Part shown: in pieces, positions 1-64,000 of the stretch | How positions within the stretch are numbered: position 1 is the first letter of the stretch | How the letters are laid out: each line of letters begins with the position of its first letter | Origin: Candidatus Binatia bacterium | GTDB lineage: Bacteria; Desulfobacterota; Binatia; UBA1149; JAJCZL01 | Length of the DNA: 64,000 nucleotides | Reading direction: 5' to 3' | Assembly (NCBI GenBank): GCA_028278325.1 | Contig: JANQEO010000361.1 | Coordinates: 202-64,201, forward strand | Position numbers and translations under genes: made by a program | Notes under the pieces: model-generated | The model's input: only the letters and a program-made list of their open reading frames with translations | The model's database searches: none | Told to the model about the DNA's origin: nothing

Positions 1-1120
1 GGCGATCGCCGGACGTCCGCCGGTCGCCGATCGTCCGCCTGCGGCAGATGGAGCGGCGCAGAAACCGCATGACCGTCCACGCGCGGAGGATTAGCCAGAA
101 GTACAGCATTCCGGAGACCAGAAAGGACCCGGCAAGCAGGAGGTCCGAGACCCCGTACCAGGTGCCGGCGAGCCCCACCATGACCCCTATCGCGGCCAGG
201 CCACCCATCGTCAGCACGGTCTCCGTGACCGTGAAGCCGGCCATCAGGAAAACGTGGTGCAGGTGCTCCTTGTCGGCGCTGAAGATCGGCCGCCGCCGGA
301 GCAGCCGCCGGAATGTCATGCAGACGGCGTCGAATATCGGCAACGTCAGGAACCAGAGCGCGGCGGCGGGGGAAATCGCAGCGTCCGGGCCCTGTGAAAG
401 ACGGATGGCAAACCACGCAAGCGCCATGCCAAGCAGCATGCTGCCCGAGTCGCCCAAGAAGATCAGGGCCCTGCGCTTGCCGGGCACCGTTACGTTGAAC
501 AGCAGGAAAGCAATGATGCTGGCCGCGAAACACCACAGCAGCACCAGGTCCTTGCCGTTGCCCAGGAACAGTGTCGCGACGATGAATCCGAGGACCGGCA
601 CGAGACTCAGAGTGCCCGCAAGCCCGTCCAGCCCGTCGGACATGTTGACGGCGTTGATGAGCGCGACGATGGCGAACACCGTGAACGGTATGGCCAGCAC
701 CCCAAGGGACAGGGTTTCGCCGTCGAGCGCCATCGTTCCGAAGCTGCGCACGGCGACATTCGCGCCCAGAATGATGATCAACGCGGCGGCGACCTCACAG
801 ACGAGGCGAAAAAGCGGAGATAATCCGCGAAAATCGTCGGCGATGCCGAGCATGACCAGCACGCCCCCCGCCACGTAGAAGCTCGTATAATTGCCGAACG
901 CGCCGGTACCCGGAAAGACCCACTGCGAAACCACGTGAGCGGCAACGACGGCGATGTAGATCGCGATTCCGCCGACGACCGGAATCGACCCCTCGTGCAC
1001 CTTCCGCTCGTTCGGCACGTCGACCAGACCGAGCATCGGGGCAACGGGCCGCAGGCACAGGATCAACGCCGTCGTCGTCGCGAATGCCAAGATCGCGCTG
1101 ATGCAGAAAGACAGGATCAC
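1..1120 (-). CDS. MraY/WecA-family polyprenyl-phosphate N-acetylhexosamine-1-phosphate transferase (initiating enzyme). The 5' end is complete and the C-terminus runs off the window.
   Basis: This gene is absent from the ORF track because it has no stop inside the window. I translated the minus strand from GTG at 1120-1118; an in-frame TAA lies at 1144-1142. The product reads VILSFCISAILAF...VDVPNERKVHEGSIPVVGGIAIY...LGIADDFRGLSP...INAVNMSDGLDGLAG...FLGDSGSMLLG. These are the conserved loop motifs of the MraY/WecA family, set in a multi-TM protein. The listed 48..878 + ORF is its antisense shadow. Confidence 0.85.
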   Translation of the reverse strand, partial: MILSFCISAILAFATTTALILCLRPVAPMLGLVDVPNERKVHEGSIPVVGGIAIYIAVVAAHVVSQWVFPGTGAFGNYTSFYVAGGVLVMLGIADDFRGLSPLFRLVCEVAAALIIILGANVAVRSFGTMALDGETLSLGVLAIPFTVFAIVALINAVNMSDGLDGLAGTLSLVPVLGFIVATLFLGNGKDLVLLWCFAASIIAFLLFNVTVPGKRRALIFLGDSGSMLLGMALAWFAIRLSQGPDAAISPAAALWFLTLPIFDAVCMTFRRLLRRRPIFSADKEHLHHVFLMAGFTVTETVLTMGGLAAIGVMVGLAGTWYGVSDLLLAGSFLVSGMLYFWLILRAWTVMRFLRRSICRRRTIGDRRTSGDR

Positions 1121-1873
1121 AGCGTGTCTAGAATCGAATAATTAATCTTTCCCGCAGACGCCGATAGTTGCAGGTCGATGCCAACGATGGACGGCGCCAT
1201 AGCCGTCAGTTGTTTTTGCGACGCTTGATTGACCGATTGCAGTATGCCGACGACAGGCTAGCACCTCGGCGCTATGTCGTAAATGCCCTCCGGTTTCACC
1301 AACCGGGCGTTCTGACAAAACCCTTGGTCGATTGCAAACTCGCGACTGTACTCTATCGGGCCCCGACCAGTATGAATGTGGTCGAACAATTGAGGTCGTA
1401 ATGCGTTAGATCGCGCCACCTTTGCGCCGATTGTTCCCGGGCGATTTCGTCCGTCCGCAGGTGTTGAAAATCTCAGAGTAGGTCGAAGCCGTTTTCCAGA
1501 ATCAGCGCTCGGTGCGTCGAGTTAGGCTCCCGGTAGATTAGATGGTCACGCCGCCACATCAAATTCCGTCAAACCGGTTCCAAAGAGCGACGACAACCGC
1601 TCCACAGTCTTGACAGCCCGTGAGACGTGAAGTCGATCTGGTGTGACATAATCCCGCGCGCGCCTAGCCATCGATACGGCACGGCGTAGGCGCCGCCCAA
1701 GTCGACTCCAAGCTCCAGCACCGAGTACTGAATCAACATGTCTATTGAGCCCGACTCGATCACGGAGTCGTCGGATCGCGGCACGGTGTACCGTATGCCG
1801 ACATCGCCGTTATCCTGACGTTGCAGCGCCCGCTGCCCGGGACACTGGTACCACCGTACTCTTCGTAATCGGA

Positions 1874-2947
1874 TTATTCGCGCTGGTAGAATTCGAAGCC
1901 TGTGTCCGAGACCGCCCGGGAGCGGTAGAAAGCATACCTGCCAAACCAGCGAAGGTAGGCAACGTGTCCAATCACCCGGGCGCCCACGTGCTTGCCCAGC
2001 GCAAGACTGGAATAGTTGGTTGTAGCAACGAACCCGATTCTGTCCGCGTAGCCCATCGTGGCCATGTAGTCGTCAGAGAAAAGCATTACCGCAGGCATAA
2101 TCCCGTTGCCGCGATAGTCAACGCGCGTGAACGATTTGTACGCGTAGCAGAAAGGTTCCTTCACCCGCACCCACAAATCGCCATTGTGAGGGGCCGTCGT
2201 GGTCGTTCGCCAGTAGTAGGCAACGATGACCTCGCCGTCGAATGCGCCGAACGCAATATCGCCGCGGGCGGTCGCGTCATCAACGAACCCACGATCGAGA
2301 CCGAGGTGCGGATCGTCAACGGCCGCGACCAGTTCGGCCGGCGCAACCCTGCGGATCTCCAAGCCCGGCAATCTGCACTGACCGGAGACCGAAATGTCCG
2401 GATCTCTCTTGCGCACGACGAACACGTGCAGGCCGAGCCATCGGCCGCTGATCCTCATGAACGCATGTTTCACGGTCCGCCACCAGCCCCATCGCTGTGC
2501 GTGTCCTCTTAGTCTTGTCAATTTCGGCAACATCGCTAGCGACTGTCTGTTGCAGGCTTGCCGATGAGCCTTCGTGTCGCCCCTGGCGGCGACCTGTACA
2601 TCGTCCACAATCGCGGGCATCGGATCGTTCCTTCGAAGAATATCAGACTGGTACCCGGGGTCGAAGGCCCGCAGGTATGCCCAGATCACTTTCCTCGAAT
2701 TGTACTCGGTCGTGCTGATGGGGGAAGGCCCGCCACCCAGGTAGTTCACAAGCAACGACATGTCCTCGGTGCGGTAATTGATGATGCCCCGCCCCTGCCA
2801 AGTATCGAACGGCGTCGGGCGCCTGTTGTTCGACGCCAGCATGTAAGCGCAGCGCAACGCGCTGTGGGAACCGTCTTGCCTGCGACTGCGAGACCGCGGT
2901 CTCAGCAGGACGGGCGCCTTCATCGCATTGAGCCGCGAGCTCGCCAA
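1874..2947 (-). CDS. GNAT-type acyltransferase (C-terminal domain); the N-terminal part is of unknown function and the start is uncertain.
   Basis: This is the 357 aa ORF. The C-terminal half contains YKSFTRVDYRGNGIMPAVMLFSDDYMATMGY, which resembles the GNAT acetyl-CoA-binding motif R-G-x-G-I. Several internal Met codons could be the true start. Confidence 0.5.
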   Translation of the reverse strand: MASSRLNAMKAPVLLRPRSRSRRQDGSHSALRCAYMLASNNRRPTPFDTWQGRGIINYRTEDMSLLVNYLGGGPSPISTTEYNSRKVIWAYLRAFDPGYQSDILRRNDPMPAIVDDVQVAARGDTKAHRQACNRQSLAMLPKLTRLRGHAQRWGWWRTVKHAFMRISGRWLGLHVFVVRKRDPDISVSGQCRLPGLEIRRVAPAELVAAVDDPHLGLDRGFVDDATARGDIAFGAFDGEVIVAYYWRTTTTAPHNGDLWVRVKEPFCYAYKSFTRVDYRGNGIMPAVMLFSDDYMATMGYADRIGFVATTNYSSLALGKHVGARVIGHVAYLRWFGRYAFYRSRAVSDTGFEFYQRE

Positions 2948-3229
2948 AGTCTGCTTCGCGTTGCTTCAGAACGACTCTCACTTCGATCCCCGTCAACACG
3001 AGCCGGCCTGCTTGTCGACATAGAATCTTGTGTGCAGTAGCCTTAATGATCGGCTTGCGATTTGCGCTCTTCGACGTTGGAACGGTATGGCAACATAATT
3101 CCGCCATTCGTCGCTCTAACGTCAGTCGACGGCAAACCAAACGAGGCTGCGGATTTCCGATCTATCCGCTTGTATTGCCGCCTGCCCGATCGGATACTCT
3201 GCGATCCTTGGCCGCAGGAAGCCTGATAC

Positions 3230-4171
3230 GTGGGACCATCGCACAACCGACTACCAAACCTGATTATCTGCGGTGTCCACAAAGCCGGCACGACGTCGCT
3301 GTTCAGCTATCTTGGCATGCACCCGGACATATGCGCGTCATACAAGAAGGAAATCGACTTTTTCAAACCGCTGTCGTCAGGCGAGGCGTTGCCACCCGAG
3401 ACGGAGTACGCCGGGCACTTTTCACACTGTGGCAAGCAAAGTTATCGTCTGGAAGCAAGTCCAAGTTACCTTTACGGCAAGGAGTCGATCGCCGGGGCCA
3501 TCCAGCGGCAGCTCGTAAATCCGAGGACAATCGCCATCCTGCGTGACCCTACTGATCGATTCGTCTCGTACTACAGCCGGGCCGTTTCATATTCCCTGAT
3601 CAGCGATGTGTCGAGTTTTGACGAGTACGTTTCTCTGTGCCTGCAGGAATTTCATTCCGGCGAAACGAGCCAGCACGCCCGGAATGTCCGTGACGACATT
3701 TACGTCGACTATATCGGATCTTGGCAGCAATGCTTCGGCGAGAGTCTACGCATCGTCTTTTTCGGTCACTTGCGGAGTAATTCGGGCTCCGTCGTTCGCG
3801 ACATCTGCCGATGGCTCGATCTGGACCCCGGCATGTTCTCACCGGGTGATTCCTCCATCGAGAACCGCACGCTGCACTACCGCCGCAAGGCACTCCATCG
3901 CCGGGTGCAAAACTGGTACGTGCGGCACGAGACGTTCTGGCGGCGGCACTACAACCTGAAGCGGGTGCTTCGCCGGTTCTACAACATCGCCAATTGCGCG
4001 TCATCCGGGAGCTCGCTCGAGGTCGTAGACGAAGAAGGGACGGCGCGCCTGAGGCGTCCTTACGAGCCATACAGCCTGCGGCTGTCGTCTCTCCTACGGG
4101 ACCGTCGCTGTATGCAGTTGCCTGCCTGGCTCGACGAGGCCATGACCGGGAATACGCGTGTCCAACCCTGA
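3230..4171 (+). CDS. PAPS-dependent sulfotransferase
   Basis: NLIICGVHKAGTTSLFSYL matches the 5'-PSB loop (PKxGTT-like). ILRDPTDRFVSYYSR matches the 3'-PB motif (R-x-P-x-D-R-x-x-S). The gene overlaps the next gene by 14 nt, which suggests an operon. Confidence 0.85.
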   Translation: MGPSHNRLPNLIICGVHKAGTTSLFSYLGMHPDICASYKKEIDFFKPLSSGEALPPETEYAGHFSHCGKQSYRLEASPSYLYGKESIAGAIQRQLVNPRTIAILRDPTDRFVSYYSRAVSYSLISDVSSFDEYVSLCLQEFHSGETSQHARNVRDDIYVDYIGSWQQCFGESLRIVFFGHLRSNSGSVVRDICRWLDLDPGMFSPGDSSIENRTLHYRRKALHRRVQNWYVRHETFWRRHYNLKRVLRRFYNIANCASSGSSLEVVDEEGTARLRRPYEPYSLRLSSLLRDRRCMQLPAWLDEAMTGNTRVQP

Positions 4172-5399
4172 CGGGAGCGCTGTCTGCATCGTCTACACCG
4201 CGGATCCCCTGGGCGATACGACGGGTGGCATCGACTCGATCATTCGCGGAGTTCTGCAGTATGCGCCTCCGGACATCCGAATGTCTGTCGTCGGCGTGAC
4301 AACAGATCGCCAACAGCGGCCGGTGCGCCGATGGACGGCCTGCAGCATTGCCGGACGAGCTTTCGACTTCTACCCTGTCGTCGGAATCAGGAACTCTACG
4401 AGCCAGGCCCGGATCCCCGTCACGCTGCGCTTCCTGGCGGCACTCGGGCTGCGGCGGCCGGCGATAAACGCCGACGTGCTGGAGTTTCATCGAATAGAGC
4501 CTTGCCTTGCGTTCCTGAAAGATCCCCGTCCCAAGACCCTCGTCATGCACCAGAACATGGAAGTCATCCGCAATGCGGAATCGGACATCCGCTGGAAGCA
4601 CTGGCCCGGCCTGTATTTCGGCCTGGAAGATCGTCTGCTGCCGAAGTTCGAGTCCGTGTACTGCGTGCGCGAGGATGCGGCGAAAGCGTACCGGGATCGG
4701 TATCCTGAACTCGCGGATCGATTCTCGTTCACGCCCACCTGGGTGGACACCCGACTGTTCAGCGAACCGGGGGTCGAGCAGCGCCGGCAGCAGCACCGGG
4801 GGATCCGGGAAGAATTCGGGTTTTCCGAGGATTCGTTCGTCCTGGTCACCGTGGGCCGGCTCGACAAGCAGAAGAACCCGCTGCGGCTGCTGGAGGCATT
4901 CCGTCTGCTCCAGGAGCGCATGCCGGATGCCCGGCTCGTGTACGTAGGCGAAGGCGTCCTGCGCGCACCGCTCGAAGACAAGGTGAAACAACTCGGTCTC
5001 GGGCCTGCCGTGAAGCTTGCCGGCGCGAAGCCGCCCGCGCAGGTCTCCCGGTACCTACAGGGCGCGGATATGTTCGTCCTGTCCTCGGACTACGAGGGCA
5101 TGCCGATTTGCGTGCTGGAGGCGCTGGCGTCGGGCCTGCCGGTGGCCTCGACGGCGGTCGGCGAGGTACCGCGTGTCGTGAAGCCGGGCGCCAACGGCGA
5201 ACTGGCGGGCGAGCTGACGGCAGACGCGCTCGCCAGCGCCATCGGGCGGTGCCGGGACCGGCTGGAAAGCTATGTCGGTGCGCCCGCCGTAGCCTCGATC
5301 CGGGAATTCACGCCTGCGACCGTCCTCTCGCCGATTTATGACAACTACCGGAAACTGGCAGGCCGGGCGCACCGGCAAACCCAGGGGTCGGCGCGGTAG
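4158..5399 (+). CDS. Glycosyltransferase family 4 (GT-B, retaining)
   Basis: The C-terminal segment FVLSSDYEGMPICVLEALASGLPVASTAVGEVPRVV is the E-x7-E region typical of GT4. Confidence 0.85.
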   Translation: MSNPDGSAVCIVYTADPLGDTTGGIDSIIRGVLQYAPPDIRMSVVGVTTDRQQRPVRRWTACSIAGRAFDFYPVVGIRNSTSQARIPVTLRFLAALGLRRPAINADVLEFHRIEPCLAFLKDPRPKTLVMHQNMEVIRNAESDIRWKHWPGLYFGLEDRLLPKFESVYCVREDAAKAYRDRYPELADRFSFTPTWVDTRLFSEPGVEQRRQQHRGIREEFGFSEDSFVLVTVGRLDKQKNPLRLLEAFRLLQERMPDARLVYVGEGVLRAPLEDKVKQLGLGPAVKLAGAKPPAQVSRYLQGADMFVLSSDYEGMPICVLEALASGLPVASTAVGEVPRVVKPGANGELAGELTADALASAIGRCRDRLESYVGAPAVASIREFTPATVLSPIYDNYRKLAGRAHRQTQGSAR

Positions 5400-5687
5400 A
5401 AACGAATGCGGCGAGGCGTTCCCACTATGCGACCATTCTTGCGATCGTTCGAGGAGCATTGTGGTTACTATGTGACGAGAAGGATCGCAAAAATGGCCCG
5501 AAGTGGGGGCTCCGCAGATCGTTCGGCGTCTAAGGCGCAGACCCCTTGCCATACTGCTCCGGAAACCGATCAGGGCTTTCCATTCTGCGACCTACGCAGC
5601 CCCAACCGGGATAGATTCGACTACAATTCAGCGCCGATCGGCGTATGGGCAGACCGCCGCATCGCGCAGCCATGGCAATAGGAACAC

Positions 5688-6473
5688 ATGAAACCCCTGC
5701 AACTGGAAACGGAGAGCATTAACGGATATCCCGTCTGCCGGGAATCGGCGCCTCACATCATTGAATCGATCATGGCGCACATCGAGGATACCGGCCGCCC
5801 TTGCCGCTATTTCAGCTGCCTCAATCCGCACTCGGCGGAGATGGCGGCCTCGGAGCCGGCGTTTCACGACGCCTTGCTCAATTCCGACATCCTGACGCCG
5901 GACGGGGTCGGTGTGGTCATCGTATCCAGACTGACGGGCGGCAACATCCACCGGCGGGTAACCGGCATGGACATCTTCGAGACGCTGACGCGACGCATGG
6001 ACGCGAACGGCGGCATGAGCTGTTTCTTTCTCGGCTCCACGGAGGAAACGCTGGCGAAAATCCGCGCACGCATGGCTGCGGATTATCCGGGAGTGACCGT
6101 CGCCGGCACGCTCTCCCCACCGTTCAAACCCGCGTTCGATGCCGCCGACTCCGAGGAAATGCTCGGGCGCATAAACGAATCCGGCGCCGACGTGCTGTGG
6201 GTAGGACTGACCGCCCCGAAGCAGGAGAAATGGCTGCACGAGCATCGCGACCGGCTCGACGTCGCCTTTGCCGGCGCGATCGGCGCGGCCTTTGATTTCT
6301 ACGCGGGCAATATTCGACGGGCCGGTCCCGTCTTGCAGAACCTGGGGCTCGAATGGCTTCCGCGTCTGCTTCAGGAGCCGCGCCGGCTGTGGAGGCGCTC
6401 GCTTGTGTCGGCGCCCCGGTTTTTCATACGCAGCCTTCGTCATCGACCGTCGGAAACCCATGGCGGGAGATGA
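5688..6473 (+). CDS. WecB/TagA/CpsF-family glycosyltransferase (GT26, ManNAc/ManNAcA-type transferase)
   Basis: The product contains LNPHSAEMAASEPAFHDALLNSDILTPDGVGVV...FFLGSTEETL...GADVLWVGLTAPKQEKWL...GAAFDFYAGNIRRAP-like. This matches the characteristic GT26 layout. Confidence 0.85.
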   Translation: MKPLQLETESINGYPVCRESAPHIIESIMAHIEDTGRPCRYFSCLNPHSAEMAASEPAFHDALLNSDILTPDGVGVVIVSRLTGGNIHRRVTGMDIFETLTRRMDANGGMSCFFLGSTEETLAKIRARMAADYPGVTVAGTLSPPFKPAFDAADSEEMLGRINESGADVLWVGLTAPKQEKWLHEHRDRLDVAFAGAIGAAFDFYAGNIRRAGPVLQNLGLEWLPRLLQEPRRLWRRSLVSAPRFFIRSLRHRPSETHGGR

Positions 6474-6660
6474 GGAGAGTATCGGCTTGAGGGACGAACG
6501 GTCGCCGAGTGTTCATCATCGGCGGGTCCCGGACCGGCTCGGACGTGGATCCCAGTTCACTCGAACGCTGGAGAACCTCGCTGAATCCGCTGACGGCGGG
6601 GACGATCGAGCTGATGCATCCTTTCGCGCGGCGCCGCCTCGGCTATCGTCGGTGAACTGA

Positions 6661-8535
6661 ATGTGTGGCATCACCGGCATCTGGCGACGCAAGGTCGGGC
6701 CCGCAGACCTTCAGGGTGAGCTGGAAGAGTCGGTCGCATCCATGCGCCATCGCGGTCCGGACGACAACGGCATCTGGCAGAATGCCTCCGGGCTAGGGTT
6801 CGGATTCACACGCTTGTCGATTCTGGACCTGTCGGAACTCGGCCACCAGCCGATGATTTCTCCGGACGGACGTTACGTGCTCGTATTCAACGGCGAAGTC
6901 TATAACTTCGCCGAGATCCGCAGGGACCTTGTCGGCCTCGGACACAATTTCGCCGGCAGCGGGGATACCGAAGTAATCCTGCACGCCCTTGCGGAATGGG
7001 GCTCACAAGCTGTCGAGCGGTTTGTCGGCATGTTCGCATTTGCTATTTGGGATGAGCGCGAGCAGCGACTCGAACTGGTACGCGACCGCGCGGGCGTCAA
7101 GCCTCTGCACTACGGCTGGGACGGCGAGACGCTGTGTTTTGGATCCGAGTTGAAAGCGCTGCGAGCTTACCGGCACTGGCGCCCGGAGGTCGACCGGCAG
7201 GCACTGGGTGAATTTCTGCAATACGGCTATGTCGCCGGCGACCGCACGATCTACCGGGGTATCCGCAAGCTCGAGCCGGGACATCGGCTCGTCCTCGAAG
7301 CCGGCGGAGAACCGCGTCTGGAGCGCTACTGGTCCGTGGACGACGCAGTGCGGGATGCCGCGACGGGCAGCGATGCCGATCTCGAAGCGGAGCTCGAAGC
7401 CCTGCTCATCGAATCCTGCCGCCTGCGCATGGTCTCGGATGTGCCGGTCGGCGTGTTCTTGTCGGGCGGCGTCGATTCGTCGCTGGTCACCGCGCTGCTC
7501 GCCAAACACCACGACAGGGAGATCCGCACCTTCACTATCGGCTTTGGCGCGGACAGCCACGACGAATCGCAATGGGCAAAGAAGGTCGCCGATCACTGCG
7601 GTACGCGGCATACCGAGTACATATTGAGCAGCGACGAAGGCCTCTCGATTGCCAAGGATTGGGGCTCGCTGTTCGATGAACCGTTCGGCGACCCCTCCGG
7701 TATCCCGACACTGCTGGTCTCGAGGCTCGCGCGCGAGCAGGTGAAGGTCGTGTTGTCGGCCGACGGCGGCGACGAGTTGTTCAGCGGTTATCGTGTCTAC
7801 GACAGCGTGCTGGAAAGGATGCAGAGTCTGTCTCGTGTGCCCCGCTGGCTGGGCACCGCTGCTGCCGGCGCAACATCAAGTCTCCTCCCCGCTCTTTCCG
7901 GTCGGATCTCCGAGCGGCGGCACCGTCAGCTGCGCCATTTCGGGCAGATGATGGCAAGCCCGACTCCGGGCCGGGTCATGGACATCCGGCTATCGCACTG
8001 GCAACCCGCGGACGTGGACCGCCTGATCGACGGCTATCGGCCACTGCGTCCCCTGGCCGACGACTATCCGGGCCGCGCCGATCAGCAGATGAGCTTGTGG
8101 GATATTCACCACTACCTTCCCGAGGATATCCTGACCAAGGTGGACCGAACGACGATGGCGGTGAGCATGGAAGGGCGTGAACCCCTGCTCGATCATCGCC
8201 TGATGGAATTCGCGCTAGCACTGCCGCTGCATCTCCGGCGCGGCGAACTGGGGCCGAAACACCTGCTGAAGCGGATTCTGCACAGGCACGTGGCCCGCGA
8301 GCTGGTCGATCGCCCCAAGCAGGGTTTCGGCATTCCGCTGGATGACTGGTTGAAACGGGATCTCAGACCGCTGGTGCAGGAATACCTGGCGGCGGATCGA
8401 ATTCGCAACGCGGGCCTGTTCGACCCTGCGACCGTCCGCGAGACAGTCGAGGCTTTCTACCATGGACGGGCGACGCAGAGTACGCCGCTTTGGTTCCTTT
8501 TGGCCTTCGAGATGTGGCGCGAACAGTGGGGCTGA
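6661..8535 (+). CDS. asnB: Asparagine synthase (glutamine-hydrolysing)-family amidotransferase, of the type associated with EPS loci
   Basis: The N-terminal MCGITGIW carries the Ntn catalytic Cys2. VGVFLSGGVDSS is the PP-loop. The length is 624 aa. Amidotransferases of this type are known companions of XrtA/PEP-CTERM EPS loci. Confidence 0.9.
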   Translation: MCGITGIWRRKVGPADLQGELEESVASMRHRGPDDNGIWQNASGLGFGFTRLSILDLSELGHQPMISPDGRYVLVFNGEVYNFAEIRRDLVGLGHNFAGSGDTEVILHALAEWGSQAVERFVGMFAFAIWDEREQRLELVRDRAGVKPLHYGWDGETLCFGSELKALRAYRHWRPEVDRQALGEFLQYGYVAGDRTIYRGIRKLEPGHRLVLEAGGEPRLERYWSVDDAVRDAATGSDADLEAELEALLIESCRLRMVSDVPVGVFLSGGVDSSLVTALLAKHHDREIRTFTIGFGADSHDESQWAKKVADHCGTRHTEYILSSDEGLSIAKDWGSLFDEPFGDPSGIPTLLVSRLAREQVKVVLSADGGDELFSGYRVYDSVLERMQSLSRVPRWLGTAAAGATSSLLPALSGRISERRHRQLRHFGQMMASPTPGRVMDIRLSHWQPADVDRLIDGYRPLRPLADDYPGRADQQMSLWDIHHYLPEDILTKVDRTTMAVSMEGREPLLDHRLMEFALALPLHLRRGELGPKHLLKRILHRHVARELVDRPKQGFGIPLDDWLKRDLRPLVQEYLAADRIRNAGLFDPATVRETVEAFYHGRATQSTPLWFLLAFEMWREQWG

Positions 8536-8548
8536 GCCCGGACGATCG

Positions 8549-9679
8549 TCAACTGCGAAACAGCGTCTTGTAGCCAAGCAACATGCTTTCGAATCGGAAT
8601 CGCTGGATGACCCGTTCTCGCGCGGCATAGCCTATTCGCCGTCGCAGAGACGGGGAGTCGTAGAGCTCGGAGAGAATTCGGGTCAACGCGTCGCAGTCTC
8701 CGGATTCGAACAGGAATCCGCTCTCACGATTCTCGACCATCTCGCTGGCACCGCCGATGTTGCTCAGCACAACCGGTCTCTCAAGGGACATAGCCTCCAG
8801 TGCTGCGTTAGAAAACGTCTCGACGGCGCGAGATGGCAACACGAACATGTCCATGGCCGAAAGTGCGGGCCTGACGTCAGATAGCACCCCGGCGAACACC
8901 ACTTTGTCAGACAATCCCGATTGCTGCGCAACGGCTGCCAGTGCAGGTTTCTCGGCACCTTCCCCCACAAGTAGTAGGTACGCGTCGCGGCCGGCGTCGT
9001 TCAGTGCCGCGACCGCACGGATCAGCAACGCGAAGTCCTTTTCCGGCGCCAGCCGCCCAACGCCGCCGACCACCACGACTCCATCGGGAATCGAGAGGTC
9101 GGCACGAAAGGCCCTTGAACTCGCATCCGATATTTCGGGCGAAAAGCGCTCCACGTCCACGCCGTTGTAGATGAACGAGGATCTCTCCGCGCTAAGCCGG
9201 TACTTACGAGTCCAGGTCTGCAGCTGAGCCTCGCATCCGAAGACAATACGATCGCAACGGCGAAGGAACGGCGCGTACAAGTGTCCCCATATCCACTGCC
9301 CGTCGACGAACTCGGTGGTATTGACCATGGCGACCGCCCTGCCTCGTTTCGGCCGCCGATGCCGCGCGGCCGGCAGCACGTAGAGCACGGGATAGAAGTT
9401 GATCGAGACGAGCGTGTCGTAATCTTTGTCGGCAAGCCGCCTCAGACGCCTAAGGCTGTTCGTCGAGTACTTGCTGCGACGCTGCAGATTGTAGACAGGC
9501 ACGTCCGCGTCGATTCGTTCCAGCAGCGTCTCAGGCGGGTTCAGGTAAGCAATTCCTATCGGAAACCCTTGCCGATTCAGTGCGTTAGCAATACTAACGA
9601 TCTTCGTTTCGGAACCGCCAACTTCCAATGTTCCCAGCACAAACAGTACAGACGGCTCGCCTGTCATTCCTCTCACCAA
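8549..9679 (-). CDS. Glycosyltransferase family 4
   Basis: The product contains VLFVLGTLEVGGSE near the N-terminus and FVLPSRAVETFSNAALEAMSLERPVVLSNIGGASEMV as the E-x7-E region. The ATG at 9667 is an alternative start. Confidence 0.85.
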   Translation of the reverse strand: MVRGMTGEPSVLFVLGTLEVGGSETKIVSIANALNRQGFPIGIAYLNPPETLLERIDADVPVYNLQRRSKYSTNSLRRLRRLADKDYDTLVSINFYPVLYVLPAARHRRPKRGRAVAMVNTTEFVDGQWIWGHLYAPFLRRCDRIVFGCEAQLQTWTRKYRLSAERSSFIYNGVDVERFSPEISDASSRAFRADLSIPDGVVVVGGVGRLAPEKDFALLIRAVAALNDAGRDAYLLLVGEGAEKPALAAVAQQSGLSDKVVFAGVLSDVRPALSAMDMFVLPSRAVETFSNAALEAMSLERPVVLSNIGGASEMVENRESGFLFESGDCDALTRILSELYDSPSLRRRIGYAARERVIQRFRFESMLLGYKTLFRS

Positions 9680-9709
9680 TCCGCAGCCGAACTATGCGAC
9701 AGTGTATCG

Positions 9710-10864
9710 CTAAACACGGTGGTTTCTGGCATCCGCCATCAGCGCCGCCAGCAGCGACTCGTACCGATTGAGCACAGAGGCGGGCGCGTGGTGTCGCTCC
9801 GCATATGCCTTGCCCCGTCGTTCCCACTCCGATCGCGTCGCAGCATCGGCCGTTAGCGAGTCCAGGGTCCCAACCATCTCCGCAGGCGTATCCACCCGAA
9901 TACCCACTGGATCGCCATTCAGCCGCGCGCCGCTGTCGATGAAGGAAACCGTTGCCCTGCCACGCGCCCATGCCTGCAGAAACGTGTTCGGGAAGCCCTC
10001 GCTATCAGATGTATTGACGAACAGCATTGCATTGTCGAAATAGTGTCCGATCTCTGCGTACGGAACGAAGCCCTCGAAACGCAGATTCGGCAACGTGGCT
10101 GCACGCGAGCTCACCTGCTCGTAGAGAGCGCCTTCGCCGATGCTCGGGCCACCGACCATCACGAATTTAAGGTCCGGCAGTGCCTCCACGATGTCCAGGA
10201 AGACGTCCGGGCGCTTTACCTGTCGTATCATGCCGACCCACAGCACGTACGTACCGTGGGTACGGGCCGAGTTCGACCCTGCCGGTTGCATGTTCGGGAT
10301 CAGCTCGCTGCCGCGTCCGAACTCCTCAAGAACGTGGTTTGCCTGTTCTTCGGACTGCACGACGACCCGATCCACGTGCCGGGCACCGTAGCGAAACAAC
10401 CAGCGGTCGCGCCAGAAGCGAATCTTGGTCCGTCCTGCGACCGCGAACACAGACTTCCTGCGGTGCCGACGGCAAAAGGCCGCCGTCACGCCGGTCAGCA
10501 TGCTGGCAGCTCGCTGGTAATAGATGTCGGCATCGGCGAGTTTCATACTTCGCCAAAGACCGGCCAGCCTCGGCCAAAAAAACCGCAGCACCGGCAGGCC
10601 CGCGTCCGGGCGAAATGCGCGATGGACGGTAACGCCGTCAATCGTGCACGCTTCCGGCTGTCCGTAGTCGAGACAAATCATGCTCACCGGGTAGCCTCGT
10701 TCCGCCAAGCCCTTGGCGATTATCACCTGCTGCAATTCGGCGCCGCCGGCGAAGCGGATGGACGAGTCTTGCGCCAGCAGCGGATAGGCATGGGGTGCGA
10801 CGAAACACACGCTCGGTCGGCGACCGGCCGACGCTTGCCGTGCGCCAGCCCCGGCGCTTGTCAT
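9710..10864 (-). CDS. Glycosyltransferase family 4
   Basis: The product contains VCFVAPHAYPLL...GGAELQ at the N-terminus and FVNTSDSEGFPNTFLQAWARG in the C-terminal region. An ATGA start/stop overlap with the upstream gene lies at 10861-10864. Confidence 0.8.
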   Translation of the reverse strand: MTSAGAGARQASAGRRPSVCFVAPHAYPLLAQDSSIRFAGGAELQQVIIAKGLAERGYPVSMICLDYGQPEACTIDGVTVHRAFRPDAGLPVLRFFWPRLAGLWRSMKLADADIYYQRAASMLTGVTAAFCRRHRRKSVFAVAGRTKIRFWRDRWLFRYGARHVDRVVVQSEEQANHVLEEFGRGSELIPNMQPAGSNSARTHGTYVLWVGMIRQVKRPDVFLDIVEALPDLKFVMVGGPSIGEGALYEQVSSRAATLPNLRFEGFVPYAEIGHYFDNAMLFVNTSDSEGFPNTFLQAWARGRATVSFIDSGARLNGDPVGIRVDTPAEMVGTLDSLTADAATRSEWERRGKAYAERHHAPASVLNRYESLLAALMADARNHRV

Positions 10865-12180
10865 GAATGCCGGCTCGATTGGTAGTTGGCGGCCCGGATT
10901 GGCCCGCCTTGATGATGCATAACCGGCATCGGTGCATCGGTACGCGGCATCGCCTGATCCGCTAGGCTATTGACGGCAACTCGCATGCCGACTCCCATGT
11001 ATGCCCAGAGCAAGTATGCGGAGGTATTGTATTCAGAGAACACGATTGCGATCAGGAACCCTAGTAACCCAAAGATTAGAGCGAATAGCAGTTTCCCTTC
11101 CTCCTCGCCAAACGCGGGCCGAAGCGCACGCCTTGCAATGACCAGGATACGTGCGAACACCGACAGAAATAGCACCACGCCGATAGCTCCGAGGTTGTAC
11201 AAATAGAGCAAGTACATATTGTGCGGGGAGCGAAAGAACCTACCAGTCTCGTAGGCGTGGAAACCGAAACCCGTGAGGAAGGACAGAGGACTCTCGACCA
11301 TGGGCCGTAAAAGGGTTGCCCAGATCGTCGACCGGCCACTCGTCACGGCGTGACTGCCTCCACCGACGTTAGTCACGCGTTCAACGTACACCTCCGCATA
11401 TCCGGTTATGAACGTCACCGCAATCACAACAGCGACAACGAACATAGCGGCGGCGCCCGCCCGCACGACAACCCGCGTCGGAATGTAGCGGCGGAGAAAG
11501 ACCGCCGCAACAATCGAACCTACCAGCAAACCGGTGTAGGCGCCGCGAGAACCGGTCAGCACCAGCGCCACGATTGTCGATAACGCGCCAATGGCCGCCA
11601 GCAATCTGACATAGCCACGGTTAGAGGAAAGGAGCACCACGCTCCCTGGAACAAACAGCGCCAGAAACTGCCCGTAGCTATTCGGTTGGCCCAAAAAGCC
11701 CTCGAACCGACCGGCCTTCCTCGGCGTATCCAGGATACCAAGATTGGGTACGTTGAACGTGTCGACAATCGTGATGAAATTGCCAAGGACCACGATCCAA
11801 ATCGTCGCACGCATCAGCCACACGGCATCCCCAAGACGACTCATCCCGTAGAAGAAGATCAAAAAAGTTACGAGCTGGTCGATCAATGCACTCTTCAACG
11901 CGATTCCCGAAGCGCTCATACTGTAGTGCGGATTCGAGACGACGAATGCCAGTACGATCCATGAGAGCAAGGCGTACAGAACGAGCAACACAAAGGGAAT
12001 CACAATGGAAGGCAATTCGAAATCGCGATTGCGGGCGACCGCCGCCTCGACCGCAATACCAGCGAAAATGACATACAGCAAGAGATTCTTGGCACTTACG
12101 CCAGGCACCAGGCCCAAGTTGATCCCAAGGTCGTCGCCCATGTAGAGGAAAAAAAAGAAAAAAGCCATCAGGTAGCGCAT
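10861..12180 (-). CDS. O-antigen ligase/polymerase-like (Wzy_C-type) integral membrane protein
   Basis: The 439 aa product has about 10 or more hydrophobic segments. A central loop reads LVLTGSRGAYTGLLVGSIV...TSGRSTIW, which is typical of the Wzy_C / O-antigen ligase family. Confidence 0.8.
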   Translation of the reverse strand: MRYLMAFFFFFLYMGDDLGINLGLVPGVSAKNLLLYVIFAGIAVEAAVARNRDFELPSIVIPFVLLVLYALLSWIVLAFVVSNPHYSMSASGIALKSALIDQLVTFLIFFYGMSRLGDAVWLMRATIWIVVLGNFITIVDTFNVPNLGILDTPRKAGRFEGFLGQPNSYGQFLALFVPGSVVLLSSNRGYVRLLAAIGALSTIVALVLTGSRGAYTGLLVGSIVAAVFLRRYIPTRVVVRAGAAAMFVVAVVIAVTFITGYAEVYVERVTNVGGGSHAVTSGRSTIWATLLRPMVESPLSFLTGFGFHAYETGRFFRSPHNMYLLYLYNLGAIGVVLFLSVFARILVIARRALRPAFGEEEGKLLFALIFGLLGFLIAIVFSEYNTSAYLLWAYMGVGMRVAVNSLADQAMPRTDAPMPVMHHQGGPIRAANYQSSRHS

Positions 12181-12222
12181 CGCGTTAGCTCCTGTGGGCA
12201 GGCGGTCCGTTCTGGAATCGTA

Positions 12223-13167
12223 TCAGTTAACGATCTTCTCAACCGTGTACTCTTTTATGTCTCTCGCGTGCGTGAAGATGATCAGCTCGCCGAGCAAACC
12301 AAGCGCGAAGATCTGCAGGCCCAGTACGACCATTAACGAAGTCAGCAGCAGGGCCGGCCGGTCTGCCAGCGAAACACCGAAAAACAGCCGCTGCACGACA
12401 AGGTAGGCAAGAATCGCCCCGCCGACCGCGAACACGATGCTCCCGATCGTACCGAAAAAACGCAGTGGTTTCTTGGTGAAGCGCGTGAGGAACACGATGG
12501 CCAAAATGTCGAGCAGACGCGCAGCGTAATCCTTCACTCCGTGCCTGTCGTATATCAGCCCCTGCTCCGCTTCGCGCACAGGTACTTCTCTGACACGGAA
12601 GCCGCGCCGCGTTGCCAGCAGCGGAAAGAAACGATATTGGTCGCCGTAAATCGGCAGCTCGTCCGCGACGCTGCGTTTGAAGGCCCGTAGACCGCAACCG
12701 AGGTCGCGGAAGGATTGCCCGGTCGCGATTCGGACCAGCGAATGAAACAGCTTTCGCCGACCCTTCTTGAAGCGCGACACCGCTTCCTGATGAGGCTCGC
12801 GGACCCCCGCAGCGAAATCGCATCCGTCCAGCTCGTCGATGACTTTGGCTACGTCCGCCACATGGATCTGGGCGTAGGCCGGCAGTGTTACAACCGTGTT
12901 ACCCGAGCTCATCGCAAATCCCGCGGTCAGCGCGGTAGCCTCGCCGAAGTTCTTGGCCAGTTGCACTATGCGCAGTCGCCCGTCCTCGGCCGCGATTCCC
13001 CTGAGCTGTTCCAGCATTGCCGCGTGCTCGCCGTCGAGCACGTACACGAGTTCGAACGGTTTGCCGATGCCCTCGAAGATCTCTATATAGCGACGGGCAA
13101 GGTCGCCCGTTTTGTCGAGTAACTTGACAACCGGCACTATCGCCGAAATTTCCACACGCTCACTCAT
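12223..13167 (-). CDS. GT2 (GtrB/DPM1/ArnC-like) polyprenyl-phosphate glycosyltransferase paralogue lacking the canonical DXD
   Basis: The architecture matches the neighbouring GT2: a GT-A domain plus two C-terminal TM helices (FGTIGSIVFAVGGAILAYL, LLLTSLMVVLGLQIFALGLLGE). It has VLDGEHA where the neighbour has VDDGSVD. It has VTLPAYAQIHV where the neighbour has VTMDGDLQNDP. Confidence 0.8.
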   Translation of the reverse strand: MSERVEISAIVPVVKLLDKTGDLARRYIEIFEGIGKPFELVYVLDGEHAAMLEQLRGIAAEDGRLRIVQLAKNFGEATALTAGFAMSSGNTVVTLPAYAQIHVADVAKVIDELDGCDFAAGVREPHQEAVSRFKKGRRKLFHSLVRIATGQSFRDLGCGLRAFKRSVADELPIYGDQYRFFPLLATRRGFRVREVPVREAEQGLIYDRHGVKDYAARLLDILAIVFLTRFTKKPLRFFGTIGSIVFAVGGAILAYLVVQRLFFGVSLADRPALLLTSLMVVLGLQIFALGLLGELIIFTHARDIKEYTVEKIVN

Positions 13168-14168
13168 TGCGGCCCTTCCGCTCCTTTGCTGGCGCGCCTG
13201 CGGGCCTCACCTGACGGGTGGAACTCCCTGGCTGTAAGCAGCCGGGTAGCCGTCACGTCAAGATTGCCGGTGCGCTTGATGAGCTCTGCGAGCCCGCCGG
13301 TGAATACCAGGAAAATGCAGAGGATGCCGAAAAAGACGCCGGTGCCCGAAATCGGCAGTGACCCCTGCGTGCCCATGAGAAGGAGTCCAATCTGCCAGAC
13401 CAGTATCATGCAGGACAGCAAGAAAAACGGCAGAGCGAGCAGAGCAAACCACGTCAATGGGCGCTCAGCGAATCCCGAGACCATGCGGATGGTGAGTAAG
13501 TCAAACAGCACCTTGTAAACACGTGACAGGCCGTACTTGGACGAGCCGAACTGGCGTGCATGGTGGCGGACCTTGATCTCGGCCAATCTGGGGCCCGCCA
13601 TTGACGCCATCGCCGGAATAAAGCGGTGCATTTCACTGTAGAGCGGTACGTTCTTGATGACATTGGCACGGAAGCCCTTCAGCGAGCAGCCGTTGTCCTT
13701 GATCGGTACCCCGGTCACCTTGCCGATGATCCAGTTGGCGATGCGTGACGGAATCTTGCGTGAGATCAGCTTGTCCTGCCGGTTGAAGCGCCAACCCACG
13801 ACGATGTCGTAACCCTCGTCGAGCTTGTCGACAAAATGACGGATGTCGGCGGGATCATTCTGCAGGTCGCCATCCATCGTAACAATGTACTCTCCCCGGG
13901 CGAGGTCTATTCCGGCAGCCATGGCGGGCGTCTGGCCGTAATTGCGCCGAAACTTCACGACCCGAAGCCTCGGATCCTCTGCGGCCAACGCCTCTGCCCG
14001 GGCAAACGTAGCATCGACGCTACCGTCGTCCACGAATACAATCTCAGACCACCGGGAGATGCCTTCGAGCGAGCGGTCTATAGCCTCGTATAGCGGCCTC
14101 ACGCTATCCTGTTCATTGTAGAGTGGGACAACGACCGATAGATCCACGGTTCCTTTACTGGATTGCAT
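13164..14168 (-). CDS. GT2 (GtrB/DPM1/ArnC-like) polyprenyl-phosphate glycosyltransferase
   Basis: The product contains VVVPLYNEQDS, VFVDDGSVDAT, NYGQTPA, VTMDGDLQNDP and two C-terminal TM helices. An ATGA overlap with the downstream paralogue lies at 13164-13167. Confidence 0.85.
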   Translation of the reverse strand: MQSSKGTVDLSVVVPLYNEQDSVRPLYEAIDRSLEGISRWSEIVFVDDGSVDATFARAEALAAEDPRLRVVKFRRNYGQTPAMAAGIDLARGEYIVTMDGDLQNDPADIRHFVDKLDEGYDIVVGWRFNRQDKLISRKIPSRIANWIIGKVTGVPIKDNGCSLKGFRANVIKNVPLYSEMHRFIPAMASMAGPRLAEIKVRHHARQFGSSKYGLSRVYKVLFDLLTIRMVSGFAERPLTWFALLALPFFLLSCMILVWQIGLLLMGTQGSLPISGTGVFFGILCIFLVFTGGLAELIKRTGNLDVTATRLLTAREFHPSGEARRRASKGAEGPQ

Positions 14169-14891
14169 GCTGAATGAACGCGTCTAGTCTGTCAGTTGTT
14201 TGGAAGAATAGCAGGGCTGTTGCTCGGTTTTCCGACCCGTATCAATGCACGATGCCACAGTAGCAAGGATACTCACTGTCTACCCGGTCACATAGTGAAC
14301 TGTTAAAGCCGTCATCCGGCAAATCGACTCGGCAAATCAGCGATTCACCACGAGCCGATTTACGGGTGACAGCCCTAGTACTTTCGATATCCTGTGAGCT
14401 CAAACGGGGAGTCTCTCGTCCGTAACGCTTTGCCCCCCCATGCGCCATCCCACGCTCGTCGTCCCGCAACGACCGGTGCATACCTCGTCGAAAACCAAAG
14501 CCCCGACAATTTCAGACATGTTGCCCGTACTGCCGCGTTAGATGTCCCCTAGACTCCGGCAGCTAGCTGCAGTCGCGATCGCGAAACCAGCTTACTCAGT
14601 CAGCGGACGTACAACCAATTCTCCTGCGTCGATCTGAGGCGCAACTCTGAAAGACATGCGATTCTCGAGTATGAACGAATAGTTCCTTCTGTACGTCGGC
14701 TACCTCTTGCAGCCAATCTTTGACGCGACCGATCCAGAGATAGCCCGCTGCAACTCGTATTCCGACTCCTTATCGAATACAAGGCGAGTCGCTAGACTCC
14801 CGACTTATGGCGGACGTCTTGTTCTCTTGTTGGTGCTCCAGTCTTCTCAAGAATTGGAGCCTCCGAGAACTCCTGGATCGTACATAGTACG

Positions 14892-15620
14892 CTATTGTCG
14901 GAACTCCTTGTTCTTGACTCGTTCATACATCTGGAAGTCCCTGCGCATAAACTCTTTCAAGTCAGCGAGGAGCGCAGGAGACAGTTCATCTGCAAAGTTT
15001 TCCCCAGACCGAAAACGGTTCGCTCCGACCGTCCGGATGACCCTTCGTTTCGCAAAGTCCACCAACGCCTGCACTCGGCCAGCATTCGCCTGGACTGGCG
15101 AGGGATTCCTGTACGATACCGTCAGAGATTCACCGATTTTCTCGCTCATGTACTCGGCGAACTCATCAATATGTTCATAAAGAAAAATCGAGTCAACGCC
15201 TATTTGATCATCCTCATCCTTAACGAAGTCAAACTGGGGCCTGAACGATGCGTATGCCGGTGGATTTACGGACATATAGTCCTCGACAAACCTCGCAAAT
15301 GACATTCCGTAAGTGCTCGTCCCGTAACTCGGGTGGCTCGGGTTCCTGATTGCCAGCCGTGATCGAAACCGAAAGTGGCTATTTAGCCAGGACAACGGTT
15401 CCCGGACTAGACAGACCGTCTCCAGCGGCCGTTCTCCAATACTCTCTCGCAGGTACGGCCTGAGATACTGACTGAATGTCCTATAGCTTGTATGTCGCAG
15501 CGAGGGTTGACCACCCAAGACGACATTACAGTAGGGTAGCAATGCTGCTTCTATGGAGTTCGATGCGCATTTGGGTACCAGGATTAGCGCAAAGTTGAAT
15601 TCGGTGCTCACAAGCATCAC
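14892..15620 (-). CDS. Sulfotransferase family 2-like protein
   Basis: FALILVPKCASNSIEAAL resembles the PK(x)(G/A)S(T/S)S 5'-PSB loop. VCLVREPLSWLNSHFRF resembles the R-x-P-x-x-R/W-x-x-S 3'-PB motif. The gene lies in the low-GC island. Confidence 0.55.
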   Translation of the reverse strand: MMLVSTEFNFALILVPKCASNSIEAALLPYCNVVLGGQPSLRHTSYRTFSQYLRPYLRESIGERPLETVCLVREPLSWLNSHFRFRSRLAIRNPSHPSYGTSTYGMSFARFVEDYMSVNPPAYASFRPQFDFVKDEDDQIGVDSIFLYEHIDEFAEYMSEKIGESLTVSYRNPSPVQANAGRVQALVDFAKRRVIRTVGANRFRSGENFADELSPALLADLKEFMRRDFQMYERVKNKEFRQ

Positions 15621-16046
15621 ATTAGCCCAGCGAATAAATTCGTTCGATTCGGTCCACGCGGAATACGCCTAATCACGCGATCATTGATCGCTGTACAACT
15701 TCAATGCACTGCTGTATTCGATCCCATATCGCTACCTTGCGACGCAATCTTGGAGGATCTCGAAGGTCTGTGACAGAACACACTGTTGCGGCCTGACCCG
15801 CGTACCAGCTCTAGTGATTTCCAGGACTATACGTACCACGCGAACTATGCTCCAAGCTGCTGTTGTCATAATCTACAAAAGGCTGTGTGGTTGCTGATTG
15901 GAGTAGTGACGTCGCCAGGCGCAGACCTCGTCACGCGCATGCTTAGAGGCAGCTAAGGAAATGCTGCTTGAGAAACGGGTATTGAAAGCTAGCATCGAGC
16001 TCGAAAACGAATGCACTCCAGCCAGAGTACCGAAAAGTGCCAAGTC

Positions 16047-17996
16047 TCATCTGGAAGGTTCTGGCAGGCGTGAATAACGCCACACGCGAGTCGCTCCGTC
16101 ACGGCCAAGGAAAACTTCTTGGAAGCCGACCGCTTCCATAGTACTCCAGATTCCATCGCCGTAGTATCGCATCAGGTTGCCCTCGAGCTCCCCACTACCG
16201 ATAACAAGGACCTGCTTCCCACGGAACTCGGACAAGATGTTCCTCAGCATACTGCCCGACCAAATCTGAGGGACACCGGTATAGAGGTTAAGCATTCGAC
16301 CCTCCCGCATGAATGAAGAGTTTCTGCTTGTATTCAAGGAGCGCATGTAGTAGTCGATTCGGTCTCCAAGGTAGTAGACCTGCTGTTGTGTATCAACTGC
16401 AATGACAATGTCATCTTGGTCCAAGTGCTGTGCCAATACGAACTCCGCAGCACCTTTATGGTCCACTCCGCGATGCCCCGTCAGGCGAGGGAAATCTTCG
16501 TGCCGTGCATTTACGTTGTACCAGAAATCAGAGGGATTCACGAAGGCCAGAAGTACAATGATAGCAGCAGCTATGTAAGCAGCTCTAGGGAATCCAGGCA
16601 GTCGATCGCCAATGCGGTCGAACACTTCCACAACGGCGGCAAGAAGAGCGAGCAGAAACAGCGGCAAGAAACCGATGACGTAGCGGCTCGGAATGTACTG
16701 ACCAGCCAAGAACCCCATGAGGAGGAGGGGAGCGAAAACCGCCATCAAAAAGAACAGCATGTGGTCCGACACAGAGCTACCGCGGCTGAACTGCACAGCA
16801 AGATAGCTAAAGACCAGCCCGTAGATTATGACGCCAAGAGGAGAGTACCTGCTGAAGGAAAGATAGGTTTTTGGATAAGGCGTGCCTGCGAGAGACTCGA
16901 TCAAATCATTGATACTCTGCACTTCCGGGGACTGCCACAGCAGACGAGCGTGTACTACGAACAGCACTGCCAACAGTCCGCCGAGAGCTATCGGAACCTT
17001 CACTGAGCAACCGGCCCGAACGAAGAAAGCCGTTCCGAGCAGGAAGAACAAGCCCGCCAGGTGGTACTGCACGAGAACCCCAAACGTCACAGAGAACCCA
17101 AGGCAGACGACTGCAAGAAGGAGCCAAGTCGTTCCGACGACCGCCAGCTTCCGAATTCTCGCAATCACCAGGGCGGCGCCCGCCGCGAGCGCGGCCCCCA
17201 ACATGCCGACCATCATCGAAGCCAAGTCGATGGGAATAGCCAGCATACCTCCCGGCTCATCTTCCATCGGCGACTGGCGCTCCACCAGCGGAAAGTACTG
17301 CGAACCGATCCACTCGCTGAGCTGGCGCTCAACGAGCACGCAAGCCAAGAAGGCAACCCCACCGGCCAAGAGCATTGGCAAGGATCTTCTCACCAAGCCC
17401 GGGAAAAAGAAGAGCGGAATAGAAAACACGGCGAGGGCATGAAAAGACACCGCGAAGAGCGCAGCAGCAATTGACGAGAGAAAGGAGACGATGGATTTGG
17501 TACGCTCCCACCAAAACAGAGTTACCCCAAACAGCATGATGCAGGTAACGTAAACGCCGTACATCCTGGCCGTCTGGCTATGCTCGATCATGCAGGGTAG
17601 CAACGCAAATACAACGGCGAAGAAGAGTGCCCAGTACACGGACAAGAAACGCCTAGCGAGCCAAAATGCGATGAAGATACCGATACTACCGACAAGTGCT
17701 GAAGGCAGGCGCAGTGCCCATTCGGTGTCCCCGAATACTGACGTCGAAACAGACATCATCAGGAGCTGCGGCAGTGCACGAACATAGTGCATGCCACTCG
17801 GAAGGGTCGGAGATTGCGTCTCGACGAGTGCACGCGTTGCGAGCGCCATAACGTCTTCGTCGCCATGCAGGCCCAGCGTCCCCAGACCCCAGAATCGCAA
17901 GAAAGCTCCGCCAACAACGACGGCACCAAGCAGTGCCCAGTGCTGGATTAACATCTGATCCTCTGGAAAGGACTCAGACCATAGGGATCCCTTCAC
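16047..17996 (-). CDS. GT-C fold glycosyltransferase (ArnT/PMT_2, GT39/GT83-like) using a polyprenyl-phosphate-sugar donor
   Basis: The 649 aa product has about 12 or more TM segments. The N-terminal loop is RFWGLGTLGLHGDEDVMALATRAL (DE/DD motif), followed by GDTEWALRLPSALVGSIGIFIAFWLARR. There is a soluble C-terminal domain. Confidence 0.72.
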   Translation of the reverse strand: MKGSLWSESFPEDQMLIQHWALLGAVVVGGAFLRFWGLGTLGLHGDEDVMALATRALVETQSPTLPSGMHYVRALPQLLMMSVSTSVFGDTEWALRLPSALVGSIGIFIAFWLARRFLSVYWALFFAVVFALLPCMIEHSQTARMYGVYVTCIMLFGVTLFWWERTKSIVSFLSSIAAALFAVSFHALAVFSIPLFFFPGLVRRSLPMLLAGGVAFLACVLVERQLSEWIGSQYFPLVERQSPMEDEPGGMLAIPIDLASMMVGMLGAALAAGAALVIARIRKLAVVGTTWLLLAVVCLGFSVTFGVLVQYHLAGLFFLLGTAFFVRAGCSVKVPIALGGLLAVLFVVHARLLWQSPEVQSINDLIESLAGTPYPKTYLSFSRYSPLGVIIYGLVFSYLAVQFSRGSSVSDHMLFFLMAVFAPLLLMGFLAGQYIPSRYVIGFLPLFLLALLAAVVEVFDRIGDRLPGFPRAAYIAAAIIVLLAFVNPSDFWYNVNARHEDFPRLTGHRGVDHKGAAEFVLAQHLDQDDIVIAVDTQQQVYYLGDRIDYYMRSLNTSRNSSFMREGRMLNLYTGVPQIWSGSMLRNILSEFRGKQVLVIGSGELEGNLMRYYGDGIWSTMEAVGFQEVFLGRDGATRVWRYSRLPEPSR

Positions 17997-18463
17997 TTGG
18001 ACGTCCCGAAACTAGATCAAATCGAATACGAAGAATGCCAAACTCTCTGGCCGGGACTGTATCTCCAGCCGCCTACACGCCTGCCAGATCGAACACCGAT
18101 AGGGTCACCTCACCGCTACGCAACTGCCTGCCTGTGACGCTAGGCATCCACTCTTCGAACAGCCACCGCAGCTGATTTGACATTCACTCCGTCCGTTTGC
18201 AGAGACCGGCTGCTTTATTGGCTCTTTAAAGCCGACCAGTTCCGAACCTCAAGCGGAGTCGCAGAGTTGGCTAATCGGCAATGTCATACCTGGTGGATGC
18301 CCAATTGAGCAAGACGGCTGGCCGCCATGTATGTCAGAGAGTCTCGCGTGGCAAGGCAAATAGAACTCTGCCCTAGCGGTCTCGCCCTAAGTAACCGTCA
18401 TCTTGTCAGCATGCCGACTCTCAGCCCCAAATATAAGCCAAACAGGCTGACAAGTGATGATGC

Positions 18464-19909
18464 CTAGTCTTGAAGTGTGGGCGGTTTCGGCCGGGGCGGT
18501 TCATTTCTCGGAACATCGGACACTATCGGCACATCCGAGTCTGCCGGCACATCCGAGACCGCAGTGCCTTCGACCTCCGCCGCCATAGCTTGTAACCACT
18601 CTTCGACGTTGGTGTACCCATCGCCGTCACTGTCACCATTGGGATCCGACGGAACACTAAGGTTTCGGGTGTTTCTCGCATAGTTCGGCCATCCGCCTGC
18701 GTTCGCAGCGCAACGACTAGTACCGTTGTTGGCAACGCAGTTGATAATCCGACCGGTCCGATTTCTGATATCCGCTATTACTCGTGCATCTACGGCGTTC
18801 CTTTCCGCCGGCCTGGTTCCGGCATTACTCAATACATAGTCCAACGCTCGACCATCGCGGGTGGGACGCACGTCGAGTCCGTCTGTCCATGTAGGCGGGA
18901 CATCTGACACAAAGGTATTCAATGATCGATTCGTACGATTTTCCACGATTGACCACTGATCTGTGCCCATACTTGTCGCCGTGTTGTCAGACAAGTACAC
19001 GCGGCTACTGCTGAGCATCGCGTTTGACCCGTCACCATCCCTTTCACCGAGGATTCGGATTGGTACTGAGGATGCACGCGTATCAGGGCCGTCGATAAAT
19101 ACGTTGCCAACTATGGTATTTCTCGATGATATGCCATGTCTGTTGTACAGCATGACCTGCGCGGTCTCGGTATTGTAAATAACATTGTTGACGAAGACGA
19201 AATCGGAAGCGTTTGTCCTCGGATTTCTCGCATCGTTGTGTGCGAAGATATTGCCGATCATCGCAATACGACTGCGATCTGAATTTGTACTTAGCAGTGC
19301 ACCGTACGAGTGTGCACCTTTGGGATGGATTGACTCGTTCAGAGCTTCGGAAATAATGGAATTTGAAATGGTCACATTGTCCCACGCCCGGTAGGTCGAA
19401 ATGCCCTCGTCAACCGACCAGCTTATGGAGCAGTGATCGATAACGGCGTTTCGAATCGGGTTCGGCGTCTCGATCTTCAGTGTGTCTCGGACACGGGGAT
19501 CGAGGCCACCCGGGTCGTCACCAACTCGGACGGCAATGTGTTGCACCAGAACGTCCGACGCCCGGATGGCGAGAGGAGCTCCGCGAAGCAGAATTCCCGG
19601 TGCAGGGGCTGTTTGTCCAGCAATAGTCAGGTTGGGGTTGCTGACGGTGAGACCAGACGACAAACGGATGACGCCAGATACCTCGAAGATGCAAATACGA
19701 GGCCCTGATGCTGAAACACAGGCCCGCAATGAGCCACTACCATCGTCATTCAGGTTTGTGACCCGGATGATCGAACCGCCTCGGCCGGCGGGTGTAGTCA
19801 TTCCGAACCCGTGTGCACCGGGAATCACTGGCAGATCTGCCAACACGTTCCCGCACAACAGCCCGGTAGTCAATGTAACTATGAACTTCCCACTCAGTTT
19901 GCCAAGCAT
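18464..19909 (-). CDS. Secreted pectate-lyase-like right-handed beta-helix protein with a C-terminal Ca-binding-type (TSP3/dockerin-like) motif
   Basis: The probable start is the ATG at 19909, giving the signal-like MLGKLSGKFIVTLTTGLLCGNVLA; the ORF itself extends to 20056. The product contains GFGMTTPAGRGGSIIRVTNLNDDGSGSLR, a PL1-like N-terminus. It has many N/I/V-rich beta-helix turns. The tail reads DPNGDSDGDGYTNVEEWLQ, followed by an SDVP x3 repeat. Confidence 0.7.
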   Translation of the reverse strand: MLGKLSGKFIVTLTTGLLCGNVLADLPVIPGAHGFGMTTPAGRGGSIIRVTNLNDDGSGSLRACVSASGPRICIFEVSGVIRLSSGLTVSNPNLTIAGQTAPAPGILLRGAPLAIRASDVLVQHIAVRVGDDPGGLDPRVRDTLKIETPNPIRNAVIDHCSISWSVDEGISTYRAWDNVTISNSIISEALNESIHPKGAHSYGALLSTNSDRSRIAMIGNIFAHNDARNPRTNASDFVFVNNVIYNTETAQVMLYNRHGISSRNTIVGNVFIDGPDTRASSVPIRILGERDGDGSNAMLSSSRVYLSDNTATSMGTDQWSIVENRTNRSLNTFVSDVPPTWTDGLDVRPTRDGRALDYVLSNAGTRPAERNAVDARVIADIRNRTGRIINCVANNGTSRCAANAGGWPNYARNTRNLSVPSDPNGDSDGDGYTNVEEWLQAMAAEVEGTAVSDVPADSDVPIVSDVPRNEPPRPKPPTLQD

Positions 19910-20442
19910 CTTGCTTACCCCACATCGTCGTAATGAATTCAACATCGGACTCCATTGGTAGAGCACTGCACCAGTCAGCGAAGCGATGGCGAAACCACGA
20001 AGATGCATCGGCCAACTGGCCGAAGCAAGAGTACCGAGACGTGGCAACCCCGCCATCTTAGGAAGCTAATCCCCTTAGACCGGTGGCTTTGCGTCCTTGC
20101 CTTTCGACAAGTATGCCTTTCGCACGAGAGCATGCTGACACGCTGTTTCTTGAATTGTCAAACGACAAATCCCGATATTTGCCAAAGCCGACAGTTGATA
20201 ATCCCGCCCAAGGTCTACTGACACGTGCTAGCAGCACGTATCGCTGAAATTATGGTGAATTCGGAGACGCCCGTCGCATAGCAGTGCTGCAACTGAGTCA
20301 GAAGAATGGCATACCGTTGCGCCAGATGGAAACTGTCGTCATTGTGCGACAACCAATATTCAGGCCAGTCCGGCAAAACGCCTTTAGGGCCATAATGTGT
20401 GAGACATACAGCGGCATCCAATCCGCTTTCTGGTCGCTAGTG

Positions 20443-21243
20443 CTATATTGCGGCGTTGTCCGGAGCCGAGAATACATAGACGCTGCATCCGCCTTCGGGG
20501 CTAGCCTTCACTCGTTCCAGCGTGAATTCCCTTTTTCTCGCAAAAGTCAAGACTTCGTCTTCTGTTGCAGTTTCATAAGGAAGCCCCCCAAGCCAGTCGA
20601 TCACGTCATGGTAGACGTTCATGCCTCTGCCTAGTTTCTTGTTCCACGCGAATGGGTTCTGAAGATGTCTTGCACGAGACAGCATAAATCTTCCGATTCT
20701 CTTCCACTCCATGAGACGTTTTCCGAATCGGGACGACTTGTTGTACTTCCTTTTCAGTTCCAAGTCGCGACTGTAGCGGGGCCCCTTCTTATATAAGGAA
20801 ATCCATATATGACCGCCGGGGGCAACCAATCCGAACGCGTTGGCTACAGCCTCCCACATCTTTCCGGTGTGGTGCAATACGCCCCAGGAATAGACAACGT
20901 CGAACTTGCCCAAGGATGCACAGTAATCACCGTCGAGAATGGATCCGTGCTCAACCACCCAATTACTTGGCGATCCGGCCCGCTGCCACAGCGTTCTTGT
21001 CGCGCTTACGCTGTGTTCATCGTAGTCAAATGAGTGCACTGACTTCGACCCAAGTCGATGAAACGCCAACGAATGGATACCTGATCCGGATCCAATGTCG
21101 AGCACGGTCCCATCGCCGAAGTCGAGGTTGTCAAGCCACAGCTTTATGTCATCCTCTGCACGCTGTACCTCGTCATCAGCTACCGTATCTAAATAGCTGA
21201 TCCAGTTCTTTCCGAAAGAGAAGGTTACTTTGTCGTTTGGCAT
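20443..21243 (-). CDS. Class I SAM-dependent methyltransferase
   Basis: GTVLDIGSGSGIHSLAFHRLGSKSVHSFDYDEHSV covers motif I and the post-I acidic residue. GKFDVVYSWGVLHHT is motif II/III-like. Confidence 0.85.
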   Translation of the reverse strand: MPNDKVTFSFGKNWISYLDTVADDEVQRAEDDIKLWLDNLDFGDGTVLDIGSGSGIHSLAFHRLGSKSVHSFDYDEHSVSATRTLWQRAGSPSNWVVEHGSILDGDYCASLGKFDVVYSWGVLHHTGKMWEAVANAFGLVAPGGHIWISLYKKGPRYSRDLELKRKYNKSSRFGKRLMEWKRIGRFMLSRARHLQNPFAWNKKLGRGMNVYHDVIDWLGGLPYETATEDEVLTFARKREFTLERVKASPEGGCSVYVFSAPDNAAI

Positions 21244-21339
21244 TGGTGATAAAACTCCGACCGTCCCAGGATAGAGATCGGCTTTTCTTCAGTTACATCG
21301 TTACCTAGTTGAACCCACATGGGTGCGAGCCCGACTGTA

Positions 21340-22461
21340 TCAATTATCCAGTATAGACCGCGTCTTGCGATAACGGCGCTTTAAGCCTGCACCGATCAGC
21401 TCGAGCTCAAACCGCAGCTTTCGCTTCTGAACTTTGGCCCAGATCAGCCTGTTCCGATCCGTGGAAAGAGACCGCTTGTACTGACCGCCGCCGGCGAGAA
21501 AGTCGTAGGCCTTCAGATTGCTTTTTGCGTTGAATCGAACGGCCTCAGCGTGACACAGCCAACCCGGTTTCATCTTCCCGTCCTCACTGTAGACGAGCCC
21601 CCCCTGGTAGAACAGGACCCTGCCGTTGAACACGAAATTGTACAGGCAGCCAACCGTGTGATCGCCGGCCGTGACCCGCAGCAACTGGATTTCTCCGCTG
21701 TCGAAGCGGTTGCGGATCAGCGCCGTGTGGAAGGACAGGGAGTACTGCCGACTGAAAGCGCCCTCGACACCCCTGTGGTCCCAGCGCTCCCTGTGAAGCT
21801 CGACGAGCTCATCAAACATCTCCAACGCCCGGTCGGCGTTCGCTGCAACTTCGCACTCAATAGCGCCGTTCTTCGAGTAGGCTTCGTAGCACCGCCGCAT
21901 TTGTCGACGAGTATTGCTGCTCAATAGACTTGCGTAGTCACCCTCCTTCTCGCGAACGGCCTCCAGGTTCACGTAAGGTGAGGGATCGTCGCGCACGACC
22001 ACCGGCCGCCAGCGCGGTGGGCACCGGCTGATCAGCGAATCCGCCACTGCATCCACCGCATGGCCCGGAAAGACGAATTCGTCCCAGGATTCCGTTCGAT
22101 CGAGCTCCTCCAGCACGTCCCAGATCCTTTCGGGCGGAGTCCCTTTCATGAGTACCTGGTTGTACTCGATCGACAGTCGATCGATCTCCGGTACTCCCGT
22201 GGCGTTGACGAAGACCGAGCGGACGGGGATGACCCGCTTCCGCCACAGGCCGCGGATTCCCGCGAAGAAGGCGAGCACCGGTGACCCGTCGAGGTACCCG
22301 ACCACCAGCTTCAGGGCGACCTCGCGAGGCAAGGAATCGAGCCAAGTCTCGACCCAGCCGGGGGACAGGAAGTAGTCTACCTCGAGCTCGCTGGTCAGTT
22401 CGTTCCAGATTTCGCGAATCTGCTCTCGATCGGTGTGCGCGTCCAGGAAGTGTAGTTTCAT
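21340..22461 (-). CDS. FemAB/CelD-like (BioF2-like, Acetyltransf_6-type) acyltransferase
   Basis: The preferred start is the ATG at 22461, preceded by AGGA; the ORF extends to 22548. The C-terminal segment reads LFYQGGLVYSEDGKMKPGWLCHAEAVRFNAKSNLKAYDFLAGGGQYKRSLS. This matches the SpG...D(F/L)(L/G)xGxxxYK signature shared with the 30487 and 32271 genes. Confidence 0.7.
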   Translation of the reverse strand: MKLHFLDAHTDREQIREIWNELTSELEVDYFLSPGWVETWLDSLPREVALKLVVGYLDGSPVLAFFAGIRGLWRKRVIPVRSVFVNATGVPEIDRLSIEYNQVLMKGTPPERIWDVLEELDRTESWDEFVFPGHAVDAVADSLISRCPPRWRPVVVRDDPSPYVNLEAVREKEGDYASLLSSNTRRQMRRCYEAYSKNGAIECEVAANADRALEMFDELVELHRERWDHRGVEGAFSRQYSLSFHTALIRNRFDSGEIQLLRVTAGDHTVGCLYNFVFNGRVLFYQGGLVYSEDGKMKPGWLCHAEAVRFNAKSNLKAYDFLAGGGQYKRSLSTDRNRLIWAKVQKRKLRFELELIGAGLKRRYRKTRSILDN

Positions 22462-22592
22462 TGTATCCTGCTGACTGCCTGGCGGGATGCCCCGACCGGC
22501 ATCCGCATCCTGCCCCGCGCCGCCCTCTACGTCCTTGAATTGAATCACATTCGACTATCAGGAATCTGCGACCCGCGGCGGAATCCCGTCGA

Positions 22593-24272
22593 CTAACGGA
22601 AGCGGCTGCGCAGAATCCGGGCATCCGCCAGTGTCAGCCCGCGCGAATAGGATAATGTGTGGACACCGGTTACCGAGCGGTCCCACAGTGGTTCGATAGA
22701 CGTGACCGGCTCCTCGGCATACTCGGTCGGGCTGAGAGCCGTGATCCTCATGATGTTGATGCCGTAACCGTAGCGGCCGCTGCAGTTCTGGGCTGGCCTG
22801 AACAGCTCGCCGTTCCGCTCGACTATCCGGCCCGCCGGTCGTGCGGCCTTGACGTCGGAGGCGACGGGATTGAGCGGATGCGGCGTCCACGGACCGGAGA
22901 TCGGATTGTTCGTATGAAACAGGAACAGCTCGTCGTAGGTCGACGACCCCGGGTTTTCGGCCATACCGAGGAACAGGTACCAAATACCCGCGCGCTGGAG
23001 AAGCGTCGGGTCCACGGCCCGGACGCCCTCGAACAGGTTCGCGTGGAATTCCCATTTGTAAGGAAAGTCGACACAGCGGTAGATCGGAACCACTTCTGCC
23101 TGCCGGGCCTCCGCCAGCATGTACCAGGCCCCTTCGTAGCTGAACACGAACGGATACGACAGGTGATGCGGCTCCTCGATGAGCGTAGTCGGCCTCTCGT
23201 GCTTGCCCTCCGGATCCATCGCGATGTGCGCAATGCGCCCCGTGCCCTCGGCGTATACCAGTTCCTCGATAAAAACGTGGTGCGTACTCCCGTCGTGGAC
23301 GACGAATGGGTCCGCCCAGAACCGGTCGCGCGGCGGCACGAGACGCGTGAATCGATGCATCGACGTCGCGATGTCCGGCTCGAAGGCATACAACAGGTTC
23401 CATTGCTCGAACCTGAAGTAGCCCGCGACCCGTCGCCTGACTCGCTGCAGGAACTTCTTCGCGAGCAACGCTGCAAGCTCCCTGTTTCGGGGCCGCTTAT
23501 AGAGCCTGTGGCTGTAGAACGCCGGGAAAGGGTTTTTTCGCCTGACTTCCTCGAAGAATCGCTCCTCTCCGAGCGCGCCCAGCCGATCCACCATCCTCGG
23601 CAGGAATGACGCGGCCGTCCAGAAGCGGGGATTGTTGTTCAGGATCATCGAACGATCGTTGGTGTGGGCCCAAGAGCGATACAGGACCGTGCCACCGTCC
23701 AGGTCCTCGCCCAGGATCTGCAGGACGGCCCCGGACTCCGGCCACGATTCCATCACCTCCCAGAAGCCGAACGGTCCGCCGCGGTTCACGAGACTGTCGC
23801 CGTGATGGTAGGACCACACGCCGTACTTCGCCGCCTCCAGGACGTCGCCTTTGAGTATACGGAAACCGAGCCTCACCAGTATGTCGAGACGATGATCCCT
23901 GATCTGCTCGACATCGTCGTCGGACAGGTAATCGCAAAATCTGGTCTGCCGCGGCAGGACGCCGATCTCGACGACGCCGGGCAGGAGAGTCTTCACATCC
24001 GTCGTCGCGAAAGCGTCCGGCTCGCAGTGCACATTCTCCATCAGCCTGCGCCTGAAACGGTGCAGACCGCGCGCGATCAAGGCCGAAGGAATCTCCCGCC
24101 ATCTCTCCCGGATCTTCTCCGGCAGACTGTACGCTTTCCGCTGAGCTCGATTGCGGACCACCAGCACGATTCCGGCGTTGTCGCTGTTCAGGAGCCGGGT
24201 GATCATCAAATGCACCCACGCGGGCTGATCGTAGTCGTCGATCAGCAGGCCTATCCTCAGCTTTTCCTTCAT
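22593..24272 (-). CDS. Fusion protein with an N-terminal formyltransferase-fold domain and a C-terminal beta-propeller-like (GH43-like / glucosamine-inositolphosphorylceramide-transferase-like) domain
   Basis: The N-terminal half contains DILVRLGFRILKGDVLEAAKYGVWSYHHGDSLVNRGGP...SGAVLQILGEDLDGGTVL. This aligns by eye to the N-x-H-x-SLLPxxRG ... D-x-G formyltransferase core, with Ser in place of the Asn. The C-terminal half contains RFWADPFVVHDG...YPFVFSYEGAWYML...DPTLLQRAGIWYLF...RPAGRIVERNGELFRPAQ. Confidence 0.6.
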   Translation of the reverse strand: MKEKLRIGLLIDDYDQPAWVHLMITRLLNSDNAGIVLVVRNRAQRKAYSLPEKIRERWREIPSALIARGLHRFRRRLMENVHCEPDAFATTDVKTLLPGVVEIGVLPRQTRFCDYLSDDDVEQIRDHRLDILVRLGFRILKGDVLEAAKYGVWSYHHGDSLVNRGGPFGFWEVMESWPESGAVLQILGEDLDGGTVLYRSWAHTNDRSMILNNNPRFWTAASFLPRMVDRLGALGEERFFEEVRRKNPFPAFYSHRLYKRPRNRELAALLAKKFLQRVRRRVAGYFRFEQWNLLYAFEPDIATSMHRFTRLVPPRDRFWADPFVVHDGSTHHVFIEELVYAEGTGRIAHIAMDPEGKHERPTTLIEEPHHLSYPFVFSYEGAWYMLAEARQAEVVPIYRCVDFPYKWEFHANLFEGVRAVDPTLLQRAGIWYLFLGMAENPGSSTYDELFLFHTNNPISGPWTPHPLNPVASDVKAARPAGRIVERNGELFRPAQNCSGRYGYGINIMRITALSPTEYAEEPVTSIEPLWDRSVTGVHTLSYSRGLTLADARILRSRFR

Positions 24273-24611
24273 GCGTCCCCTGAAGCCGTTCGGCGGCGGC
24301 GGGCGGCAATTGTACCCCGTTGGTACAGGGCGTCGACGTCGCGGTTCACGCTTGCCGACGACACTCGCCGGGAATCAGTTCACGCGGGTAACTGTGATTC
24401 CGCTCTCGGAATCCCAGAGAACGCACAGCTACGATTTTCCCGCTCTTACGGACCTGTGTTATTTTGCCGAGCGGTGTGCGCAACGCCCCGCCGGCCCGCA
24501 ATCAAGACCATCGACTGGCCGGCTCGATTCGCGGCGTCGTTGCACGTCGGGACGTCAGCCAAAACGCAAGATCATGAAGACAGAGGCTTCAAATGACTGA
24601 CAGCCCGCAAC

Positions 24612-24979
24612 ATGGAGATCGAGATCTGGGGCAACGGCTAGCAGACCCGATCCTTCATGTACATCGATGACTGCATCGAAGGTATCCGGAAGATCGCCGA
24701 GTCCGACGTCTCGAACCCATCAATCTCGGCTCCGACGAGCTCGTGACCATCAACGGTCTCGTCGACATCGTGGAATCCATCGCCGGCGTCAAGCTCGAAC
24801 GGAACTACAATCTGGACGCACCCAAAGGGGTGAACGGCCGCAACAGCGACAACACGATGATCATGGAACGACTGGGCTGGGCGCCGCCGACCAGCCTGGC
24901 AGACGGCATGGATCGCACCTACCGCTGGATCGCGGAGCAGTACGATCGTCGGGCCGCCGGCGAGACCACCCGAATCTGA
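24612..24979 (+). pseudogene. Remnant of an NAD-dependent sugar epimerase (GDP-mannose 3,5-epimerase-like); C-terminal third only, with an in-frame stop and a frameshift
   Basis: The frame from 24612 reads MEIEIWGNG*QTRSFMYIDDCIEGIRKIAESDVS. After a frame change near 24715-24720 it continues as EPINLGSDELVTINGLVDIVESIAGVKLERNYNLDAPKGVNGRNSDNTMIMERLGWAPPTSLADGMDRTYRWIAEQ. This follows the GME pattern ...WGDGxQTRSF..ID(D/E)C(V/I)EG...S(D)xxEPVNIGSDEMVSMN...G(V)RGRNSDN..I...LGW.P. No Rossmann N-terminus is present upstream. Confidence 0.7.
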
Positions 24980-25109
24980 TCACTCCGGTACCGGGCAGGC
25001 TTCCACGTCGCGGTAATGAGACCTGTTCCGACGCACTATACCGCCAGGCTTCCTATGATTGCCGCTTTGGTCGGCAGCCGCAGGTCAGGCGTGCCAAAGG
25101 TTGCTCAGG

Positions 25110-26369
25110 ATGAAGCAAGTGGCGTCGTCAGCCGAGCGGAACGACAAGGTATCTCATCTCGACCGGCGGCGGCCGGATCCGCCGCGGCTACGCGTACTCT
25201 GCCTGAACTACGAATACCCGCCCATGGGCGGCGGCGCCGGCAACGCAACCCAGTATACGGCTCTCGAACTCACTCGGCTGGGCCACACGGTCCACGTCCT
25301 GACGGCACGCCTGCCCGGCCAGTCCGACGTAGACACCGGCGACGGTCTCGTCGTACACCGTACGTTCAGCCGAAGAATCCACCTTCACCAGGCAGGCCTG
25401 ATCGGTGCGCTCACCTTTCTGCCGAGCGCGTTCCTGAGGCTCCGGAAGCTGGCGAAAGCGCACGACTACGACATCTTTCATTTCTACTTCGGCCTGCCTA
25501 CCGGCATGCTGGCGCTGTACGTCCGCTGGGTGCTGAAGAAGCCCTATATCATTGCCCTCCGGGGCTCGGACGTCCCGGGATATGACAACACCCGCTGGTA
25601 TCTGAGACCGCTACACGGTCTCCTCGCTCCTCTCAACCGGTACGTCTGGTCGCGAGCGGCTGCGGTGACGGCGCTGAGCAACAATCTGCGCGAGCTGGCC
25701 CTGGCCACGGCGCCGAACCTGCCGATTCGCGTCGTCGGCAACGGCATCGACACCGAAGTCTTCCCTCGGCGGCCGAAGCCGCCGACAGGCAAGCGGATAC
25801 GACTGCTGTGCGTCTGCAGACTGGTGCGCAGGAAGGGTCTCGAGTACCTGCTGAGGGCCATGCCCGAACTGGCCCGATCCGGCATGACGCTCGATATAGT
25901 CGGCACCGGCGAATGCTCCGACGAAGTCGAATCGCTGGTTGAACGTCTCGATCTGACGGAATCCGTGAATCTGGTCGGCTACGTGCCACGGGACGGCCTG
26001 GCGGACTATTACAACAGAGCGGACATCTTCATCCTGCCGTCCACGAGCGAGTCCTTCGGGCAGGTACTTCTCGAGGCGATGAGCTGCGGGTTGCCGGTCG
26101 TCGCATCCCGCGTAGGCGGCGTGCCGGAAACGCTGCATGACGGAGACGGCGGGCTGCTGATAGACCCCGCCAGTTCCGAGTCGATCGTCGCCGCAATCCG
26201 GAGACTCGCGTCGGATCCCGCTGCACGAACCGCCATGGGCGCATACAATCACGAGCTTGCGCGCAATGCCTTCCAGTGGTCCGGCGTGGCCGAGAAGTAC
26301 GAAGCCCTTTATCTGCAATGTCTTGGCGAAAGCAATCCAAAGGCGCGCGCACGCCTGCAGCAAGACTGA
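25110..26369 (+). CDS. Glycosyltransferase family 4
   Basis: The product contains LRVLCLNYEYPPMGGGAGNA at the N-terminus and FILPSTSESFGQVLLEAMSCGLPVVASRVGGVPETL as the E-x7-E region. I chose the ATG at 25110 as start; the ORF opens at 25059. Confidence 0.85.
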   Translation: MKQVASSAERNDKVSHLDRRRPDPPRLRVLCLNYEYPPMGGGAGNATQYTALELTRLGHTVHVLTARLPGQSDVDTGDGLVVHRTFSRRIHLHQAGLIGALTFLPSAFLRLRKLAKAHDYDIFHFYFGLPTGMLALYVRWVLKKPYIIALRGSDVPGYDNTRWYLRPLHGLLAPLNRYVWSRAAAVTALSNNLRELALATAPNLPIRVVGNGIDTEVFPRRPKPPTGKRIRLLCVCRLVRRKGLEYLLRAMPELARSGMTLDIVGTGECSDEVESLVERLDLTESVNLVGYVPRDGLADYYNRADIFILPSTSESFGQVLLEAMSCGLPVVASRVGGVPETLHDGDGGLLIDPASSESIVAAIRRLASDPAARTAMGAYNHELARNAFQWSGVAEKYEALYLQCLGESNPKARARLQQD

Positions 26370-26453
26370 TACGGCAGCGCGTTTCCAGCCGGCGACCGAG
26401 GCCGGCCGTGCGGCCCTTCTCGCGGGGCGCAGCCGGCACGCGGATCGAATGAC

Positions 26454-27728
26454 GTGAGTTTCGCCGAACGCCTGCGCGTCATCGCAAAGACCTCGCACTT
26501 GCTGCGTACGCAATGGTGGCCGGGCGACCGAATAGAGTCGTACCAGGACGCCCGTCTGCGGGAGATCCTGTCGTGGGCATCATCGCGAGTCCCGTACTAT
26601 CGGGACCTCGGGATTGCGAACGACGGCTTGCCCCCCCGGCAGTGGCTGAACAGGTTTCCAGTGCTTTCCAAGGCGCAGGTTCAATGCCGCACCGAAGACC
26701 TGTGTTCAAAGGACGAGATCGAGCGCGGCGTCTTTACGTCTCGCACTTCCGGAACGAGCGGAGAGCCGACTACCACCTATTTCGACAAGGAATCGTGGCT
26801 ACTCTGCAAGTATGCCCTGAAGGCGAGGCGCGTCTTTGCGGCAATCCGTCCTTTCGGCCAACGGCTGCTGTTCGTATCCGAACGTGCCGACGGCGCCGAG
26901 TTCTCAGCACCCGGCCGGAGACTTGCGGATCCCGTGCTTGCGGCGCGGCGCCTCTACATCGACTCACCGGTTTCGGAAAACGTCGGGGCGTTGATCGAGT
27001 TCAGACCCACGGTCCTTCAGGGGCCGCCCTCATATCTCGAATACATGGCCGAAGAATGCGGCAGGAGCGATGCCCCGGCTCTCAGGATTCCCGTCGCCTT
27101 CACGAGTTCCGAACTGCTGACAAAGGCGACTCGGGACAGACTCGAGTCGAGTTTCGGCAGCCGCGTCATAGACGTCTACGGCTCGACCGAATTCAAAGAG
27201 ATGGCGGTTCAGTGCCCGTACGGGCGTTACCATATCAACTTCGAGAGCGTGTTCCTGGAAGAACGGGCGGACCCGTCGACCGGGTTCCCGCGCCTCCTGA
27301 TCACGACTCTCGTGAACAAGGCCATGCCGCTCATCCGCTTCGACATAGGGGATCACGGATCGATCGGTTTCGAGCCCTGCGAATGCGGGAGGGAGAGCCC
27401 TCACATCAAGAGCCTGCACGGCAGGGAAGCCGAGCTCCTCCGGTTCGACGATGGCCGCGCTATCTCCCCGTTCGTTCTGACGACGCTCATCGGCAGATTC
27501 AGCGAAGTCAGGAATTTTTCCGTCCTGCACACGGCGCCGGATCAGGTCGTCGTGAAGGTGTTCGCCGAACCGTCACTACCCGTTCACCGGCAGACGGCAC
27601 TGCTCGACGAGATTCGGGCCCACTTGCCGGCCGGTACGTCCCTGACGCTCGCGATGCTCGAAACCCGTCTTCCGCCGGGGAAGCGAATAGCGGTGCGGCG
27701 AACGTTCGACGCAGTTGAGAGCGAATGA
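26454..27728 (+). CDS. PaaK/CapK-like adenylate-forming enzyme (phenylacetate-CoA ligase family)
   Basis: The product contains LREILSWASSRVPYYRDLG and RTSGTSGEPTTTYFDKESW (the P-loop-like AMP motif). It also has VIDVYGSTEF and C-terminal PPGKRIAVRR. Length and layout fit the CapK/F390-synthetase-like group. Confidence 0.8.
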   Translation: MSFAERLRVIAKTSHLLRTQWWPGDRIESYQDARLREILSWASSRVPYYRDLGIANDGLPPRQWLNRFPVLSKAQVQCRTEDLCSKDEIERGVFTSRTSGTSGEPTTTYFDKESWLLCKYALKARRVFAAIRPFGQRLLFVSERADGAEFSAPGRRLADPVLAARRLYIDSPVSENVGALIEFRPTVLQGPPSYLEYMAEECGRSDAPALRIPVAFTSSELLTKATRDRLESSFGSRVIDVYGSTEFKEMAVQCPYGRYHINFESVFLEERADPSTGFPRLLITTLVNKAMPLIRFDIGDHGSIGFEPCECGRESPHIKSLHGREAELLRFDDGRAISPFVLTTLIGRFSEVRNFSVLHTAPDQVVVKVFAEPSLPVHRQTALLDEIRAHLPAGTSLTLAMLETRLPPGKRIAVRRTFDAVESE

Positions 27729-28963
27729 CATTGATCGTCGAGACGGGCGGCTGCCTGGTCTATTGCGGTGACGACCTGTCCCTGGCGGCGGCGAACAGCG
27801 AAGTATCGGCGAAGTCGCCGCTCCGTCGAACCCGCCGGACGCCGGACGCCTTATCGCGTCTACTGAGCGACGCGCGCAACGTGCGATGGCGCGAGCTCGT
27901 GCCGCGCGCGTGCGTGATCCGCGCGCCCGAACGGGACTCGGGAGAGATCCTGACGGTTGGGTTCTCCGGGTCTTTACGCATCGTCGATGCCTTCGCCGCC
28001 GGCGTCTTCGGCCACGGCGACTATGACGCCGAACCCGCCCGCCTGAGCGCAATTCACGGCGTCGACATACTGATCTCGGACCATGCTCTGGCCGATCTGC
28101 CTACGCGATTCAGTCGGCCGTGCATTCGTATCCCTCCGTGGGTTCGGCAGGAGCGGCCCATCGCCGCGGATTGGACGGAGACCCTCGCCGGGCTGTCGTC
28201 GAAGCTGAGAAGCGAGCTCCGCCGCTGGATCAGACGCCAGGGCTACACAGTCGCTATCAGCGCCGGTGACGCCGCGATCCGCGATTATTATCGGGAGCTG
28301 CACCGTCCGTATCTCAGCGGTCGTTTCGGCGATGCAGCGATCGTGGCCCCGGAGTCGGCGTTCGTCCGGCAGCGCCGCGATGCGCTCCGCCTCGACCTGC
28401 TTCGGAATCGGTCACCCGTCGCGGCCAGCTTGCTGGAAGTGCACCAGCAGCGGCTGGCGATTCGCAGCAGCGCCATGCACCCGGACGCGCCTCCCCTGCC
28501 CGGCCGAGCCGACGTTCTGGACTACTTCAGCCTACTGATGGGGCAGCTGCTCGATTGCCGGACTCTCGATTTCGGCCTCAGCCGTCCGCATCTCGACAAC
28601 GGCGCGTTCCGCTACAAGACGAAGTGGGGCGCACGGCCCCAGGCCGTCGGCGGGCTGCTAAAGGCCGACGTCCGCGTTTATCCGCTCGAAAGGACCGAGG
28701 CGACGCTCGCGTTCCTCAGACGCAATCGCTTCCTGCAACGCGGCGAAGAAGGCCTGGTGCTTCGCATGCTCTACGATCGCGCCGCCGCGTGCAGGGATGA
28801 GGATTTGCCGGAGCCGCTCGGCCGGCTCACCCGGCCGGCGGGCGTCGAACGCGTTTACGACCCCGACGAGCTGCCGGCGCCCAAGGCCGAAACGCCCGGC
28901 GTCGTCTATCGCCCGCTGCGTGGCGCGAACGATCCCTACCGCATACCCGGACCGAGGCGATGA
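27725..28963 (+). CDS. FemAB/GNAT-like acyltransferase candidate (uncharacterised)
   Basis: ATGA overlaps at both ends (27725-27728 and 28960-28963) couple it translationally to its neighbours. The C-terminal third reads DVLDYFSLLMGQLLDCRTLDFGLSRPHLDNGAFRYKTKWGARP. This resembles the FemAB-like F(R/K)xKWGA ending. The N-terminal 150 aa are unrecognisable. Confidence 0.45.
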   Translation: MTLIVETGGCLVYCGDDLSLAAANSEVSAKSPLRRTRRTPDALSRLLSDARNVRWRELVPRACVIRAPERDSGEILTVGFSGSLRIVDAFAAGVFGHGDYDAEPARLSAIHGVDILISDHALADLPTRFSRPCIRIPPWVRQERPIAADWTETLAGLSSKLRSELRRWIRRQGYTVAISAGDAAIRDYYRELHRPYLSGRFGDAAIVAPESAFVRQRRDALRLDLLRNRSPVAASLLEVHQQRLAIRSSAMHPDAPPLPGRADVLDYFSLLMGQLLDCRTLDFGLSRPHLDNGAFRYKTKWGARPQAVGGLLKADVRVYPLERTEATLAFLRRNRFLQRGEEGLVLRMLYDRAAACRDEDLPEPLGRLTRPAGVERVYDPDELPAPKAETPGVVYRPLRGANDPYRIPGPRR

Positions 28964-30483
28964 GCCGCGCCGGCCGCTTCCTGAGGAACGTCTCGTCGAA
29001 CTACGCGGTCACCGCGGTCGACGCGCTGGTTTTCATTCTGCTGACGCCGTTTATCGTCCACCACCTGGGCATCGAGCTCTACGCGGTCTGGGTGATCATG
29101 CAGACGATCGCCTACTACCTCGATTTCCTGGACGTCGGCCTGCCGGACGCGCAGGTGCGCCAGCACGCTATTCTGGTGGCAAGAAACGACCCTGACGGCG
29201 TCGCAAAGCTCCAGGGCACCGTTTTCGTGCTCTACCTCGCCGCGGGCGCCGCGGCCATGCTCGCGGCGGCCGGACTCGTCGCAATGCCGACTCGGGAGTG
29301 GCTCGACATACCGGCATCGGCCGATGCCGCCTTTGCGCCGGTGCTGCTCCTCTTCGGCCTTGCCGCATCGCTTGCGTTCCTCGAGGGCGGGCTGGACAAC
29401 GTATTCGAGGGCTACCAGCGCTTCGACGTCATGAACGCCGTGCATGTCGTCTTTCAGGTGCTCTCGGCCCTGGCGACCGTCATCGTGCTCGACCTCGGCT
29501 TCGGCCTCGTCGCGCTCGCCCTCATCAAGTGCGTGGACACGGCGCTCGGCGCGATCGTCAAGCTGCTTCTGGTCCGACGGCTGTTTCCGCCCGAGGCCCG
29601 GCCCGGTCTGGGTTTCGACCGTGAAAGCTGGCAATCGATCAAGAGCTACAGTCTATGGAACAGCCTCAATGACTTCATGACCGAAGGCACGGCGCAATTC
29701 GACAAGATATTCATCCCCGTGCTGCTCTCCAGCGTCCTGGTGACGCCCTACTCGCTCGTCGTCGCGCTCGCCGCCGCGATCTTCCTGCTCGCCGAGCCGA
29801 TTACCGACACCTTCCTGCCCATCGCTGCCGAACGCCATGACAAGAACGACAGGCACGGTCTGACCGCTTTCCTTACCCGAGGGACCAAGCTCGTCACGCT
29901 GGCCACCCTGCCCGTGACGATCGTCGTGGCGGTTTTCGGGACATCCATCCTGGATCTTTGGGTGGGCGGCGAGTATACCGATGTGCCGGTGCCGGTCCTC
30001 TGGTTCACGGCCGCGAACTTCTTCTTTTCCACCTACCTCTGGACGGCGTTGAGCCTGCTGATGGCTGCCGGTGAGCTGAAGCGGATATTCTGGATGTCTG
30101 TGTTCGAAGTGGCGCTCGTTCTCCTGCTCATCCTGGCACTGGTCCCGCGGCTCGGTCTGCCGGGGCTCGCGCTTGCGGGCCTGATCGCCAATGTATTGAC
30201 CGGTGCCGGACTGTTCATCCCGGCCGCCTGCCGATGCACCCTGCTGGCGCCCGGGCCGTTCATCGGCCGCACGCTCGTGCCGCTCTGCCTCGCTGCTCTC
30301 CCCGGACTCGGCTTCGCCGTCTGGCTCGAAGTCCGCTTCGCGCCGTCCACCTGGGTCGGCACCTTGTCCGCCGGCGCGATGACGGTCGCCGTAGCGCTGA
30401 CCTCGCTGTTGATGTTCGGCACTACCCGGCGCGAGAGGCGGCGTTATTTCGTGACCGTCCGTCGCCTGGCAGGTCGGAGATAG
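28960..30483 (+). CDS. Wzx-like oligosaccharide flippase (MOP superfamily)
   Basis: The 507 aa product has about 12-14 TM segments. The N-terminus reads RNVSSNYAVTAVDALVFILLTPFIVHHLG, as expected for polysaccharide biosynthesis flippases. Confidence 0.75.
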   Translation: MSRAGRFLRNVSSNYAVTAVDALVFILLTPFIVHHLGIELYAVWVIMQTIAYYLDFLDVGLPDAQVRQHAILVARNDPDGVAKLQGTVFVLYLAAGAAAMLAAAGLVAMPTREWLDIPASADAAFAPVLLLFGLAASLAFLEGGLDNVFEGYQRFDVMNAVHVVFQVLSALATVIVLDLGFGLVALALIKCVDTALGAIVKLLLVRRLFPPEARPGLGFDRESWQSIKSYSLWNSLNDFMTEGTAQFDKIFIPVLLSSVLVTPYSLVVALAAAIFLLAEPITDTFLPIAAERHDKNDRHGLTAFLTRGTKLVTLATLPVTIVVAVFGTSILDLWVGGEYTDVPVPVLWFTAANFFFSTYLWTALSLLMAAGELKRIFWMSVFEVALVLLLILALVPRLGLPGLALAGLIANVLTGAGLFIPAACRCTLLAPGPFIGRTLVPLCLAALPGLGFAVWLEVRFAPSTWVGTLSAGAMTVAVALTSLLMFGTTRRERRRYFVTVRRLAGRR

Positions 30484-30486
30484 CCT

Positions 30487-32262
30487 GTGGGTCGGGTCAC
30501 CTACGTGCGTTATCTCCGGCATGAGGACGCGCGCGCCATCGCGCGACTCGAGCGCAGGGCCTATCCCCGCGACCAGCGGAACGGCCGTCGCGAGATCGCC
30601 GCAGACCTCAGAGAGGCCGAGCTCGACGGCACGAACCTGTCTGTCGGGGTGTTCGAAGGTACACGTCTCACCGGCTGTATCCTCGCGTTCCTGCGCAAAG
30701 ACCGGCCCGCGCTGTTCGAGGAATTCGAGGTCCGGCTCGATACCGCGTCCGACCTCGACGGCGCCTGTATCTACGTCGAAGACATCATCGTTCGGCCCGG
30801 CTTCCGACGCTGCGCCTTTCTGATGAACGCCAAATGGCAGCGGGAGCTGACGCTACACGCAGCCGGTCTACCCATGGACGCCTTCTGTACACCGGAGGTG
30901 CGCGAGCGCTGGAAGGCACACGGACGCTTGTTCAGCCGCAAGGGACTCGCACTCGACCGCGAGATGAAGGTCCGCGATCTGACCGGCAAGCAGGACTGGT
31001 ACTGGATGAGCTGGCGCCCGGCCGCCGACGGGCTGCCGCCAGAGCAATCGTCAGAGCAATTGCCGGGGCGGCCAGGCAAGCGGCTAGAGCAGGCCGCACT
31101 GCCGCCCGGCTACGAGGCCCGCCTGATGAATACGGCGGCGGAGTGGGCGCGGGTTCGCGAGGTCTGGGACGAGCTCGTCGACAAAATGCCCGAGGCCAGC
31201 GGCTTCCTCGGCTACGACTTCCTCTCGACCTGGTGGCGCCACAACGGCATGTCCCGGCATCTGGTCCTGCTCGGACTGTACCGCGACGGCCGTGCCGTCG
31301 GATTCGCACCGCTGATGCTGGCACCGAAGCGCATTCTTGGCGTGTATCGCTGGCGCCTGGAGTTCATCGGCGATCAGGTGAATATGGAACGGCCGGACCT
31401 CGTCGTCGACCCCGACGAGCCCGATGCGCGCAGGCTTTTATGGCGCGCCGCGATGAGCACGGCGTCGAAATGGGATGCCGCCTATTTGCGCGAGCAGACC
31501 AAACGGCCCGCCGATCATCCGGTGGCGCAGGAAATCGATGGCCAGCGGTTCTCCTTGTCCCGCTCAACGGGCATGGACTCTCCGCACGTGGTCGTAAGCA
31601 AGGATTGGGACGGCTATCTGGCGACACGGTCGCGCACGCTGCGCAAAGGATACAGACGCAAGCTTCGGCAGCTGGAACGCCTGGGCGAGTTCCGCTACGC
31701 GGGATACGACGGTCTTCAGAACGGCGACGATTGCCTGAACGCCTATCTGGACGTCGAATCCAGGAGCTGGAAGCGCGCCGGCAAGGTCGGCATTGGCAAC
31801 AACCGCTTCCGCCTGGCCTTCTACAGAGCTCTGGTCGCCTCCCTGGCGCCGTCCGGCCGTATTCGCTTCCGGTTCCTGACGATCGACGACAAGGCGATCG
31901 CCGCAACCTTCGGCGTGTTCCAACGAGGCCGCTTCGCGTCGCTGGAGATCTGCCACGATCAGGCCTACGACAGGTATTCGCCCGGCGTCGTCCTGACGGG
32001 CCTCGAGCTCGAGGAATGCCATCAATCGGGAGCCTACACGGACTACGACTTCCTGATCGGCACGTACAACAACAAAACCACCTGGGGAACGGACGCCCAC
32101 CGCGCCTGGCACCTGTACATCCTGCCGCGCACGCCCTGGGGCTGGTTGAATCGCTGGCTGATCTTCACGGTCAAGCCGGCCGTGAACCGGCTCATCGAGC
32201 GCTTCGACCTTCGGGACACGGTTGATCGCTGGCGCGGCAGGATCGAAGGCTATCTGCGCTGA
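30487..32262 (+). CDS. Two-domain acyltransferase with an N-terminal GNAT and a C-terminal FemAB/CelD-like (Acetyltransf_6-type) domain
   Basis: The N-terminal part contains IYVEDIIVRPGFRRCAF, which is GNAT motif A-like. The C-terminal part contains ESRSWKRAGKVG...IAATFGVFQRGRFASLEICHDQAYDRYSPGVVLTGLELEECHQSGAYTDYDFLIGTYNNKTTW. Confidence 0.65.
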   Translation: MGRVTYVRYLRHEDARAIARLERRAYPRDQRNGRREIAADLREAELDGTNLSVGVFEGTRLTGCILAFLRKDRPALFEEFEVRLDTASDLDGACIYVEDIIVRPGFRRCAFLMNAKWQRELTLHAAGLPMDAFCTPEVRERWKAHGRLFSRKGLALDREMKVRDLTGKQDWYWMSWRPAADGLPPEQSSEQLPGRPGKRLEQAALPPGYEARLMNTAAEWARVREVWDELVDKMPEASGFLGYDFLSTWWRHNGMSRHLVLLGLYRDGRAVGFAPLMLAPKRILGVYRWRLEFIGDQVNMERPDLVVDPDEPDARRLLWRAAMSTASKWDAAYLREQTKRPADHPVAQEIDGQRFSLSRSTGMDSPHVVVSKDWDGYLATRSRTLRKGYRRKLRQLERLGEFRYAGYDGLQNGDDCLNAYLDVESRSWKRAGKVGIGNNRFRLAFYRALVASLAPSGRIRFRFLTIDDKAIAATFGVFQRGRFASLEICHDQAYDRYSPGVVLTGLELEECHQSGAYTDYDFLIGTYNNKTTWGTDAHRAWHLYILPRTPWGWLNRWLIFTVKPAVNRLIERFDLRDTVDRWRGRIEGYLR

Positions 32263-32270
32263 GGGCAACG

Positions 32271-33371
32271 ATGACGTCGCAAGATGAATCCGCGGAAATC
32301 GTCACCGATCTCGAGGGCTGGGCGGCGCTGAAAGAGGCCTGGGCCAGGTGCCTGTCTTCGGCGCCAGGGGCAACGGCCTTTCAGAGCCATGAGTTTCTGC
32401 GCTGCTGGTGGGATCACTTCGGCGGCGACCAGACGCCCTTTGTGCTCGCCCTGCGCGAGACCGACCGGGTCCTCGGGATTGCGCCGCTGCAGCTCGTCAG
32501 GCGCCGGATCCTGGGCAGGCAGTACCGGGTGCTCGAGTTCATGGGCATGCCGGACGAACTGGACCGGCCGCAGTTCCTGGTCGGCGAGAACGACCGGACG
32601 ACGCTCGAGGGTCTGCTGGACGCCCTTGCCGCGCATCGAGACTGGGACATGATCCGGCTCGATGAACTGCCTGCCGAGAGCTGGCAACTGCCCGTGCTCG
32701 AGGCCTGGGCCGAGCGAAACGACTTCCGTTTCCGCAGTGAGCCGCTGCACCCGGTCCCCTTTCTCGTCAAGGGCGGCGACTGGAACTGGTACGTCGCGCA
32801 ACGTTCCCGGCGATTCGCCAAACGACTGCGGGAGACGGAGAGAAGGCTCGCCAGGGACTACAGCGTGAGCTATCGCTGGTGCCACGGCGGCGAAGCGTCG
32901 AAAGCGCTGCTCGAGGACTTCCTTGCCGTCGAATACAACAGCTGGAAGGCCTACGAAGGATTCGACGTCGGCGTCGAGCAGGCGTACCGGACCTTTTACG
33001 AGGATTTGCTGTGCCGCGAGTCAGAGGCGCTGCACGGCCATGTGCTGGTGCAGTACCTCGACGCAAACCCGAGCGCGGCGACGCTGGCGTTCAGCAGCGA
33101 AGGCGTTTACTACTCCCTACAGATTGCTCACGACAAAGCCTACGAGCGCTACTCTCCGGGCACGTTGCTCGAAGCCGTCGAGATGCGCTGGTTCTTCGAA
33201 CAGGACTGGCTGCGTCGCTACGAGTTCCTCGGCGGCGGCGGCGGCAACAAGGAGCGATGGACGAAGACCTCGGTCGACACCCGCACCGTCATCATTCGCA
33301 GACGCAGCAAGCGTCTGGCCCTCGGCGACCTCTCCGGCAGGTTTCTCCGCCCGATATTCGCACCGGAGTGA
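32271..33371 (+). CDS. FemAB/CelD-like (Acetyltransf_6-type) acyltransferase
   Basis: The product contains EYNSWKAYEG...ATLAFSSEGVYYSLQIAHDKAYERYSPGTLLEAVEMRWFFEQDWLRRYEFLGGGGGNKERW. This is the same signature as the 30487 C-terminal domain and the 21340 gene. Confidence 0.7.
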   Translation: MTSQDESAEIVTDLEGWAALKEAWARCLSSAPGATAFQSHEFLRCWWDHFGGDQTPFVLALRETDRVLGIAPLQLVRRRILGRQYRVLEFMGMPDELDRPQFLVGENDRTTLEGLLDALAAHRDWDMIRLDELPAESWQLPVLEAWAERNDFRFRSEPLHPVPFLVKGGDWNWYVAQRSRRFAKRLRETERRLARDYSVSYRWCHGGEASKALLEDFLAVEYNSWKAYEGFDVGVEQAYRTFYEDLLCRESEALHGHVLVQYLDANPSAATLAFSSEGVYYSLQIAHDKAYERYSPGTLLEAVEMRWFFEQDWLRRYEFLGGGGGNKERWTKTSVDTRTVIIRRRSKRLALGDLSGRFLRPIFAPE

Positions 33372-33408
33372 GACTCCGGGATCGCGCCTGCGTCCGGTCC
33401 GCGGAGGT

Positions 33409-35454
33409 TCAGTCCGTGCGCGGCAAGCGGACGGAAAACGTGGCCCCCTCACCGGCCTGCGACACCACCTCGAGCTGACCGCCGAGCGATTTGACATATT
33501 CCCTGGCCTGGTACGCGCCGATACCCATGCTGGCGCTGCCCTTCGTGCTGTCGAACGGCCGAAACAGGCGCTCGCGGACGAATTCCGGGCTCATGCCGGC
33601 CCCGTTATCCGTTATCGACACCGTGATCGAATCGTGCCGACTGACCGCGTCGACGCGCACCCGGCCGTCTGCAGGGGTCGCATCCTGCGCGTTTCGGATC
33701 AGATGCTCGAACACGTTGGCCAGGCGATCCCTGTCCGCGTACACGTAGCCTGACAGGTCGCCGTCGGTCAGCTCGGGCCTCGGGCACCGGTTTGCGCAGC
33801 CCGCGACCACGCCTTCGAGGATCTCCCGCAGCGCCACGCGCCGGTTTCTCGGTGCCTTCGAGCCCCGGCTGAGCTGCTCCATCAGCCGGCGCATCCGGGC
33901 GACCGAGTTGGCAATGGTGCCGATTGCGTCGTCGACGAACTCCGGGTTGTCCCGATGCCGCTCGGCGTTGCTCACGACCAGCGACTGTTGGGCGATCAGG
34001 TTGTTCAGATCGTGCATCAGGAACGCCGTCAGGCGGTTGTAAGCGCCGAACTGGCGGCTTTCGGCGAGGCGCTGGTCGGAGTCCGCCTGATTGATGTGCA
34101 TGGCGACGTGGCGGCCAACGGTCTTCAGGAGATCGTGATCTTCGAAATTGAGGCTCGGCGGAATCCTGGGGCGGAGCAGCACGATGAAGCCGAGCAGCTG
34201 ACGGCCGAGAAACACCGGTACGACCAGCCACCAGTTCTGGCCCTCCACGAGCCAGTCGCTGAGTTCGAGGCCCTCGTACCGGGACGGATGTCGGCGCAGC
34301 TCCTGCAGATCGATCACCCACTGGCGGGCGGTCAGAAACTGGACCAGTCCCGATTCCGCCGGGATGCCGGGCACCGGCGGCGGCGTTGCCTGCCATGCAC
34401 CGGAGGGCTTGTATTCCCGGCTGTCGGGATCGGCCAGGAACATCACGCCGCCCGGGCTGTTGACGATCTGAGCCACTGCCCGGACCGCGGTGGCGGCGAC
34501 GTCCTCGAAGCCGGATTCGGACAGGGTGCCGATGAAGCGCAGCCACTCCTCGCGGTAGTCGTACTTGTACTGGAAAAAGGTCTTGAGCAGCGCGACGCGC
34601 ACGCGCGAGCGCAGACTGGCCGAGGCCAGCAGCACGACCCCGGCGACGATCGCGCCGGCCAGCAGCACGGCGCTGCCGACGGTGCCCCAGGAGCCGCCGT
34701 AGTCCCGCACGTATCGATAGCCGATGATCACCAGCAGGACGTATAGCGCCAGCACCGTGGCGCCGAAGGAATACAACACGATGCGCCGCGGCAGCCGCCC
34801 TTCGGACACGGCCTCCGACCGACGCCAGACGCCGAGCAGCAGCGGCAGGGTCAGCAGCGCGCTGACATAGCCTCGCGCCGACAGCAGGTCCGAATTCAGC
34901 GGTGCGCCGGCGATCCCGGCGACAAAAAAGACGAGGTCGAAGAGGAAGAAGCCGGCAATGGCGATACAGAGATAGGTCGTGCTGGAGCGGAGTTCGGGAG
35001 ACGAGTTGCGGAACACCTGTTCGACGCCGAGGACCGTCAACAGCGACAACGCGTAGCCGCCGGCGACCCAGGCGCTGACGTCGCCCGGCACCTCGGGCTG
35101 GCCGATCCAGAAGAACACCGGTGCGACCACCAACACGAGCACGAGCACAGCGAAGCCTGAGCGCAGCGGATTGCGATCGCCGAGCCCGCCGACGGCCCCC
35201 AGCAAGCCGACCGTCGCCGCCAGCCATGCGCCGCCGCGCACCGCGTCGGCAACGAACGCAGCCAGGCCGGGCCCGAGCGGGTTCAGATCGGCCAGCAGCC
35301 AAACGCCCGCCCAGACGGTGCTGACGCCGGCCGCGACCAACAGAATGCCGGCTGCCGGCACGCGATCGCGGCGCAGGAGTATCAGCACGGCGAGCGCAGC
35401 ATGCGTGAGCAGCGCAAGCCCGAATCCGCTTGCGCCAAGGTAGTGAGCTTGCAT
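33409..35454 (-). CDS. prsK: PrsK-type (XrtA/PEP-CTERM system) sensor histidine kinase
   Basis: The N-terminal 300 aa or so are polytopic. A GAF-like region follows. The H-box is FLMHDLNNLIAQQSLVVSNAERHRDNPEFVDD, which matches my recollection of the PrsK family H-box. The HATPase tail reads ITDNGAGMSPEF...GMGIGAYQAREY. Confidence 0.8.
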   Translation of the reverse strand: MQAHYLGASGFGLALLTHAALAVLILLRRDRVPAAGILLVAAGVSTVWAGVWLLADLNPLGPGLAAFVADAVRGGAWLAATVGLLGAVGGLGDRNPLRSGFAVLVLVLVVAPVFFWIGQPEVPGDVSAWVAGGYALSLLTVLGVEQVFRNSSPELRSSTTYLCIAIAGFFLFDLVFFVAGIAGAPLNSDLLSARGYVSALLTLPLLLGVWRRSEAVSEGRLPRRIVLYSFGATVLALYVLLVIIGYRYVRDYGGSWGTVGSAVLLAGAIVAGVVLLASASLRSRVRVALLKTFFQYKYDYREEWLRFIGTLSESGFEDVAATAVRAVAQIVNSPGGVMFLADPDSREYKPSGAWQATPPPVPGIPAESGLVQFLTARQWVIDLQELRRHPSRYEGLELSDWLVEGQNWWLVVPVFLGRQLLGFIVLLRPRIPPSLNFEDHDLLKTVGRHVAMHINQADSDQRLAESRQFGAYNRLTAFLMHDLNNLIAQQSLVVSNAERHRDNPEFVDDAIGTIANSVARMRRLMEQLSRGSKAPRNRRVALREILEGVVAGCANRCPRPELTDGDLSGYVYADRDRLANVFEHLIRNAQDATPADGRVRVDAVSRHDSITVSITDNGAGMSPEFVRERLFRPFDSTKGSASMGIGAYQAREYVKSLGGQLEVVSQAGEGATFSVRLPRTD

Positions 35455-35478
35455 CGTCAGCCGCTGGCGCGGTGCGCG

Positions 35479-36837
35479 TCAGGCCATCTCGGCGAGCAGG
35501 GCGAGGATCTCGTCGGTGCGGGCCTGGACCAGGGCCGGGTCGCCGCGCGCCTCCAGGTTCAGACGGATAACCGGCTCGGTATTCGACGCGCGCAGGTTGA
35601 AGCGCCAGTCGTCGAACTCCAGGCTGACGCCATCGGTCTCGTCTATGGCTATCGCGTCCGCCGCGTAGCGGGCCTTGATCGCCTCGATCGCGGCGCGCGC
35701 GTCCGCGACTTCGCGGTTGATCTCACCGCTGCTCGGATACTTCGCGATGCGTTCACCGACGAGTTCGGACAGCGATTTGCCCGACGTGCATAACAGCTGG
35801 GCCACCAGGAGCCACGGGATCATCCCGCTGTCGGCATAAGCGAAATCCCTGAAATAGTGGTGCGCGCTCATCTCGCCGCCGTAGACGGCGTCTACGCGGC
35901 GCATCGTCTCCTTGATGAACGAATGCCCGGACTTGCTTTGTACCGCCTCGCCGCCGGCGGCCCCGACGATGTCCAGCGTATTCCAGGTGAGCCGCGGATC
36001 GTGGACGATCCTCGCGCCAGCGTGGGTCTTGAGCAAGCTTGCGGCCAGCAGGCCGACGATGTAGTAGCCCTCGATGAATACACCGTTCTCGTCGAACAGG
36101 AAGCAGCGGTCAAAGTCACCGTCCCAGGCGATGCCCATGTCGGCGCCGTGCTGCACGACTGCATCGGCGGTCTCGCTGCGATTCTCGGGCAGCAGCGGGT
36201 TGGGAATGCCGTTCGGGAACCGGCCGTCGGGCTCGTTGTGTATCTTGACGAACTCGAAAGGCAGATGCGGCTCGAGGCCGTCTACGGCCATTCCCGCCGT
36301 GCCGTTGCCGGCGTTGACGACCAGCTTCAGCGGCCCGAGCTTGGCCGAATCCACGTAGCCGAGCATGTGGGCGACGTAGTCGTCGAACACGTTGATGCGC
36401 TGGCGGCTGCCAAAGCCCTTGTCGTCCTTGCGCTTGTCGCGTTCCGCGAGCTTGCGGATGTCCTGAAGACCGGTATCGCCGCTGATCGGCTTTGCGTCCT
36501 CGCGAACCAGTTTCAGGCCGTTGTAGTCGGCCGGATTGTGGCTGGCAGTTACCATAATGCCGCCATCGGCGGACAGGTGCCGGGTCGCGAAATAGACCAT
36601 CTCGGTGCCGCAGAGTCCGATGTCCAGCACCTCGACGCCCGCCTCGACCAGTCCGATAGCCACGGAATCGGCAAGCTCGGAGCTCGAGAGCCGCATGTCG
36701 CGGCCGACGACGATGCGATCGGCCGCCAGGAACTCGGCTGTGGCATTGCCGATACGATAGGCAATGTCGTCGTTGAGCTGCGTCGGAATCTGACCGCGCA
36801 CATCGTATGCCTTGAAGCAGTCGATCGAAATCGGCAT
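35479..36837 (-). CDS. manB: Phosphomannomutase/phosphoglucomutase
   Basis: I set the start at the ATG at 36837 ([15 protein letters not shown]); the ORF track extends to 37110. The product contains [17 protein letters not shown] (active-site Ser loop), [11 protein letters not shown] (Mg loop) and [11 protein letters not shown]. Confidence 0.9.
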
Positions 36838-37143
36838 GCACTTGTGTCCGTTTGATAATGTCGAGGATTGGCCCAGCTGCGGGCCGAAAATCAATGCCTT
36901 ATAGTCGCATCCGGCGTTGTCGCGCGCAATCTTTGGTCCATTTGCACCAATCGTAAACAGGACTTCCCGAGATCGGGAGCCTGGCCCGCTTCCGTCGCCG
37001 ATTCGTGCGATTCTCGCACAGTCATTTGTTCGCACAGCGGATTTTGCGATCGAGCGGAATACCGGCTGTGTTTTGGAGTGAGGAGAGTCCGCCGTGCGGA
37101 CAAACGGCAAGCGAGACTCCGCGTAACCGGTGACTCATGCGGA

Positions 37144-38577
37144 CTAGGTATTCGTGCCGGCCCGCCCATAGTCGTCCTCGATCCGCACGATGTCGTCCTC
37201 GCCGAGGTAGTCGCCACACTGCACTTCGATGATGTGCAGCTCTATCTCCCCAGGGTTTTCGATGCGATGTACAGCTCCGATCGGGATGTAGCAGGACTCG
37301 TTGACGCCCAGGTCGAAGACCTCGTCATTGCGCGTGATGCGCGCGATTCCACGCACGACGACCCAGTGCTCGGCGCGGTGGGCGTGCTTCTGCAGCGACA
37401 AGACGGCGCCGGGTTTGACGATGAGCCGTTTGACCTGGAAGCCCTCTTCGGCGTCGATCGAGTCGTAGCTGCCCCAGGGACGGAATACCTGTCGATGCAG
37501 CTTGGGCTCGTCCCGGCCCATGCGCTCGAGCTCCTCCACGATCTTCTTGACGTCCTGGCTGTGGCCGCGCCTCGTCACCAGCACGGAGTCCTTGTCCTCC
37601 ACGATGACGAGATTCTTGACGCCGACCGCGGCAACCAGCCGGCTGCTGCCGCGGATCAGTGTCTTCTCGCAGTCGATCGCGAGCACGTCGCCGTCGACGC
37701 TGTTGCCGTGCTCGTCCTTCGGGCTCAGGTCGTGCACGGCTGACCAGGAGCCAACGTCGCTCCAGCCCGCATCGAGGGGCACGACCTTACCTCGATCAGT
37801 GCGCTCCATAACGGCGTAGTCGATCGAATCGCTCGGACAGGCCGCAAAGGCCCTGGCGTCTGGCCGAACGAAGTCCGTATCCACGATGGCCAGGTCGAAA
37901 GCTTGCGTCACGGCCTTGAGCGTTGCCGGTGCATACCGGCCCAGTTCTTCGAGCCAGGCATCGGCGCGCATGAGGAAGATCCCGGCATTCCAGAAGTGGC
38001 GATTGGTCTCGAGCAGCCTCACTGCGTTCTTCTTGTCCGGTTTCTCGATAAACGAGCCGATTGCTGCGGCCGAGTGCCCGAGTGAATCGCACTCGATGTA
38101 ACCGTAGCCCGTCGCCGGATAGGTCGGCACGATGCCGAAACAAACGAGCGCGCCGTCGGCCGCGGCCTCAGCCCCGATTTCGACGGCGGAGCGAAACGCA
38201 TCGACGTTTTCTATCACATGGTCAGCCGGAGACACGAGCATTAGCGGAATCTCACCCCCGCCGGCCTCTTTCAGAGCCAATAGCGCAGCCAGCGCAGTTG
38301 CGGGCGCCGTGTTTCGTCCAACGGGCTCGAGGACGATGGTCGCCTGCTTGCCAACCGCCATCAGCTGATCGGCGACCAGAAATCGATGCTCCTCGTTGCA
38401 CACCACGATGGGCTGGCCTGTGTCGACATCAGCCGCGTCGAGCCTGAGCGCCGTGTCCTGGAGCATGGTTCGCTCGCCGTTCATGGGCAGGAGCTGCTTC
38501 GGGTACGCGGCGCGGGAAACCGGCCAGAGCCTGCTGCCGTTGCCACCGGCGAGAATTACGTGCGAGACAGATAACAT
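37144..38577 (-). CDS. manC: Bifunctional mannose-1-phosphate guanylyltransferase / mannose-6-phosphate isomerase
   Basis: The N-terminus is MLSVSHVILAGGNGSRLWPVSR from the ATG at 38577; the ORF extends to 38610. The C-terminal cupin reads RPWGSYDSI...VKRLIVKPGAVLSLQKHAHRAEHWVVVRG...IPIGAVHRIENPG. Confidence 0.9.
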   Translation of the reverse strand: MLSVSHVILAGGNGSRLWPVSRAAYPKQLLPMNGERTMLQDTALRLDAADVDTGQPIVVCNEEHRFLVADQLMAVGKQATIVLEPVGRNTAPATALAALLALKEAGGGEIPLMLVSPADHVIENVDAFRSAVEIGAEAAADGALVCFGIVPTYPATGYGYIECDSLGHSAAAIGSFIEKPDKKNAVRLLETNRHFWNAGIFLMRADAWLEELGRYAPATLKAVTQAFDLAIVDTDFVRPDARAFAACPSDSIDYAVMERTDRGKVVPLDAGWSDVGSWSAVHDLSPKDEHGNSVDGDVLAIDCEKTLIRGSSRLVAAVGVKNLVIVEDKDSVLVTRRGHSQDVKKIVEELERMGRDEPKLHRQVFRPWGSYDSIDAEEGFQVKRLIVKPGAVLSLQKHAHRAEHWVVVRGIARITRNDEVFDLGVNESCYIPIGAVHRIENPGEIELHIIEVQCGDYLGEDDIVRIEDDYGRAGTNT

Positions 38578-38774
38578 AGTCCGGGCGACCTGATCCGATA
38601 GGTGTTCCACTTTACAGAATCGATACCAAACTAGCCTCTGATCTGGTTCTCATTCGAGGCTCAAAACCGCTTGCTTTTCTGCCTTCGAGCGCTCCGAATC
38701 GCTCCAGCTTGCCGTTCGATTGGCGGTCATTAACACGCCACTTTCCACTAACGTGACACCAGATCCCGCACCGG

Positions 38775-39737
38775 CTAGCCACTTGCGTCCGCGATTACGC
38801 CGGGTTCTTCACGCCAATGCTCGACGAACCACCTGTAGGTTTCTGTGATTCCATCGCGCAGCGACCACTCGGGCGCCCACCCAAGATCGCGGAGTCGTGA
38901 AACATCGAGCAGCTTTCGCGGCGTACCGTCAGGCCTGGTGGTATCGAAACTCAGCTCCCCGGTGAATCCCACGACATCGGCGACCAATGCCGCAAGCTCG
39001 CCGATTTCGATGTCTTGGCCGACCCCGACGTTGATAATCTCGGGGGCGCTGTAGTTTTCCGTCAAGTACAGCACCGCGCTTGCCAGATCGTCGGCGTACA
39101 GAAACTCGCGCTTTGGCCGGCCCGTTCCCCAAATCTCGACAACAGAAGATCCGTTGTACTTCGCTTCGTGGAATTTCCGAATCAGTGCCGGCAGCACATG
39201 GGAGTTCTCCAGGTCGAAGTTGTCGTTCGGGCCGAACAGGTTGGTGGGCATCAGGGAAATCGCGTCGAATCCGTACTGCTTTCGATAGGCTTGACACATC
39301 TTTATCCCGGCGATTTTCGCCACAGCATAGGCGTCGTTCGTCTGCTCGAGCGGTCCGGTCAGAAGGGAGTCTTCACAGATCGGCTGCTCCGCGAACTTCG
39401 GATAAATGCACGACGAGCCCAGAAACACGAACTTTCTCGCTCCTGATTCATAGGCGTACTGAATCAGATTCGTCTGGATTCGAAGGTTGTCTCTGATGAA
39501 GTCGGCCGAATACGTGTCGTTGGCGAGAATACCGCCGACCCTGGCAGCGGCATCGATCACGATTTCGGGTTTCTCCGATTGCAGGAACTCGGCGACCTCG
39601 GACTCCCTTGTCAGATCGACCTCTGACCTTGAACGCGTGATGACCTTCCGGAATCCCTGTCGTTGAAGCGCACGAACCACGGCGGATCCGACGAGCCCCC
39701 GGTGTCCCGCTACGAAGACAGACGAACCCTTATTCAT
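38775..39737 (-). CDS. fcl: GDP-L-fucose synthase (GDP-4-keto-6-deoxymannose 3,5-epimerase/4-reductase)
   Basis: The product contains [31 protein letters not shown] and [11 protein letters not shown]. It overlaps gmd by 8 nt. Confidence 0.9.
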
Positions 39738-40815
39738 GGTAATTGTAGGCTCGAAAGCCCTCCCGCTCGATCAGGGCATCCCGTTCCGCCGCCTCAAAAT
39801 CCGCCTTTACCATCTCCTCGACCAGCTTCTCGAAGCTCGTAGCCGGCTTCCAACCCAGTCGGGTTTGTGCTTTCGACGCATCGCCCAGCAGCGTATCGAC
39901 TTCGGTCGGCCTGAAGTATCGCGGATCAATTCTGACTATAACTCTGCCGTCCTGATCAGTGCCTGTCTCTTCGGCACCGGAACCCTGCCATGTGACCTTC
40001 ATGCCCAACTGTTCGGCGGCAACCTGTACGAATTTCCGTACCGAATGCTGCTGCCCCGTCGCGATGACGAAATCCTCAGGCTGCTCTTGCTGCAGCATTA
40101 GCCACTGCATTTCGACGTAATCCCGAGCATGTCCCCAATCCCGAAGGGCGTCCATGTTGCCGAGGTAGAGGCAATCCTGAAGGCCCATCTTGATTCGCGC
40201 AAGGGCACGGGTGATCTTCCGGGTCACGAACGTCTCGCCGCGTATCGGCGACTCATGATTGAACAGAATTCCGTTGCAAGCGTACATTCCGTACGCCTCA
40301 CGATAGTTGACGGTGATCCAGTAGGAATAGAGCTTGGCAACTCCGTACGGCGATCGCGGGTAGAAAGGCGTCTTCTCGGTCTGAGGCGTTTCCTGGACCA
40401 TCCCATAGAGTTCGGAGGTCGATGCCTGATAGAAACGGGTCTTGCCTTCGAGACCAAGAATACGGATGGCCTCCAGAATGCGCAGCGTTCCCAGCGCATC
40501 CGCGTTCGCCGTGTACTCCGGCGTCTCGAACGAGACCGCAACGTGGCTCTGCGCTGCCAGGTTGTAGATTTCGTCGGGCTGAACTTCCTGGACGACCCGA
40601 ATCAGGTTCGTGGAATCGGTCAAGTCGCCGTAGTGCAGCCGAAAACGCTGCTCCGGTTCGTGCGGATCCTGATAGAGATGATCGATACGGTCAGTGTTGA
40701 ATGACGATGCCCGTCGCTTGATGCCGTGGACCTCGTATCCTTTCTTGAGCAGGAATTCGGAGAGGTAAGCCCCGTCTTGACCTGTCACTCCGGTGATGAG
40801 TGCAACTTTAGCCAT
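39730..40815 (-). CDS. gmd: GDP-mannose 4,6-dehydratase
   Basis: The product contains [57 protein letters not shown] and [24 protein letters not shown]. Confidence 0.95.
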
Positions 40816-41068
40816 GGACCTGTAAGACTCCTTAGGGCGTTTCGTTCAGCGGACCGATCCGAGTTGACGCGCGGACCGAATCGACGACTACGCGTCGTGG
40901 GTCTTTGCTCGGCGACTAGCGATGATCGCTATCCATGAGCCGAGTATTGTACCTGAGGTTTGTCGGGATCAAATGCGACAGGGGTCCATTCTTGACCGAG
41001 AGCGCCGTCAATATACAACGAAGGAACTAACCGCTCCGTCGGCCCGTCAAACCGGTCGCGGTTGCGGG

Positions 41069-42457
41069 CTAGCTGGACAGTGACACCCGGTCCGTCTTGC
41101 GCCGACCGTACGCCTGCTTCTCTTCCGGCGCATCGTTGCTGCGCCCGATCGCGAAATAGCGGATTCCGAAGCCCGACATCAGCTCCGGGTCGTAGAGATT
41201 ACGGCCGTCGAAGATCACCGGATCTGTCAGGGTCTTCTTGATGAGTTGGAAATCGGGGCTGCGGAATTCCTGCCATTCGGTGACGATAGCCAGCGCGTCG
41301 GCGCCTTCGATTGCGGCATGCGCGGACTCACAGAGTTCGAGGCCCGTCTGGTCTGGGTAGATGCGCCGGGTCTCGTCCATGGCCTCCGGATCGTAGGCCC
41401 GTACCGCCGCGCCCGCCTCCCAAAGCGCCTCCATCAGCGCGCGGCTGGACGCCTCGCGCATGTCGTCGGTCTTCGGTTTGAAGGACAGTCCCCATAGCGC
41501 AATGGTCTTGCCGCCCAGGTCGCCGGCGTAGAATTCCGAGATTTTCTCGAACAGGCGGCGCTTCTGACGCTCGTTCACGTCCTCGACGGCATCGAGCAAC
41601 CGGGCCTCGTAGCCCCAGTCCGCCGCGGAGCGGCCCAGCGCTCTCACGTCCTTCGGAAAACAAGACCCGCCGTAGCCGGCGCCGGGATAGATGAAGTGAT
41701 AGCCGATACGCGGGTCCGAGCCGATACCGATCCGCACCTTCTCGATGTCCGCTCCGCAGCGTTCGGCGATATTGGCCACCTCGTTCATGAAGCTGATCTT
41801 GGTCGCCAGCATGGCGTTGGCCGCGTACTTGGTCAGCTCGGCGGAGCGCACGTCCATCGCGATCATCCGGTCGTGACTGCGGTTGAAGGGCTCGTACAGC
41901 GCCCGCAGGAGCTCAGTGGTGCGCGGATTGTCCGTCCCGACGATGATTCGATCCGGCTTCATGAAATCGTCGATCGCCGCGCCTTCTTTCAGGAATTCCG
42001 GGTTTGAAACCACGTCGAATTCCAGCGCGGCCGAGCGCTCGTTGAGCGTCGCGCGTATCGCCTCTCGAACCTTGTCCGCGGTGCCAACCGGCACCGTGGA
42101 CTTGTCCACGATGATCCGATACTCGTTCATGTGCTCGCCGATCGACTTTGCGACGGCAAGTACGTGCTTCAGATCCGCCGAGCCGTCCTCGTCGGGCGGC
42201 GTGCCAACGGCGATGAACTGGAACAGGCCGTGGTCGACGCCCTTCTGGACGTCGGTCGTAAACTCGAGGCGGCCCGCTTCGGCGTTTCGCTCGAGGTAGT
42301 CGTCGAGGCCGGGCTCGTAGATCGGAACCTGACCTCGTTTCAACCGCTCGATCTTGTCCGCGTCGATGTCGACGCAGACGACGTGGTTGCCCATTTCCGC
42401 CATGCAGGCGCCGGTGACCAGACCGACGTAGCCGGAGCCGAAGATAGTCAGATTCAT
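41069..42457 (-). CDS. ugd: UDP-glucose 6-dehydrogenase
   Basis: The product contains [44 protein letters not shown] and [16 protein letters not shown]. Confidence 0.9.
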
Positions 42458-42596
42458 TGCGTGTAGACCGATCCCTCCCTAGAAGCGGCGATTATACAAG
42501 GTGTGCTCGCAGCGTGATTGCGAAAGAGATCACAGCGCTGCCGATGAATTTGCCCGTGAAACCGGCATCAGCGCCTGAGGCTTTTTCTGCACGCTG

Positions 42597-44573
42597 CTAG
42601 CTCGTCCGGCGCTTGGACAGCTCCGTAACCGTCGCGCCCGGCTTGGCCGATGCAAGCGCTTGCCGCCGCTGCCAGACGAGGTCTTCGATGCCGTTCGTCG
42701 GCTGATACTCATCGACCGTATGCAAGAGGATCTGCCTTGCCGTCTCGCAGTCCGTCTGCTTCGATGCATCCCAAAGCCCGCGGATTCGGGGCTCGAGCTC
42801 GCTCCACGGCAGATAGTCCTCCGCGGCCCGCATGATCCTCTGATGCTCGGTCCCGACAACCTCGTTTCCGATCAGTAGCTCCTCGAAGAGCTTCTCGGCC
42901 GGGCGCAGGCCGGTGTACTGGATCTCGATATCGCCGTCGGGGTTGTCTTCGTCCCGCACCGTGAAGCCCATGAGATTGACCATCCGGTAAGCAAGATCGC
43001 GGATCAAAACCGGCTTGCCCATGTCCAGCACGAAGACATCGCCGCCCTGACCCATCGACCCAGCCTGTATAACGAGCTGGGCGGCTTCCGGTATCGTCAT
43101 GAAATAACGGATGATTTCCGGGTGGGTCACAGTGACCGGGCCTCCCTGACGGATCTGTTCCCGGAAAAGCGGCACGACGGAGCCGGATGACGCCAGCACG
43201 TTGCCGAAGCGGACCATGCAGAACGTCGTACTCTCCGACCGCTCCTGCAGCGCCTGAAGCACGAGCTCGGCAAACCGCTTCGTCGCACCCATGGTATTCG
43301 TCGGGTTGACCGCCTTGTCGGTGGAAATCAGGACAAAGGTCTCGACACCGGCCTCCATCGCCGCTTCCGCCGCATGCAGCGTCCCGAAAACGTTGTTGTG
43401 GATGCCCTCGAGCACGTTGTGCTCGACTATGGGCACGTGCTTGTAGGCGGCGGCATGATAAACGGTGTTCACGGAATAGGACCCGAGGAGGTTTCGCACC
43501 CTTGGCTTGTGATGCGCCGAGCCGAGCAGTGGAACGAGGTCGAAGTCCAGCGACTCGGTCTCCTTCAGCCGCCGCAGCTCTTTTTCGATGTTGTAGAGCG
43601 CGATTTCCGACATCTCCAACAGCACCAGGCTCCTCGGCTTCAATCTCGCGATCTGGCGACACAGCTCGGAGCCGATCGATCCACCCGCGCCCGTGACCAA
43701 GACGGATTTGTCGAAAACGCAGGCGTCCAACAGGCCCGGCACGGGCGGGACGGAATCACGGCCTAGCAGGTCTTCGACGTCCACTTCCTGGATGGAGTCG
43801 ACCCTCGCCCTGCCCGTCACCAGGTCACCGATGTCCGGGACCGTCTGTACGTGCACCGGCAGCGATTCGAGCTTCAGCAATATGTCGCGCCGGCGGCGAC
43901 GCGAAGCACTGGGAAGCGCGAGGAGGACTCTCGATACAGCCAGGTCCGAAACCAGCTCGGGGAGGGAGCGCGGCGAATGGACTTCGAGCCCGTTGAATAC
44001 GCTGCCCCATAGCCCGTCGTTGTCGTCGACGAAGCAAACCGGCACGTATTCGGAACTGCCGGCCAACGAGGTTGTGAGCCTTACGCCGGACTCACCCGCG
44101 CCATAGACGATGACGCGGTCTCCGCGCCGGCTCGAGCCGCGGAGTAGCAGGCGGCTCATCATTCGGCTGCCGGCAATCCAGATCAGCACGCCTGCCCAAA
44201 TGACCAGAATCGTGCGCAACGGCAGTTCCAGCGTCGGCAGCACTATGCTGACCAGCGTCAGAACTGCGGCCGAGAGCGCAGCTATCCGGAACGCATTCAC
44301 GAACAGGTCGAGGCCCATGAATCGAACCACGGACCGGTGCAGACCCATGCCCCACATGATCGGCAGCGTGACCAGGAGAGCGATGCCGGCAACGAGAGAC
44401 GCGAGCGTCGCGGAGGGCCACCCCGGCGCCAGAGTGACGGCGAGCGAAACGACGGCAATGACGGGGATAGCCACGGCGTCGGACGCCAGCATGATCGCCT
44501 GCTTCGCTGGCCTCGATAACTGGACTACCGTTGACCTGAACTGCCCCAAGGACCCTTGTATCTCGTCGCCCAC
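42597..44573 (-). CDS. Membrane-anchored CapD/WbpM/PglF-family UDP-GlcNAc 4,6-dehydratase
   Basis: The N-terminus has four TM segments, followed by a Rossmann region (VIVYGAGESG). The SDR core reads VLVTGAGGSIGSEL...STDKAVNPTNTMGATKR. Confidence 0.85.
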   Translation of the reverse strand: MGDEIQGSLGQFRSTVVQLSRPAKQAIMLASDAVAIPVIAVVSLAVTLAPGWPSATLASLVAGIALLVTLPIMWGMGLHRSVVRFMGLDLFVNAFRIAALSAAVLTLVSIVLPTLELPLRTILVIWAGVLIWIAGSRMMSRLLLRGSSRRGDRVIVYGAGESGVRLTTSLAGSSEYVPVCFVDDNDGLWGSVFNGLEVHSPRSLPELVSDLAVSRVLLALPSASRRRRRDILLKLESLPVHVQTVPDIGDLVTGRARVDSIQEVDVEDLLGRDSVPPVPGLLDACVFDKSVLVTGAGGSIGSELCRQIARLKPRSLVLLEMSEIALYNIEKELRRLKETESLDFDLVPLLGSAHHKPRVRNLLGSYSVNTVYHAAAYKHVPIVEHNVLEGIHNNVFGTLHAAEAAMEAGVETFVLISTDKAVNPTNTMGATKRFAELVLQALQERSESTTFCMVRFGNVLASSGSVVPLFREQIRQGGPVTVTHPEIIRYFMTIPEAAQLVIQAGSMGQGGDVFVLDMGKPVLIRDLAYRMVNLMGFTVRDEDNPDGDIEIQYTGLRPAEKLFEELLIGNEVVGTEHQRIMRAAEDYLPWSELEPRIRGLWDASKQTDCETARQILLHTVDEYQPTNGIEDLVWQRRQALASAKPGATVTELSKRRTS

Positions 44574-44910
44574 GCGTGCCCCAATGCAACATCAGCGAAA
44601 CATTGTTTTTCTGAGCTGCTTCAATGATTTGCCGATGCTTTTTCGTATAGTATAACGTTAACGGAGGGAAATGTGTGCATTATGTCCCAGATCATGTCGA
44701 ATCATGTCGGCGCCCTTTTCTCCTGCTCTGATCCCCGCTCGCAGCCGGTCCGAAACGCCGGCTGACCGGCATACGACGCCGGGACCGAGCCCCGTTATCA
44801 CCGGTGGGATAATGTCGCGATTGCAATCTGCCCGCAATGTTGTCGTTACCAGGAATGCCAATGGAAGATTTGATGTAGACTTGCGGCGCGCTCTTCCCGC
44901 CCGATGCCGG

Positions 44911-46011
44911 ATGAATCCTCAGACTGTTCACCTGATTGCCGCGGCACGCCCGAACTTCATGAAAGTCGCGCCGCTCTTTCACGCTTTGAAGGCCACGGAC
45001 TGGGCGAAGCCCGTGCTCGTTCATACCGGCCAGCACTACGATCACAACATGTCGGATGCCATCCTCGGCGACCTCGGAATCCCGACAACGGACTTTCATC
45101 TCGGGGTCGGCAGCGGTTCCCATGCCGAGCAGACCGGAAAGGTCATGATCGCCTACGAAGAACTGTGCCTCGACGCCCGCCCGGACTGGACAGTCGTCGT
45201 CGGCGACGTCAACTCGACGGCTGCGTGTGCCATGGTCGGCGCCAAGCTCTGGATTCCGGTCGTACATCTCGAGGCCGGGCTACGCAGCGGCGACCGCAGC
45301 ATGCCGGAGGAGATAAACCGGCTGGTAACCGACGCGATTTCGGACCTGTTGTGGACGCCGTCCGCCGATGCCGACGAAAACCTGTTGCGTGAGGGTGTCG
45401 CGCGAGACAAGATCGAGATGGTCGGCAACATCATGATCGACTCCTTCGAAATGCTGCGGGACAGGATCGAGGCCGCCGGCGCTCGCGAGGGCCTGGGGCT
45501 CGAGACCGGCGGCTATGCGCTGGTCACCCTGCACCGTCCCTCCAACGTGGATTCCGCGGAATCGCTGCAACCGATCGTCGAGGAATTGATCCTGACCGCC
45601 CGTAGGATGCCCGTCGTGTTCGTTGCGCATCCTCGCACGATCAACGCCTTACAGCGCTTCGGTCTCCATGAAGCGCTGTCCGCCGCCCCCGCTCTCGAGC
45701 TGCTCGAGCCCGTGCCATACATCCACTTTATGAACATCGTCGCCGGCGCCGGACTCGTCATCACCGATTCCGGCGGCCTGCAGGAGGAAACGACCTACCT
45801 CGACATCCCCTGCCTGACCTTGCGCGAGAACACCGAAAGGCCGATCACGGTCGCCCAGGGAACCAACCGCCTCGTACGCGCGACGAATCTCGCGGAGCAC
45901 GTCGACAAGGTTCTTGCAGGCGATTGGCCCAGCAGCATTTGCCCACCCTCGTGGGACGGCAACACGGCGCATCGGGCGGCGGAGTCGCTGCGGCGTCGCG
46001 CAGCTGTTTGA
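44911..46011 (+). CDS. wecB: UDP-N-acetylglucosamine 2-epimerase (non-hydrolysing)
   Basis: I set the start at the ATG at 44911 (MNPQTVHLIAAARPNFMKVAPL). The product contains TGQHYD, VVGDVNSTAACA, HLEAGLRSGDRSMPEEINR, SGGLQEE and ERP. Confidence 0.9.
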   Translation: MNPQTVHLIAAARPNFMKVAPLFHALKATDWAKPVLVHTGQHYDHNMSDAILGDLGIPTTDFHLGVGSGSHAEQTGKVMIAYEELCLDARPDWTVVVGDVNSTAACAMVGAKLWIPVVHLEAGLRSGDRSMPEEINRLVTDAISDLLWTPSADADENLLREGVARDKIEMVGNIMIDSFEMLRDRIEAAGAREGLGLETGGYALVTLHRPSNVDSAESLQPIVEELILTARRMPVVFVAHPRTINALQRFGLHEALSAAPALELLEPVPYIHFMNIVAGAGLVITDSGGLQEETTYLDIPCLTLRENTERPITVAQGTNRLVRATNLAEHVDKVLAGDWPSSICPPSWDGNTAHRAAESLRRRAAV

Positions 46012-46176
46012 TCCGCTGCGGCAGGTCCCGGGTTAGGTCGCCGAGCGTTGAAAACTCACGACGGTACCGGCACGGTGACTTGGAAAAGTCTGACGAAGTA
46101 CCGGCTGCAGAAGAATTGGGCGTTGGCAAAGACCCAGCAGGCAGTGACGAGCATCTTTGCTGCCCGTGGCGGAGAC

Positions 46177-47545
46177 ATGAGGAACACTTTCAGCGCTTCC
46201 GCTCATATCGCGCTGCCGGTGATTGGCTCGTCCAAAAAACTGCTCACCCTGCTGTCCGTCAGGGAACGCCGCCAGGCAGCCTTGCTGCTCGTGCTGATGG
46301 CCGTCATGGCTATTCTCGAGGCATTGGGCATCGCTGCAATAATGCCCTTTCTGGCCGTTCTGGGTAACCCCGAGCTGGTCAATTCCAACCCGTATCTCGC
46401 TCTTGTCTACGAAGCGCTGGGGTTTAGTTCGGATTCCGATTTCCTTTTCTTTCTCGGCTTGTCGGCTCTCGTCGTAGTGGTTGCCGCAACGCTCTTTCGA
46501 ACGCTGTCACACTACGCCATATCCAGATTCACGCAGATGTGACGCCACGCGATCGGCAGAAGACTTCTGGAGTTGTATCTACGTCAACCTTATCCGTTCT
46601 TCCTCGGACGCAACAGCGCCGAGTTGTCGAAGACCGTATTGTCGGAAGTCGATCAGGTAATCGCGAACGTGCTTTTGCCGGCGGCGGTTGTAGTCGCATA
46701 CTCGCTGGTCGTCCTCCTTATAGTGGTTGTGCTCGTCATGGTAGAACCGCTGCTGGCGTTTACGGCCGGAATCATCCTCCTTGTCTTATACGCCGCTATT
46801 TTCTTTGCGACCCGCCGCATCCTGCAGACAGCCGGAGCCGGCCGAGTCGAGGCAAATAGGCAGCGATTCATAGCCGCGAACGAGAGTCTGGGCGGTATCA
46901 AGGAGATCAAGCTGCTAGGCGCCGAGGCAGCTTATCTCGGGACGTTTCAGGACGCGTCGATGCGCTTCTCGAAACACCAGGTCACGAACCTCGTGATTGC
47001 CGATCGCCTCGATTCGTCGTCGAGGCGATCGGCGTGGGCGGAATCCTGCTACTGGCCTTGTACCTGTTGGCGACACGCGGTTCTCTGGGAGAGATATTCC
47101 CGCTGCTGGGTCTTTATACTCTCGCCGGATATCGCTTACTGCCTGCAATGCAGCGAATCTACGGCAGCCTGACGAACCTGCGCTTCGGCAGCGCGGCAAT
47201 CGACCGCATATACGACGATATGGTCTCGTTGGAAGTAACGGCCGAGACCACCGAAACTGTGGCGACGGTTCCGCTCGAGAAGCAGATCTGCCTCGTCGAC
47301 GTGGGTTTCAGCTACGACCAAAGCGGTCGGCGCGCAGTCAGCGGCGTCAACATCACGATTCCGCTTCGGTCGACGGTCGCCTTCGTTGGTCCCACAGGTT
47401 CCGGCAAGACGACCTTCGTGGACGTTCTCCTCGGTCTGCTTGCTCCGACCGAAGGTCATCTGCGCCTCGACGATACGGTGATTGGAGCCGACAACGTTCG
47501 CGGCTGGCAACAGAACCTCGGTTATGTACCGCAGCACATAGGCTT
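46177..47545 (+). pseudogene. Degraded fused TMD-NBD ABC exporter (MsbA-like type 1 exporter) with a nonsense codon, a frameshift and a 3' truncation
   Basis: The ATG at 46177 is preceded by GGAGA. The TMD reads through to ...HYAISRFTQM, then TGA at 46540-46542, and continues in the same frame as RHAIGRRLLELYLRQPYPFFLGRNSAELSK.... Near 47005-47035 the sense frame shifts from ...HQVTNLVIA to SPRFVVEAIGVGGILLLALY.... Walker A (GPTGSGKTT) is present. The sequence stops making sense after LGYVPQHI near 47545. No Q-loop, LSGGQ or Walker B follows, and the convergent GT4 gene ends at 47573. Confidence 0.75.
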
Positions 47546-47572
47546 CGACGCCGAGACGCCCCGGTTCCTTAC

Positions 47573-48805
47573 TCATACCGCCGGTTCATTGTATGTTTGC
47601 TCGAGAAAATCGACGAAGTCCTGCGCCAATCGGCGGCGATCGAACTCCCGCTCACCGAGTGCGCGTGCGTTGCTAGCCATCGCGTCGCGTGTGCGGGGCT
47701 CGTCGGCGAGCCGCTGCAGGGCATCGGCCAGCAGCTCCGGTTGACCTCCGGGCACGGCGATGCCGCAGTCGTGCTCGCCAATCATTTGTGCCAGCCAACC
47801 CCCGTAGTTGTTCACTACGGGCAGGCCCGCTGCGAGATAGTCGAAGAACTTGTTCGGCGATGTGCCGTAGTAGAAAGCCGGTACGTCGGCGAGCATCATG
47901 ATGCCAGCGTCGCATTTCCACAGCTCGGTAGCGAGCTGTCTCTTGGGAACCGGCTCTCGGAACTCGCAGTTGTCGAGCCGTTCCGTTGCGGCACGGCGCT
48001 GCAGCTCCGGCTTGAGCTTGCCATCGCCGATCATCAACAGGCGAATGTCGTCTCGCCCCCTTCGCTTCAAAACGGCTGCACAATCGAGCAGGGCATCGAG
48101 CCCGTTGGCGATGCCGTGAGCTCCGGTGAAGACGGCGGTGAACGGCGTGTTCCCATCCCGCGCTCTTGACGCCGAGTCCCCTGCGTTCCCGCCGAACAGC
48201 GCGAGGTCGCAGCCGTTGGGGATCATCCGCAACGGCTTTCCCGAACCCGAGCGGCGGCGTATGCCGTCTACTATGCCGGGTGAAAGACCGATGCAGGCGT
48301 CGGCGGTCCGATAGCTCAGCCACTCCAGCCAGTCCAGCAGCAGGAGCACGACAGGATTGGTGATGACACCCATTTCACGTGGAAGCTCAGGCCATAGATC
48401 GCGGACCTCGAACACGAACGGCTTTCGCCGCAGCAGCCGCGCGGCGATTCCGGGCAATCCCGCGGTCAACGGCGTGGAGCTGGCGAAAACGATGTCGTAC
48501 CGCCTCGTCAGAGCGATGCCGACGCTGCGCAACGCGTAGCGAACGAAGACCAGGCTGCGGCGCAGGAAACCGTCGCGGTTCCGGTAAGGCAGACGCAGCT
48601 CGATGACGTGAATCCCGTCGACGATGCCCTGCCTGCGGCCCATGACAAAATCCGCCGTCAAGCCGGAGGAGCCATCGCCGTAACTGCCGCAGACCACCGT
48701 CACGCGATGACCGCGAGCGATCAGTTCCCGGGCCATTTCGTACGAACGGGTGCCGGCGGCGCCGTCAGGCGTCGAGAAATGCTGATGATAGTAGAGGACG
48801 TCCAT
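47573..48805 (-). CDS. Glycosyltransferase family 4, WbuB-like
   Basis: The N-terminus is MDVLYYHQHFSTPDGAAGTRSYEMARELIARGHRVTVVCG. The product also contains GAHGIANGLD and SPNKFFDYLAAGLPVV. Confidence 0.8.
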   Translation of the reverse strand: MDVLYYHQHFSTPDGAAGTRSYEMARELIARGHRVTVVCGSYGDGSSGLTADFVMGRRQGIVDGIHVIELRLPYRNRDGFLRRSLVFVRYALRSVGIALTRRYDIVFASSTPLTAGLPGIAARLLRRKPFVFEVRDLWPELPREMGVITNPVVLLLLDWLEWLSYRTADACIGLSPGIVDGIRRRSGSGKPLRMIPNGCDLALFGGNAGDSASRARDGNTPFTAVFTGAHGIANGLDALLDCAAVLKRRGRDDIRLLMIGDGKLKPELQRRAATERLDNCEFREPVPKRQLATELWKCDAGIMMLADVPAFYYGTSPNKFFDYLAAGLPVVNNYGGWLAQMIGEHDCGIAVPGGQPELLADALQRLADEPRTRDAMASNARALGEREFDRRRLAQDFVDFLEQTYNEPAV

Positions 48806-48810
48806 GCAGC

Positions 48811-50703
48811 TTACTCAGGCAGGCGTATCTCGGTAAGCACGGAATGCTCACCCGGACCGAATTCGACCTCGAGCACCGGGATCGGCGAGCGCTGCATGTA
48901 GTAAAGCGATTCCCAGCCCTGTACGAGCTCGAAGCGCCGGATGGGCGACTCGCTCCGGATGGTTATCCGTATTCCATACGCCGCCAAAGAGAGCGCCCGC
49001 GCCTGCCAGTCACCGGGCACGAGCCGCCATCGCAACACGGCGCGTTCTTTGAATCCGCCGATGCAATCTTCGACCTGCCAGGCGCTGCCGTGCGCGCTGA
49101 CACGTCGCTGGTGACGGCAGCCGCGATGGTCGGTGTAGGAGCCGGCCCATTCGACATGGTCGTCGCTTGCGGAGACGGGGCTGACGGAGTCGGGGCTGAG
49201 CCATTCGGCAAACAGGAACCGCCCGATGCGCGGCATCTGGTCTTCCCCGTCGAACTCCACGGTGTTGTGGGAACGCGTGCCTGGGAAGTAGCTGTACCAT
49301 GGCTCCTCGGCGGCGTAGCTGAAGGTGCCACCGTCGCGAAGGACGTTACGGCCGCGGTGCCACAGATCCATATGCAGCGCATCGGCCTGGCTGGGACGAA
49401 ACCGAAAGCGCGGATACCGGATTGCTGCCCATGTATCCGCACGAGGCGGCCGTAACGTCACGATGCCGCCGCCATCGAGCAGCGTCGAGCGCGGCGGCCG
49501 CGATGTGCTGCCTGCAGGAGAAAGCTCGAGCCAGTGCAAGGCCTCGTCCCACGGTCCTTCCCCAAACATTCGCTCGTCGAGGAACAGCGCCGCCGCCAGT
49601 TGCAGCGTCGGGCGAAAATCGCGATAGTCGGTCTCGCAAAGCGGAAACAACATAGCGCCGTCATTGGCTCCGATGTTGGGTACGTGACCGCTGCGCAGGT
49701 CGAGTAACTGATACAACCATTCCGCGGCGGCGCGGGCACGGCCGTAAAACGACGCCGAGAAAGCCGGAAGCCTCAAACGCCGCCGCCAGAACTCGGCATT
49801 GCAAAGCGTGTCGAGCAATACGCGGTGGTAGTTCGTCGAGTACTGGGAGAAGCTGCCGTCCAAGGCGATCAGGCGTTCGACGCGCTCCTCCAGCCGCTTG
49901 AGCCCGATCGTATGCCAGCAACGCGCGTCGCGATGCACCCGGCCGCCATTATCGGCAAACTGTTGCAGAAACGCGCCGCCGACGTAGAGGGCTGCCGCCT
50001 CACTCGTGCCGTGGTTGTTGTCCTGTGCCGATCCGTAACCCATCGCAGGCGCAATGCGCCTGCAATGCTCTTCGACGAATCGTTGCAGCGCAGGCGCGGC
50101 CTCACTTGCCTTGTTCAGCAGATACTGCGCGAGCAGCACGTGAAGCAAGCGCAGGCTCGCCTCCTGGGCGCATCGCCAGTTGGGCCCGCGATTGGCGGGA
50201 TTACGCTCGAGCCAGTCGGCCGCCCACAGATTCATGAGTGCAATGAGTCCGGCATCCCCGGAAGCCTTGCAGGCGCGCGCAAGAACCACCGACCAGTCGA
50301 AGCGCGATAGCTCCCAGATGCACTTTATGTCGGATCCAGCGTCCTCGAACTCGTGCACCTTCGACCAGTGTCGGGTATTGGCGTCAAAGCGACCGCCTGA
50401 AAACGGGTCGCGAAACCAGTCGGGCGGCGAGCCGGTTTCGTGCAGGGCATAGGAAAAATACCGGTAGTAGCCCCTGGCCAATTCGGTTGCCTGGCGGCTC
50501 GGAGTCGTGTCGGACGTCGCCGGCCGGGCTTCGAAGCCCGGTCCGCCGCTAAAGAGATCGCCTTCGACGGGCGGTCGTACGGGTGTCAGATACCCGAAGA
50601 GTCCCGACGCGAGTTTGGCACGATAGAGTGCGATGGCGGCGAGATTGCCGAGACCCAGACGCAGCATAGTCCCCATGGTCCAGCGCAGGGTCGTGATCGT
50701 CAT
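48811..50703 (-). CDS. Heparinase II/III-family (alginate-lyase-superfamily) protein
   Basis: The 630 aa product contains PDWFRDPFSG...WSKVHEF...DIKCIWELSRFDW. This is typical of the N-terminal alpha/alpha toroid. HNNHG is present, and the C-terminal beta-sandwich region contains SHNTVEFDGEDQ. Confidence 0.7.
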   Translation of the reverse strand: MTITTLRWTMGTMLRLGLGNLAAIALYRAKLASGLFGYLTPVRPPVEGDLFSGGPGFEARPATSDTTPSRQATELARGYYRYFSYALHETGSPPDWFRDPFSGGRFDANTRHWSKVHEFEDAGSDIKCIWELSRFDWSVVLARACKASGDAGLIALMNLWAADWLERNPANRGPNWRCAQEASLRLLHVLLAQYLLNKASEAAPALQRFVEEHCRRIAPAMGYGSAQDNNHGTSEAAALYVGGAFLQQFADNGGRVHRDARCWHTIGLKRLEERVERLIALDGSFSQYSTNYHRVLLDTLCNAEFWRRRLRLPAFSASFYGRARAAAEWLYQLLDLRSGHVPNIGANDGAMLFPLCETDYRDFRPTLQLAAALFLDERMFGEGPWDEALHWLELSPAGSTSRPPRSTLLDGGGIVTLRPPRADTWAAIRYPRFRFRPSQADALHMDLWHRGRNVLRDGGTFSYAAEEPWYSYFPGTRSHNTVEFDGEDQMPRIGRFLFAEWLSPDSVSPVSASDDHVEWAGSYTDHRGCRHQRRVSAHGSAWQVEDCIGGFKERAVLRWRLVPGDWQARALSLAAYGIRITIRSESPIRRFELVQGWESLYYMQRSPIPVLEVEFGPGEHSVLTEIRLPE

Positions 50704-50758
50704 CGGCAGACACCGACTCCGGGCTGTCGATGTGTGTACCAGCGGCGCCGGAGCCGTC

Positions 50759-51862
50759 TCATTGCATCAAGCCCTCATAGTCGCTGACCATTCTCTCGAG
50801 CGACAGGGCTTTCACTGCGTAGCTGCGCGCTTCGACACCCAGGCTGCGGTATTGTCCGTCATCGAGTTCCGCGAGCCAGGCGATCGAGTCGGCACTGGAG
50901 CGCGGATCGCCGGGCTCGAAGCAGCGGCCGCGGCTCTCACCCACGAGTGTCACATTGTCGCCGGCATTGGAGGCCAGCACGGCCTTCCCGCACGCGAGCG
51001 CCTCGCAGACCGCATTCGGCAGACCTTTGCGGAATGCGGGATGAACGAGTGCCGTACACGTGCGCAGACGGTTCGGCACATCGTCGCATGCGCCGAGAAA
51101 ACGCCACTGATCCTCGAGCCTCAGCGCCTCCACTCGAGCCTGCAGCGACTCCCGATAGCTGCGCGCGGCAGGCGTATCGTCTACTCGGCCCGCCCATTCC
51201 ACTTGCACACGGAGCCGCATCTGATCCCTGCAGAGCGCAACGGCTTCGATCAACCCGTGAGCATTTTTTTTGCGAACCAATGTCCCCAACGCCAGCAAGC
51301 GAGGGTGTCGGTGGTCGTGATGCCCGGTTTCCTTCGGCGGAGCAAAAGCTTCCGTGTCGACGCCGTTGTGGATGACGCGGATGCGTTCGCGAATCCAAGG
51401 GTAGGCCTCGATCATCTCTGTTGCGTGCGTTTGCGAGTTGGTGACGACGTAGTCGGCGAGTCGGTGTAGCTGGCTGCGAACGCGGACAGGCAGCGGTAGC
51501 TTTGAGGTGCCGTAGTCGATTCGCTCGGTGGCGATGATCAGCGTATTTCGGGAGAGAATACCTGCGAGCTCCGCGTAGACGTTTGGCGTGTCGAGATACG
51601 AGATGCAGGCATCGAACTCTCCCCGTCGAAGCAGCGCGGCGAGCCTCACCGGTAACGCCGGCGAATACCTTGCGAGCTTTCGCAACTCGTGTACGACGAC
51701 TCCGGCAGCTTGCAGCCGCCCGCGGAGCTGCTGCCTGTCGGGATAGTACAGCGCAAGCTTGACTTCGTGACGACGCTCGCTGAGCCCCACGGCGAGATTC
51801 GCCATCTGACGTTGAGCGCCGCCCATGCCCAAATGGTCTATGACCAGGAGAATACGATGCAT
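50759..51862 (-). CDS. Glycosyltransferase family 4
   Basis: The product contains MHRILLVIDHLGMGGAQRQ at the N-terminus and LVHPAFRKGLPNAVCEALACGKAVLASNAGDN in the C-terminal region. Confidence 0.8.
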   Translation of the reverse strand: MHRILLVIDHLGMGGAQRQMANLAVGLSERRHEVKLALYYPDRQQLRGRLQAAGVVVHELRKLARYSPALPVRLAALLRRGEFDACISYLDTPNVYAELAGILSRNTLIIATERIDYGTSKLPLPVRVRSQLHRLADYVVTNSQTHATEMIEAYPWIRERIRVIHNGVDTEAFAPPKETGHHDHRHPRLLALGTLVRKKNAHGLIEAVALCRDQMRLRVQVEWAGRVDDTPAARSYRESLQARVEALRLEDQWRFLGACDDVPNRLRTCTALVHPAFRKGLPNAVCEALACGKAVLASNAGDNVTLVGESRGRCFEPGDPRSSADSIAWLAELDDGQYRSLGVEARSYAVKALSLERMVSDYEGLMQ

Positions 51863-51908
51863 GTTCGCTGCCGGCGGTGAACCTCGGGCATTCAGTCGCC
51901 GCGTTTCA

Positions 51909-52778
51909 TCAAATGACGTGCCAGGCGCTGTCGCCGCAACCTCCGAAGACCGAGACCTTCCGCTGGAACGGGGCGAGAACCACGTCGAACCGACTCAAGT
52001 ATCCCTGAACCTGCCCGGGCGCCACGAAGCCGCAAAAATGGACGTTGCCGGACTCTTCGAGCTTGCCGCGCCAGCGAGCGACGTCCTGTTCCGTTCCACC
52101 GATGATGTGAAACTTGGCGTCCGGGCACGCCTGCGCGAGGGGGCCGATCAATTCGATTCCCTTGCCGGGGTAGAGCTGACCGATGTAGCCTACCTGCAAT
52201 CCAGACGGCGAGCCCTGCAAGTCGACGTGTTCCGATGGTCCCGAGACCTGATCGGCGCCGTCGTGGGCGACTAGGATCCTGTCCTCTAACTCGGGATAGT
52301 CTACGGCAAAGCGCCGTTGCAGCGCCGCAGTGATGACGACGACGCGCTTGAGCGCGGGGTGCCTGCGGAGCACGCCGAACAATGAACGGGTGCCGCGCGC
52401 GAGATCATGGACTGGTTGGTGCGCCTCGTAGATGACGGGTGAGCCGGTGAGCGCCGCTGCTACGCCCCCGCTCAGAAAGCGGGTGTAAACGATGTCCGCG
52501 CGATTGCGTCGCGCACGCCGGGCCGCAAGCATCGCGTAAATGTAGGAGCTCCCCCGGATCCCCGGCCAGGCCAGGAACTGCACGTCGAACGACTCCTCGA
52601 CCCCGTAATACTTGAAGACGTCCCCGCTACCGATGTCGAGATCGCGCCCGGGCCGGGACGGGGCCAGCAGTCGCACGTCGTGACCGTTGGCGCTGAACGC
52701 GGCGCACATTCTCATAACGTGGATACTGTTGGCCGTTCGGGAGGGAATCAGCGAATTCGACAGGTATACGATCTTCAA
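51909..52778 (-). CDS. Glycosyltransferase family 4, apparently 3'-truncated (possible pseudogene)
   Basis: The N-terminus is normal for GT4: MKIVYLSNSLIPSRTANSIHVMRMCAAFSANGHDV. The ORF ends at ...FQRKVSVFGGCGDSAWHVI*, before any E-x7-E motif. Only 46 nt remain before the next gene's start codon. Confidence 0.55.
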   Translation of the reverse strand: MKIVYLSNSLIPSRTANSIHVMRMCAAFSANGHDVRLLAPSRPGRDLDIGSGDVFKYYGVEESFDVQFLAWPGIRGSSYIYAMLAARRARRNRADIVYTRFLSGGVAAALTGSPVIYEAHQPVHDLARGTRSLFGVLRRHPALKRVVVITAALQRRFAVDYPELEDRILVAHDGADQVSGPSEHVDLQGSPSGLQVGYIGQLYPGKGIELIGPLAQACPDAKFHIIGGTEQDVARWRGKLEESGNVHFCGFVAPGQVQGYLSRFDVVLAPFQRKVSVFGGCGDSAWHVI

Positions 52779-53649
52779 TCGTGAGTCCGGTCACTGGAAA
52801 GGCGCCAAGCATATGCGATATCGCCGATGCCTTGCCAGCCGGCGTCGATTCCGACGCGATCTGCGCGCCTATCGCGACGGCCAAGCACGGGGCGGACAGC
52901 TATCAGGCCGTGCCACCTTCGATTCAGAACCGCGACTTAGCACACTGCCCGCGGTCCGGAATGAAACCCGTAACGGATATCACACTTGCGTTTGCTGCTA
53001 TGCTCGCGCTGCGGACGGCTCTTGCTGCCAATAGTGCTGATTATCCTCCTGACGATGCGTCAACCGGTGTTGTCTACGCAAGTGCTTCCTTGGCCGGGGC
53101 GATTACGTCACAGCGATAGCCGTCGCCGCGCGAGGCCCGAACCGGCGCGTAACCCACGATAAAGGAGTAGACCTCTTCTGCTCAATCCAAAGGAGGATGA
53201 TGCCTCCGATACCGGAGGCCATAAAGTCGAGCCCGGAAATCTCACCGATGGGATAGAAAATAATCTCTATAACTTCCCGGGTTGGCAGGCAAGATTGGCC
53301 GAGGAAGCCGGCGCGGGACTGATACTGAGCGCCGATGACCCGGACGAGGCCGCCGCCCGACTCGCGGCCGTCGATGTGATTGCGATCACTCGCGGTCGTG
53401 GTAAATCCACCGATCTCGGGGCGCAAGGGACATACAACAAGTTTGCGGGGTACATCAGAAGTAGCCGCCGGGCCGGAATAGATGGTGGTTGACCTCCGAA
53501 GATATCGTCCGCTATTTTGTGGAATGCGAGTCGGCCAAAGGCTGTACCCTCGAGTATCGTATACCGCGGTCGGATTTTCCTGAGCTTCTATTGTTCGAAT
53601 GCATGGATAAGGATCAAAGAGGTTCCCCGTTGAGCTTGCTGCAGTCCGT

Positions 53650-54240
53650 GTGAAGCGGCCGTTCGACATAATTGTTGCGGCGACCGGTATCGTCGTGCTG
53701 GCGCCTCTGCTGCTGACGATTGCGGTTCTCGTACGCGTCGTGCACGGTAGTCCGGTCCTGTTCCGCCAGCAGCGGGCAGGCATCAAGGGTGAGCCGTTCC
53801 GCGTCGTGAAGTTTCGCACCATGCGCAACTGCAGCAACGCCGTCGTCGACCCGATACAGGATGGAAAAAGGCTCACCACTCTAGGGCGAGCGCTGCGGGC
53901 CAGCAGCCTGGACGAGCTGCCGACGCTGTGGAACGTCCTGCGCGGCGATATGAGTCTCGTCGGTCCGCGACCACTGCTGATGGAGTATCTGCCGCTGTAC
54001 ACGGACGAGCAGCGGCGCAGGCACGACGTGCGGCCCGGTATAACGGGATGGGCCCAGGTGAACGGCCGCAACGAACTCACCTGGGAAGAGAAGTTCGCTC
54101 TCGACGTCTGGTACGTCGACAACCGCTCCTTCGTCCTGGACCTGAGGATTTTGTGGATGACGGTAGGAAAAGTGCTCATCTCCGAAGGCATCAGTCAGAG
54201 CGGCACGGCGACGGCCGAACCGTTTCGCGGCTCCCGCTAG
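53650..54240 (+). CDS. Small monotopic initiating phosphoglycosyltransferase (bacterial sugar transferase, PglC/WbaP C-terminal type)
   Basis: The start is GTG. The product reads MKRPFDIIVAATGIVVLAPLLLTIAVLV...SPVLFRQQRAGIKGEPFRVVKFRTM...LDELPTLWNVLRGDMSLVGPRP...RPGITGWAQVNGRN. Confidence 0.9.
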   Translation: MKRPFDIIVAATGIVVLAPLLLTIAVLVRVVHGSPVLFRQQRAGIKGEPFRVVKFRTMRNCSNAVVDPIQDGKRLTTLGRALRASSLDELPTLWNVLRGDMSLVGPRPLLMEYLPLYTDEQRRRHDVRPGITGWAQVNGRNELTWEEKFALDVWYVDNRSFVLDLRILWMTVGKVLISEGISQSGTATAEPFRGSR

Positions 54241-54848
54241 TGCGCGGTCTGCTGGTACTCGGTGCCGGAGGGCACGGGCGTGTCGTCGCGGACGCCGCGT
54301 CAGGAGAATTCGACCGGATCGCGTTTCTGGATGATGCAGGCGACGCCCAGCCGGGGCACTGGCCGGTGCTGGGCCCGATCGAGGAACTGGCCGAGCATCG
54401 ACAGGCGTTCGGAGCGGCGGCGGTGTCGGTCGGCGACAACCGACGGCGGCTGGCCCTGCTCGACCGGCTGGCCGCAACCGAGTTCCGGATCGTGACCATC
54501 CTGCATCCGTCCGCATTCGTCAGCCAGCGGGCGCGGCTCGGAGCAGGCAGCGTCATCCTGGCGCAGGCCGCCGTGAACATCGGCGCACACATCGGACGAG
54601 GCTGCATCGTCAATACAGGTGCGACGGTCGATCACGATTGCGTCCTGGGAGACGGCGTGCACGTATCGCCGGGCGCGCACGTTGCCGGCGGCGTCACAGT
54701 CGGAGAGCGTTCATGGATCGGGATCGGAGCCGTCGTAAGAGAGGGGACCGCGATCGGTTCCGACGTCATCGTCGGAGCGGGTGCCGCTGTCGTCAAGGAC
54801 GTCGAGGCAGGCGAGACCGTGATCGGCGTACCGGCGGGACGGGCATAG
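54240..54848 (+). CDS. NeuD/PglD-family left-handed beta-helix sugar N-acetyltransferase
   Basis: The GTG at 54240 overlaps the TAG of the previous gene. The N-terminal Rossmann-like segment is LLVLGAGGHGRVVADAA. Hexapeptide repeats follow: IGAHIGRGCIVNTGATVDHDCVLGDGVHVSPGAHVAGGVTVGERSWIGIGAVV. Confidence 0.85.
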   Translation: MRGLLVLGAGGHGRVVADAASGEFDRIAFLDDAGDAQPGHWPVLGPIEELAEHRQAFGAAAVSVGDNRRRLALLDRLAATEFRIVTILHPSAFVSQRARLGAGSVILAQAAVNIGAHIGRGCIVNTGATVDHDCVLGDGVHVSPGAHVAGGVTVGERSWIGIGAVVREGTAIGSDVIVGAGAAVVKDVEAGETVIGVPAGRA

Positions 54849-56074
54849 TGGCCCGGCGTATTCATCGTGACGGTCCGAAGCTTGCCGTCGACGGCGGTCG
54901 TCCGGTCAGGGACAAGCCGTTTCCGAGCTGGCCGAACTATGGCCGCGACGAGATCGACAAGGTCGCAGACGTTTTGCGGTCCGCTCGGGTGAACTACTGG
55001 ACCGGCGATGAAGCGCGTCAGTTCGAACGGGAGTTCGCCCGCTACACTCAAAGGCGGCACGGTATTGCCGTCGCGAACGGAACGGTCGCGCTCGAGCTCG
55101 GGCTACGGGCGCTGGGCATCGGCACGGGCGACGAGGTCCTCGTCACGTCGCGGTCTTTCGTGGCATCGGCGAGTGCCGTGGTCCAGTGCGGGGCGACGCC
55201 GGTCTTCGTCGACGTCGACCCGGTTTCGCAGAACGTCACGGCCGACACGATCAAGCCGGCGATAAACGCCCGCACGCGCGCGATCGTGCTCGTTCATCTG
55301 GCTGGCTGGCCCTGCGATATGCGCGCCATAGGCGAACTCGCGAGCCGTCACGGACTCAAGCTGCTGGAAGACTGCGCTCAGGCACACGGCGCTGCGGACG
55401 GCGATCGGCCGGTGGGGTCGTTCGGAGATGCGGCGGCGTTTTCGTTCTGCCAGGACAAGATCATCTCGACCTGCGGCGAAGGCGGGATCCTGTTGACGGA
55501 CGACGACTCCGTTTGGGAAACAGCGTGGGCCTACAAGGATCACGGCAAGTCCTATCGTTCGGTCTACCAGAGCGAGCATCCAATCGGTTACCGCTGGCTG
55601 CACGAGAGCATAGGCACGAACTGGAGAATCACCGAGCCGCAGGCTGCGGTAGGCCGCATACAGCTCGGGAAGCTCGGCTCGTGGGTAGCCCAGCGAAATC
55701 GTGCCGCAAGCCGGCTGAATGCGGCGCTGGCTTCTGTTCCTGGCCTGCGTCTGACGCTGCCTTCGGAGAACGTGCGGCACGCCTATTACAAGTACTACCT
55801 GTTCGTCGAGCCGGACGAGCTGCGCGATGACTGGACCCGGGACGACGTGCTGAGCGCGATTTGCGCAGAGGGCGTTCCCTGCTACTCCGGCTCTTGTCCG
55901 GAGATCTATCGCGAGCAGGGATACACGGCCTTTGCGCCGAACGTGCGGCATCCCGTCGCCAGGAGGCTTGGTGAAACGTCCCTGATGTTCGAATCACATC
56001 CCATGTTGACCGATGACGACGTGGACGATGTCTGCCGCGCGATCGCGAAAGTCATGCGCGTCGCCGCGCGCTGA
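54848..56074 (+). CDS. DegT/DnrJ/EryC1/StrS-family PLP-dependent sugar aminotransferase (PglE-like)
   Basis: The GTG at 54848 overlaps the previous stop. The product contains FEREFARYTQRRHGIAVANGTVALELGLRALGIGTGDEVLV. It also has FSFCQDKIISTCGEGGILLT (the catalytic Lys region) and NWRITEPQAAVG. Confidence 0.9.
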   Translation: MARRIHRDGPKLAVDGGRPVRDKPFPSWPNYGRDEIDKVADVLRSARVNYWTGDEARQFEREFARYTQRRHGIAVANGTVALELGLRALGIGTGDEVLVTSRSFVASASAVVQCGATPVFVDVDPVSQNVTADTIKPAINARTRAIVLVHLAGWPCDMRAIGELASRHGLKLLEDCAQAHGAADGDRPVGSFGDAAAFSFCQDKIISTCGEGGILLTDDDSVWETAWAYKDHGKSYRSVYQSEHPIGYRWLHESIGTNWRITEPQAAVGRIQLGKLGSWVAQRNRAASRLNAALASVPGLRLTLPSENVRHAYYKYYLFVEPDELRDDWTRDDVLSAICAEGVPCYSGSCPEIYREQGYTAFAPNVRHPVARRLGETSLMFESHPMLTDDDVDDVCRAIAKVMRVAAR

Positions 56075-56222
56075 TACTGACTCCTCACCCGTATTGCAAC
56101 ACCGGGCGCAACGGCAGTTGGCGCGGTCACCGGTCGGCCGTTCTCGGCACCCGCCGTTAAGTCAACGGGCCAGGCCATGACTCGATGACCTCGGCTGCAT
56201 CGGGCGACGCAGGCTCGACGCT

Positions 56223-59081
56223 TCAGTTGTTAAAGGTTTCAACCGCGGCCACGGCAATGGCTGCCTGATATAGAATCTGAGTAACCTGAGCCCAAAACGT
56301 CAGCGGTCGAATTCGGTCGGTTTCCAGCGGGACGACGATCGTGTCGCCGGGCCGAATGTCGGAGCGCCCGGTGCTTCGCCGGCCAAACCATCGGGACCGA
56401 TGGCCTGCCTCCACTGCACCGCTGGCTCGAACGATATAGATCAGCTTGCTGTCCGCCCTGCGCGTCAAGCCGCCGCTCTTCGCGATATAGTGATCCCGGG
56501 AGAGGTCCGGTTCGTAGAGATGCGATGTGTTCTGCTGTGTCTCGCCGATGACCGTGACGGATTGAGCCTGCTTCGGTACGAGCAATTGATCGCCATCACG
56601 GAGCTCCAGGGGAAGTCCGGCCTCACGGTTCTGTGTAATGCCCTCGAGGTCGATGACGAGGCGGCCCACCGCTTCCGTGTCACGCAGTTGACCGAGGAGC
56701 GCCTGACCGGTTTCCAGTGTCTCGCTGCCGGTGGTGTCCACTGACTCGAGCGACAGTGACGCAAGATCCGCCTGCAATCGCCCCGCAAGCAACTCGATCT
56801 GCTCCTGCTCCTGCCTCCTGAGGGACTCCCTCAGGAATATCGCGCCTTCGGGGAAGGCCGCGTCCGTGAGTCCGCCCGCGCGCTCGAGCAGCTCCGCAAG
56901 CGTCTCCCCACGCCTTATCCGGTACTCTCCGGGAAACGTCACCTCGCCCTCCAGCGTGACCGTCCAGAGGGTATCCCACTCGGGCAGGCCGCTGATGCGC
57001 AGGTTGTCGTGCTCGGTGAGCAATGCGTCTTTCGTGTCGTCACCACCAAGGATAGCGCCGAGATCGATTTCCTGAATGTCGGTAGAGCGGAACTCGTCAT
57101 TGACGACGTCGTATCGGACCAACTCGGCCTTGACCGCATAGGCCTCTTCCGACAGATCGCCCGCAGCCCGGATCAGGTCGCTGACGCGCATGCCGGGTTC
57201 GAGCGGATAGGTGCCCGGAGCCTTTACGCGACCGGAAACGGTCACGATCGAATTCGGATTGCCGTAGCGCGATTGAAGCTCGAGCTCGTCGAGAATGGGT
57301 TGGATCACGCGCTGGCGACCGAATTCGAGACTGAAAACGTAGATCCTGTCTCTGGGCCGCAGTTCAGTGTTGTCGGACGATGCCCGGTTCTCGAGCGCCT
57401 GCGCCAGGTCGGCCGAGGCGACACTGATCGCCCGGTTGTCCGGGTCTTCGCGGCGGATCAGAACGTAGCCCTTGTCGGCCCCGGGACGCAGCATCTGCAC
57501 GGATTGGATGACATCCGTCAGCCGCATGCCCGGCCGCCACTCGTACGGACCCTGCCGATACACGTGTCCGACGAGCTCGACCGTTTGCTGGTATTCGGGC
57601 AACACGTTCGGTACGAAGACCGCATCGCCGGGCCGGGATGTCATCGAGCGCAGCTCGGCCGAACTGGCATCGACAGACACCACCACGCGTCCCGCCCCGG
57701 AGCCGATCCGCTCCACTCGGGCGCCTTCTGGAAAAGCATCGGCGGTAAACCCGCCGGCCAGGGCGATGACGTCCGCGACCGACGTCTGTCCCCTGGCCTC
57801 GTAGATCGCCGGGCGCTTGACGGCGCCGTCGACGCTGACCTGAGGCCCTACCGGCGGCACGAAGATGACGTCACCCGGCTGCAGGCGCACGTCATCTGTC
57901 GTATCCCCGCGCAACAGCAGGTCGTAGAGATCGAGACGTGTTACGACCTCGCCCTGGCGCTTGAGTTGTATGTCCCGCAGCGTGCCGATCTCACTGATGC
58001 CGCCGGCGGCATAGATCGCGCTGCTGATCGTCGCCAGGCTGCCGACGACGTAGGAACCGGGCCGATTCGCGTCTCCGAGCACGAATACGCGGATGGTCCG
58101 CAGCTGCCCCATGGTTGCGCTGACCTGCGTGCCGATCAGCATCTGCTCGACACGCGTATTGAGATCCACCCGGAATTCGGAGAACGGCAGTCCGGCAACC
58201 GTAATCGGTCCGATCTCGGGCAGGTTCAGCACGCCGTCCCGGCTGACCTCGAATTCGTAAATGCCGTTTACGTTGCCGAAGAGCTGCACGCGCACGCTGT
58301 CACCAGGTCCGAGCACGTAGTCCGGGGGCACCGGGCCGGTTATCACCGGTTCGAAATTCGCCTCAACCGATTCGAAGACGTCGTAGCCGAACGGCTCCAG
58401 CGCGGCGGTACCGGTCGCCGTCGTCTGCAGGATCGCCACCGTGATTTCGAAGGGCCGCAAAGCCCGCTCGGCACCCAGCCGAAGCTCGATCTCGGCCGCC
58501 GACAGGCCGCGAACCGGAACGACCGCCACGCCGGGCAATTCGAGCTGACCGGCCTCGTCCACCCGATAGACGCCGCTGCCCTCCAGCTCGGCGAGTGCAG
58601 GATCTTCCGCGATTCGGATCTCCGGAACCGCCGGTCGTAATTCGGCCAGCTGGAACTGAATGACCAGCGTGGATCCCGGCTCGGCGCGGGCCGTCTCCCC
58701 GACCTCGCCTTCCTGGCTTTCGGCGTCCGGCACCGACTGAGGATCGTTCCGCCCCGCTTGTTCGTTCAGCGACGAAAAGGGCTGTTGGGCCCCGTTCGTG
58801 CTCCGGCCCTGGGCCTCACGAAGCGCCTGCATGGCCTGCTGACGCTGCGCAGGCGGCAACTGATTCAGCATGCGCTGTTGCTCAGGCGACAGCTGTATCG
58901 ATTGCGCACCGGCACGAGGCAATCCGCCCAGCAGACCGGCGATTGCCAGGCAGACGAGAATCAAGTGCCGTGAAAAACCACCGCTCGACACGGAGCCCCG
59001 CCCCTCTTCAGACCAAGTGTATGCCCAACTCGGAGCCGGCAACCGACGCAGCGTCGGATTGAGGCCCCGAAAGCGCGGCAT
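56223..59081 (-). CDS. Very large outer-membrane polysaccharide export (OPX/Wza-family) protein with multiple SLBB repeats
   Basis: The signal-like segment is LILVCLAIAGLLGGLPRAGAQ. The Poly_export motif is YVLGPGDSVRVQLFGNVNG...VSRDGVLNLPEIGPITVAGL. At least six SLBB-like units follow: VLGDANRPGSYVV, VDGAVKRPAIYEA, LVGHVYRQGPYEW, VSGRVKAPGTYPL, LEGEVTFPGEYRI and VIGETQQNTSHLY. The tail is hydrophobic or amphipathic: TFWAQVTQILYQAAIAVAAVETF. Confidence 0.85.
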   Translation of the reverse strand: MPRFRGLNPTLRRLPAPSWAYTWSEEGRGSVSSGGFSRHLILVCLAIAGLLGGLPRAGAQSIQLSPEQQRMLNQLPPAQRQQAMQALREAQGRSTNGAQQPFSSLNEQAGRNDPQSVPDAESQEGEVGETARAEPGSTLVIQFQLAELRPAVPEIRIAEDPALAELEGSGVYRVDEAGQLELPGVAVVPVRGLSAAEIELRLGAERALRPFEITVAILQTTATGTAALEPFGYDVFESVEANFEPVITGPVPPDYVLGPGDSVRVQLFGNVNGIYEFEVSRDGVLNLPEIGPITVAGLPFSEFRVDLNTRVEQMLIGTQVSATMGQLRTIRVFVLGDANRPGSYVVGSLATISSAIYAAGGISEIGTLRDIQLKRQGEVVTRLDLYDLLLRGDTTDDVRLQPGDVIFVPPVGPQVSVDGAVKRPAIYEARGQTSVADVIALAGGFTADAFPEGARVERIGSGAGRVVVSVDASSAELRSMTSRPGDAVFVPNVLPEYQQTVELVGHVYRQGPYEWRPGMRLTDVIQSVQMLRPGADKGYVLIRREDPDNRAISVASADLAQALENRASSDNTELRPRDRIYVFSLEFGRQRVIQPILDELELQSRYGNPNSIVTVSGRVKAPGTYPLEPGMRVSDLIRAAGDLSEEAYAVKAELVRYDVVNDEFRSTDIQEIDLGAILGGDDTKDALLTEHDNLRISGLPEWDTLWTVTLEGEVTFPGEYRIRRGETLAELLERAGGLTDAAFPEGAIFLRESLRRQEQEQIELLAGRLQADLASLSLESVDTTGSETLETGQALLGQLRDTEAVGRLVIDLEGITQNREAGLPLELRDGDQLLVPKQAQSVTVIGETQQNTSHLYEPDLSRDHYIAKSGGLTRRADSKLIYIVRASGAVEAGHRSRWFGRRSTGRSDIRPGDTIVVPLETDRIRPLTFWAQVTQILYQAAIAVAAVETFNN

Positions 59082-59137
59082 TGTACCAGCACTGGCGCGC
59101 TAAGGTACTGAAAATCGGGACTTTGATCACGGTTCGG

Positions 59138-60784
59138 CTAATAGCTGCTGCGCCATTGGATGAAGAATCGCACGTCGTCATCGGTGTCGCCGCCAAGCTC
59201 GTTCTCTATGCGTTCGAATCCGACTCCGGCGGTGATCTCGCCGAAACTGAAGACTCGGGAATGGCGGACGTCGATGCTGACGATGTCCTGCTGCGTCGGC
59301 GTCAGGCTTTGCCGGTCGTCGGGCGGGCCACCGGTATTCAGTTCACCGATCCGAATCGTCGCTGCCCACTCGGTTTCGTCTTCGTCGATCGCGATGAGGC
59401 CCGCCGAGACGACCCTCGCGTCATTGTCCGCCGGATGGCCGACGCTGCGGCCGCGGTACCGGTATCCGGTCCGATAGATGCTGTTGTTGTAAGCGCAGTT
59501 GAATCTCTCGCTGGATTCGTAGAACTGGCAGCTGGTGCCGGCGAATTCTCCGAACCAGCGGTACGACCAGCGGTCGCGGAACAGCCCGGTGCCCTCGACG
59601 CCGACCTGCCCCAGATAGCGGCTCGGAAAACCGCCCGCTTCGTCTTCGCCGATGAACTGGCCGTAGAACGCGACCGGAACGTCGAGAATACGGGTCGCCC
59701 AACGAACGTCGAAGCCGGCCAGCTGGTTGCCGGGCTCGTTCTCGCGCGAAATGTCGTCGTCGCCGACGTTGTCGCGGCCGAGAAACAGATCGATGAACGC
59801 GTCGGAGTTGCAGGGCCTGTCCTCGCCGCACCATTGCGCTGTCCGCGAGAGCCCGATCTCCAGCGACGGGATCGGCCGGAAACTGAATCGCAGACCGAAG
59901 AACTGCGCGTCCGGCACGAACCGATCGCTTTCCATTTGCCCGAAGTGCATGGAGAGGTCCCACGGGCCGAGCCAGGACAGCAAGGGTGTCGCGAAGGGGT
60001 CGGTGAAGTTCCGGTCGATGGAGATCGCGGGAATCGGCCGCGCGTTGTTGGACAGGATCAGGCTGCCGTCCCAGCCCGGGCCCCACCACCGGTCCAGCGT
60101 GTTGACGCCTATCGACCAGTTGCCGACAGAGGCAGCAATGACCGAGCGATCGGCGCGGAATTCCTCGAACTCGTCAGCCACGTCCAGCCACTGGCCGTTG
60201 ATCGAAGCTGTGAACCAGTCACCCGTATAGGTGAAGCCGCCGCTCAGCTCGCCGCGGCCGCGCGGCGTGTCCTCGAACGAACGGATGCGCTTGGGCTTCT
60301 CAGCCCCGCTGACGCGGGCGTTGAAAAAGGCCTCGCCGCTGCGTGTGTCCCAGCTCGCACGTGCTTTGACACGTGCCAGCGCATCGACCACGTCCCGCGG
60401 CGTGTCGCCCGCCAGGTCGAACGCATTGAGATCGGCGAGTATTGGCCCCCACGCCAGCGGCCAGGTCGTGGTCGGCCCCGTAATGACACCGTGGTCCGCG
60501 AGCCGCTGGATGTCGTTGCGCAGCGCCGTATCGCCAGCGCCGATGAACGGGCTGGCGTAGACGCTGCCGGCCACTAGCGGCATCAGCAGTGCCCATGTCA
60601 CAGCGACGAAAATCGGTCTTCGAATCGGGCCGATAATGAGACTCTCCTTGTTGCGGATTCGCAAACGAACGTCCAAAGTGCGGCAGATGCTAACAATTTT
60701 GGCGAAATCGTCGTAGTCGAAATCTCGTCTGAAACAGAGATCGAACGAGCGGACGACACCGCGTCGATCCCGGCGACCCTTCAA
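59138..60784 (-). CDS. wzi: Wzi-family capsule assembly outer-membrane protein (start uncertain)
   Basis: After a signal-like VAVTWALLMPLVAGSVYA comes FIGAGDTALRNDIQRLADHGVITGPTTTWPLAWGPILADL. This matches the Wzi N-terminal pattern LRxDLxWLxDRGVI....TWPL.W. The rest is rich in aromatic-terminated beta-strands and ends in WRSSY. Confidence 0.7.
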   Translation of the reverse strand: MKGRRDRRGVVRSFDLCFRRDFDYDDFAKIVSICRTLDVRLRIRNKESLIIGPIRRPIFVAVTWALLMPLVAGSVYASPFIGAGDTALRNDIQRLADHGVITGPTTTWPLAWGPILADLNAFDLAGDTPRDVVDALARVKARASWDTRSGEAFFNARVSGAEKPKRIRSFEDTPRGRGELSGGFTYTGDWFTASINGQWLDVADEFEEFRADRSVIAASVGNWSIGVNTLDRWWGPGWDGSLILSNNARPIPAISIDRNFTDPFATPLLSWLGPWDLSMHFGQMESDRFVPDAQFFGLRFSFRPIPSLEIGLSRTAQWCGEDRPCNSDAFIDLFLGRDNVGDDDISRENEPGNQLAGFDVRWATRILDVPVAFYGQFIGEDEAGGFPSRYLGQVGVEGTGLFRDRWSYRWFGEFAGTSCQFYESSERFNCAYNNSIYRTGYRYRGRSVGHPADNDARVVSAGLIAIDEDETEWAATIRIGELNTGGPPDDRQSLTPTQQDIVSIDVRHSRVFSFGEITAGVGFERIENELGGDTDDDVRFFIQWRSSY

Positions 60785-60790
60785 AATCCC

Positions 60791-62131
60791 ATGCTCGAGA
60801 AGCCTGCACAGGAAACGGAGCGAGTAAGCTCGGAACCAACCGGTGCGGCACGAAGCCTTGCCAGCACCGTGCTTCGCAGCGGCGCGGGCAGTTTGGTCGT
60901 CAAGCTCCTTTCCCTGACCCTGGGATTTCTGGTCGTCGTGGTACTTGCGCGCAGTCTGGGGCCGGACGAATACGGCGTGTATACCTACGCCTACGCCCTG
61001 ATCGCCGCGCTGAGCATCCCGGCGACGTTCGGCGTCCCGACACTGGTGGTTCGGGAGACGGCGAAGGCGCAGGCGAAGCGGGACTGGGCGACGATGCTGG
61101 GCCTTTGGCGCTGGTCCCGATCGCTCATGCTGCGCATCTCGATGCCGCTGGCCGTCTTGTCCGCTGTCGTCGCCTGGCTCGTGTCGGACCGGTTCGCTCC
61201 GAACGGCCTTACCGTATTTCTCATTGCGCTCGCCTTTCTGCCATTGAACTCGCTCGGTGCCCTGCGTAGCGCACAGCTGAGGGGGCTGAACTTCACCGTT
61301 TGGGGACAGATACCCGAGCTGATCATCCGGCCCGGACTACTCGCCCTGCTGGCCGGCGGCACCTACTGGTGGCTGGCTCCGCGCCAACTGACCGCGCCGG
61401 ATGCGATGTGGCTGCATGCCGGCGCGGCATTCGTCGCCGTCGTGCTGGGCTCCATTGCGTTGAAGGTGCTGCAACCCCTCCAGGCAACGGGCGGAACCTA
61501 CGAAGCCGAGCACAAACGTGACTGGTTCCGCGCCGTACTGCCGCTCGCACTCGTCTCCGGCATGCAGACGATCAACAACAACCTCGACGTGCTGATGCTA
61601 GGACTTTACTATCCTGCCGCAGAGGTCGGTATTCTGAAGGTCGTCCTTCAATTCGGTATGCTCGTCGTGCTCGGGCTCCAGGCGATAAACGTCGTTGTCG
61701 CACCGCAGATTGCAAAGCTCCACAGTAACGGTGACTACGGCGGCTTGCGCAGGATAGCGGCGCTCAGTGCCGGCGTTGCACTGCTCACGGCCGTGCCGGT
61801 GACCGGGGTCTTCCTGCTGTTCGGCAGTCAGATACTCGCGTTCGTGTTTGGCGAGGCCTACACGGCCGGCAGTACGGCACTGATGATCATCGCTCTCGGT
61901 CAAACGGCGAACGCCGGCGCCGGCTCGGTCGGCATCATGCTAAGCATGACGGGCAACGAACGACTATCGGCGCGCGGCGTCGCAATAGCAACGGTTGCCA
62001 ATCTCGTCCTGAATCTCGTCCTGATACCGCCATACGGCTTGAACGGTGCCGCGGCAGCGACTGCGGTAACATTGGTCGTCTGGAACGTCCTGTTGTGGCG
62101 CTACGTCCGGCGGAACGTCTGGACACGATAG
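60791..62131 (+). CDS. Second Wzx-like flippase / polysaccharide biosynthesis protein (MOP superfamily)
   Basis: The 446 aa product has about 12 TM segments. The N-terminus reads GSLVVKLLSLTLGFLVVVVLARSLGPDEYGVY. The C-terminal region contains GLNGAAAATAVTLVVWNVLLW. Confidence 0.75.
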   Translation: MLEKPAQETERVSSEPTGAARSLASTVLRSGAGSLVVKLLSLTLGFLVVVVLARSLGPDEYGVYTYAYALIAALSIPATFGVPTLVVRETAKAQAKRDWATMLGLWRWSRSLMLRISMPLAVLSAVVAWLVSDRFAPNGLTVFLIALAFLPLNSLGALRSAQLRGLNFTVWGQIPELIIRPGLLALLAGGTYWWLAPRQLTAPDAMWLHAGAAFVAVVLGSIALKVLQPLQATGGTYEAEHKRDWFRAVLPLALVSGMQTINNNLDVLMLGLYYPAAEVGILKVVLQFGMLVVLGLQAINVVVAPQIAKLHSNGDYGGLRRIAALSAGVALLTAVPVTGVFLLFGSQILAFVFGEAYTAGSTALMIIALGQTANAGAGSVGIMLSMTGNERLSARGVAIATVANLVLNLVLIPPYGLNGAAAATAVTLVVWNVLLWRYVRRNVWTR

Positions 62132-62208
62132 CCGGCATCCGGCCTGTCTGGAACGACCTTCACGAAATCGATCAGAGCAGCCGAGCACCGAAAGGAAGAT
62201 CCGACCCA

Positions 62209-63060
62209 ATGCACGCCAGCGACGATGCAACCGAGGAATCCGAGTCCGCGTGGGCCCGGATGAGCCGGATGGCTCTAACGGCTTGGCAGAACGCCCCGAA
62301 TTTCCTGGTCCCGCCCCTCGAAACCGACAAGGGTTTCTGCTTCGTATGCGGTTGCGGCCACAGCGGCACGACGTTGCTCGCAGCGCGCCTGGGCAATCAT
62401 CCGAACGTCTATCTCGTGGGGCGGGAATCGGGGGCGTTCCGGCCGCAGAACGGCGCGCTCTGCTCCCGGCAGATTTCGACCGAGTGGGTGTTCCAGGCTT
62501 CCGCCGCCGGCAAGAGGGTCATCGTCGAGAAGACGCCCAGACACGTCCACTCCGTTCGCGCCATCAGGCGGGTGTTGCCGGCCGCAAAACTGATCCTGAT
62601 TACACGCAATCCGCTGGATACGGTGGCTTCTCTGCGGAAGCGGCTCGGGACTCTGCAAGCCAGCGTTTCCCGATGGCAAACCGACAACAGGCAGGTCCTC
62701 CGCTTGCGAAGGCAACCCAACACGCTGCTTCTCCGCTACGAAGACCTGACCGGCAGTCCGGAGTCCAGCCTCCGGGAGGCTATAGAGTTTCTCGATCTTG
62801 GCTGGAACGCGGCGGTCCTCGAGGCCGGAAGATCGGCCTACGACCGGGTGGATCACTCCGGCAACATGAAGACCCGTGCCGCGCAGGTGCGCGAGGAGAT
62901 TCGGCCCCGAATAGGGACATGGAACGAGGCGCTCACGCCGGATGAAGCTCGCCACGTCTGGAAATCGACCGAGGAGCTGGCCGCCGAACTCGGTTACCGG
63001 GCCGACGGCTTCAATCCCGACGGGCTGGTCGGGGACTTGGCGCAGGCACAGACGGACTGA
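62209..63060 (+). CDS. PAPS-dependent sulfotransferase
   Basis: I chose the ATG at 62209, with AAAGGAAG upstream, which avoids overlap with the flippase. FVCGCGHSGTTLLAARLG is the 5'-PSB P-loop. LITRNPLDTVASLRKR is the 3'-PB motif. Confidence 0.8.
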   Translation: MHASDDATEESESAWARMSRMALTAWQNAPNFLVPPLETDKGFCFVCGCGHSGTTLLAARLGNHPNVYLVGRESGAFRPQNGALCSRQISTEWVFQASAAGKRVIVEKTPRHVHSVRAIRRVLPAAKLILITRNPLDTVASLRKRLGTLQASVSRWQTDNRQVLRLRRQPNTLLLRYEDLTGSPESSLREAIEFLDLGWNAAVLEAGRSAYDRVDHSGNMKTRAAQVREEIRPRIGTWNEALTPDEARHVWKSTEELAAELGYRADGFNPDGLVGDLAQAQTD

Positions 63061-63118
63061 GGGGCCGCCGGCCGATTTCTCTCGGCTCTAGCCCGTACCT
63101 GTCACCGATCCAGGGGCG

Positions 63119-63919
63119 CTAATCGGAGGTCCCGGACGATATCGCCTGTCGACGCATTCGGGATGCTTGGACGGCCTGCTCGAATAGTGCGTCGAGCTGC
63201 GCGAAGAGTTCCCGGTCGATATCGGCCACCGCCGATTTTGGCTGACGGGGGTTCCTCTGCGGCAATCGGATATCGACACCGACGAAACGCGAGATCTCGT
63301 CGGTACGTTCCCAAAGCTCGTCGAAGGGAATCATGAACACGTCATCGGCTCGCACCGACATCCACGCGTTCACCTGGGATTCGAAGTTGAGCACGTCGGC
63401 ACGGAATAGATCAGATACAAACCCATGCGCGCGCAGATGGTGAAGGTGTTTCTCGAACCAGGCGTTGCCCCTCGATCGGGCCGTTCGCACGACGGACTGC
63501 GCAGACTCCAGCGGAGGGCCGAATACGAACAGATACTTGCCGTCCGGGAGCGTGCCGTCCTGCGGGAAATCGTGGGTCTTGAGAACAGGATAATCGAGGC
63601 CGTCTATGTCCGCGAGGCGGTCTGCGAACTCCATCGCGACATACCGCAGGGCTCGCATGAACAACGGCGGTAACCGTCGCCCGAAGCGATGCGCAATCAG
63701 ACCGTCGGCGATGCTGTCACACAGCAGGGTCGAGCCGCTCCGGCCGGTACTGGCGACCACGATGGGCGGCCTGCCAACACCGAAGAGGACTCTCGAAGAC
63801 ACTCGCTTCAAGCGGCTTCCGACTTCGACCAACAGTCGATTCAGCGTGTATGCAAGCGCCGTCAGACGATTACGAAGGCCCATCCTGGCCTCGTACCAGC
63901 GCGTCAAACCATCGTTCAC
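63119..63919 (-). CDS. Sulfotransferase-like P-loop protein (Stf0-like)
   Basis: The product contains IVVASTGRSGSTLLCDSI as the 5'-PSB-type loop and YPVLKTHDFP. It has no other recognisable domain and lies convergent with the 62209 sulfotransferase. Confidence 0.55.
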   Translation of the reverse strand: MNDGLTRWYEARMGLRNRLTALAYTLNRLLVEVGSRLKRVSSRVLFGVGRPPIVVASTGRSGSTLLCDSIADGLIAHRFGRRLPPLFMRALRYVAMEFADRLADIDGLDYPVLKTHDFPQDGTLPDGKYLFVFGPPLESAQSVVRTARSRGNAWFEKHLHHLRAHGFVSDLFRADVLNFESQVNAWMSVRADDVFMIPFDELWERTDEISRFVGVDIRLPQRNPRQPKSAVADIDRELFAQLDALFEQAVQASRMRRQAISSGTSD

Positions 63920-64000
63920 CTCAATCGGGCCCGTGTCGCCGGAATTGGTGAACGGCCGGGTCGGCAGGTGCAGATTGGAGCCGCCGCTCGTATGTGTTGC

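Follow-up and report, generated by a model that had tools for sequence, protein, structure and literature searches.

The locus analysed here raises the question of whether four sulfotransferase-type genes serve one multiply sulfated polysaccharide, as a sequence-only reading had proposed, or more than one product. The window, i.e. the whole stretch of 64,000 nucleotides that was analysed from an uncultured Candidatus Binatia bacterium known from metagenome contigs, contains all four motif-bearing genes, and every peptide quoted for them was recovered in translation: CGVHKAGTTSL and RDPTDRFVSYY in ST1, VPKCASNSIE and VREPLSWLNSHF in ST2, GCGHSGTTLL and TRNPLDTVASL in ST3, and STGRSGSTLL in ST4. 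No fifth candidate was found in the window.

3230-4171, plus strand: ST1, heparan-sulfate-type (NDST/3-OST-like) sulfotransferase (Pfam, PDB sequence matches)
14892-15620, minus strand: ST2, Sulfotransfer_2-like sulfotransferase in a low-GC island (Pfam, homologues)
62209-63060, plus strand: ST3, Sulfotransfer_3 (NoeE/TPST-like) sulfotransferase (Pfam)
63119-64000, minus strand, the gene running on to about 64735 beyond the window: ST4, sulfotransferase-like C-terminal domain of a fusion protein, with its linker helix

Significance was defined by the curated Pfam gathering scores, which ST1 and ST3 passed clearly and ST2 just passed. ST1 matched Sulfotransfer_1 with 40.5 bits (cut-off 22), and its sequence matches in the PDB were the sulfotransferase domain of NDST1 (1nst, E=1.1e-9) and also 3-OSTs. 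It carries HKAGTT as PSB loop and RDPTDRFVS as PB motif, and its segment LEASPSY aligns to FEKSANY of 1nst. The downstream GT4 gene (4158-5399) shares 14 nucleotides with ST1, an overlap which suggests that both genes may be co-translated.

The coordinates of ST3 agreed with an independent gene call, and a flippase gene (flippase 2) ends 77 nucleotides upstream of it. ST3 matched Sulfotransfer_3 with 76.1 bits (cut-off 27). Its match to the NCBIfam model of NoeE was partial and below the cut-off (E=2.6e-15), and because it scored 56 bits against a cut-off of 500, ST3 is, by this measure, not a NoeE orthologue. The nearest solved relatives of ST3 sulfate protein tyrosine (TPST1/2, E about 1e-5), and a CurM-type polyketide-synthase sulfotransferase domain was also among the PDB matches. 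Of 13 relatives, 11 retain GCGHSGTT, EKTPRHVH and RNPLDxxxS; DegT, Ugd and other sulfotransferase genes were found near relatives of ST3. The PSB loop of ST3 has His at the catalytic position, where Lys or Arg is usual.

ST2, one of two candidates considered weak, matched Sulfotransfer_2 at the curated cut-off over profile positions 3-250 of 252, with a margin of only 0.5 bit (22.5 bits against 22). PF03567 was matched by 14 of its 19 homologues (best 2e-7), among which PKCASNS, RH and VREPxSWLxSWYRFR are conserved; no solved structure for the family was found by family-profile search. Since the homologues begin at MLIS, the start of ST2 is probably the ATG at 15617. At ST2 the GC content is 0.51 compared with 0.61 for the window, and gaps of 430-720 nucleotides flank ST2, so that its expression together with the remaining locus is uncertain. 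The rest of the island (16047-21243, minus strand), drawn from Pfam, the GC profile and a TM scan, comprises three genes, and Rfam added a riboswitch:

16047-17996, minus strand: 12-TM GT-C/PMT_2-like protein (Pfam, TM scan)
18464-20056, minus strand, probable ATG at 20008: beta-helix/pectate-lyase-like protein (Pfam)
20040-20127, minus strand: c-di-GMP-I riboswitch (Rfam RF01051)
20443-21243, minus strand: SAM methyltransferase (Pfam)

The riboswitch, which matched the full model (1-87) with 79.9 bits (gathering score 35, E=4.4e-14), lies directly upstream of the beta-helix gene.

For ST4, the gene model 63119-63919 of the sequence-only reading proved wrong. The GTG at 63919 is not the start, since the frame stays open as far as the end of the window and the Logan metagenome contig L011, 100% identical to the window, carries a 538-aa gene that corresponds to window position 63119 to about 64735. 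As judged from sequence and structure prediction, the 538-aa protein joins an N-terminal GnT-I-like GT-A domain to ST4 as its C-terminal domain, a GT-A::sulfotransferase fusion that is the most novel element of the locus. No curated Pfam profile was passed by ST4 alone, for which only Stf0 appeared over the P-loop (E=0.1); its candidacy was upheld by its relatives, 7 of 10 of which matched Sulfotransfer_3, and by its predicted fold. When the AF2 model (pLDDT 89.5) was compared with the PDB by Foldseek, the top 27 matches were all sulfotransferases, with low TM-scores of 0.32-0.41, and rank 28 was a UMP/CMP kinase. In the model, a strand-loop-helix at 53-79 carries the invariant Arg60 (GRSGST), a strand-turn-helix at 128-150 carries the invariant Ser142, and KTH116 is conserved. 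The Arg of the PSB strand-loop-helix, the Ser of the PB strand-turn-helix and a KTH-type His are among the defining elements of sulfotransferases (reviewed in PMC11625862). ASTGRSGST, KTH and the PB-helix Ser were invariant across the family in aligned sets of 10 and 19 sequences, and an exhaustive search yielded 852 family representatives. The PB motif of ST4, FGxPLESAxS, is without the usual Arg. As for the glycosyltransferase part, the N-terminal domain of the homologue P0036 matched POMGnT1/GnT-I in Foldseek (E about 7e-9), and no significant sequence-profile match of the fusion's GT domain was found (Pfam GNT-I reached 14 bits in one relative). The EDD motif is kept in the GT domain of this protein; the DXD motif is lost from that domain in some family members.

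Altogether, all four genes are predicted, by sequence and modelling, to encode sulfotransferase-fold proteins from different families. At least three sub-types had been claimed, and four sequence families were distinguished: PF00685-like, PF03567-like, PF13469-like and a separate one nearest PF13469. The claim that none of the genes is a recent duplicate was supported: only ST1 and ST3 detected each other (E about 5e-6), and ST2 and ST4 detected nothing else in the window. By TM scan, all four proteins are free of TM segments, and they are predicted to be soluble and cytoplasmic.

The polysaccharide setting of the four genes was borne out by Pfam and NCBIfam maps, where polysaccharide biosynthesis genes surround them; the 64 kb form an unbroken run of such genes without housekeeping genes. 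The map comprises a left assembly module (2-14168; Pfam, TM scan, and NCBIfam WecA-like and TIGR03108-like matches, both below cut-off), a decoration and regulation block (21340-35454; Pfam, the ligase and FemAB matches also by an NCBIfam-type search), sugar-nucleotide genes (Pfam) and a right assembly/export module (46573-62131; Pfam, NCBIfam):

2-1141, minus strand: WecA-like priming transferase (left module)
1874-2947, minus strand: unknown gene
4158-5399: GT4
5688-6473: WecG/TagA glycosyltransferase
6661-8535: Asn-synthase-type amidotransferase
8549-10864, minus strand: two GT4
10861-12180, minus strand: Wzy_C polymerase/ligase
12223-14168, minus strand: two GT2 with C-terminal TM helices
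21340-22548, 30487-32262 and 32271-33371: FemAB-like Acetyltransf_6 genes, with a weak one at 27725-28963 (decoration block)
22593-24272: GINT1_N-like
25059-26369: GT4
26454-27728: acyl-CoA-ligase-like
28960-30483: Wzx-type flippase 1
33409-35454: PrsK histidine kinase
35479-46011: sugar-nucleotide genes, namely PGM/PMM, ManC, Fcl and Gmd (GDP-fucose), Ugd (UDP-GlcA), a CapD/PglF-type 4,6-dehydratase and a WecB 2-epimerase
46573-47744: decayed ABC exporter (right module)
47573-48805: GT4
48811-50703: heparinase II/III-like
50759-51862: GT4
51909-52778: short GT4
53650-54240: small Bac_transf priming transferase, PglC-like
54638-56074: DegT aminotransferase
56223-59081: 952-aa Wza/OPX
59138-60784: Wzi
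60791-62131: Wzx flippase 2

PrsK was confirmed by the equivalog model TIGR02916 (583 bits, cut-off 300). The window holds two Wzx flippases, two priming transferases, one recognisable Wzy and one recognisable Wza/Wzi set, and no PCP/Wzc gene was found in it. Nor was any APS kinase or ATP sulfurylase found among the about 45 ORFs judged likely genes, as the reading had stated.

From this map, we consider it fairly probable that the window represents most of a ~65 kb surface-polysaccharide region linked to an XrtA/PEP-CTERM system, whose outcome would be one or two sulfated, heavily decorated acidic heteropolysaccharides, not demonstrably one tetra-sulfated polymer. What the analysis itself shows is that the genes are present, to which families and folds they are assigned, how the fusion is built, and that they stand in a polysaccharide context which recurs in other genomes. 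At least one sulfated polysaccharide is the probable product of the locus. ST1 and ST2 are situated in the left module, and ST3 and ST4 in the right module, 47-60 kb away. Because flippases and priming transferases each occur twice, the likeliest arrangement is that the left pair (ST1, ST2) and the right pair (ST3, ST4) serve separate assembly lines, and two sulfated products would be at least as likely as one polymer. The earlier claim of one multiply sulfated polymer thus stood as regards four sulfotransferase-type genes in a polysaccharide locus; a single polymer is not established, because two flippases and two priming transferases accompany one Wzy.

We infer that the enzymes depend on PAPS, act on glycans at a cytoplasmic stage and are divided between polymers, as follows. 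Cytoplasmic PAPS, derived from genes elsewhere in the genome, would supply sulfate to each enzyme, which would move it onto a specific sugar hydroxyl or amine of an undecaprenyl-diphosphate-linked repeat unit at the inner membrane face. Sulfation would precede Wzx flipping, Wzy polymerisation and export via the Wza/Wzi outer-membrane machinery. The fusion protein probably attaches a sugar and, within the same complex, sulfates either that sugar or an adjacent one.

Related arrangements were found in other genomes. ST4 homologues in nine GTDB genomes adjoin Gmd, DegT, Wzx, GT4 and CapD genes, with a second sulfotransferase in one of the nine loci, and one to three further sulfotransferases accompany the ST2 homologues in EPS loci. 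The environmental locus L012 contains four sulfotransferases within 9 kb, among GT4 genes and by a Wza-Wzz-kinase set. Comparable loci with two to four sulfotransferases recur in environmental genomes, and to call bacterial examples only sporadic was an understatement.

An arrangement such as L012, together with synechan, where the number of sulfotransferases equals that of sulfates, would fit a scheme in which all four enzymes modify the same repeat unit and the product is one exopolysaccharide with up to four sulfated positions. The unbroken gene run and the single recognisable Wzy and Wza/Wzi set agree with it too. We nevertheless regard this outcome as unlikely, in view of the two flippases, the two unlike priming transferases (WecA-like and PglC-like), the distance between ST1/ST2 and ST3/ST4, which belong to separate transcription units, the compositionally foreign island that harbours ST2 and the decayed genes in the right module. 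It is quite improbable that at least one enzyme, especially ST3 and possibly ST2, sulfates PEP-CTERM protein tyrosines or glycans, a glycolipid, a lipo-oligosaccharide or LPS: ST3 comes straight after a Wzx flippase in a locus with GDP-fucose genes, its relatives neighbour DegT, Ugd and further sulfotransferase genes, ST1 resembles glycosaminoglycan sulfotransferases, and ST4 is physically fused to a glycosyltransferase. Such targets are nonetheless suggested by the tyrosylprotein sulfotransferases nearest to ST3, by its best NCBIfam match (the Nod-factor fucose sulfotransferase NoeE), by the link (PrsK) to an XrtA/PEP-CTERM system, whose role is to sort a family of proteins, and by the fact that characterised bacterial sulfotransferases act mostly on glycolipids (PMC11625862).

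We give little credence to the idea that ST4, perhaps with ST2, is inactive as a sulfotransferase and represents a divergent P-loop protein (kinase-like, structural or regulatory), leaving two or three working enzymes. ST4 indeed lacks a significant Pfam match and the PB Arg, the TM-scores of its fold matches are low and a kinase ranks 28th, the DXD loss indicates that domain decay occurs in the family, the Pfam score of ST2 is marginal and between-family hhalign comparisons were uninformative. However, the PSB Arg, KTH His and PB Ser are invariant in the aligned ST4 sequences, most relatives of ST4 and ST2 (7 of 10 and 14 of 19) match sulfotransferase profiles, the best 27 fold matches are all sulfotransferases, and members of both families have other sulfotransferases as neighbours in polysaccharide loci.

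Sulfated polysaccharides whose gene clusters encode sulfotransferases are already documented in bacteria, synechan and the Cobetia capsule among them, and parts of the locus resemble further known enzymes. ST1 matches the animal heparan-sulfate sulfotransferases (NDST domain, 3-OSTs) directly in sequence (E=1e-9), with PSB, PB and the Glu of the E-x-S/T-x-x-Y segment aligned; unlike them, it is soluble and bacterial, without a Golgi stem, and identity is low. NDST is also a two-domain enzyme in which a sugar-modifying domain is joined to a sulfotransferase, a likeness to this locus. The N-terminal domain of the fusion family shares the predicted GT-A fold of GnT-I/POMGnT1 (GT13), and the fusion has the EDD metal/nucleotide-sugar motif at the aligned position, whereas it is bacterial and joined to a sulfotransferase domain. 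NodH, NoeE, KpsS and Stf0 belong to the bacterial PAPS enzymes of the Sulfotransfer_3/Stf0 type, and their PSB loop has Arg instead of Lys (RxG) (PMC11625862). GRSG in ST4 and the partial NoeE match of ST3 recall these rhizobial and mycobacterial carbohydrate sulfotransferases, but His takes the place of this Arg in the ST3 subfamily, and the known enzymes act on lipo-oligosaccharides or glycolipids, outside large Wzx/Wzy loci.

Structural work has proven sulfate in the capsule of the gammaproteobacterium Cobetia marina KMM 1449, whose sulfotransferase gene(s), like those of the window, lie inside a surface-polysaccharide cluster, in this case of about 70 genes (PMC11766843). That cluster is ABC-transporter (kpsETMD/kpsSC) dependent and has its own cysNC/cysD/cysQ and sulfate permease (PMC11766843); the window, in contrast, is of the Wzx/Wzy type, with only a decayed ABC exporter and no PAPS genes. 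Synechan, made by the xss cluster of Synechocystis sp. PCC 6803, has two sulfates in each repeat, matched by two sulfotransferases (PMC8205485, Maeda et al., 2021). Synechan belongs to a cyanobacterium and the window to an XrtA/PEP-CTERM (PrsK) setting, and no XssQ/R/S-type regulators were found among the window genes. Both are Wzx/Wzy-type EPS clusters with many glycosyltransferases, PAPS supply encoded elsewhere (PMC8205485) and more than one cluster-encoded sulfotransferase of distinct subfamilies, the window having four sulfotransferase-type genes, one of them fused to a glycosyltransferase, compared with two in xss.

The sequence-only reading had placed four sulfotransferase-like genes, of at least three sub-types and not recent duplicates, in one polysaccharide locus. 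All four reading frames and all quoted peptides were present in the window translations, and the genes, here called ST1 to ST4, were assigned as follows.

3230-4171, + strand: ST1, Pfam Sulfotransfer_1 at 40.5 bits vs a cut-off of 22
14892-15620, - strand: ST2, Pfam Sulfotransfer_2 at 22.5 bits vs a cut-off of 22 (marginal), over profile positions 3-250 of 252
62209-63060, + strand: ST3, Pfam Sulfotransfer_3 at 76.1 bits vs a cut-off of 27, and Sulfotransfer_1 at 39.7 bits
63119-64000 and beyond, - strand: ST4 domain, Pfam Stf0 only, at 12.6 bits vs a cut-off of 22 (E=0.1)

ST1, ST2 and ST3 passed the curated cut-offs, and the sole match of ST4, which had been flagged as weak, covered the P-loop alone. 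The mutual distance of the genes was borne out, as ST1 and ST3 formed the only pair with a mutual match (E about 5e-6) and no other window gene was matched by ST2 or ST4. Probabilities from hhalign comparisons across families (A1 vs A2, A1 vs ST3 and A2 vs ST1) were at most 4%, too low to be informative. When 442 window ORFs (stop-to-stop, 70 aa or longer) were searched with phmmer and two family HMMs, no fifth sulfotransferase emerged, and a transmembrane segment was predicted in none of the four proteins. Sulfate transfer by all four is predicted from family and fold, and their dependence on the sulfate donor PAPS is putative. As had been noted, Pfam and NCBIfam scans of about 45 likely-gene ORFs found no PAPS-synthesis gene in the window.

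Among PDB sequences, ST1 directly matched the sulfotransferase domain of NDST1 (1nst, E=1.1e-9) as well as 3-O-sulfotransferases. Its PAPS-binding elements comprise a PSB loop with Lys (HKAGTT) and a PB motif with Arg and Ser (RDPTDRFVS), and its putative catalytic base is the Glu of LEASPSY, aligned with FEKSANY of 1nst. The nearest solved structures to ST3 were tyrosylprotein sulfotransferases (E about 1e-5), and its top NCBIfam match was NoeE, far under the cut-off. The PB motif of ST3 (RNPLDTVAS) is present, and its PSB loop, GCGHSGTT, has His at the position of the usual Lys or Arg. The idea that ST3 is a decayed enzyme was rejected because this His is conserved in its relatives, being kept in 11 of 13 metagenomic proteins (L015-L027), with Arg in two; it looks like a conserved subfamily variant. 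One of these relatives (L015:3909-5426), a protein of 505 aa, has its sulfotransferase domain towards the C-terminus, and its 290-aa N-terminal part matched no Pfam family.

The ST2 family is small, with 19 relatives retrieved by a word-indexed search. Profile PF03567 was matched by 14 of these 19 homologues (best E 2e-7), and three motifs are conserved among the relatives, PKCASNS, the dipeptide RH and VREPxSWLxSWYRFR, in the PSB and PB style of Sulfotransfer_2. K17, the PSB Lys, is nearly invariant, and H43 together with the PB residues R73 and S81 is invariant. A family-profile search of PDB sequences gave no relevant solved structure. ST2 is located in a region of distinct composition that also carries a riboswitch.

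About 14000-22000: low-GC island, GC 0.51-0.55 vs 0.61 for the window, with ST2, a 12-TM GT-C/PMT_2-like protein, a beta-helix protein and a SAM methyltransferase
20040-20127, - strand: full-length c-di-GMP-I riboswitch, Rfam RF01051 at 79.9 bits vs a gathering score of 35 (E=4e-14)

The island looks horizontally acquired. The intergenic gaps flanking ST2 are unusually long (724 and 427 nt), and no tRNA or long repeat was found at the island edges. Some 30 nt separate the riboswitch from the probable ATG (20008) of the beta-helix/pectate-lyase-like gene downstream of it, and the GT-C-like gene and then ST2 come next on the same strand, with gaps of 468 and 427 nt. Since these three genes share the strand of the riboswitch, c-di-GMP may control them as a module.

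The ST4 gene had been drawn as lying wholly inside the window, and this model had to be revised, as its frame runs without a stop up to the edge of the window. A Logan contig (L011), identical to window 59720-64000 across all 4281 nt, carries a gene call of 538 aa for ST4, which corresponds to window 63119 to about 64735. The added N-terminal region of about 270 aa contains PVLFLIFNRP, LEDDC and WGWATWRDRW, and at least 18 other proteins (470-570 aa) align with it and have the same two-domain layout. The fold of this domain was modelled on the 44%-identical homologue P0036 (AlphaFold pLDDT 91, pTM 0.89), and Foldseek matched the N-terminal domain of that model to POMGnT1 and GnT-I (E about 7e-9) and also to GnT-II. 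A GT-A fold in the P0036 model and a DXD motif (LEDDC) in the ST4 protein were thus found. By sequence, one relative reached 14.1 bits vs 25.4 for the Pfam GNT-I profile, and a PDB profile search of the N-terminal domain against GnT-I (1fo9) was not significant (E=0.44); because the sequence profiles were not significant, the GnT-I-like assignment rests on the predicted fold. On these models, ST4 is the sulfotransferase half of a predicted GT-A::sulfotransferase fusion, and through it the ST4 domain is linked with glycan synthesis. Just upstream of the fusion gene, beyond the window, lies an FkbM-type methyltransferase gene. The EDD of the DXD motif is lost in P0046, P0049, P0051 and P0063 (alignment A3), with the sulfotransferase motifs kept; given this loss, some family members may use the glycosyltransferase domain for binding and not for catalysis.

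The assignment of the ST4 domain draws on its family and on its predicted structure, as the domain falls short of curated profiles and the full-length 538-aa protein has no Pfam match at all. Nine relatives were retrieved by a word-indexed search and 852 representatives (E<=1e-3) by an exhaustive profile search. Sulfotransfer_3 was matched by seven of ten family members, with E values down to 7e-6, and one member matched Sulfotransfer_1. ASTGRSGST, KTH and the Ser of (G)DPLESAxS are invariant in the aligned family and include R60, H116 as the candidate catalytic His, and S142 (numbering of the window fragment). The best PDB match of the family profile, oestrogen sulfotransferase, was not significant (E=0.042), and the P-loop, KTH and PB segments of the two align in register. 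In the AlphaFold model of the window fragment (pLDDT 89.5, pTM 0.83), the PSB element is a strand-loop-helix at 53-79 (strand 53-57, helix 63-79) and the PB element a strand-turn-helix at 128-150 (strand 128-133, helix 136-150), with Ser142 on the helix. The top 27 Foldseek matches of this model in the PDB were all sulfotransferases (E from 1.4e-4), including Teg14, LGS1, 3rnl, Teg12, NDST and 3-OSTs, at low TM-scores (0.32-0.41), for which a long linker helix in the fragment is partly responsible. ST4 also lacks the usual PB Arg. A 2024 review defines the sulfotransferase family by a PSB Lys or Arg, a Ser on the PB helix and a beta-sheet core, and lists Arg in the PSB loop of NodH and Stf0 (PMC11625862). 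As aligned and modelled, ST4 has all three of these features.

The same Pfam and NCBIfam scans described the window as an uninterrupted polysaccharide region with the following blocks.

To about 14.2 kb: left module, with a WecA-like primer, WecG/TagA, an Asn-synthase-type amidotransferase, GT4 and GT2 genes and a Wzy_C protein
21.3-35.5 kb: decoration and regulation block, with three FemAB-like genes and one weak match, an acyl-CoA-ligase-like gene, flippase 1 and PrsK
35.5-46 kb: sugar-nucleotide block, with GDP-Man, GDP-Fuc and UDP-GlcA genes, a PglF-type dehydratase and WecB
46.5 kb onward: first part of the right module, with GT4 genes, a heparinase II/III-like protein, a small PglC-like primer and DegT
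Thereafter: remainder of the right module, with a 952-aa Wza, Wzi and flippase 2, then ST3 and the fusion gene

This gene content is that of a Wzx/Wzy locus, with two primers (Glycos_transf_4/WecA-like and Bac_transf), two Polysacc_synt flippases, a Wzy_C polymerase (53 bits) and, for export, a Poly_export/SLBB Wza plus Wzi. No Wzz or tyrosine-kinase domain of a PCP/Wzc component was found in any window gene, and such a gene may lie outside the window. With regard to the PEP-CTERM exopolysaccharide system, the PrsK histidine kinase was identified as an equivalog (TIGR02916, 583 bits vs a cut-off of 300), and no exosortase XrtA was found within the window. The matches to the XrtA-associated amidotransferase (TIGR03108, 538.8 vs 816.9) and FemAB protein (TIGR03019, 22.9 vs 260) are relatives, not equivalogs; among named proteins, the closest to the amidotransferase comes from a Woeseiaceae MAG (67% identity).

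The Acetyltransf_6 FemAB-like genes (three clear, one weak) and the acyl-CoA/adenylate-forming ligase-like gene surround flippase 1 at window 21340-33371, which suggests that the polymer is decorated with aminoacyl or acyl groups. For a 559-aa protein at 22593-24272, the sole match was to the N-terminal domain of eukaryotic GINT1. At 46573-47744 (+) lies a decayed ABC exporter, with an ABC_membrane fragment (46573-47172) and the first half of ABC_tran (47034-47744) in different frames, overlapped by an opposite-strand GT4 gene (47573-48805). The heparinase II/III-like protein (48811-50703, -) has no predicted transmembrane segment and is placed between two GT4 genes, a biosynthetic rather than degradative context; it may act as a lyase, in trimming or in an epimerase-like way. 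Another GT4 gene (51909-52778, -) encodes 289 aa only, with its C-terminal half, a Glycos_transf_1 match, breaking off near profile position 85-100, and may be truncated or a pseudogene.

The most likely reading of these data is that sulfation would occur in the cytoplasm, from PAPS, on lipid-linked repeat units ahead of flipping, as proposed for synechan (PMC8205485). The genes had been read as predicting one multiply sulfated product. The association of sulfotransferase genes with a polysaccharide region stands; the single polymer is less favoured, since two flippases and two primers favour two assembly lines, in which ST1 and ST2 would act on one and ST3 and ST4 on the other. A tetra-sulfated polymer made by all four enzymes would agree with the presence of just one Wzy and one Wza in the window, and also with an environmental contig (L012) that packs four sulfotransferases into one compact cluster, but the duplicated flippases and primers argue against it. 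Of lesser weight is the alternative that at least one enzyme, especially ST3 with its likeness to tyrosylprotein sulfotransferases, sulfates a protein or glycolipid, and the same holds for inactivity of ST4 or ST2.

What is most novel in the locus is the GT-A::sulfotransferase fusion family; no description of such a family was found in the literature searched, which is not proof of novelty, and the same applies to sulfotransferases in PEP-CTERM systems, for which no paper was found there. Taken jointly, we tentatively consider, as a possibility somewhat short of even chances, that the fusion represents an undescribed bifunctional family, in which a GnT-I-like GT-A domain and a divergent sulfotransferase (PSB Arg, without the PB Arg) would add and sulfate a sugar on the lipid-linked repeat unit in one step, and that, with three other unrelated sulfotransferases, the locus would yield a densely sulfated, glycosaminoglycan-like matrix polymer of a non-cyanobacterial PEP-CTERM-type biofilm former.

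Sulfated polysaccharides, among them heparin and fucoidan-like polymers, are valuable, and animals and algae are still their source. To our knowledge, bacteria have yielded few soluble carbohydrate sulfotransferases, most of them uncharacterised. If the joint reading is true, the locus would provide a bacterial set of soluble carbohydrate sulfotransferases with which sulfated polysaccharides could be engineered. Four different sulfotransferases in one locus, one of them fused to its presumptive partner glycosyltransferase, are concrete candidates for enzyme discovery, of a value limited by an entirely predicted function and an uncultured organism.

Similar gene sets recur elsewhere. In L012 (ENA ERZ25039494 contig_3225, a 678-kb contig of an unrelated environmental genome), four Pfam-confirmed sulfotransferase genes occupy 9 kb (7385-16333) and immediately follow Wza-, Wzz- and kinase-like genes; the four comprise a Sulfotransfer_1/3 protein, an ST2 homologue and two Sulfotransfer_3 proteins, with GT4 genes between them. 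Another metagenomic locus (L013) combines an ST2 homologue with GT4, DegT aminotransferase, deacetylase, FemAB-like and Sulfotransfer_3 genes and a beta-helix protein. ST4 homologues adjoin Gmd, DegT, Wzx, GT4 and CapD genes in nine GTDB genomes, with a second sulfotransferase in one locus, and their hosts include a Spiribacter MAG, other Gammaproteobacteria, a Polyangiaceae MAG and a deltaproteobacterium. Together with these environmental contigs, the locus suggests that sulfated matrix polymers may be commoner outside cyanobacteria than the literature states, where the synechan paper attributes sulfated polymers of this sort exclusively to cyanobacteria (PMC8205485) and a 2024 review counts six bacterial genera. 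Compared with known systems, the synechan cluster encodes two sulfotransferases (PMC8205485) vs four in the window, and the cluster for the sulfated capsule of Cobetia marina itself carries PAPS genes (PMC11766843), unlike the window. Because synechan, the Cobetia marina capsule and the environmental multi-sulfotransferase loci precede it, the locus is a further, richly equipped case of an already known kind, that of sulfated bacterial polysaccharides with cluster-encoded sulfotransferases.

Follow-up and report, generated by a model that had tools for sequence, protein, structure and literature searches.

A DxD-less paralogue paired with an intact ArnC/GtrB-type glycosyltransferase and its candidate role as a lipid-carrier-binding subunit

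The gene pair and its neighbours

The window analysed here, a stretch of 64,000 nucleotides from a Candidatus Binatia bacterium, carries two adjacent, related glycosyltransferase-like genes on its minus strand. Gene A (13164..14168) encodes a 334-aa protein with the features of an intact ArnC/GtrB-type polyprenyl-phosphate glycosyltransferase, and gene B (12223..13167) encodes a 314-aa DxD-less paralogue with a full ArnC-like fold. The stop codon of A and the start codon of B overlap in an ATGA at 13164-13167 (minus strand), where the ATG of B shares letters with the TGA of A. Reading both minus-strand frames confirmed this overlap and the translational coupling that the original prediction had drawn from it. 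A purine-rich stretch, AAGGAGCGGAAGG, lies inside A, 6-18 nt 5' of the ATG of B. The A/B junctions of 14 other pairs, read by eye, range from -16 to +11 nt of overlap or gap.

Directly downstream of B and co-oriented with it is a gene for a Wzy_C/O-antigen-ligase-like membrane protein (10861..12180, minus strand; PF04932, E 3.8e-14), which occupies the same place in the Woeseiaceae loci L001-L004. Upstream of the pair, a gene at 16047..17996 (minus strand) encodes a polytopic, GT-C-like membrane protein of 649 aa. Its assignment as GT-C rests on a weak PMT_2 match (E 5.9e-4, under the Pfam cut-off) and on synteny; a sequence search of the PDB gave no match. In L002-L004 the gene next upstream of A is an orthologue of this one, in L013 A is preceded by a PMT_2 gene, and a similar GT-C-like gene is found downstream of B in 10 of the 48 metagenomic loci with room there. 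The product likely acts in the periplasm and consumes the lipid-linked sugar that A would make. No universal third partner gene emerged from a tblastn survey with neighbour clustering over 80 loci; the neighbour found most often is such a GT-C-like membrane protein.

The 720-bp gap 5' of A (14169-14891) contains no convincing open reading frame for a small gene. A profile search of the genome found no GtrA-family (PF04138) match on the 76.5-kb contig of the window, which bears out the earlier statement that no GtrA-like flippase gene is visible nearby. The only two PF04138 matches in the genome are on contigs C177 and C146, and tblastn with these two GtrA-like proteins gave no match at any of the 80 related loci. 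A Wzx-like flippase is encoded in the window.

An intact enzyme and a paralogue without the canonical donor and metal site

By fold, family and motifs, protein A appears to be an intact ArnC/GtrB-type polyprenyl-phosphate glycosyltransferase. Its translation reads VFVDDGSVD and TMDGDLQNDP, the two canonical motifs that had been reported for the upstream gene. The codons of the second motif (13851..13880, minus strand) specify the DxD (D99/D101) and the metal-ligand glutamine Q103; the ArnC counterpart is 98-TLDADLQNPP. The match to PF00535 is strong (E 4.4e-29, 102 bits). All 17 positions that are invariant in the catalytic family are present, and A keeps D47, D48, S50, D52, D99, D101, Q103, R205, S210 and K211, which comprise the DxD, the metal-ligand Gln, the DDGS motif and the SKY nucleotide contacts. 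The AlphaFold2 model of A (pLDDT 87, pTM 0.81) shows a GT-A domain followed by helices 215-235, 237-264 and 271-300, that is, a juxtamembrane helix and a C-terminal transmembrane (TM) hairpin. The C-terminal tail is variable and modelled with a pLDDT below 55.

Protein B is 30% identical to A over 255 aa (E 3e-38) and matches PF00535 with an E-value of 7.4e-11 (42.7 bits). Both proteins match structures of ArnC and GtrB by sequence. The best match for both in sequence and fold is ArnC (PmrF), the undecaprenyl-phosphate Ara4FN transferase (PDB 8vxh, 9asc, 9bhc, 9hwj), with which they share the GT-A domain, the paired juxtamembrane and TM helices, the C-terminal tail and the arginine R128. A matches the ArnC structure 9bhc in a sequence search with an E-value of 2.8e-46 and is aligned by HMMER to ArnC residues 10-300, and B matches 9hwj with an E-value of 1.7e-36 (residues 6-313). 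With the NCBIfam ArnC equivalog NF007986 (cut-off 529 bits), the scores are 175 bits for A and 129.5 for B. Both are below the cut-off, so neither is an ArnC orthologue. The model of B is confident (pLDDT 92, pTM 0.85), and Foldseek places it closest to ArnC (TM-score 0.77) and then to GtrB (0.74). The models of A and B, each a single-chain prediction, are alike, with a GT-A domain, one juxtamembrane helix and two long helices, in line with the common architecture of a GT-A domain and two C-terminal TM helices proposed earlier.

At the positions of VFVDDGSVD and TMDGDLQNDP in A, protein B reads VYVLDGEHA and TLPAYAQIHV. The codons of V43-L44-D45-G46 (13030..13041, minus strand) stand in place of VDDG, the first Asp gone and the second retained, and those of L95-P96-A97-Y98-A99-Q100 (12868..12885, minus strand) stand in for the DxDLQ of catalytic relatives. 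P96 and Y98 fall without a gap on the DxD aspartates in three independent alignments: HMMER against ArnC, MAFFT, and hhalign profile-profile (probability 100%). No acidic residue of B lies at the DxD position; the nearest, D105, is seven residues on, in the next helix. These alignments confirm the original description of the downstream gene as DxD-less (VLDGEHA, TLPAYAQIHV).

The roles of the donor/metal-site and lipid-site residues are taken from published work on ArnC and GtrB (PMC12690121, PMC12698845). B is without equivalents of D47, S50, D52, D99, D101, R205, S210 and K211. Measured against positions invariant in 26 catalytic sequences, D47 is replaced in the B clade by V or L, D99 by P and D101 by Y; S50 and D52 are also replaced, and R205, S210 and K211 have no counterpart. 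Of the nucleotide contacts in ArnC (D47/D48, N77, R205, S210, K211), only D48 has a retained equivalent in B, D45, and the rest are substituted, variable or absent. Judged from its sequence, B should no longer be able to bind metal or nucleotide sugar canonically. The lipid site is retained. B keeps R123 (ArnC R128, GtrB R122), the juxtamembrane helices, the two TM helices and a C-terminal KEYTVEKIVN tail. The equivalent, universally conserved arginine of GtrB and ArnC binds the polyprenyl-phosphate headgroup (PMC12698845, PMC12690121).

Pairing, constraint and origin of the B clade

An intact A-clade gene lies immediately upstream of B at every one of the 85 informative loci, 8 of them distant cluster representatives. 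This count comprises the window, 6/6 genome loci, 8/8 informative distant representatives and 70/70 informative metagenomic loci, the last from a scan with an alignment of closer homologues. In the window, the genome loci and the distant representatives, the upstream partner is an intact DGDLQ-type gene, and the DxD is present in each of the 55 full-length partners from the metagenomic loci. The degenerate paralogue is thus conserved next to an intact one in other genomes, as the original prediction had proposed to check. Thiogranum longum, one of the distant representatives, is a cultured carrier of the pair.

The two proteins are constrained in a complementary manner. Over 13 matched pairs, the identity of A is 60.6% in the GT-A domain versus 35.2% in the membrane part; for B the values are 40.2% and 53.7%. 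The same pattern was seen in 77 of 78 genome pairs. In stand-alone enzymes the values are 46% (GT-A) and 36% (membrane part). Judged by these identities, A conserves its catalytic domain but not its membrane part, and B does the reverse.

The B clade is monophyletic (31/31, SH-aLRT 100). The partner clade, to which A belongs, is monophyletic as well (15/15, support 99-100) and sister to the canonical stand-alone enzymes. B-clade members are marked by L-P-x-Y-x-Q in place of DxDLQ and by a membrane core with RFTxKPLRFFG and GLIGExIIFTH; B has all of these marks, lies within the monophyletic clade and has an A-clade gene upstream. Among 120 close homologues, P is kept in 119, A in 118, Y in 119 and Q in all 120; among 52 diverse members, P is found in 39, Y in 38 and Q (Q100) in 47, and R123 and D155 are invariant (52/52). 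The loss of the DxD thus seems to be ancient, with a conserved L-P-x-Y-x-Q in its place throughout a large monophyletic family. Since this replacement is conserved clade-wide, the pocket of B remains under selection. Recent erosion of B in this genome is ruled out by the motif kept in 119/120 close homologues and by the depth of the clade. Searches returned thousands of B-related sequences, and B-clade members are labelled only 'glycosyltransferase' in the search outputs that carry names. We also considered that B might be common in relatives, and this was ruled out: in 40 relatives and a sample of 300 genomes from the class, the genome of the window alone has a B-type gene, the next-best matches (290-303 bits) being stand-alone canonical enzymes with DDGS/DxD.

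In other lineages B-clade domains are fused to further domains, with the A gene still upstream: to LPG_synthase_TM (PF03706, MprF-like, flippase-like) in one lineage and to Acetyltransf_6/FemAB (GNAT PF13480) in others. The B of the window has no fused domain of either kind. Two 633-aa tandem proteins (P0121, P0270) were considered as Rosetta-stone fusions of A and B and were ruled out, because they branch among canonical enzymes as a lineage of their own. Both have two GtrB-like modules per chain, and in P0270 the second module alone is degenerate (ESD). They are a parallel case and no proof for the A-B pair. The literature searched describes no inactive or heteromeric GtrB/ArnC paralogue and no A-B pairing, and the DxD-less partner clade and its pairing are apparently undescribed.

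A possible division of labour between A and B

B is probably one subunit of a hetero-oligomeric synthase, in which it would bind the lipid carrier without being a catalyst itself. From the pairing, the coupling and the complementary constraint we infer that A and B associate; operon adjacency alone is equally expected for two enzymes in one pathway. The original suggestion that B is a pseudoenzyme partner fits every computational test that was run (donor site gone, R123 and membrane core kept, pairing, constraint), but the motif was not simply lost here; it was replaced long ago.

In such a synthase, A would bind the nucleotide sugar and metal and move the sugar onto undecaprenyl phosphate (Und-P) at the cytoplasmic face of the membrane. 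A and B would join in a mixed oligomer, in its simplest form a tetramer like that of ArnC or GtrB but of A2B2 composition, and the conserved core that sits in the membrane and handles the lipid carrier would come from B. In certain lineages B may also dock the next-acting enzymes or a flippase for the lipid-linked sugar, and a GT-C enzyme would then spend this sugar outside the membrane. In the homotetramers of ArnC and GtrB, each protomer touches the next one through TM2 and the C-terminal hairpin; the juxtamembrane helices, TMs and C-terminal tail form an eight-helix bundle and reach the neighbouring protomer (PMC12690121, PMC12698845). This tail is kept in B and variable in A. The kinetics of GtrB were read by their own authors as protomers acting independently (PMC12698845), so the mechanism does not demand a mixed tetramer.

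A wider reading, which we put forward tentatively and would not back at even odds, is that the DxD-less clade represents widespread glycosyltransferase-derived subunits that handle the lipid carrier and make obligate hetero-tetramers, channelling synthesis, tailoring and export. The metal-free pocket of B (R123, Y98, Q100, D155) would capture Und-P or nascent Und-P-sugar and pass the lipid-linked sugar to editing enzymes or a flippase that dock on B or, in certain lineages, form one chain with it. The recipients would be FemAB-type acyl/aminoacyl transferases, CE4 deacetylases, flavoenzymes or an MprF-like flippase domain. Because the neighbours of the pair besides A are heterogeneous, the idea of a docking platform rests on few fusions.

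The conserved pocket raises the question of whether B is an enzyme in its own right, acting on a polyprenyl-phosphate-linked substrate by a non-canonical chemistry that needs no metal; it might, for example, modify or transfer the sugar freshly attached by A via the conserved Y98, Q100, R123 and D155. Metal-independent GT-A enzymes exist, the replacement motif is conserved (P, A and Y in 118-119 of 120 close homologues, Q in 120/120), R123 and D155 are invariant, and throughout a deep clade the GT-A domain has kept its full length, with a confidently predicted fold. Given this fold, the L-P-x-Y-x-Q and the invariant D155, the pocket of B may still bind or catalyse something. We nevertheless regard an independent enzyme as unlikely, as B diverges more quickly in its GT-A domain than in its membrane part, and more quickly there than A does, the reverse of the pattern in catalytic relatives, the known nucleotide contacts are lost or variable with the exception of one Asp, and no candidate donor can be named.

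The conserved membrane core would also suit a translocator or escort of Und-P-sugar that acts as its own oligomer and replaces a GtrA-type flippase. The membrane core is the most conserved part of B, which holds the place of gtrA in three-component systems, beside a GT-C, and neither the contig nor the 80 related loci gave a GtrA-like match. The genome has GtrA-like genes elsewhere, however, and the window its Wzx-like flippase; a generic flippase would not need strict pairing with one A clade; and the two TMs per chain of ArnC/GtrB form a tight bundle with no reported translocation path (PMC12690121, PMC12698845). Since one lineage has B fused to a separate, MprF-like flippase domain, which would be redundant, B is probably not itself a flippase, and we hold this role to be improbable. 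That B is a functionless, decaying duplicate whose missing DxD is mere erosion would agree with its lack of the catalytic motif and its lower Pfam score (42.7 bits, against 102 for A). With an intact frame, thousands of homologues, 57-71% identity in the nearest 120, invariant membrane-core residues, a single ancient origin of the clade and a confident fold prediction, this is virtually inconceivable, and the conservation data already refute it.

A hetero-oligomeric synthase with B as its non-catalytic subunit would differ from the known systems. The ArnC homotetramer has four active protomers, whereas B is without the counterparts of D100/D102 and of the UDP contacts. In the GtrB (Synechocystis) and phage GtrA-GtrB-GtrC systems, Und-P-sugar is likewise made in the cytoplasm and spent outside by a GT-C, but the A-B locus is without GtrA and has a DxD-less GtrB paralogue in second position. 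In DPM1-DPM2-DPM3 of mammals, Ppm1-Ppm2 of mycobacteria and corynebacteria, and GacI-GacJ of Streptococcus pyogenes, the enzyme depends on a membrane partner that is no catalyst itself but anchors or activates it; that partner is a small, unrelated membrane protein or is Lnt-like, not a full-length paralogue that keeps the lipid-binding site. A dead paralogue accompanies an active one in GtfA-GtfB of streptococcal serine-rich-repeat glycosylation, where GtfB is dead, and in the EXT1-EXT2 heterodimer, but these belong to other folds and families (GT-B, GT47/64), are soluble or Golgi proteins, and involve no lipid carrier. MprF combines the same kinds of domain that are fused to B elsewhere (PF03706 and the FemAB-like GNAT PF13480) to modify and flip a lipid, a link that runs via B homologues only, the B of the window being unfused.

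Polyprenyl-phosphate glycosyltransferases (ArnC, GtrB, DPMS) are treated as self-sufficient homo-oligomers, and ArnC is a target for the reversal of polymyxin resistance. For annotation, a B-clade member should not be taken for a second catalyst in predictions of glycan structures from gene clusters. As a cultured carrier, Thiogranum longum makes the question of the A-B pair testable. If the proposed role is correct, the B family would be the first paralogous pseudoenzyme subunit among polyprenyl-phosphate glycosyltransferases, and it would offer a handle on how these enzymes receive the lipid carrier and pass their product to tailoring enzymes and flippases.

The gene pair and its active-site residues

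Positions 12223–14168 are taken up by two co-oriented ORFs on the minus strand, gene A (13164..14168, 334 aa) and gene B (12223..13167, 314 aa). The original prediction of adjacent genes overlapping by ATGA and sharing one architecture was confirmed: at 13164–13167 the start of B (ATG) overlaps the stop of A (TGA), and AlphaFold2 gave confident models with a common architecture (pLDDT 87 and pTM 0.81 for A; pLDDT 92 and pTM 0.85 for B). A purine-rich stretch, AAGGAGCGGAAGG, lies within A shortly 5′ of the B start codon. Both proteins match PF00535 (E 4.4e-29 for A and 7.4e-11 for B), and ArnC is the top NCBIfam model for each (175 and 129.5 bits), far under its cut-off of 529 bits. They share 30% identity across 255 residues. 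Their closest solved structures are ArnC (8vxh, 9bhc, 9hwj) and GtrB (5ekp, 9ny*), and in structural comparison the B model is nearest to ArnC (TM-score 0.77) and GtrB (0.74).

In HMMER (against ArnC), MAFFT and profile–profile alignments (the last with a probability of 100%), P96-A97-Y98 of B aligns with the D-x-D of catalytic relatives and L44-D45 with the D-D of DDGS, both gap-free nearby. The canonical metal/donor motif is indeed missing from B, as had been read from the sequence; alignment of both proteins to ArnC/GtrB relatives places no acidic residue of B at the DxD position, and there is none within six positions of P96–Y98. CryoEM structures of ArnC and GtrB have the metal bound by the second Asp of DxD and a Gln, the first Asp as candidate base, UDP contacted by D48, N77, R205, S210 and K211, and the undecaprenyl-phosphate headgroup bound by a "universally conserved" arginine, R128 in ArnC and R122 in GtrB (PMC12690121, PMC12698845). 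Every one of these metal, UDP and headgroup residues is present in A. B keeps equivalents only for D48, the Gln and R128.

Conservation of B and its pairing with A

Among the 120 nearest homologues of B (57–71% identity, mostly sediment Woeseiaceae-like bacteria), the P-A-Y-Q positions are kept in 119, 118, 119 and 120 sequences, respectively. When representatives of 50%-identity clusters were searched exhaustively, 115/145 informative rows within the best 150 had no D-x-D, most of these reading L-P-x-Y-x-Q-[VI]. R123 and D155 are invariant in 52 diverse B-clade members, as are the juxtamembrane/TM residues P234, F238, G239, G290 and E294. In a maximum-likelihood tree, 31/31 DxD-less sequences were set apart from the others by a branch with an SH-aLRT of 100. 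Judged from these sequences, the missing DxD is a family trait and not erosion.

An intact gene with VDDGS and DGDLQND lies directly upstream of B at all informative loci, the window included, and an A-clade gene stands directly in front of every B examined. The idea that a B-type gene accompanies an intact one in other genomes thus holds at every informative locus: 6/6 species-genome loci (Woeseiaceae, Steroidobacteraceae and a further gammaproteobacterium), 8/8 distant representatives whose look-up was informative (30–54% identity to B, among them cultured Thiogranum longum and one whose contig bears T9SS-type genes) and 70/70 metagenomic loci that extend far enough upstream (69 by script and L054 by inspection). 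DxD is present in 55/55 full-length metagenomic partners. Where pairs were inspected by eye, the spacing of the two genes runs from −16 to +11 nt, and the junction is often ATGA or GTGA. Fifteen partners form their own clade (SH-aLRT 99–100), sister to stand-alone canonical enzymes; this support, with that of the B-side branch, argues for a single origin of each clade. The pair is rare in the genomes sampled: among 40 relatives and a sample of 300 genomes from the class, a B-type gene was found in the window's genome alone, and the next-best matches, when fetched, were canonical singletons.

Outside the window, the same genome has a stand-alone canonical ArnC-like gene (contig C369:10136-11143). 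Its product carries VDDGS and TMDGDLQNDP, its C-terminal hairpin is intact, and its GT-A domain shares 51% identity with that of A. As it groups with the canonical sequences closest to the A clade, it likely represents the ancestral state. P0121 and P0270 (633 aa) are natural tandems with two complete GtrB-like modules and four TM helices per chain. Both modules of P0121 have DxD; in P0270 the second module evolves fast and is degenerate, with CDSG and ESD. Within the canonical enzymes the tandems make up a lineage of their own and so give a parallel example of a duplication after which the second copy underwent loss.

Fusions and genomic neighborhood

B-clade domains also occur with C-terminal fusions, to an LPG_synthase_TM (MprF flippase-like) domain in P0170 (L016:7001-8986) and to an Acetyltransf_6/FemAB-like domain in P0182 (L017:7001-9136), P0185 and P0193. 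At both fusion loci examined, L016 and L017, an intact A gene lies directly upstream and overlaps the fusion gene start. L016 has an Arn-like layout, given the CE4 deacetylase, FemAB-like and DegT aminotransferase genes just upstream.

The related loci surveyed have no universal neighbor other than A. The commonest is a GT-C-like polytopic protein, upstream of the pair in the window (16047..17996, minus strand), in L013 and in the loci of Woeseiaceae; on the downstream side it occurs in 10/48 metagenomic loci with room. A DAO-type flavoenzyme gene overlaps the B gene end at L018:7959-9155, and next come genes for an SDR epimerase and a methyltransferase. T. longum also has epimerase and methyltransferase genes alongside a DAO/DAO_C flavoenzyme gene (L022:2834-4534), at a distance of 5 kb from the pair. 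A CE4 deacetylase adjoins B at one related locus. In four metagenomic loci (one at L044:4717-6859), the genes behind the pair encode a Wzm-like ABC-2 permease and a Wzt-like ATPase carrying a Wzt_C domain, so ABC-transporter-dependent glycan loci are another setting of the pair.

The window holds a large XrtA/PEP-CTERM-type exopolysaccharide locus with a PrsK kinase, an XrtA-type amidotransferase, GT4 enzymes, a Wzx-like flippase, an exporter, GDP-mannose/fucose and amino-sugar genes, and three Acetyltransf_6 (FemAB-like GNAT) genes (21340-22548, 30487-32262 and 32271-33371), the domain family also seen in the B-clade fusions of other lineages. The reported lack of a GtrA-like gene near the pair extends across the contig, which has no GtrA-family gene. 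GC falls to 51–54% at 14000–16400, against 58–64% in flanking genes. This stretch contains a 720-bp gap (14169–14891) with no convincing ORF and a sulfotransferase-2-like gene (14892-15620), which looks like an insertion because just ~0.3–1.4 kb separate the GT-C and A matches in L002–L004 of Woeseiaceae. A PelZ-like pectate lyase (18464-20056; E 2.9e-67, far under the equivalog cut-off) lies inside the biosynthetic locus, and copies occur upstream of the GT-C-like gene in L002–L004.

Complementary constraint and the proposed division of labor

Across 13 matched pairs, A orthologues are 60.6% identical in the GT-A domain and 35.2% in the juxtamembrane/TM/C-terminal part; the values for B are 40.2% and 53.7%. 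Both inequalities hold in 77/78 genome pairs, and in 36/36 after leaving out close Woeseiaceae. Stand-alone canonical enzymes show 46% and 36%, with the GT-A domain better conserved in 200/210 pairs. The domain identities of B are opposite to these, and selection is therefore inverted in B. As far as sequence comparison can tell, the membrane core matters most in B and the former catalytic domain least, and the membrane part of A is unusually free to vary. B retains the C-terminal tail KEYTVEKIVN; that of A is variable and modeled with pLDDT < 55. In ArnC/GtrB, this tail and TM2 pack against the adjacent protomer (PMC12690121, PMC12698845).

We consider it rather probable that A and B make up a split-function enzyme, in which A would be the catalytic half and B a non-catalytic membrane subunit binding the lipid carrier. 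The two probably assemble as an ArnC/GtrB-type tetramer of mixed composition; we infer their association, their stoichiometry and the job of B. The conserved P-x-Y/Q/R/D pocket could instead give B a non-canonical catalytic or ligand-binding function, which we regard as unlikely. That B is itself a flippase seems somewhat less likely again, being weakened by the fusion of a B domain to a separate flippase-like domain. A relic without function is refuted by the conservation of B, and we give it practically no weight.

For the split-function enzyme there are precedents. DPM2/3, Ppm2 and GacJ are, like the proposed B, non-catalytic partners of polyprenyl-phosphate glycosyltransferases, but unlike B they are not full-length paralogues; GtfB and EXT are likewise pseudo-glycosyltransferase partners, but from other families. 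To our knowledge, none of these is a full-length paralogue within the ArnC/GtrB-type family, and no ArnC/GtrB paralogue that is inactive or heteromeric was found described in the literature searched. Of the new results, the complementary constraint on the two proteins is the most informative.

What the first reader, a model, noticed from the sequence alone, without database searches (positions are those of the whole stretch)
22593..24272. Formyltransferase-fold domain (Asn replaced by Ser) fused to a beta-propeller-like domain
Seen in sequence: residues around GVWSYHHGDSLVNRGGP ... SGAVLQILGEDLDGGTVL align by eye with the formyltransferase core, as in Fmt/ArnA (xNxHxSLLPxxRG ... D). The catalytic His and Asp positions are retained, but Ser occupies the Asn position. 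After a roughly 100 aa linker the C-terminal half shows repeated motifs: WADPFVV, YPFVFSYEGAWYML, DPTLL..GIWYLF and RPAG..VERNGELFRPAQ. These are reminiscent of five-bladed GH43-like propellers and of proteins annotated as glucosamine inositolphosphorylceramide transferase-like. Inference: either an N-acyl/formyl transferase acting on an amino sugar and tethered to a carbohydrate-binding or processing domain, or a non-catalytic scaffold. I know of no characterised function for this fusion.
Basis: partly seen in the sequence, partly recalled or inferred. Interest (0 to 1): 0.65.

Follow-up and report, generated by a model that had tools for sequence, protein, structure and literature searches.

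The report
Formyltransferase-like domain fused to Ghy-type propeller
This gene encodes a widespread but uncharacterised two-domain cytoplasmic protein of bacterial surface-sugar synthesis, whose best-conserved part is the same unexplained propeller module found alone in the Acinetobacter baumannii outer-core locus (orf1/ghy) and at the front of plant GINT1.

Summary
ORF 22593-24272 (-) encodes a 559-aa soluble protein. Its N-terminal domain has the Fmt/ArnA formyltransferase fold. His and Asp are retained and Ser replaces the catalytic Asn, a fixed family trait (107/111 diverse members). Its C-terminal domain is a five-bladed propeller (Pfam GINT1_N, 1.9e-33; GH117/GH43/GH62-like fold). The model is confident (pLDDT 94, pTM 0.91).

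The fusion is a large family: at least 584 species genomes across many phyla. It sits almost always in surface-polysaccharide loci, often next to GT4, AsnB-type amidotransferase and UDP-glucose-dehydrogenase-like genes.

The propeller is the indispensable part. About 9% of members and the rhizobial clade have lost the Ser/His/Asp motif but keep every propeller-centre residue (D321, H370, D421, R478, R492, Q495, H538 and others). The same propeller stands alone as A. baumannii OC-locus orf1/ghy. It is also fused to GT4, to a methyltransferase-annotated protein and, in plants, to GT64.

It fails membership of Pfam Formyl_trans_N and of GH43. The reaction is unknown. My best guess is a glycan-tailoring enzyme with a propeller pocket for an anionic sugar and an accessory acyl-transfer or hydrolase domain.

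The parts
22593..24272 (-). Complete ORF, 559 aa plus stop. Soluble two-domain protein with no TM segment or signal peptide.
   Evidence: ORF; max Kyte-Doolittle 19-residue window 1.15; 2289+ homologs, top 120 full-length; start context.
23658..24272 (-). Residues 1-205: alpha/beta core with the formyltransferase (Fmt/ArnA/PurN-type) fold. It carries an inserted long helix at res 50-78.
   Evidence: sequence/profile hits to Fmt, ArnA and GDP-perosamine N-formyltransferase; Foldseek Fmt 3.6e-8, ArnA about 1e-7; secondary structure. No Pfam PF00551 hit at E<=1.
23757..23822 (-). Residues 151-172, GVWSYHHGDSLVNRGGPFGFWE: the variant catalytic loop. S154 is at the Asn position and H156 at the catalytic His position. 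It also holds the family-specific H157, D159, R164, W171 and E172.
   Evidence: Alignments. Conservation S154 107/111, H156 101/111, H157 108/111, D159 104/111, R164 104/111.
23682..23735 (-). Residues 180-197, SGAVLQILGEDLDGGTVL: the strand-loop carrying D192, at the position of Fmt Asp146 / ArnA D140.
   Evidence: D192 conserved in 104/111.
23487..23648 (-). Residues 209-262: structured helical subdomain between the two catalytic-looking domains. It is not a flexible linker.
   Evidence: helices 209-220, 223-234, 236-246; block pLDDT 84-97.
22596..23486 (-). Residues 263-559: GINT1_N / Orf1(Ghy)-type five-bladed beta-propeller, including the closing helix and strand (W291). The conserved centre is D321, E336, H370, E388, D421, H465, N468, R478, R492, Q495, Y501, E520, H538 and D550.
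   Evidence: PF24793, 1.9e-33; GH117/GH43/GH62/GH159 fold matches; near-invariance across all architectures; A. baumannii orf1 aligns to res 263-551.
21340..22548 (-). Downstream gene, 44 bp after the stop on the same strand: FemAB/CelD-like GNAT (Acetyltransf_6). Probably co-transcribed here, but not a conserved partner elsewhere.
   Evidence: Pfam; no terminator-like site in between; no recurrence in 80 related loci.
20443..21243 (-). Next downstream gene: SAM-dependent methyltransferase. A terminator-like hairpin follows at 20324-20307.
   Evidence: recurs in only 3 related loci.
25059..26369 (+). Divergently transcribed GT4 glycosyltransferase. GT4 is the commonest neighbour class of the family.
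   Evidence: Pfam; GT4 in 32 of 78 loci, 9 adjacent; GT4 fused to the family in Pyrinomonadaceae.

Best explanation
It is a soluble, cytoplasmic two-domain tailoring or accessory enzyme of surface-glycan assembly (EPS, O-antigen or LOS type) that works alongside a glycosyltransferase.

Shown:
- The C-terminal unit is a five-bladed propeller of the GINT1_N / A. baumannii Orf1(Ghy) type.
- Its set of polar residues is almost invariant in every architecture in which the module occurs: D321, E336, H370, E388, D421, H465, N468, R478, R492, Q495, Y501, E520, H538, D550.
- The N-terminal unit has the formyltransferase fold, with Ser-x-His-His...Asp in place of Asn-x-His...Asp.

Inferred:
- The propeller is the primary functional site. 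It keeps the two Asp that clan GH43/GH117/GH32 propellers place on blades I and III. It carries an invariant Arg (R478), 57 residues after D421, where those hydrolases have the general-acid Glu, and it has a second Arg, a Gln, a Tyr and His residues nearby.
- I therefore expect a pocket that grips an anionic sugar (a uronate, or a sugar-phosphate, nucleotide-linked or undecaprenyl-diphosphate-linked intermediate), not a classical inverting glycosidase.
- The formyltransferase-like domain adds a second step on the bound sugar: transfer or removal of a small acyl (possibly formyl) group, using H156/D192 with S154.
- Lineages that do not need that step let its motif decay.
For: Fold and family:
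-.

Selection:
- The propeller centre is 97-99% conserved over 110 representatives at 32-45% identity, and the N-motif 91-97%.

Asymmetric decay:
- 10 representatives lose two or more N-motif residues with no propeller change; only 3 show the reverse.
- The Rhizobium homolog has a dead N-motif (WAFNFSD) but an intact propeller centre.

Modularity of the propeller:
- Stand-alone in the A. baumannii OC locus and in Sphingomonas.
- Fused in a methyltransferase-annotated protein in Azospirillum.
- Fused to GT4 in Pyrinomonadaceae (P0175, L072, L080).
- Named after plant GINT1, which my own knowledge says carries a GT64 domain.

Biosynthetic context:
- GT4 in 32 of 78 loci; AsnB in 21 (8 adjacent, 20/22 on the same strand); UDP-Glc-DH-like in 13 (7 adjacent or with overlapping stop/start).
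- Flippases, Wzy and initiating transferases are also present.
- The whole window is an EPS locus.

Localisation:
- No TM segment or signal peptide.

Experimental hint:
- ISAba1 insertion in A. baumannii ghy gives a clearly shortened LOS (PMC4110982).

Blade placement:
- D321, D421, R478 and H538 lie on, and H370 just before, the first strand of successive blades in the DSSP string.
Against: - No activity, ligand or substrate is known for any member.
The geometry of S154/H156/D192, the folate pocket, the blade assignment of R478 and the inter-domain interface are inferred from sequence spacing and the secondary-structure string only.
- The A. baumannii ghy insertion may act through polar or antisense effects, as its authors state.
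- Neighbour genes are typical of any polysaccharide locus, and no partner is obligate. P0024 sits in a non-glycan context.
- Ninety percent of members keep the N-motif, so the N-domain may be as important as the propeller in most lineages.
- Some deviating sequences may be gene-calling or alignment errors.
Confidence: 0.4

Rival explanations
1. Folate-dependent sugar N-formyltransferase. The N-domain uses N10-formyl-tetrahydrofolate to formylate an amino sugar, Ser replaces Asn as the oxyanion hydrogen-bond donor, and the propeller replaces the variable C-terminal substrate-binding domain of ArnA or sugar N-formyltransferases.
For: - The catalytic His and Asp positions and the RGG...W and ...TG...D-x-G motifs align with Fmt, ArnA and GDP-perosamine N-formyltransferase.
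- The fold matches the ArnA formyltransferase domain over about 265 columns.
- Some loci contain DegT aminotransferases or deacetylases that would create free amines.
- A stand-alone S-x-H-H domain in Natronorubrum is translationally coupled to a polysaccharide deacetylase.
Against: - No PF00551 hit at E<=1.
- The canonical Asn is absent in 111/111 diverse sequences.
- The SLLP loop is replaced by polar H-G-D-x-x-V-N.
- DegT is near only 9 of 42 full-flank loci, and CE4/PIG-L deacetylases near about 4 of 80.
- The window's amino-sugar genes have their own PglD-like acetyltransferase.
- The motif is lost in about 9% of members and in rhizobia while the protein persists.
Confidence: 0.2
2. Non-catalytic adaptor. 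Both domains only bind ligands and organise a glycosyltransferase complex at the inner face of the membrane.
For: - The propeller is repeatedly found fused or adjacent to glycosyltransferases of unrelated families.
- The N-motif is dispensable in some lineages.
- Neither domain passes the curated threshold of an enzyme family.
Against: - Fourteen charged or polar propeller residues are conserved at about 97-99% down to 21-31% identity relatives, a pattern typical of active sites rather than docking surfaces.
- No membrane anchor or known protein-interaction repeats.
Confidence: 0.15
3. Ordinary GH43-type glycoside hydrolase that trims or degrades the polysaccharide, with an unrelated N-terminal appendage.
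For: - Fold match to GH117/GH43/GH62.
- Weak PF04616 hits in some homologs, and one above threshold.
- A. baumannii orf1 was originally named ghy on this basis.
Against: - The query has no PF04616 hit.
- Homolog hits are below the gathering score (24.7-28.9 against 32.2 bits) and in shifting blade registers. The one hit above threshold (P0142, 43.6 bits) is also in a blade-shifted register.
- A profile search against PDB sequences gives only E about 0.3.
- An invariant Arg sits where the general-acid Glu is expected (inference).
- The protein is cytoplasmic and embedded in biosynthetic operons.
- Kenyon et al. withdrew the ghy name after updated searches.
Confidence: 0.07

Closest known systems
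Acinetobacter baumannii OC-locus Orf1 (formerly Ghy), present in all 13 group A outer-core loci including OCL1
   Same: Homologous to residues 263-551 (31% identity, tblastn 2e-41; 34%, 3.9e-48 in the reverse search). It keeps every propeller-centre residue except the variable E448. It is a cytoplasmic-type protein inside a glycan-assembly locus full of glycosyltransferases. Its function is unknown.
   Different: It is a stand-alone 296-aa propeller with no formyltransferase-like domain. It sits in an LOS outer-core locus, not an EPS locus. The S472-D473 pair is replaced.
Methionyl-tRNA formyltransferase (Fmt) and the ArnA N-terminal formyltransferase domain; sugar N-formyltransferases such as GDP-perosamine N-formyltransferase (PDB 5vys)
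   Same: Same fold. Aligned catalytic His and Asp, an RGG motif, and a G-x-(S/T)-x-x-x-h-x-x-x-x-D-x-G strand-loop.
   Different: - Ser instead of the catalytic Asn.
- The SLLP loop is replaced.
- Extra invariant H157, D159, W171 and E172.
- A long inserted helix (res 50-78).
- The OB-like C-terminal subdomain is replaced by helices plus a propeller.
- No Pfam PF00551 hit.
Plant GINT1 (glucosamine inositolphosphorylceramide transferase 1) N-terminal domain, Pfam PF24793
   Same: The query passes the curated threshold of this domain family (116 bits against 27). In both cases the propeller accompanies a glycosyltransferase.
   Different: According to my own knowledge of the plant protein, the propeller in plants precedes a GT64 domain in a Golgi membrane protein. 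Here it follows a formyltransferase-like domain in a soluble bacterial protein. Only profile positions 58-266 of 304 are matched. The domain's role in GINT1 is also unknown (no relevant statement found).
GH117 / GH43 / GH62 five-bladed propeller glycoside hydrolases
   Same: Same fold (Foldseek 3.8e-9 to 1e-6, TM about 0.45-0.57 on the target). Asp is present on the first strand of blades I and III.
   Different: Not a sequence-level member. An invariant Arg lies at the expected general-acid position (inference). The protein is cytoplasmic and in a biosynthetic context.
Natronorubrum bangense WP_006067267.1 'formyltransferase family protein' (278 aa)
   Same: A stand-alone copy of the N-domain with the same S-Y-H-H-G ... 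R-G ... W-E ... L-D-G-G signature (44% identity over the core).
   Different: It has no propeller. It is archaeal and is coupled to a polysaccharide deacetylase gene.

Membership tests
Formyl_trans_N (Pfam PF00551) / N10-formyl-THF-dependent formyltransferases | Scores above the curated Pfam threshold | tested here: not met
   No PF00551 hit even at E<=1. No NCBIfam hit.
Formyl_trans_N (Pfam PF00551) / N10-formyl-THF-dependent formyltransferases | Formyltransferase N-domain fold | tested here: met
   Foldseek Fmt 3.6e-8, ArnA formyltransferase domain about 1e-7 to 7e-7. Profile vs PDB sequences: Fmt 3.5e-5.
Formyl_trans_N (Pfam PF00551) / N10-formyl-THF-dependent formyltransferases | Catalytic Asn (Fmt N108, ArnA N102) | tested here: not met
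   Ser at this position in the query and in 107/111 diverse members, never Asn.
Formyl_trans_N (Pfam PF00551) / N10-formyl-THF-dependent formyltransferases | Catalytic His and Asp (ArnA H104, D140) | tested here: met
   H156 and D192 align to them. Conserved 101/111 and 104/111.
Formyl_trans_N (Pfam PF00551) / N10-formyl-THF-dependent formyltransferases | H-x-S-L-L-P folate-loop motif | tested here: not met
   The aligned residues are H-H-G-D-S-L-V-N in the query, family consensus HHGDNxVN.
Formyl_trans_N (Pfam PF00551) / N10-formyl-THF-dependent formyltransferases | Binds N10-formyl-THF and transfers formyl | not testable with these tools
   Needs coordinates with ligand docking, or biochemistry.
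Sugar N-formyltransferase pathway (ArnA/VioF/WbkC type) | Co-located aminotransferase producing the amino-sugar acceptor | tested here: inconclusive
   DegT within 10 kb in 9 of 42 full-flank loci. In the window DegT is 30 kb away and is paired with a PglD-like acetyltransferase.
Glycoside hydrolase family 43 (Pfam PF04616) | Scores above the curated threshold in a consistent register | tested here: not met
   The query has no hit. Five homologs score 24.7-28.9 bits against 32.2, in varying blade registers. One member (P0142) scores 43.6 bits but is blade-shifted. Profile vs PDB sequences gives E about 0.3.
Glycoside hydrolase family 43 (Pfam PF04616) | Five-bladed beta-propeller fold | tested here: met
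   Foldseek GH117 3.8e-9, GH43 6e-8 to 1e-6, GH62, GH159.
Glycoside hydrolase family 43 (Pfam PF04616) | Asp (base), Asp (pKa modulator), Glu (general acid) triad | tested here: inconclusive
   D321 and D421 are invariant on blades I and III. At the spacing where the Glu is expected (57 residues after D421) stands the invariant R478. E448 is variable.
GINT1_N (Pfam PF24793) | Scores above the curated threshold | tested here: met
   116.3 bits against 27, E=1.9e-33, residues 317-524 to profile positions 58-266 of 304. All 120 best homologs carry the same precomputed hit.
A. baumannii Orf1/Ghy-type stand-alone propeller | Significant full-domain sequence similarity and a shared conserved residue set | tested here: met
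   tblastn 2e-41 over res 263-551. Reverse tblastn 3.9e-48. 14 of 15 tracked residues identical. The locus is identified as the OC locus by aspS/ilvE flanks and gene order, matching PMC4172580 and PMC3628348.

The most novel reading that the evidence does not exclude
The Asn-to-Ser change has turned a formyltransferase scaffold into a Ser-His-Asp-type acyl-enzyme catalyst that no longer needs folate. It would take an acyl or aminoacyl group from a thioester or ester donor, for example carrier-protein-bound groups as suggested by the NRPS/PKS, AMP-ligase and FemAB-like neighbours. Alternatively it would remove one. It acts on an anionic sugar held in a glycosidase-derived propeller that evolution has repurposed from hydrolysis to biosynthesis by swapping the general-acid Glu for Arg. 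The same repurposed propeller would then be the unexplained function of A. baumannii LOS orf1/ghy and of the N-terminal domain of plant GINT1.
Probability: 0.15. Interest if true: 0.8.

Novelty: new variant of a known kind. Interest (0 to 1): 0.5.

Why it matters
The family is large: 3,744 clusters at 50% identity match the N-domain profile, and at least 584 species genomes across many bacterial phyla and some archaea encode a relative. It sits in the loci that build capsules, O-antigens and biofilm polysaccharides, yet it has no curated name and no known reaction.

Its conserved propeller links three open loose ends:
- orf1/ghy, present in all group A outer-core loci of the pathogen A. baumannii. 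OCL1 alone is in 73.6% of sequenced genomes.
- The unexplained N-terminal domain of plant GINT1.
- 'Formyl transferase' annotations that are attached to propeller-only proteins.

The residue sets defined here make the question directly testable by mutagenesis: S154/H156/H157/D192 on one side and D321/H370/D421/R478/R492/H538 on the other. A formyltransferase fold working without its Asn and SLLP loop, or a GH43-like propeller working biosynthetically with Arg in place of the acid, would each extend what these folds are known to do.

Tried and rejected
- **Pfam and NCBIfam on the query.** Only GINT1_N hit. There was no formyltransferase or GH43 model and no NCBIfam hit.
- **Source names.** They were uninformative: 'hypothetical', and once 'methionyl-tRNA formyltransferase'.
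- **Literature.** Searches for the fusion, for GINT1_N and for the HepII/III-AsnB module found nothing on the bacterial protein. One search failed on syntax.
- **Mapping propeller catalytic residues through sequence alignment to GH43 structures.** Rejected, because the hits are insignificant and blade-shifted.
- **Geometric analysis of the model** (Ser-His-Asp distances, folate pocket, domain interface). Impossible, because coordinates are not exposed.
- **Search for an obligate partner gene.** None was found. The window's downstream FemAB-like GNAT and methyltransferase do not recur. CE4/PIG-L deacetylases are rare. The GT4 fused in P0175 has no specific ortholog next to the target in the window.
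- **Short N-domain hits in the representative library.** These are mostly contig-end fragments with scattered end points, not a clean stand-alone class.
- **Promoter and terminator scan.** Counts were no better than in shuffles.
Full report
**1. Observation**

A GGGGA Shine-Dalgarno-like motif lies a few bases upstream. Every quoted motif is present.

A phmmer search of the protein against PDB sequences finds B. anthracis Fmt (4iqf) at E=0.0034 over residues 118-205. The alignment places S154 under the catalytic Asn, H156 under the catalytic His and D192 under the catalytic Asp. A profile of 24 N-domains improves this to 3.5e-5 and also brings in GDP-perosamine N-formyltransferase at about 0.09. 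A second family member (P0142) independently hits Fmt (2.6e-4) and ArnA (0.013). There the printed alignment pairs the Ser with ArnA N102, the His with H104 and the Asp with D140.

Pfam finds only GINT1_N (PF24793) on residues 317-524 (1.9e-33, 116 bits against a cutoff of 27). It finds no Formyl_trans_N hit even at E<=1. NCBIfam finds nothing.

**2. Structure**

An AlphaFold2 model built on an 89-sequence alignment is confident: mean pLDDT 94.1, pTM 0.91. The high pTM for a two-domain chain indicates a defined packing of the domains. The layout is:
- an alpha/beta domain (1-205) with an inserted long helix (50-78);
- a helical subdomain (209-262), not a floppy linker;
- a beta-rich domain of 19 strands from residue 287, consistent with a five-bladed propeller.

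Foldseek against the PDB returns two separate sets of matches and no full-length match:
- GH117, GH43, GH62 and GH159 five-bladed propellers, best 3.8e-9;
- Fmt and the ArnA formyltransferase domain, 3.6e-8 to 7e-7.

Coordinates of the model are not exposed to scripts. Residue-level geometry could therefore not be measured.

**3. The family**

The word-indexed search finds more than 2,289 homologs. The best 120 are all full-length (about 550-570 aa, 42-59% identical) and all carry only PF24793. Their names are 'hypothetical', and once 'methionyl-tRNA formyltransferase'.

An exhaustive profile search with the N-domain against 1.84 billion cluster representatives finds 3,744 proteins at E<=1e-3 and 1,161 at E<=1e-30. 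Of the best 150, 111 are full-length fusions. Most of the 39 shorter ones have scattered end points, as expected of contig-end fragments.

A scan of one genome per species finds at least 584 species with a relative. They include Gammaproteobacteria (the nearest, at 58%, is an uncultured Woeseiaceae), Acidobacteriota, Bacteroidota, Gemmatimonadota, Planctomycetota, Desulfuromonadales, Verrucomicrobiota, Nitrospinota, Myxococcota and others.

**4. Conservation, and which domain matters**

I compared 110 diverse full-length representatives, 32-45% identical to the query.
- N-domain motif: S154 107/111, H156 101, H157 108, D159 104, R164 104, D192 104. The canonical Asn never appears.
- Propeller: D321 110, E336 108, H370 109, D421 108, H465 108, R478 110, R492 110, Q495 110, E520 110, H538 108, D550 109.

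Ten representatives have lost two or more N-motif residues, usually including the catalytic His, with no change in eleven tracked propeller residues. Only three show the reverse, and those look like poor gene calls.

The rhizobial homolog has a completely decayed N-motif ('WAFNFSD...') but an intact propeller centre. So both domains are under purifying selection in most lineages, but the propeller is the indispensable part.

**5. Modularity**

A tblastn search against annotated plasmid and chromid records shows that each half also exists on its own.
- A 278-aa Natronorubrum 'formyltransferase family protein' is a stand-alone N-domain with the same S-Y-H-H-G signature. It is coupled to a polysaccharide deacetylase gene.
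- A 312-aa Sphingomonas protein annotated 'formyl transferase' is in fact only the propeller. It lies between a glycosyltransferase and a flippase.
- A 296-aa A. baumannii ORF between aspS and ilvE is a stand-alone propeller (31% identity over residues 263-551, 2e-41). By position and gene order it is ghy/orf1 of the outer-core locus OCL1.
- The propeller also ends a 1,256-aa methyltransferase-annotated protein in Azospirillum.
- It is followed by a GT4 domain in P0175 and in two Pyrinomonadaceae genomes.

One alignment of all these architectures shows 14 of the 15 tracked centre residues conserved in nearly all of them; E448 varies and the Sphingomonas stand-alone also differs at R492 and E520.

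**6. Literature on the stand-alone propeller**

- Kenyon and Hall named the A. baumannii gene ghy from a 2012 GH43 Pfam hit. [quoted passage not shown]
- In 2014 it was renamed orf1 because the Pfam hit had disappeared. The best hit outside Acinetobacter was then a 'putative formyl transferase' of Ca. Nitrosoarchaeum koreensis (PMC4172580). That hit is most simply explained as a member of the fusion family studied here; I did not test this.
- An ISAba1 insertion in ghy gives a clearly shortened LOS. The authors caution that the IS promoter opposes the five preceding genes (PMC4110982).
- In 2023 orf1 was reported in all 13 group A loci and was still listed as hypothetical (PMC10327509).
- No paper on the bacterial fusion, or on the role of the GINT1 N-terminal domain, was found.

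**7. Genomic context**

The entire 64-kb window is a surface-polysaccharide region. It contains:
- several sulfotransferases, many GT4/GT2 genes and a WecG-type transferase;
- Wzy, two Wzx-like flippases, Wza and Wzi;
- an AsnB-type amidotransferase, three FemAB/CelD-like GNATs and a SAM methyltransferase;
- GDP-mannose and GDP-fucose genes, a UDP-glucose dehydrogenase and a UDP-GlcNAc 2-epimerase;
- a heparinase II/III-like gene;
- a PglF/PglE/PglD-like set.

The target is followed after 44 bp by a FemAB-like GNAT and then the methyltransferase, with no terminator-like site between them. These two genes do not recur next to homologs elsewhere.

I clustered all ORFs of 78 related loci. The recurrent neighbours are:
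- GT4 in 32 loci, 9 adjacent;
- AsnB-type asparagine synthase in 21, 8 adjacent, 20 of 22 on the same strand;
- GT2 in 15;
- NAD epimerase/dehydratase in 15;
- UDP-glucose/GDP-mannose dehydrogenase family in 13, 7 adjacent or with overlapping stop/start;
- DegT in 11;
- heparinase II/III-like, AMP-ligase and MBOAT in 7 each.

Conserved modules are:
- HepII/III-AsnB-GT4-dehydrogenase-TARGET-GT2 in Pyrinomonadaceae;
- GT4-TARGET-AsnB-GT4 in Chitinophaga-type Bacteroidota;
- AsnB-GT4-(Wzx)-TARGET in Granulosicoccaceae.

The dehydrogenases resemble UDP-glucose 6-dehydrogenases most. The AsnB genes resemble the XrtA/PEP-CTERM EPS amidotransferase model most. Both are below the equivalog cutoffs.

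In Rhizobium sp. CCGE532 the dead-N-domain homolog directly follows NRPS, NRPS/PKS and condensation-domain genes. It is flanked by a PPTase, DegT, a flippase, an initiating transferase, GT4 and Wzz.

No partner is obligate, and one homolog sits in a non-glycan neighbourhood. The protein has no hydrophobic segment, so it should act on the cytoplasmic side.

**8. Mechanism: shown versus inferred**

Shown:
- the two folds;
- the Ser-for-Asn substitution;
- loss of the SLLP loop;
- the residue sets under selection;
- the biosynthetic context;
- the primacy and modularity of the propeller.

Inferred from the DSSP string and residue spacing:
- D321, D421, R478 and H538 lie on, and H370 just before, the first strand of blades I to V, and so should line the central funnel.
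- D321 ('ADP') and D421 ('VDxT') correspond to the blade I and blade III Asp of GH43/GH117/GH32-type enzymes.
- R478 lies 57 residues after D421. From my own knowledge of those families, GH117 and GH43 place the general-acid Glu 58-63 residues after the second Asp.

An Asp/Asp/Arg centre with a second Arg, plus Gln, Tyr and His residues, looks like a site for an anionic sugar, not a classical inverting glycosidase. Candidates are a uronate, a sugar phosphate, or a nucleotide- or lipid-diphosphate-linked intermediate. The frequent coupling to UDP-glucose-dehydrogenase-like and AsnB-type genes fits a uronic-acid theme but does not prove it.

The N-domain keeps the His-Asp pair of formyltransferases next to an invariant Ser. 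It could still use formyl-THF with Ser as the hydrogen-bond donor. Alternatively it could have become a Ser-His-Asp acyl-enzyme catalyst. I cannot distinguish these without coordinates or experiments.

My working model is a propeller-centred glycan-tailoring enzyme with an accessory acyl-transfer or hydrolase domain. My confidence is about 0.4 for the mechanism and much higher for the fold, family and pathway assignment.

**9. Comparison and membership**

- It works like, and descends from, formyltransferases and GH43-clan propellers.
- It fails the membership tests of Pfam Formyl_trans_N: no hit, no Asn, no SLLP.
- It fails those of GH43: no hit for the query, sub-threshold or register-shifted hits in homologs, and no identifiable acid Glu.
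- It is a member of Pfam GINT1_N.
- It belongs to the same propeller family as A. baumannii Orf1/Ghy.

**10. Verdict**

This is a real, strongly conserved, uncharacterised two-domain protein. It is a new variant of known kinds and not a categorically new system. Interest is moderate. Its value lies in three things:
- the size of the family;
- the link to A. baumannii orf1/ghy and plant GINT1;
- the clear, testable residue-level hypotheses.

Noticed in passing
window 1-64000: The whole window is one very large surface-polysaccharide region. It has at least three sulfotransferase-like genes (3230-4171, 14892-15620, 62095-63060), a UDP-glucose dehydrogenase (41069-42457), a heparinase II/III-like gene (48811-50703) and an AsnB-type amidotransferase (6661-8535). 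Together these suggest a sulfated, uronic-acid-containing (glycosaminoglycan-like?) EPS in a Woeseiaceae-like gammaproteobacterium.
   Followed up: partly
window 21340-22548, 30487-32262, 32271-33371: There are three FemAB/CelD-like GNAT (Acetyltransf_6) genes in one locus. One (591 aa) has a long unassigned N-terminal extension. They may add aminoacyl or acyl decorations to the polymer.
   Followed up: no
window 26513-27718 and 27725-28963: Two consecutive ORFs of about 400 aa have no Pfam hit. They lie between the divergent GT4 and a Wzx-like flippase and were also called as genes on the Logan contig L001.
   Followed up: no
window 14000-22000: G+C drops to 0.52-0.55 here, against 0.59-0.67 elsewhere in the window. 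The stretch covers the sulfotransferase-like, PMT_2-like, beta-helix and methyltransferase genes just downstream of the target. It may be a horizontally acquired cassette.
   Followed up: no
window 42597-44573, 53928-54848, 54638-56074: There is a PglF-like dehydratase, a PglD-like hexapeptide N-acetyltransferase and a PglE/DegT-like aminotransferase, that is, a bacillosamine-type diacetamido-sugar pathway. The acetyltransferase and aminotransferase ORFs as listed overlap by about 200 bp, so one start codon is probably further downstream.
   Followed up: partly
L089:7881-8819 (Sphingomonas paeninsulae WP_162986867.1): A 312-aa protein annotated 'formyl transferase' consists only of the propeller and has no formyltransferase-like domain. 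The name looks like annotation carry-over from the fusion family.
   Followed up: partly
L087:1-13284 (Rhizobium sp. CCGE532 pRCCGE532c): An NRPS, NRPS/PKS and condensation-domain assembly line is embedded in a polysaccharide locus (PPTase, DegT, flippase, sugar transferase, GT4, Wzz). The dead-N-domain homolog lies directly downstream. This suggests a lipopeptide- or acyl-decorated glycan in rhizobia. Similar homologs occur in at least 17 Rhizobium records.
   Followed up: partly
L072:9983-12910 and L080:9971-12859 (Pyrinomonadaceae): ORFs of about 975 aa fuse the whole two-domain protein to a GT4 glycosyltransferase. In the related locus L055 the orthologous GT4 (51% identity) is a separate gene 2.8 kb downstream.
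   Followed up: partly
window 33409-35454: A GAF-domain histidine kinase gene sits inside the polysaccharide cluster, on the opposite strand to its neighbours. It is a candidate local regulator.
   Followed up: no
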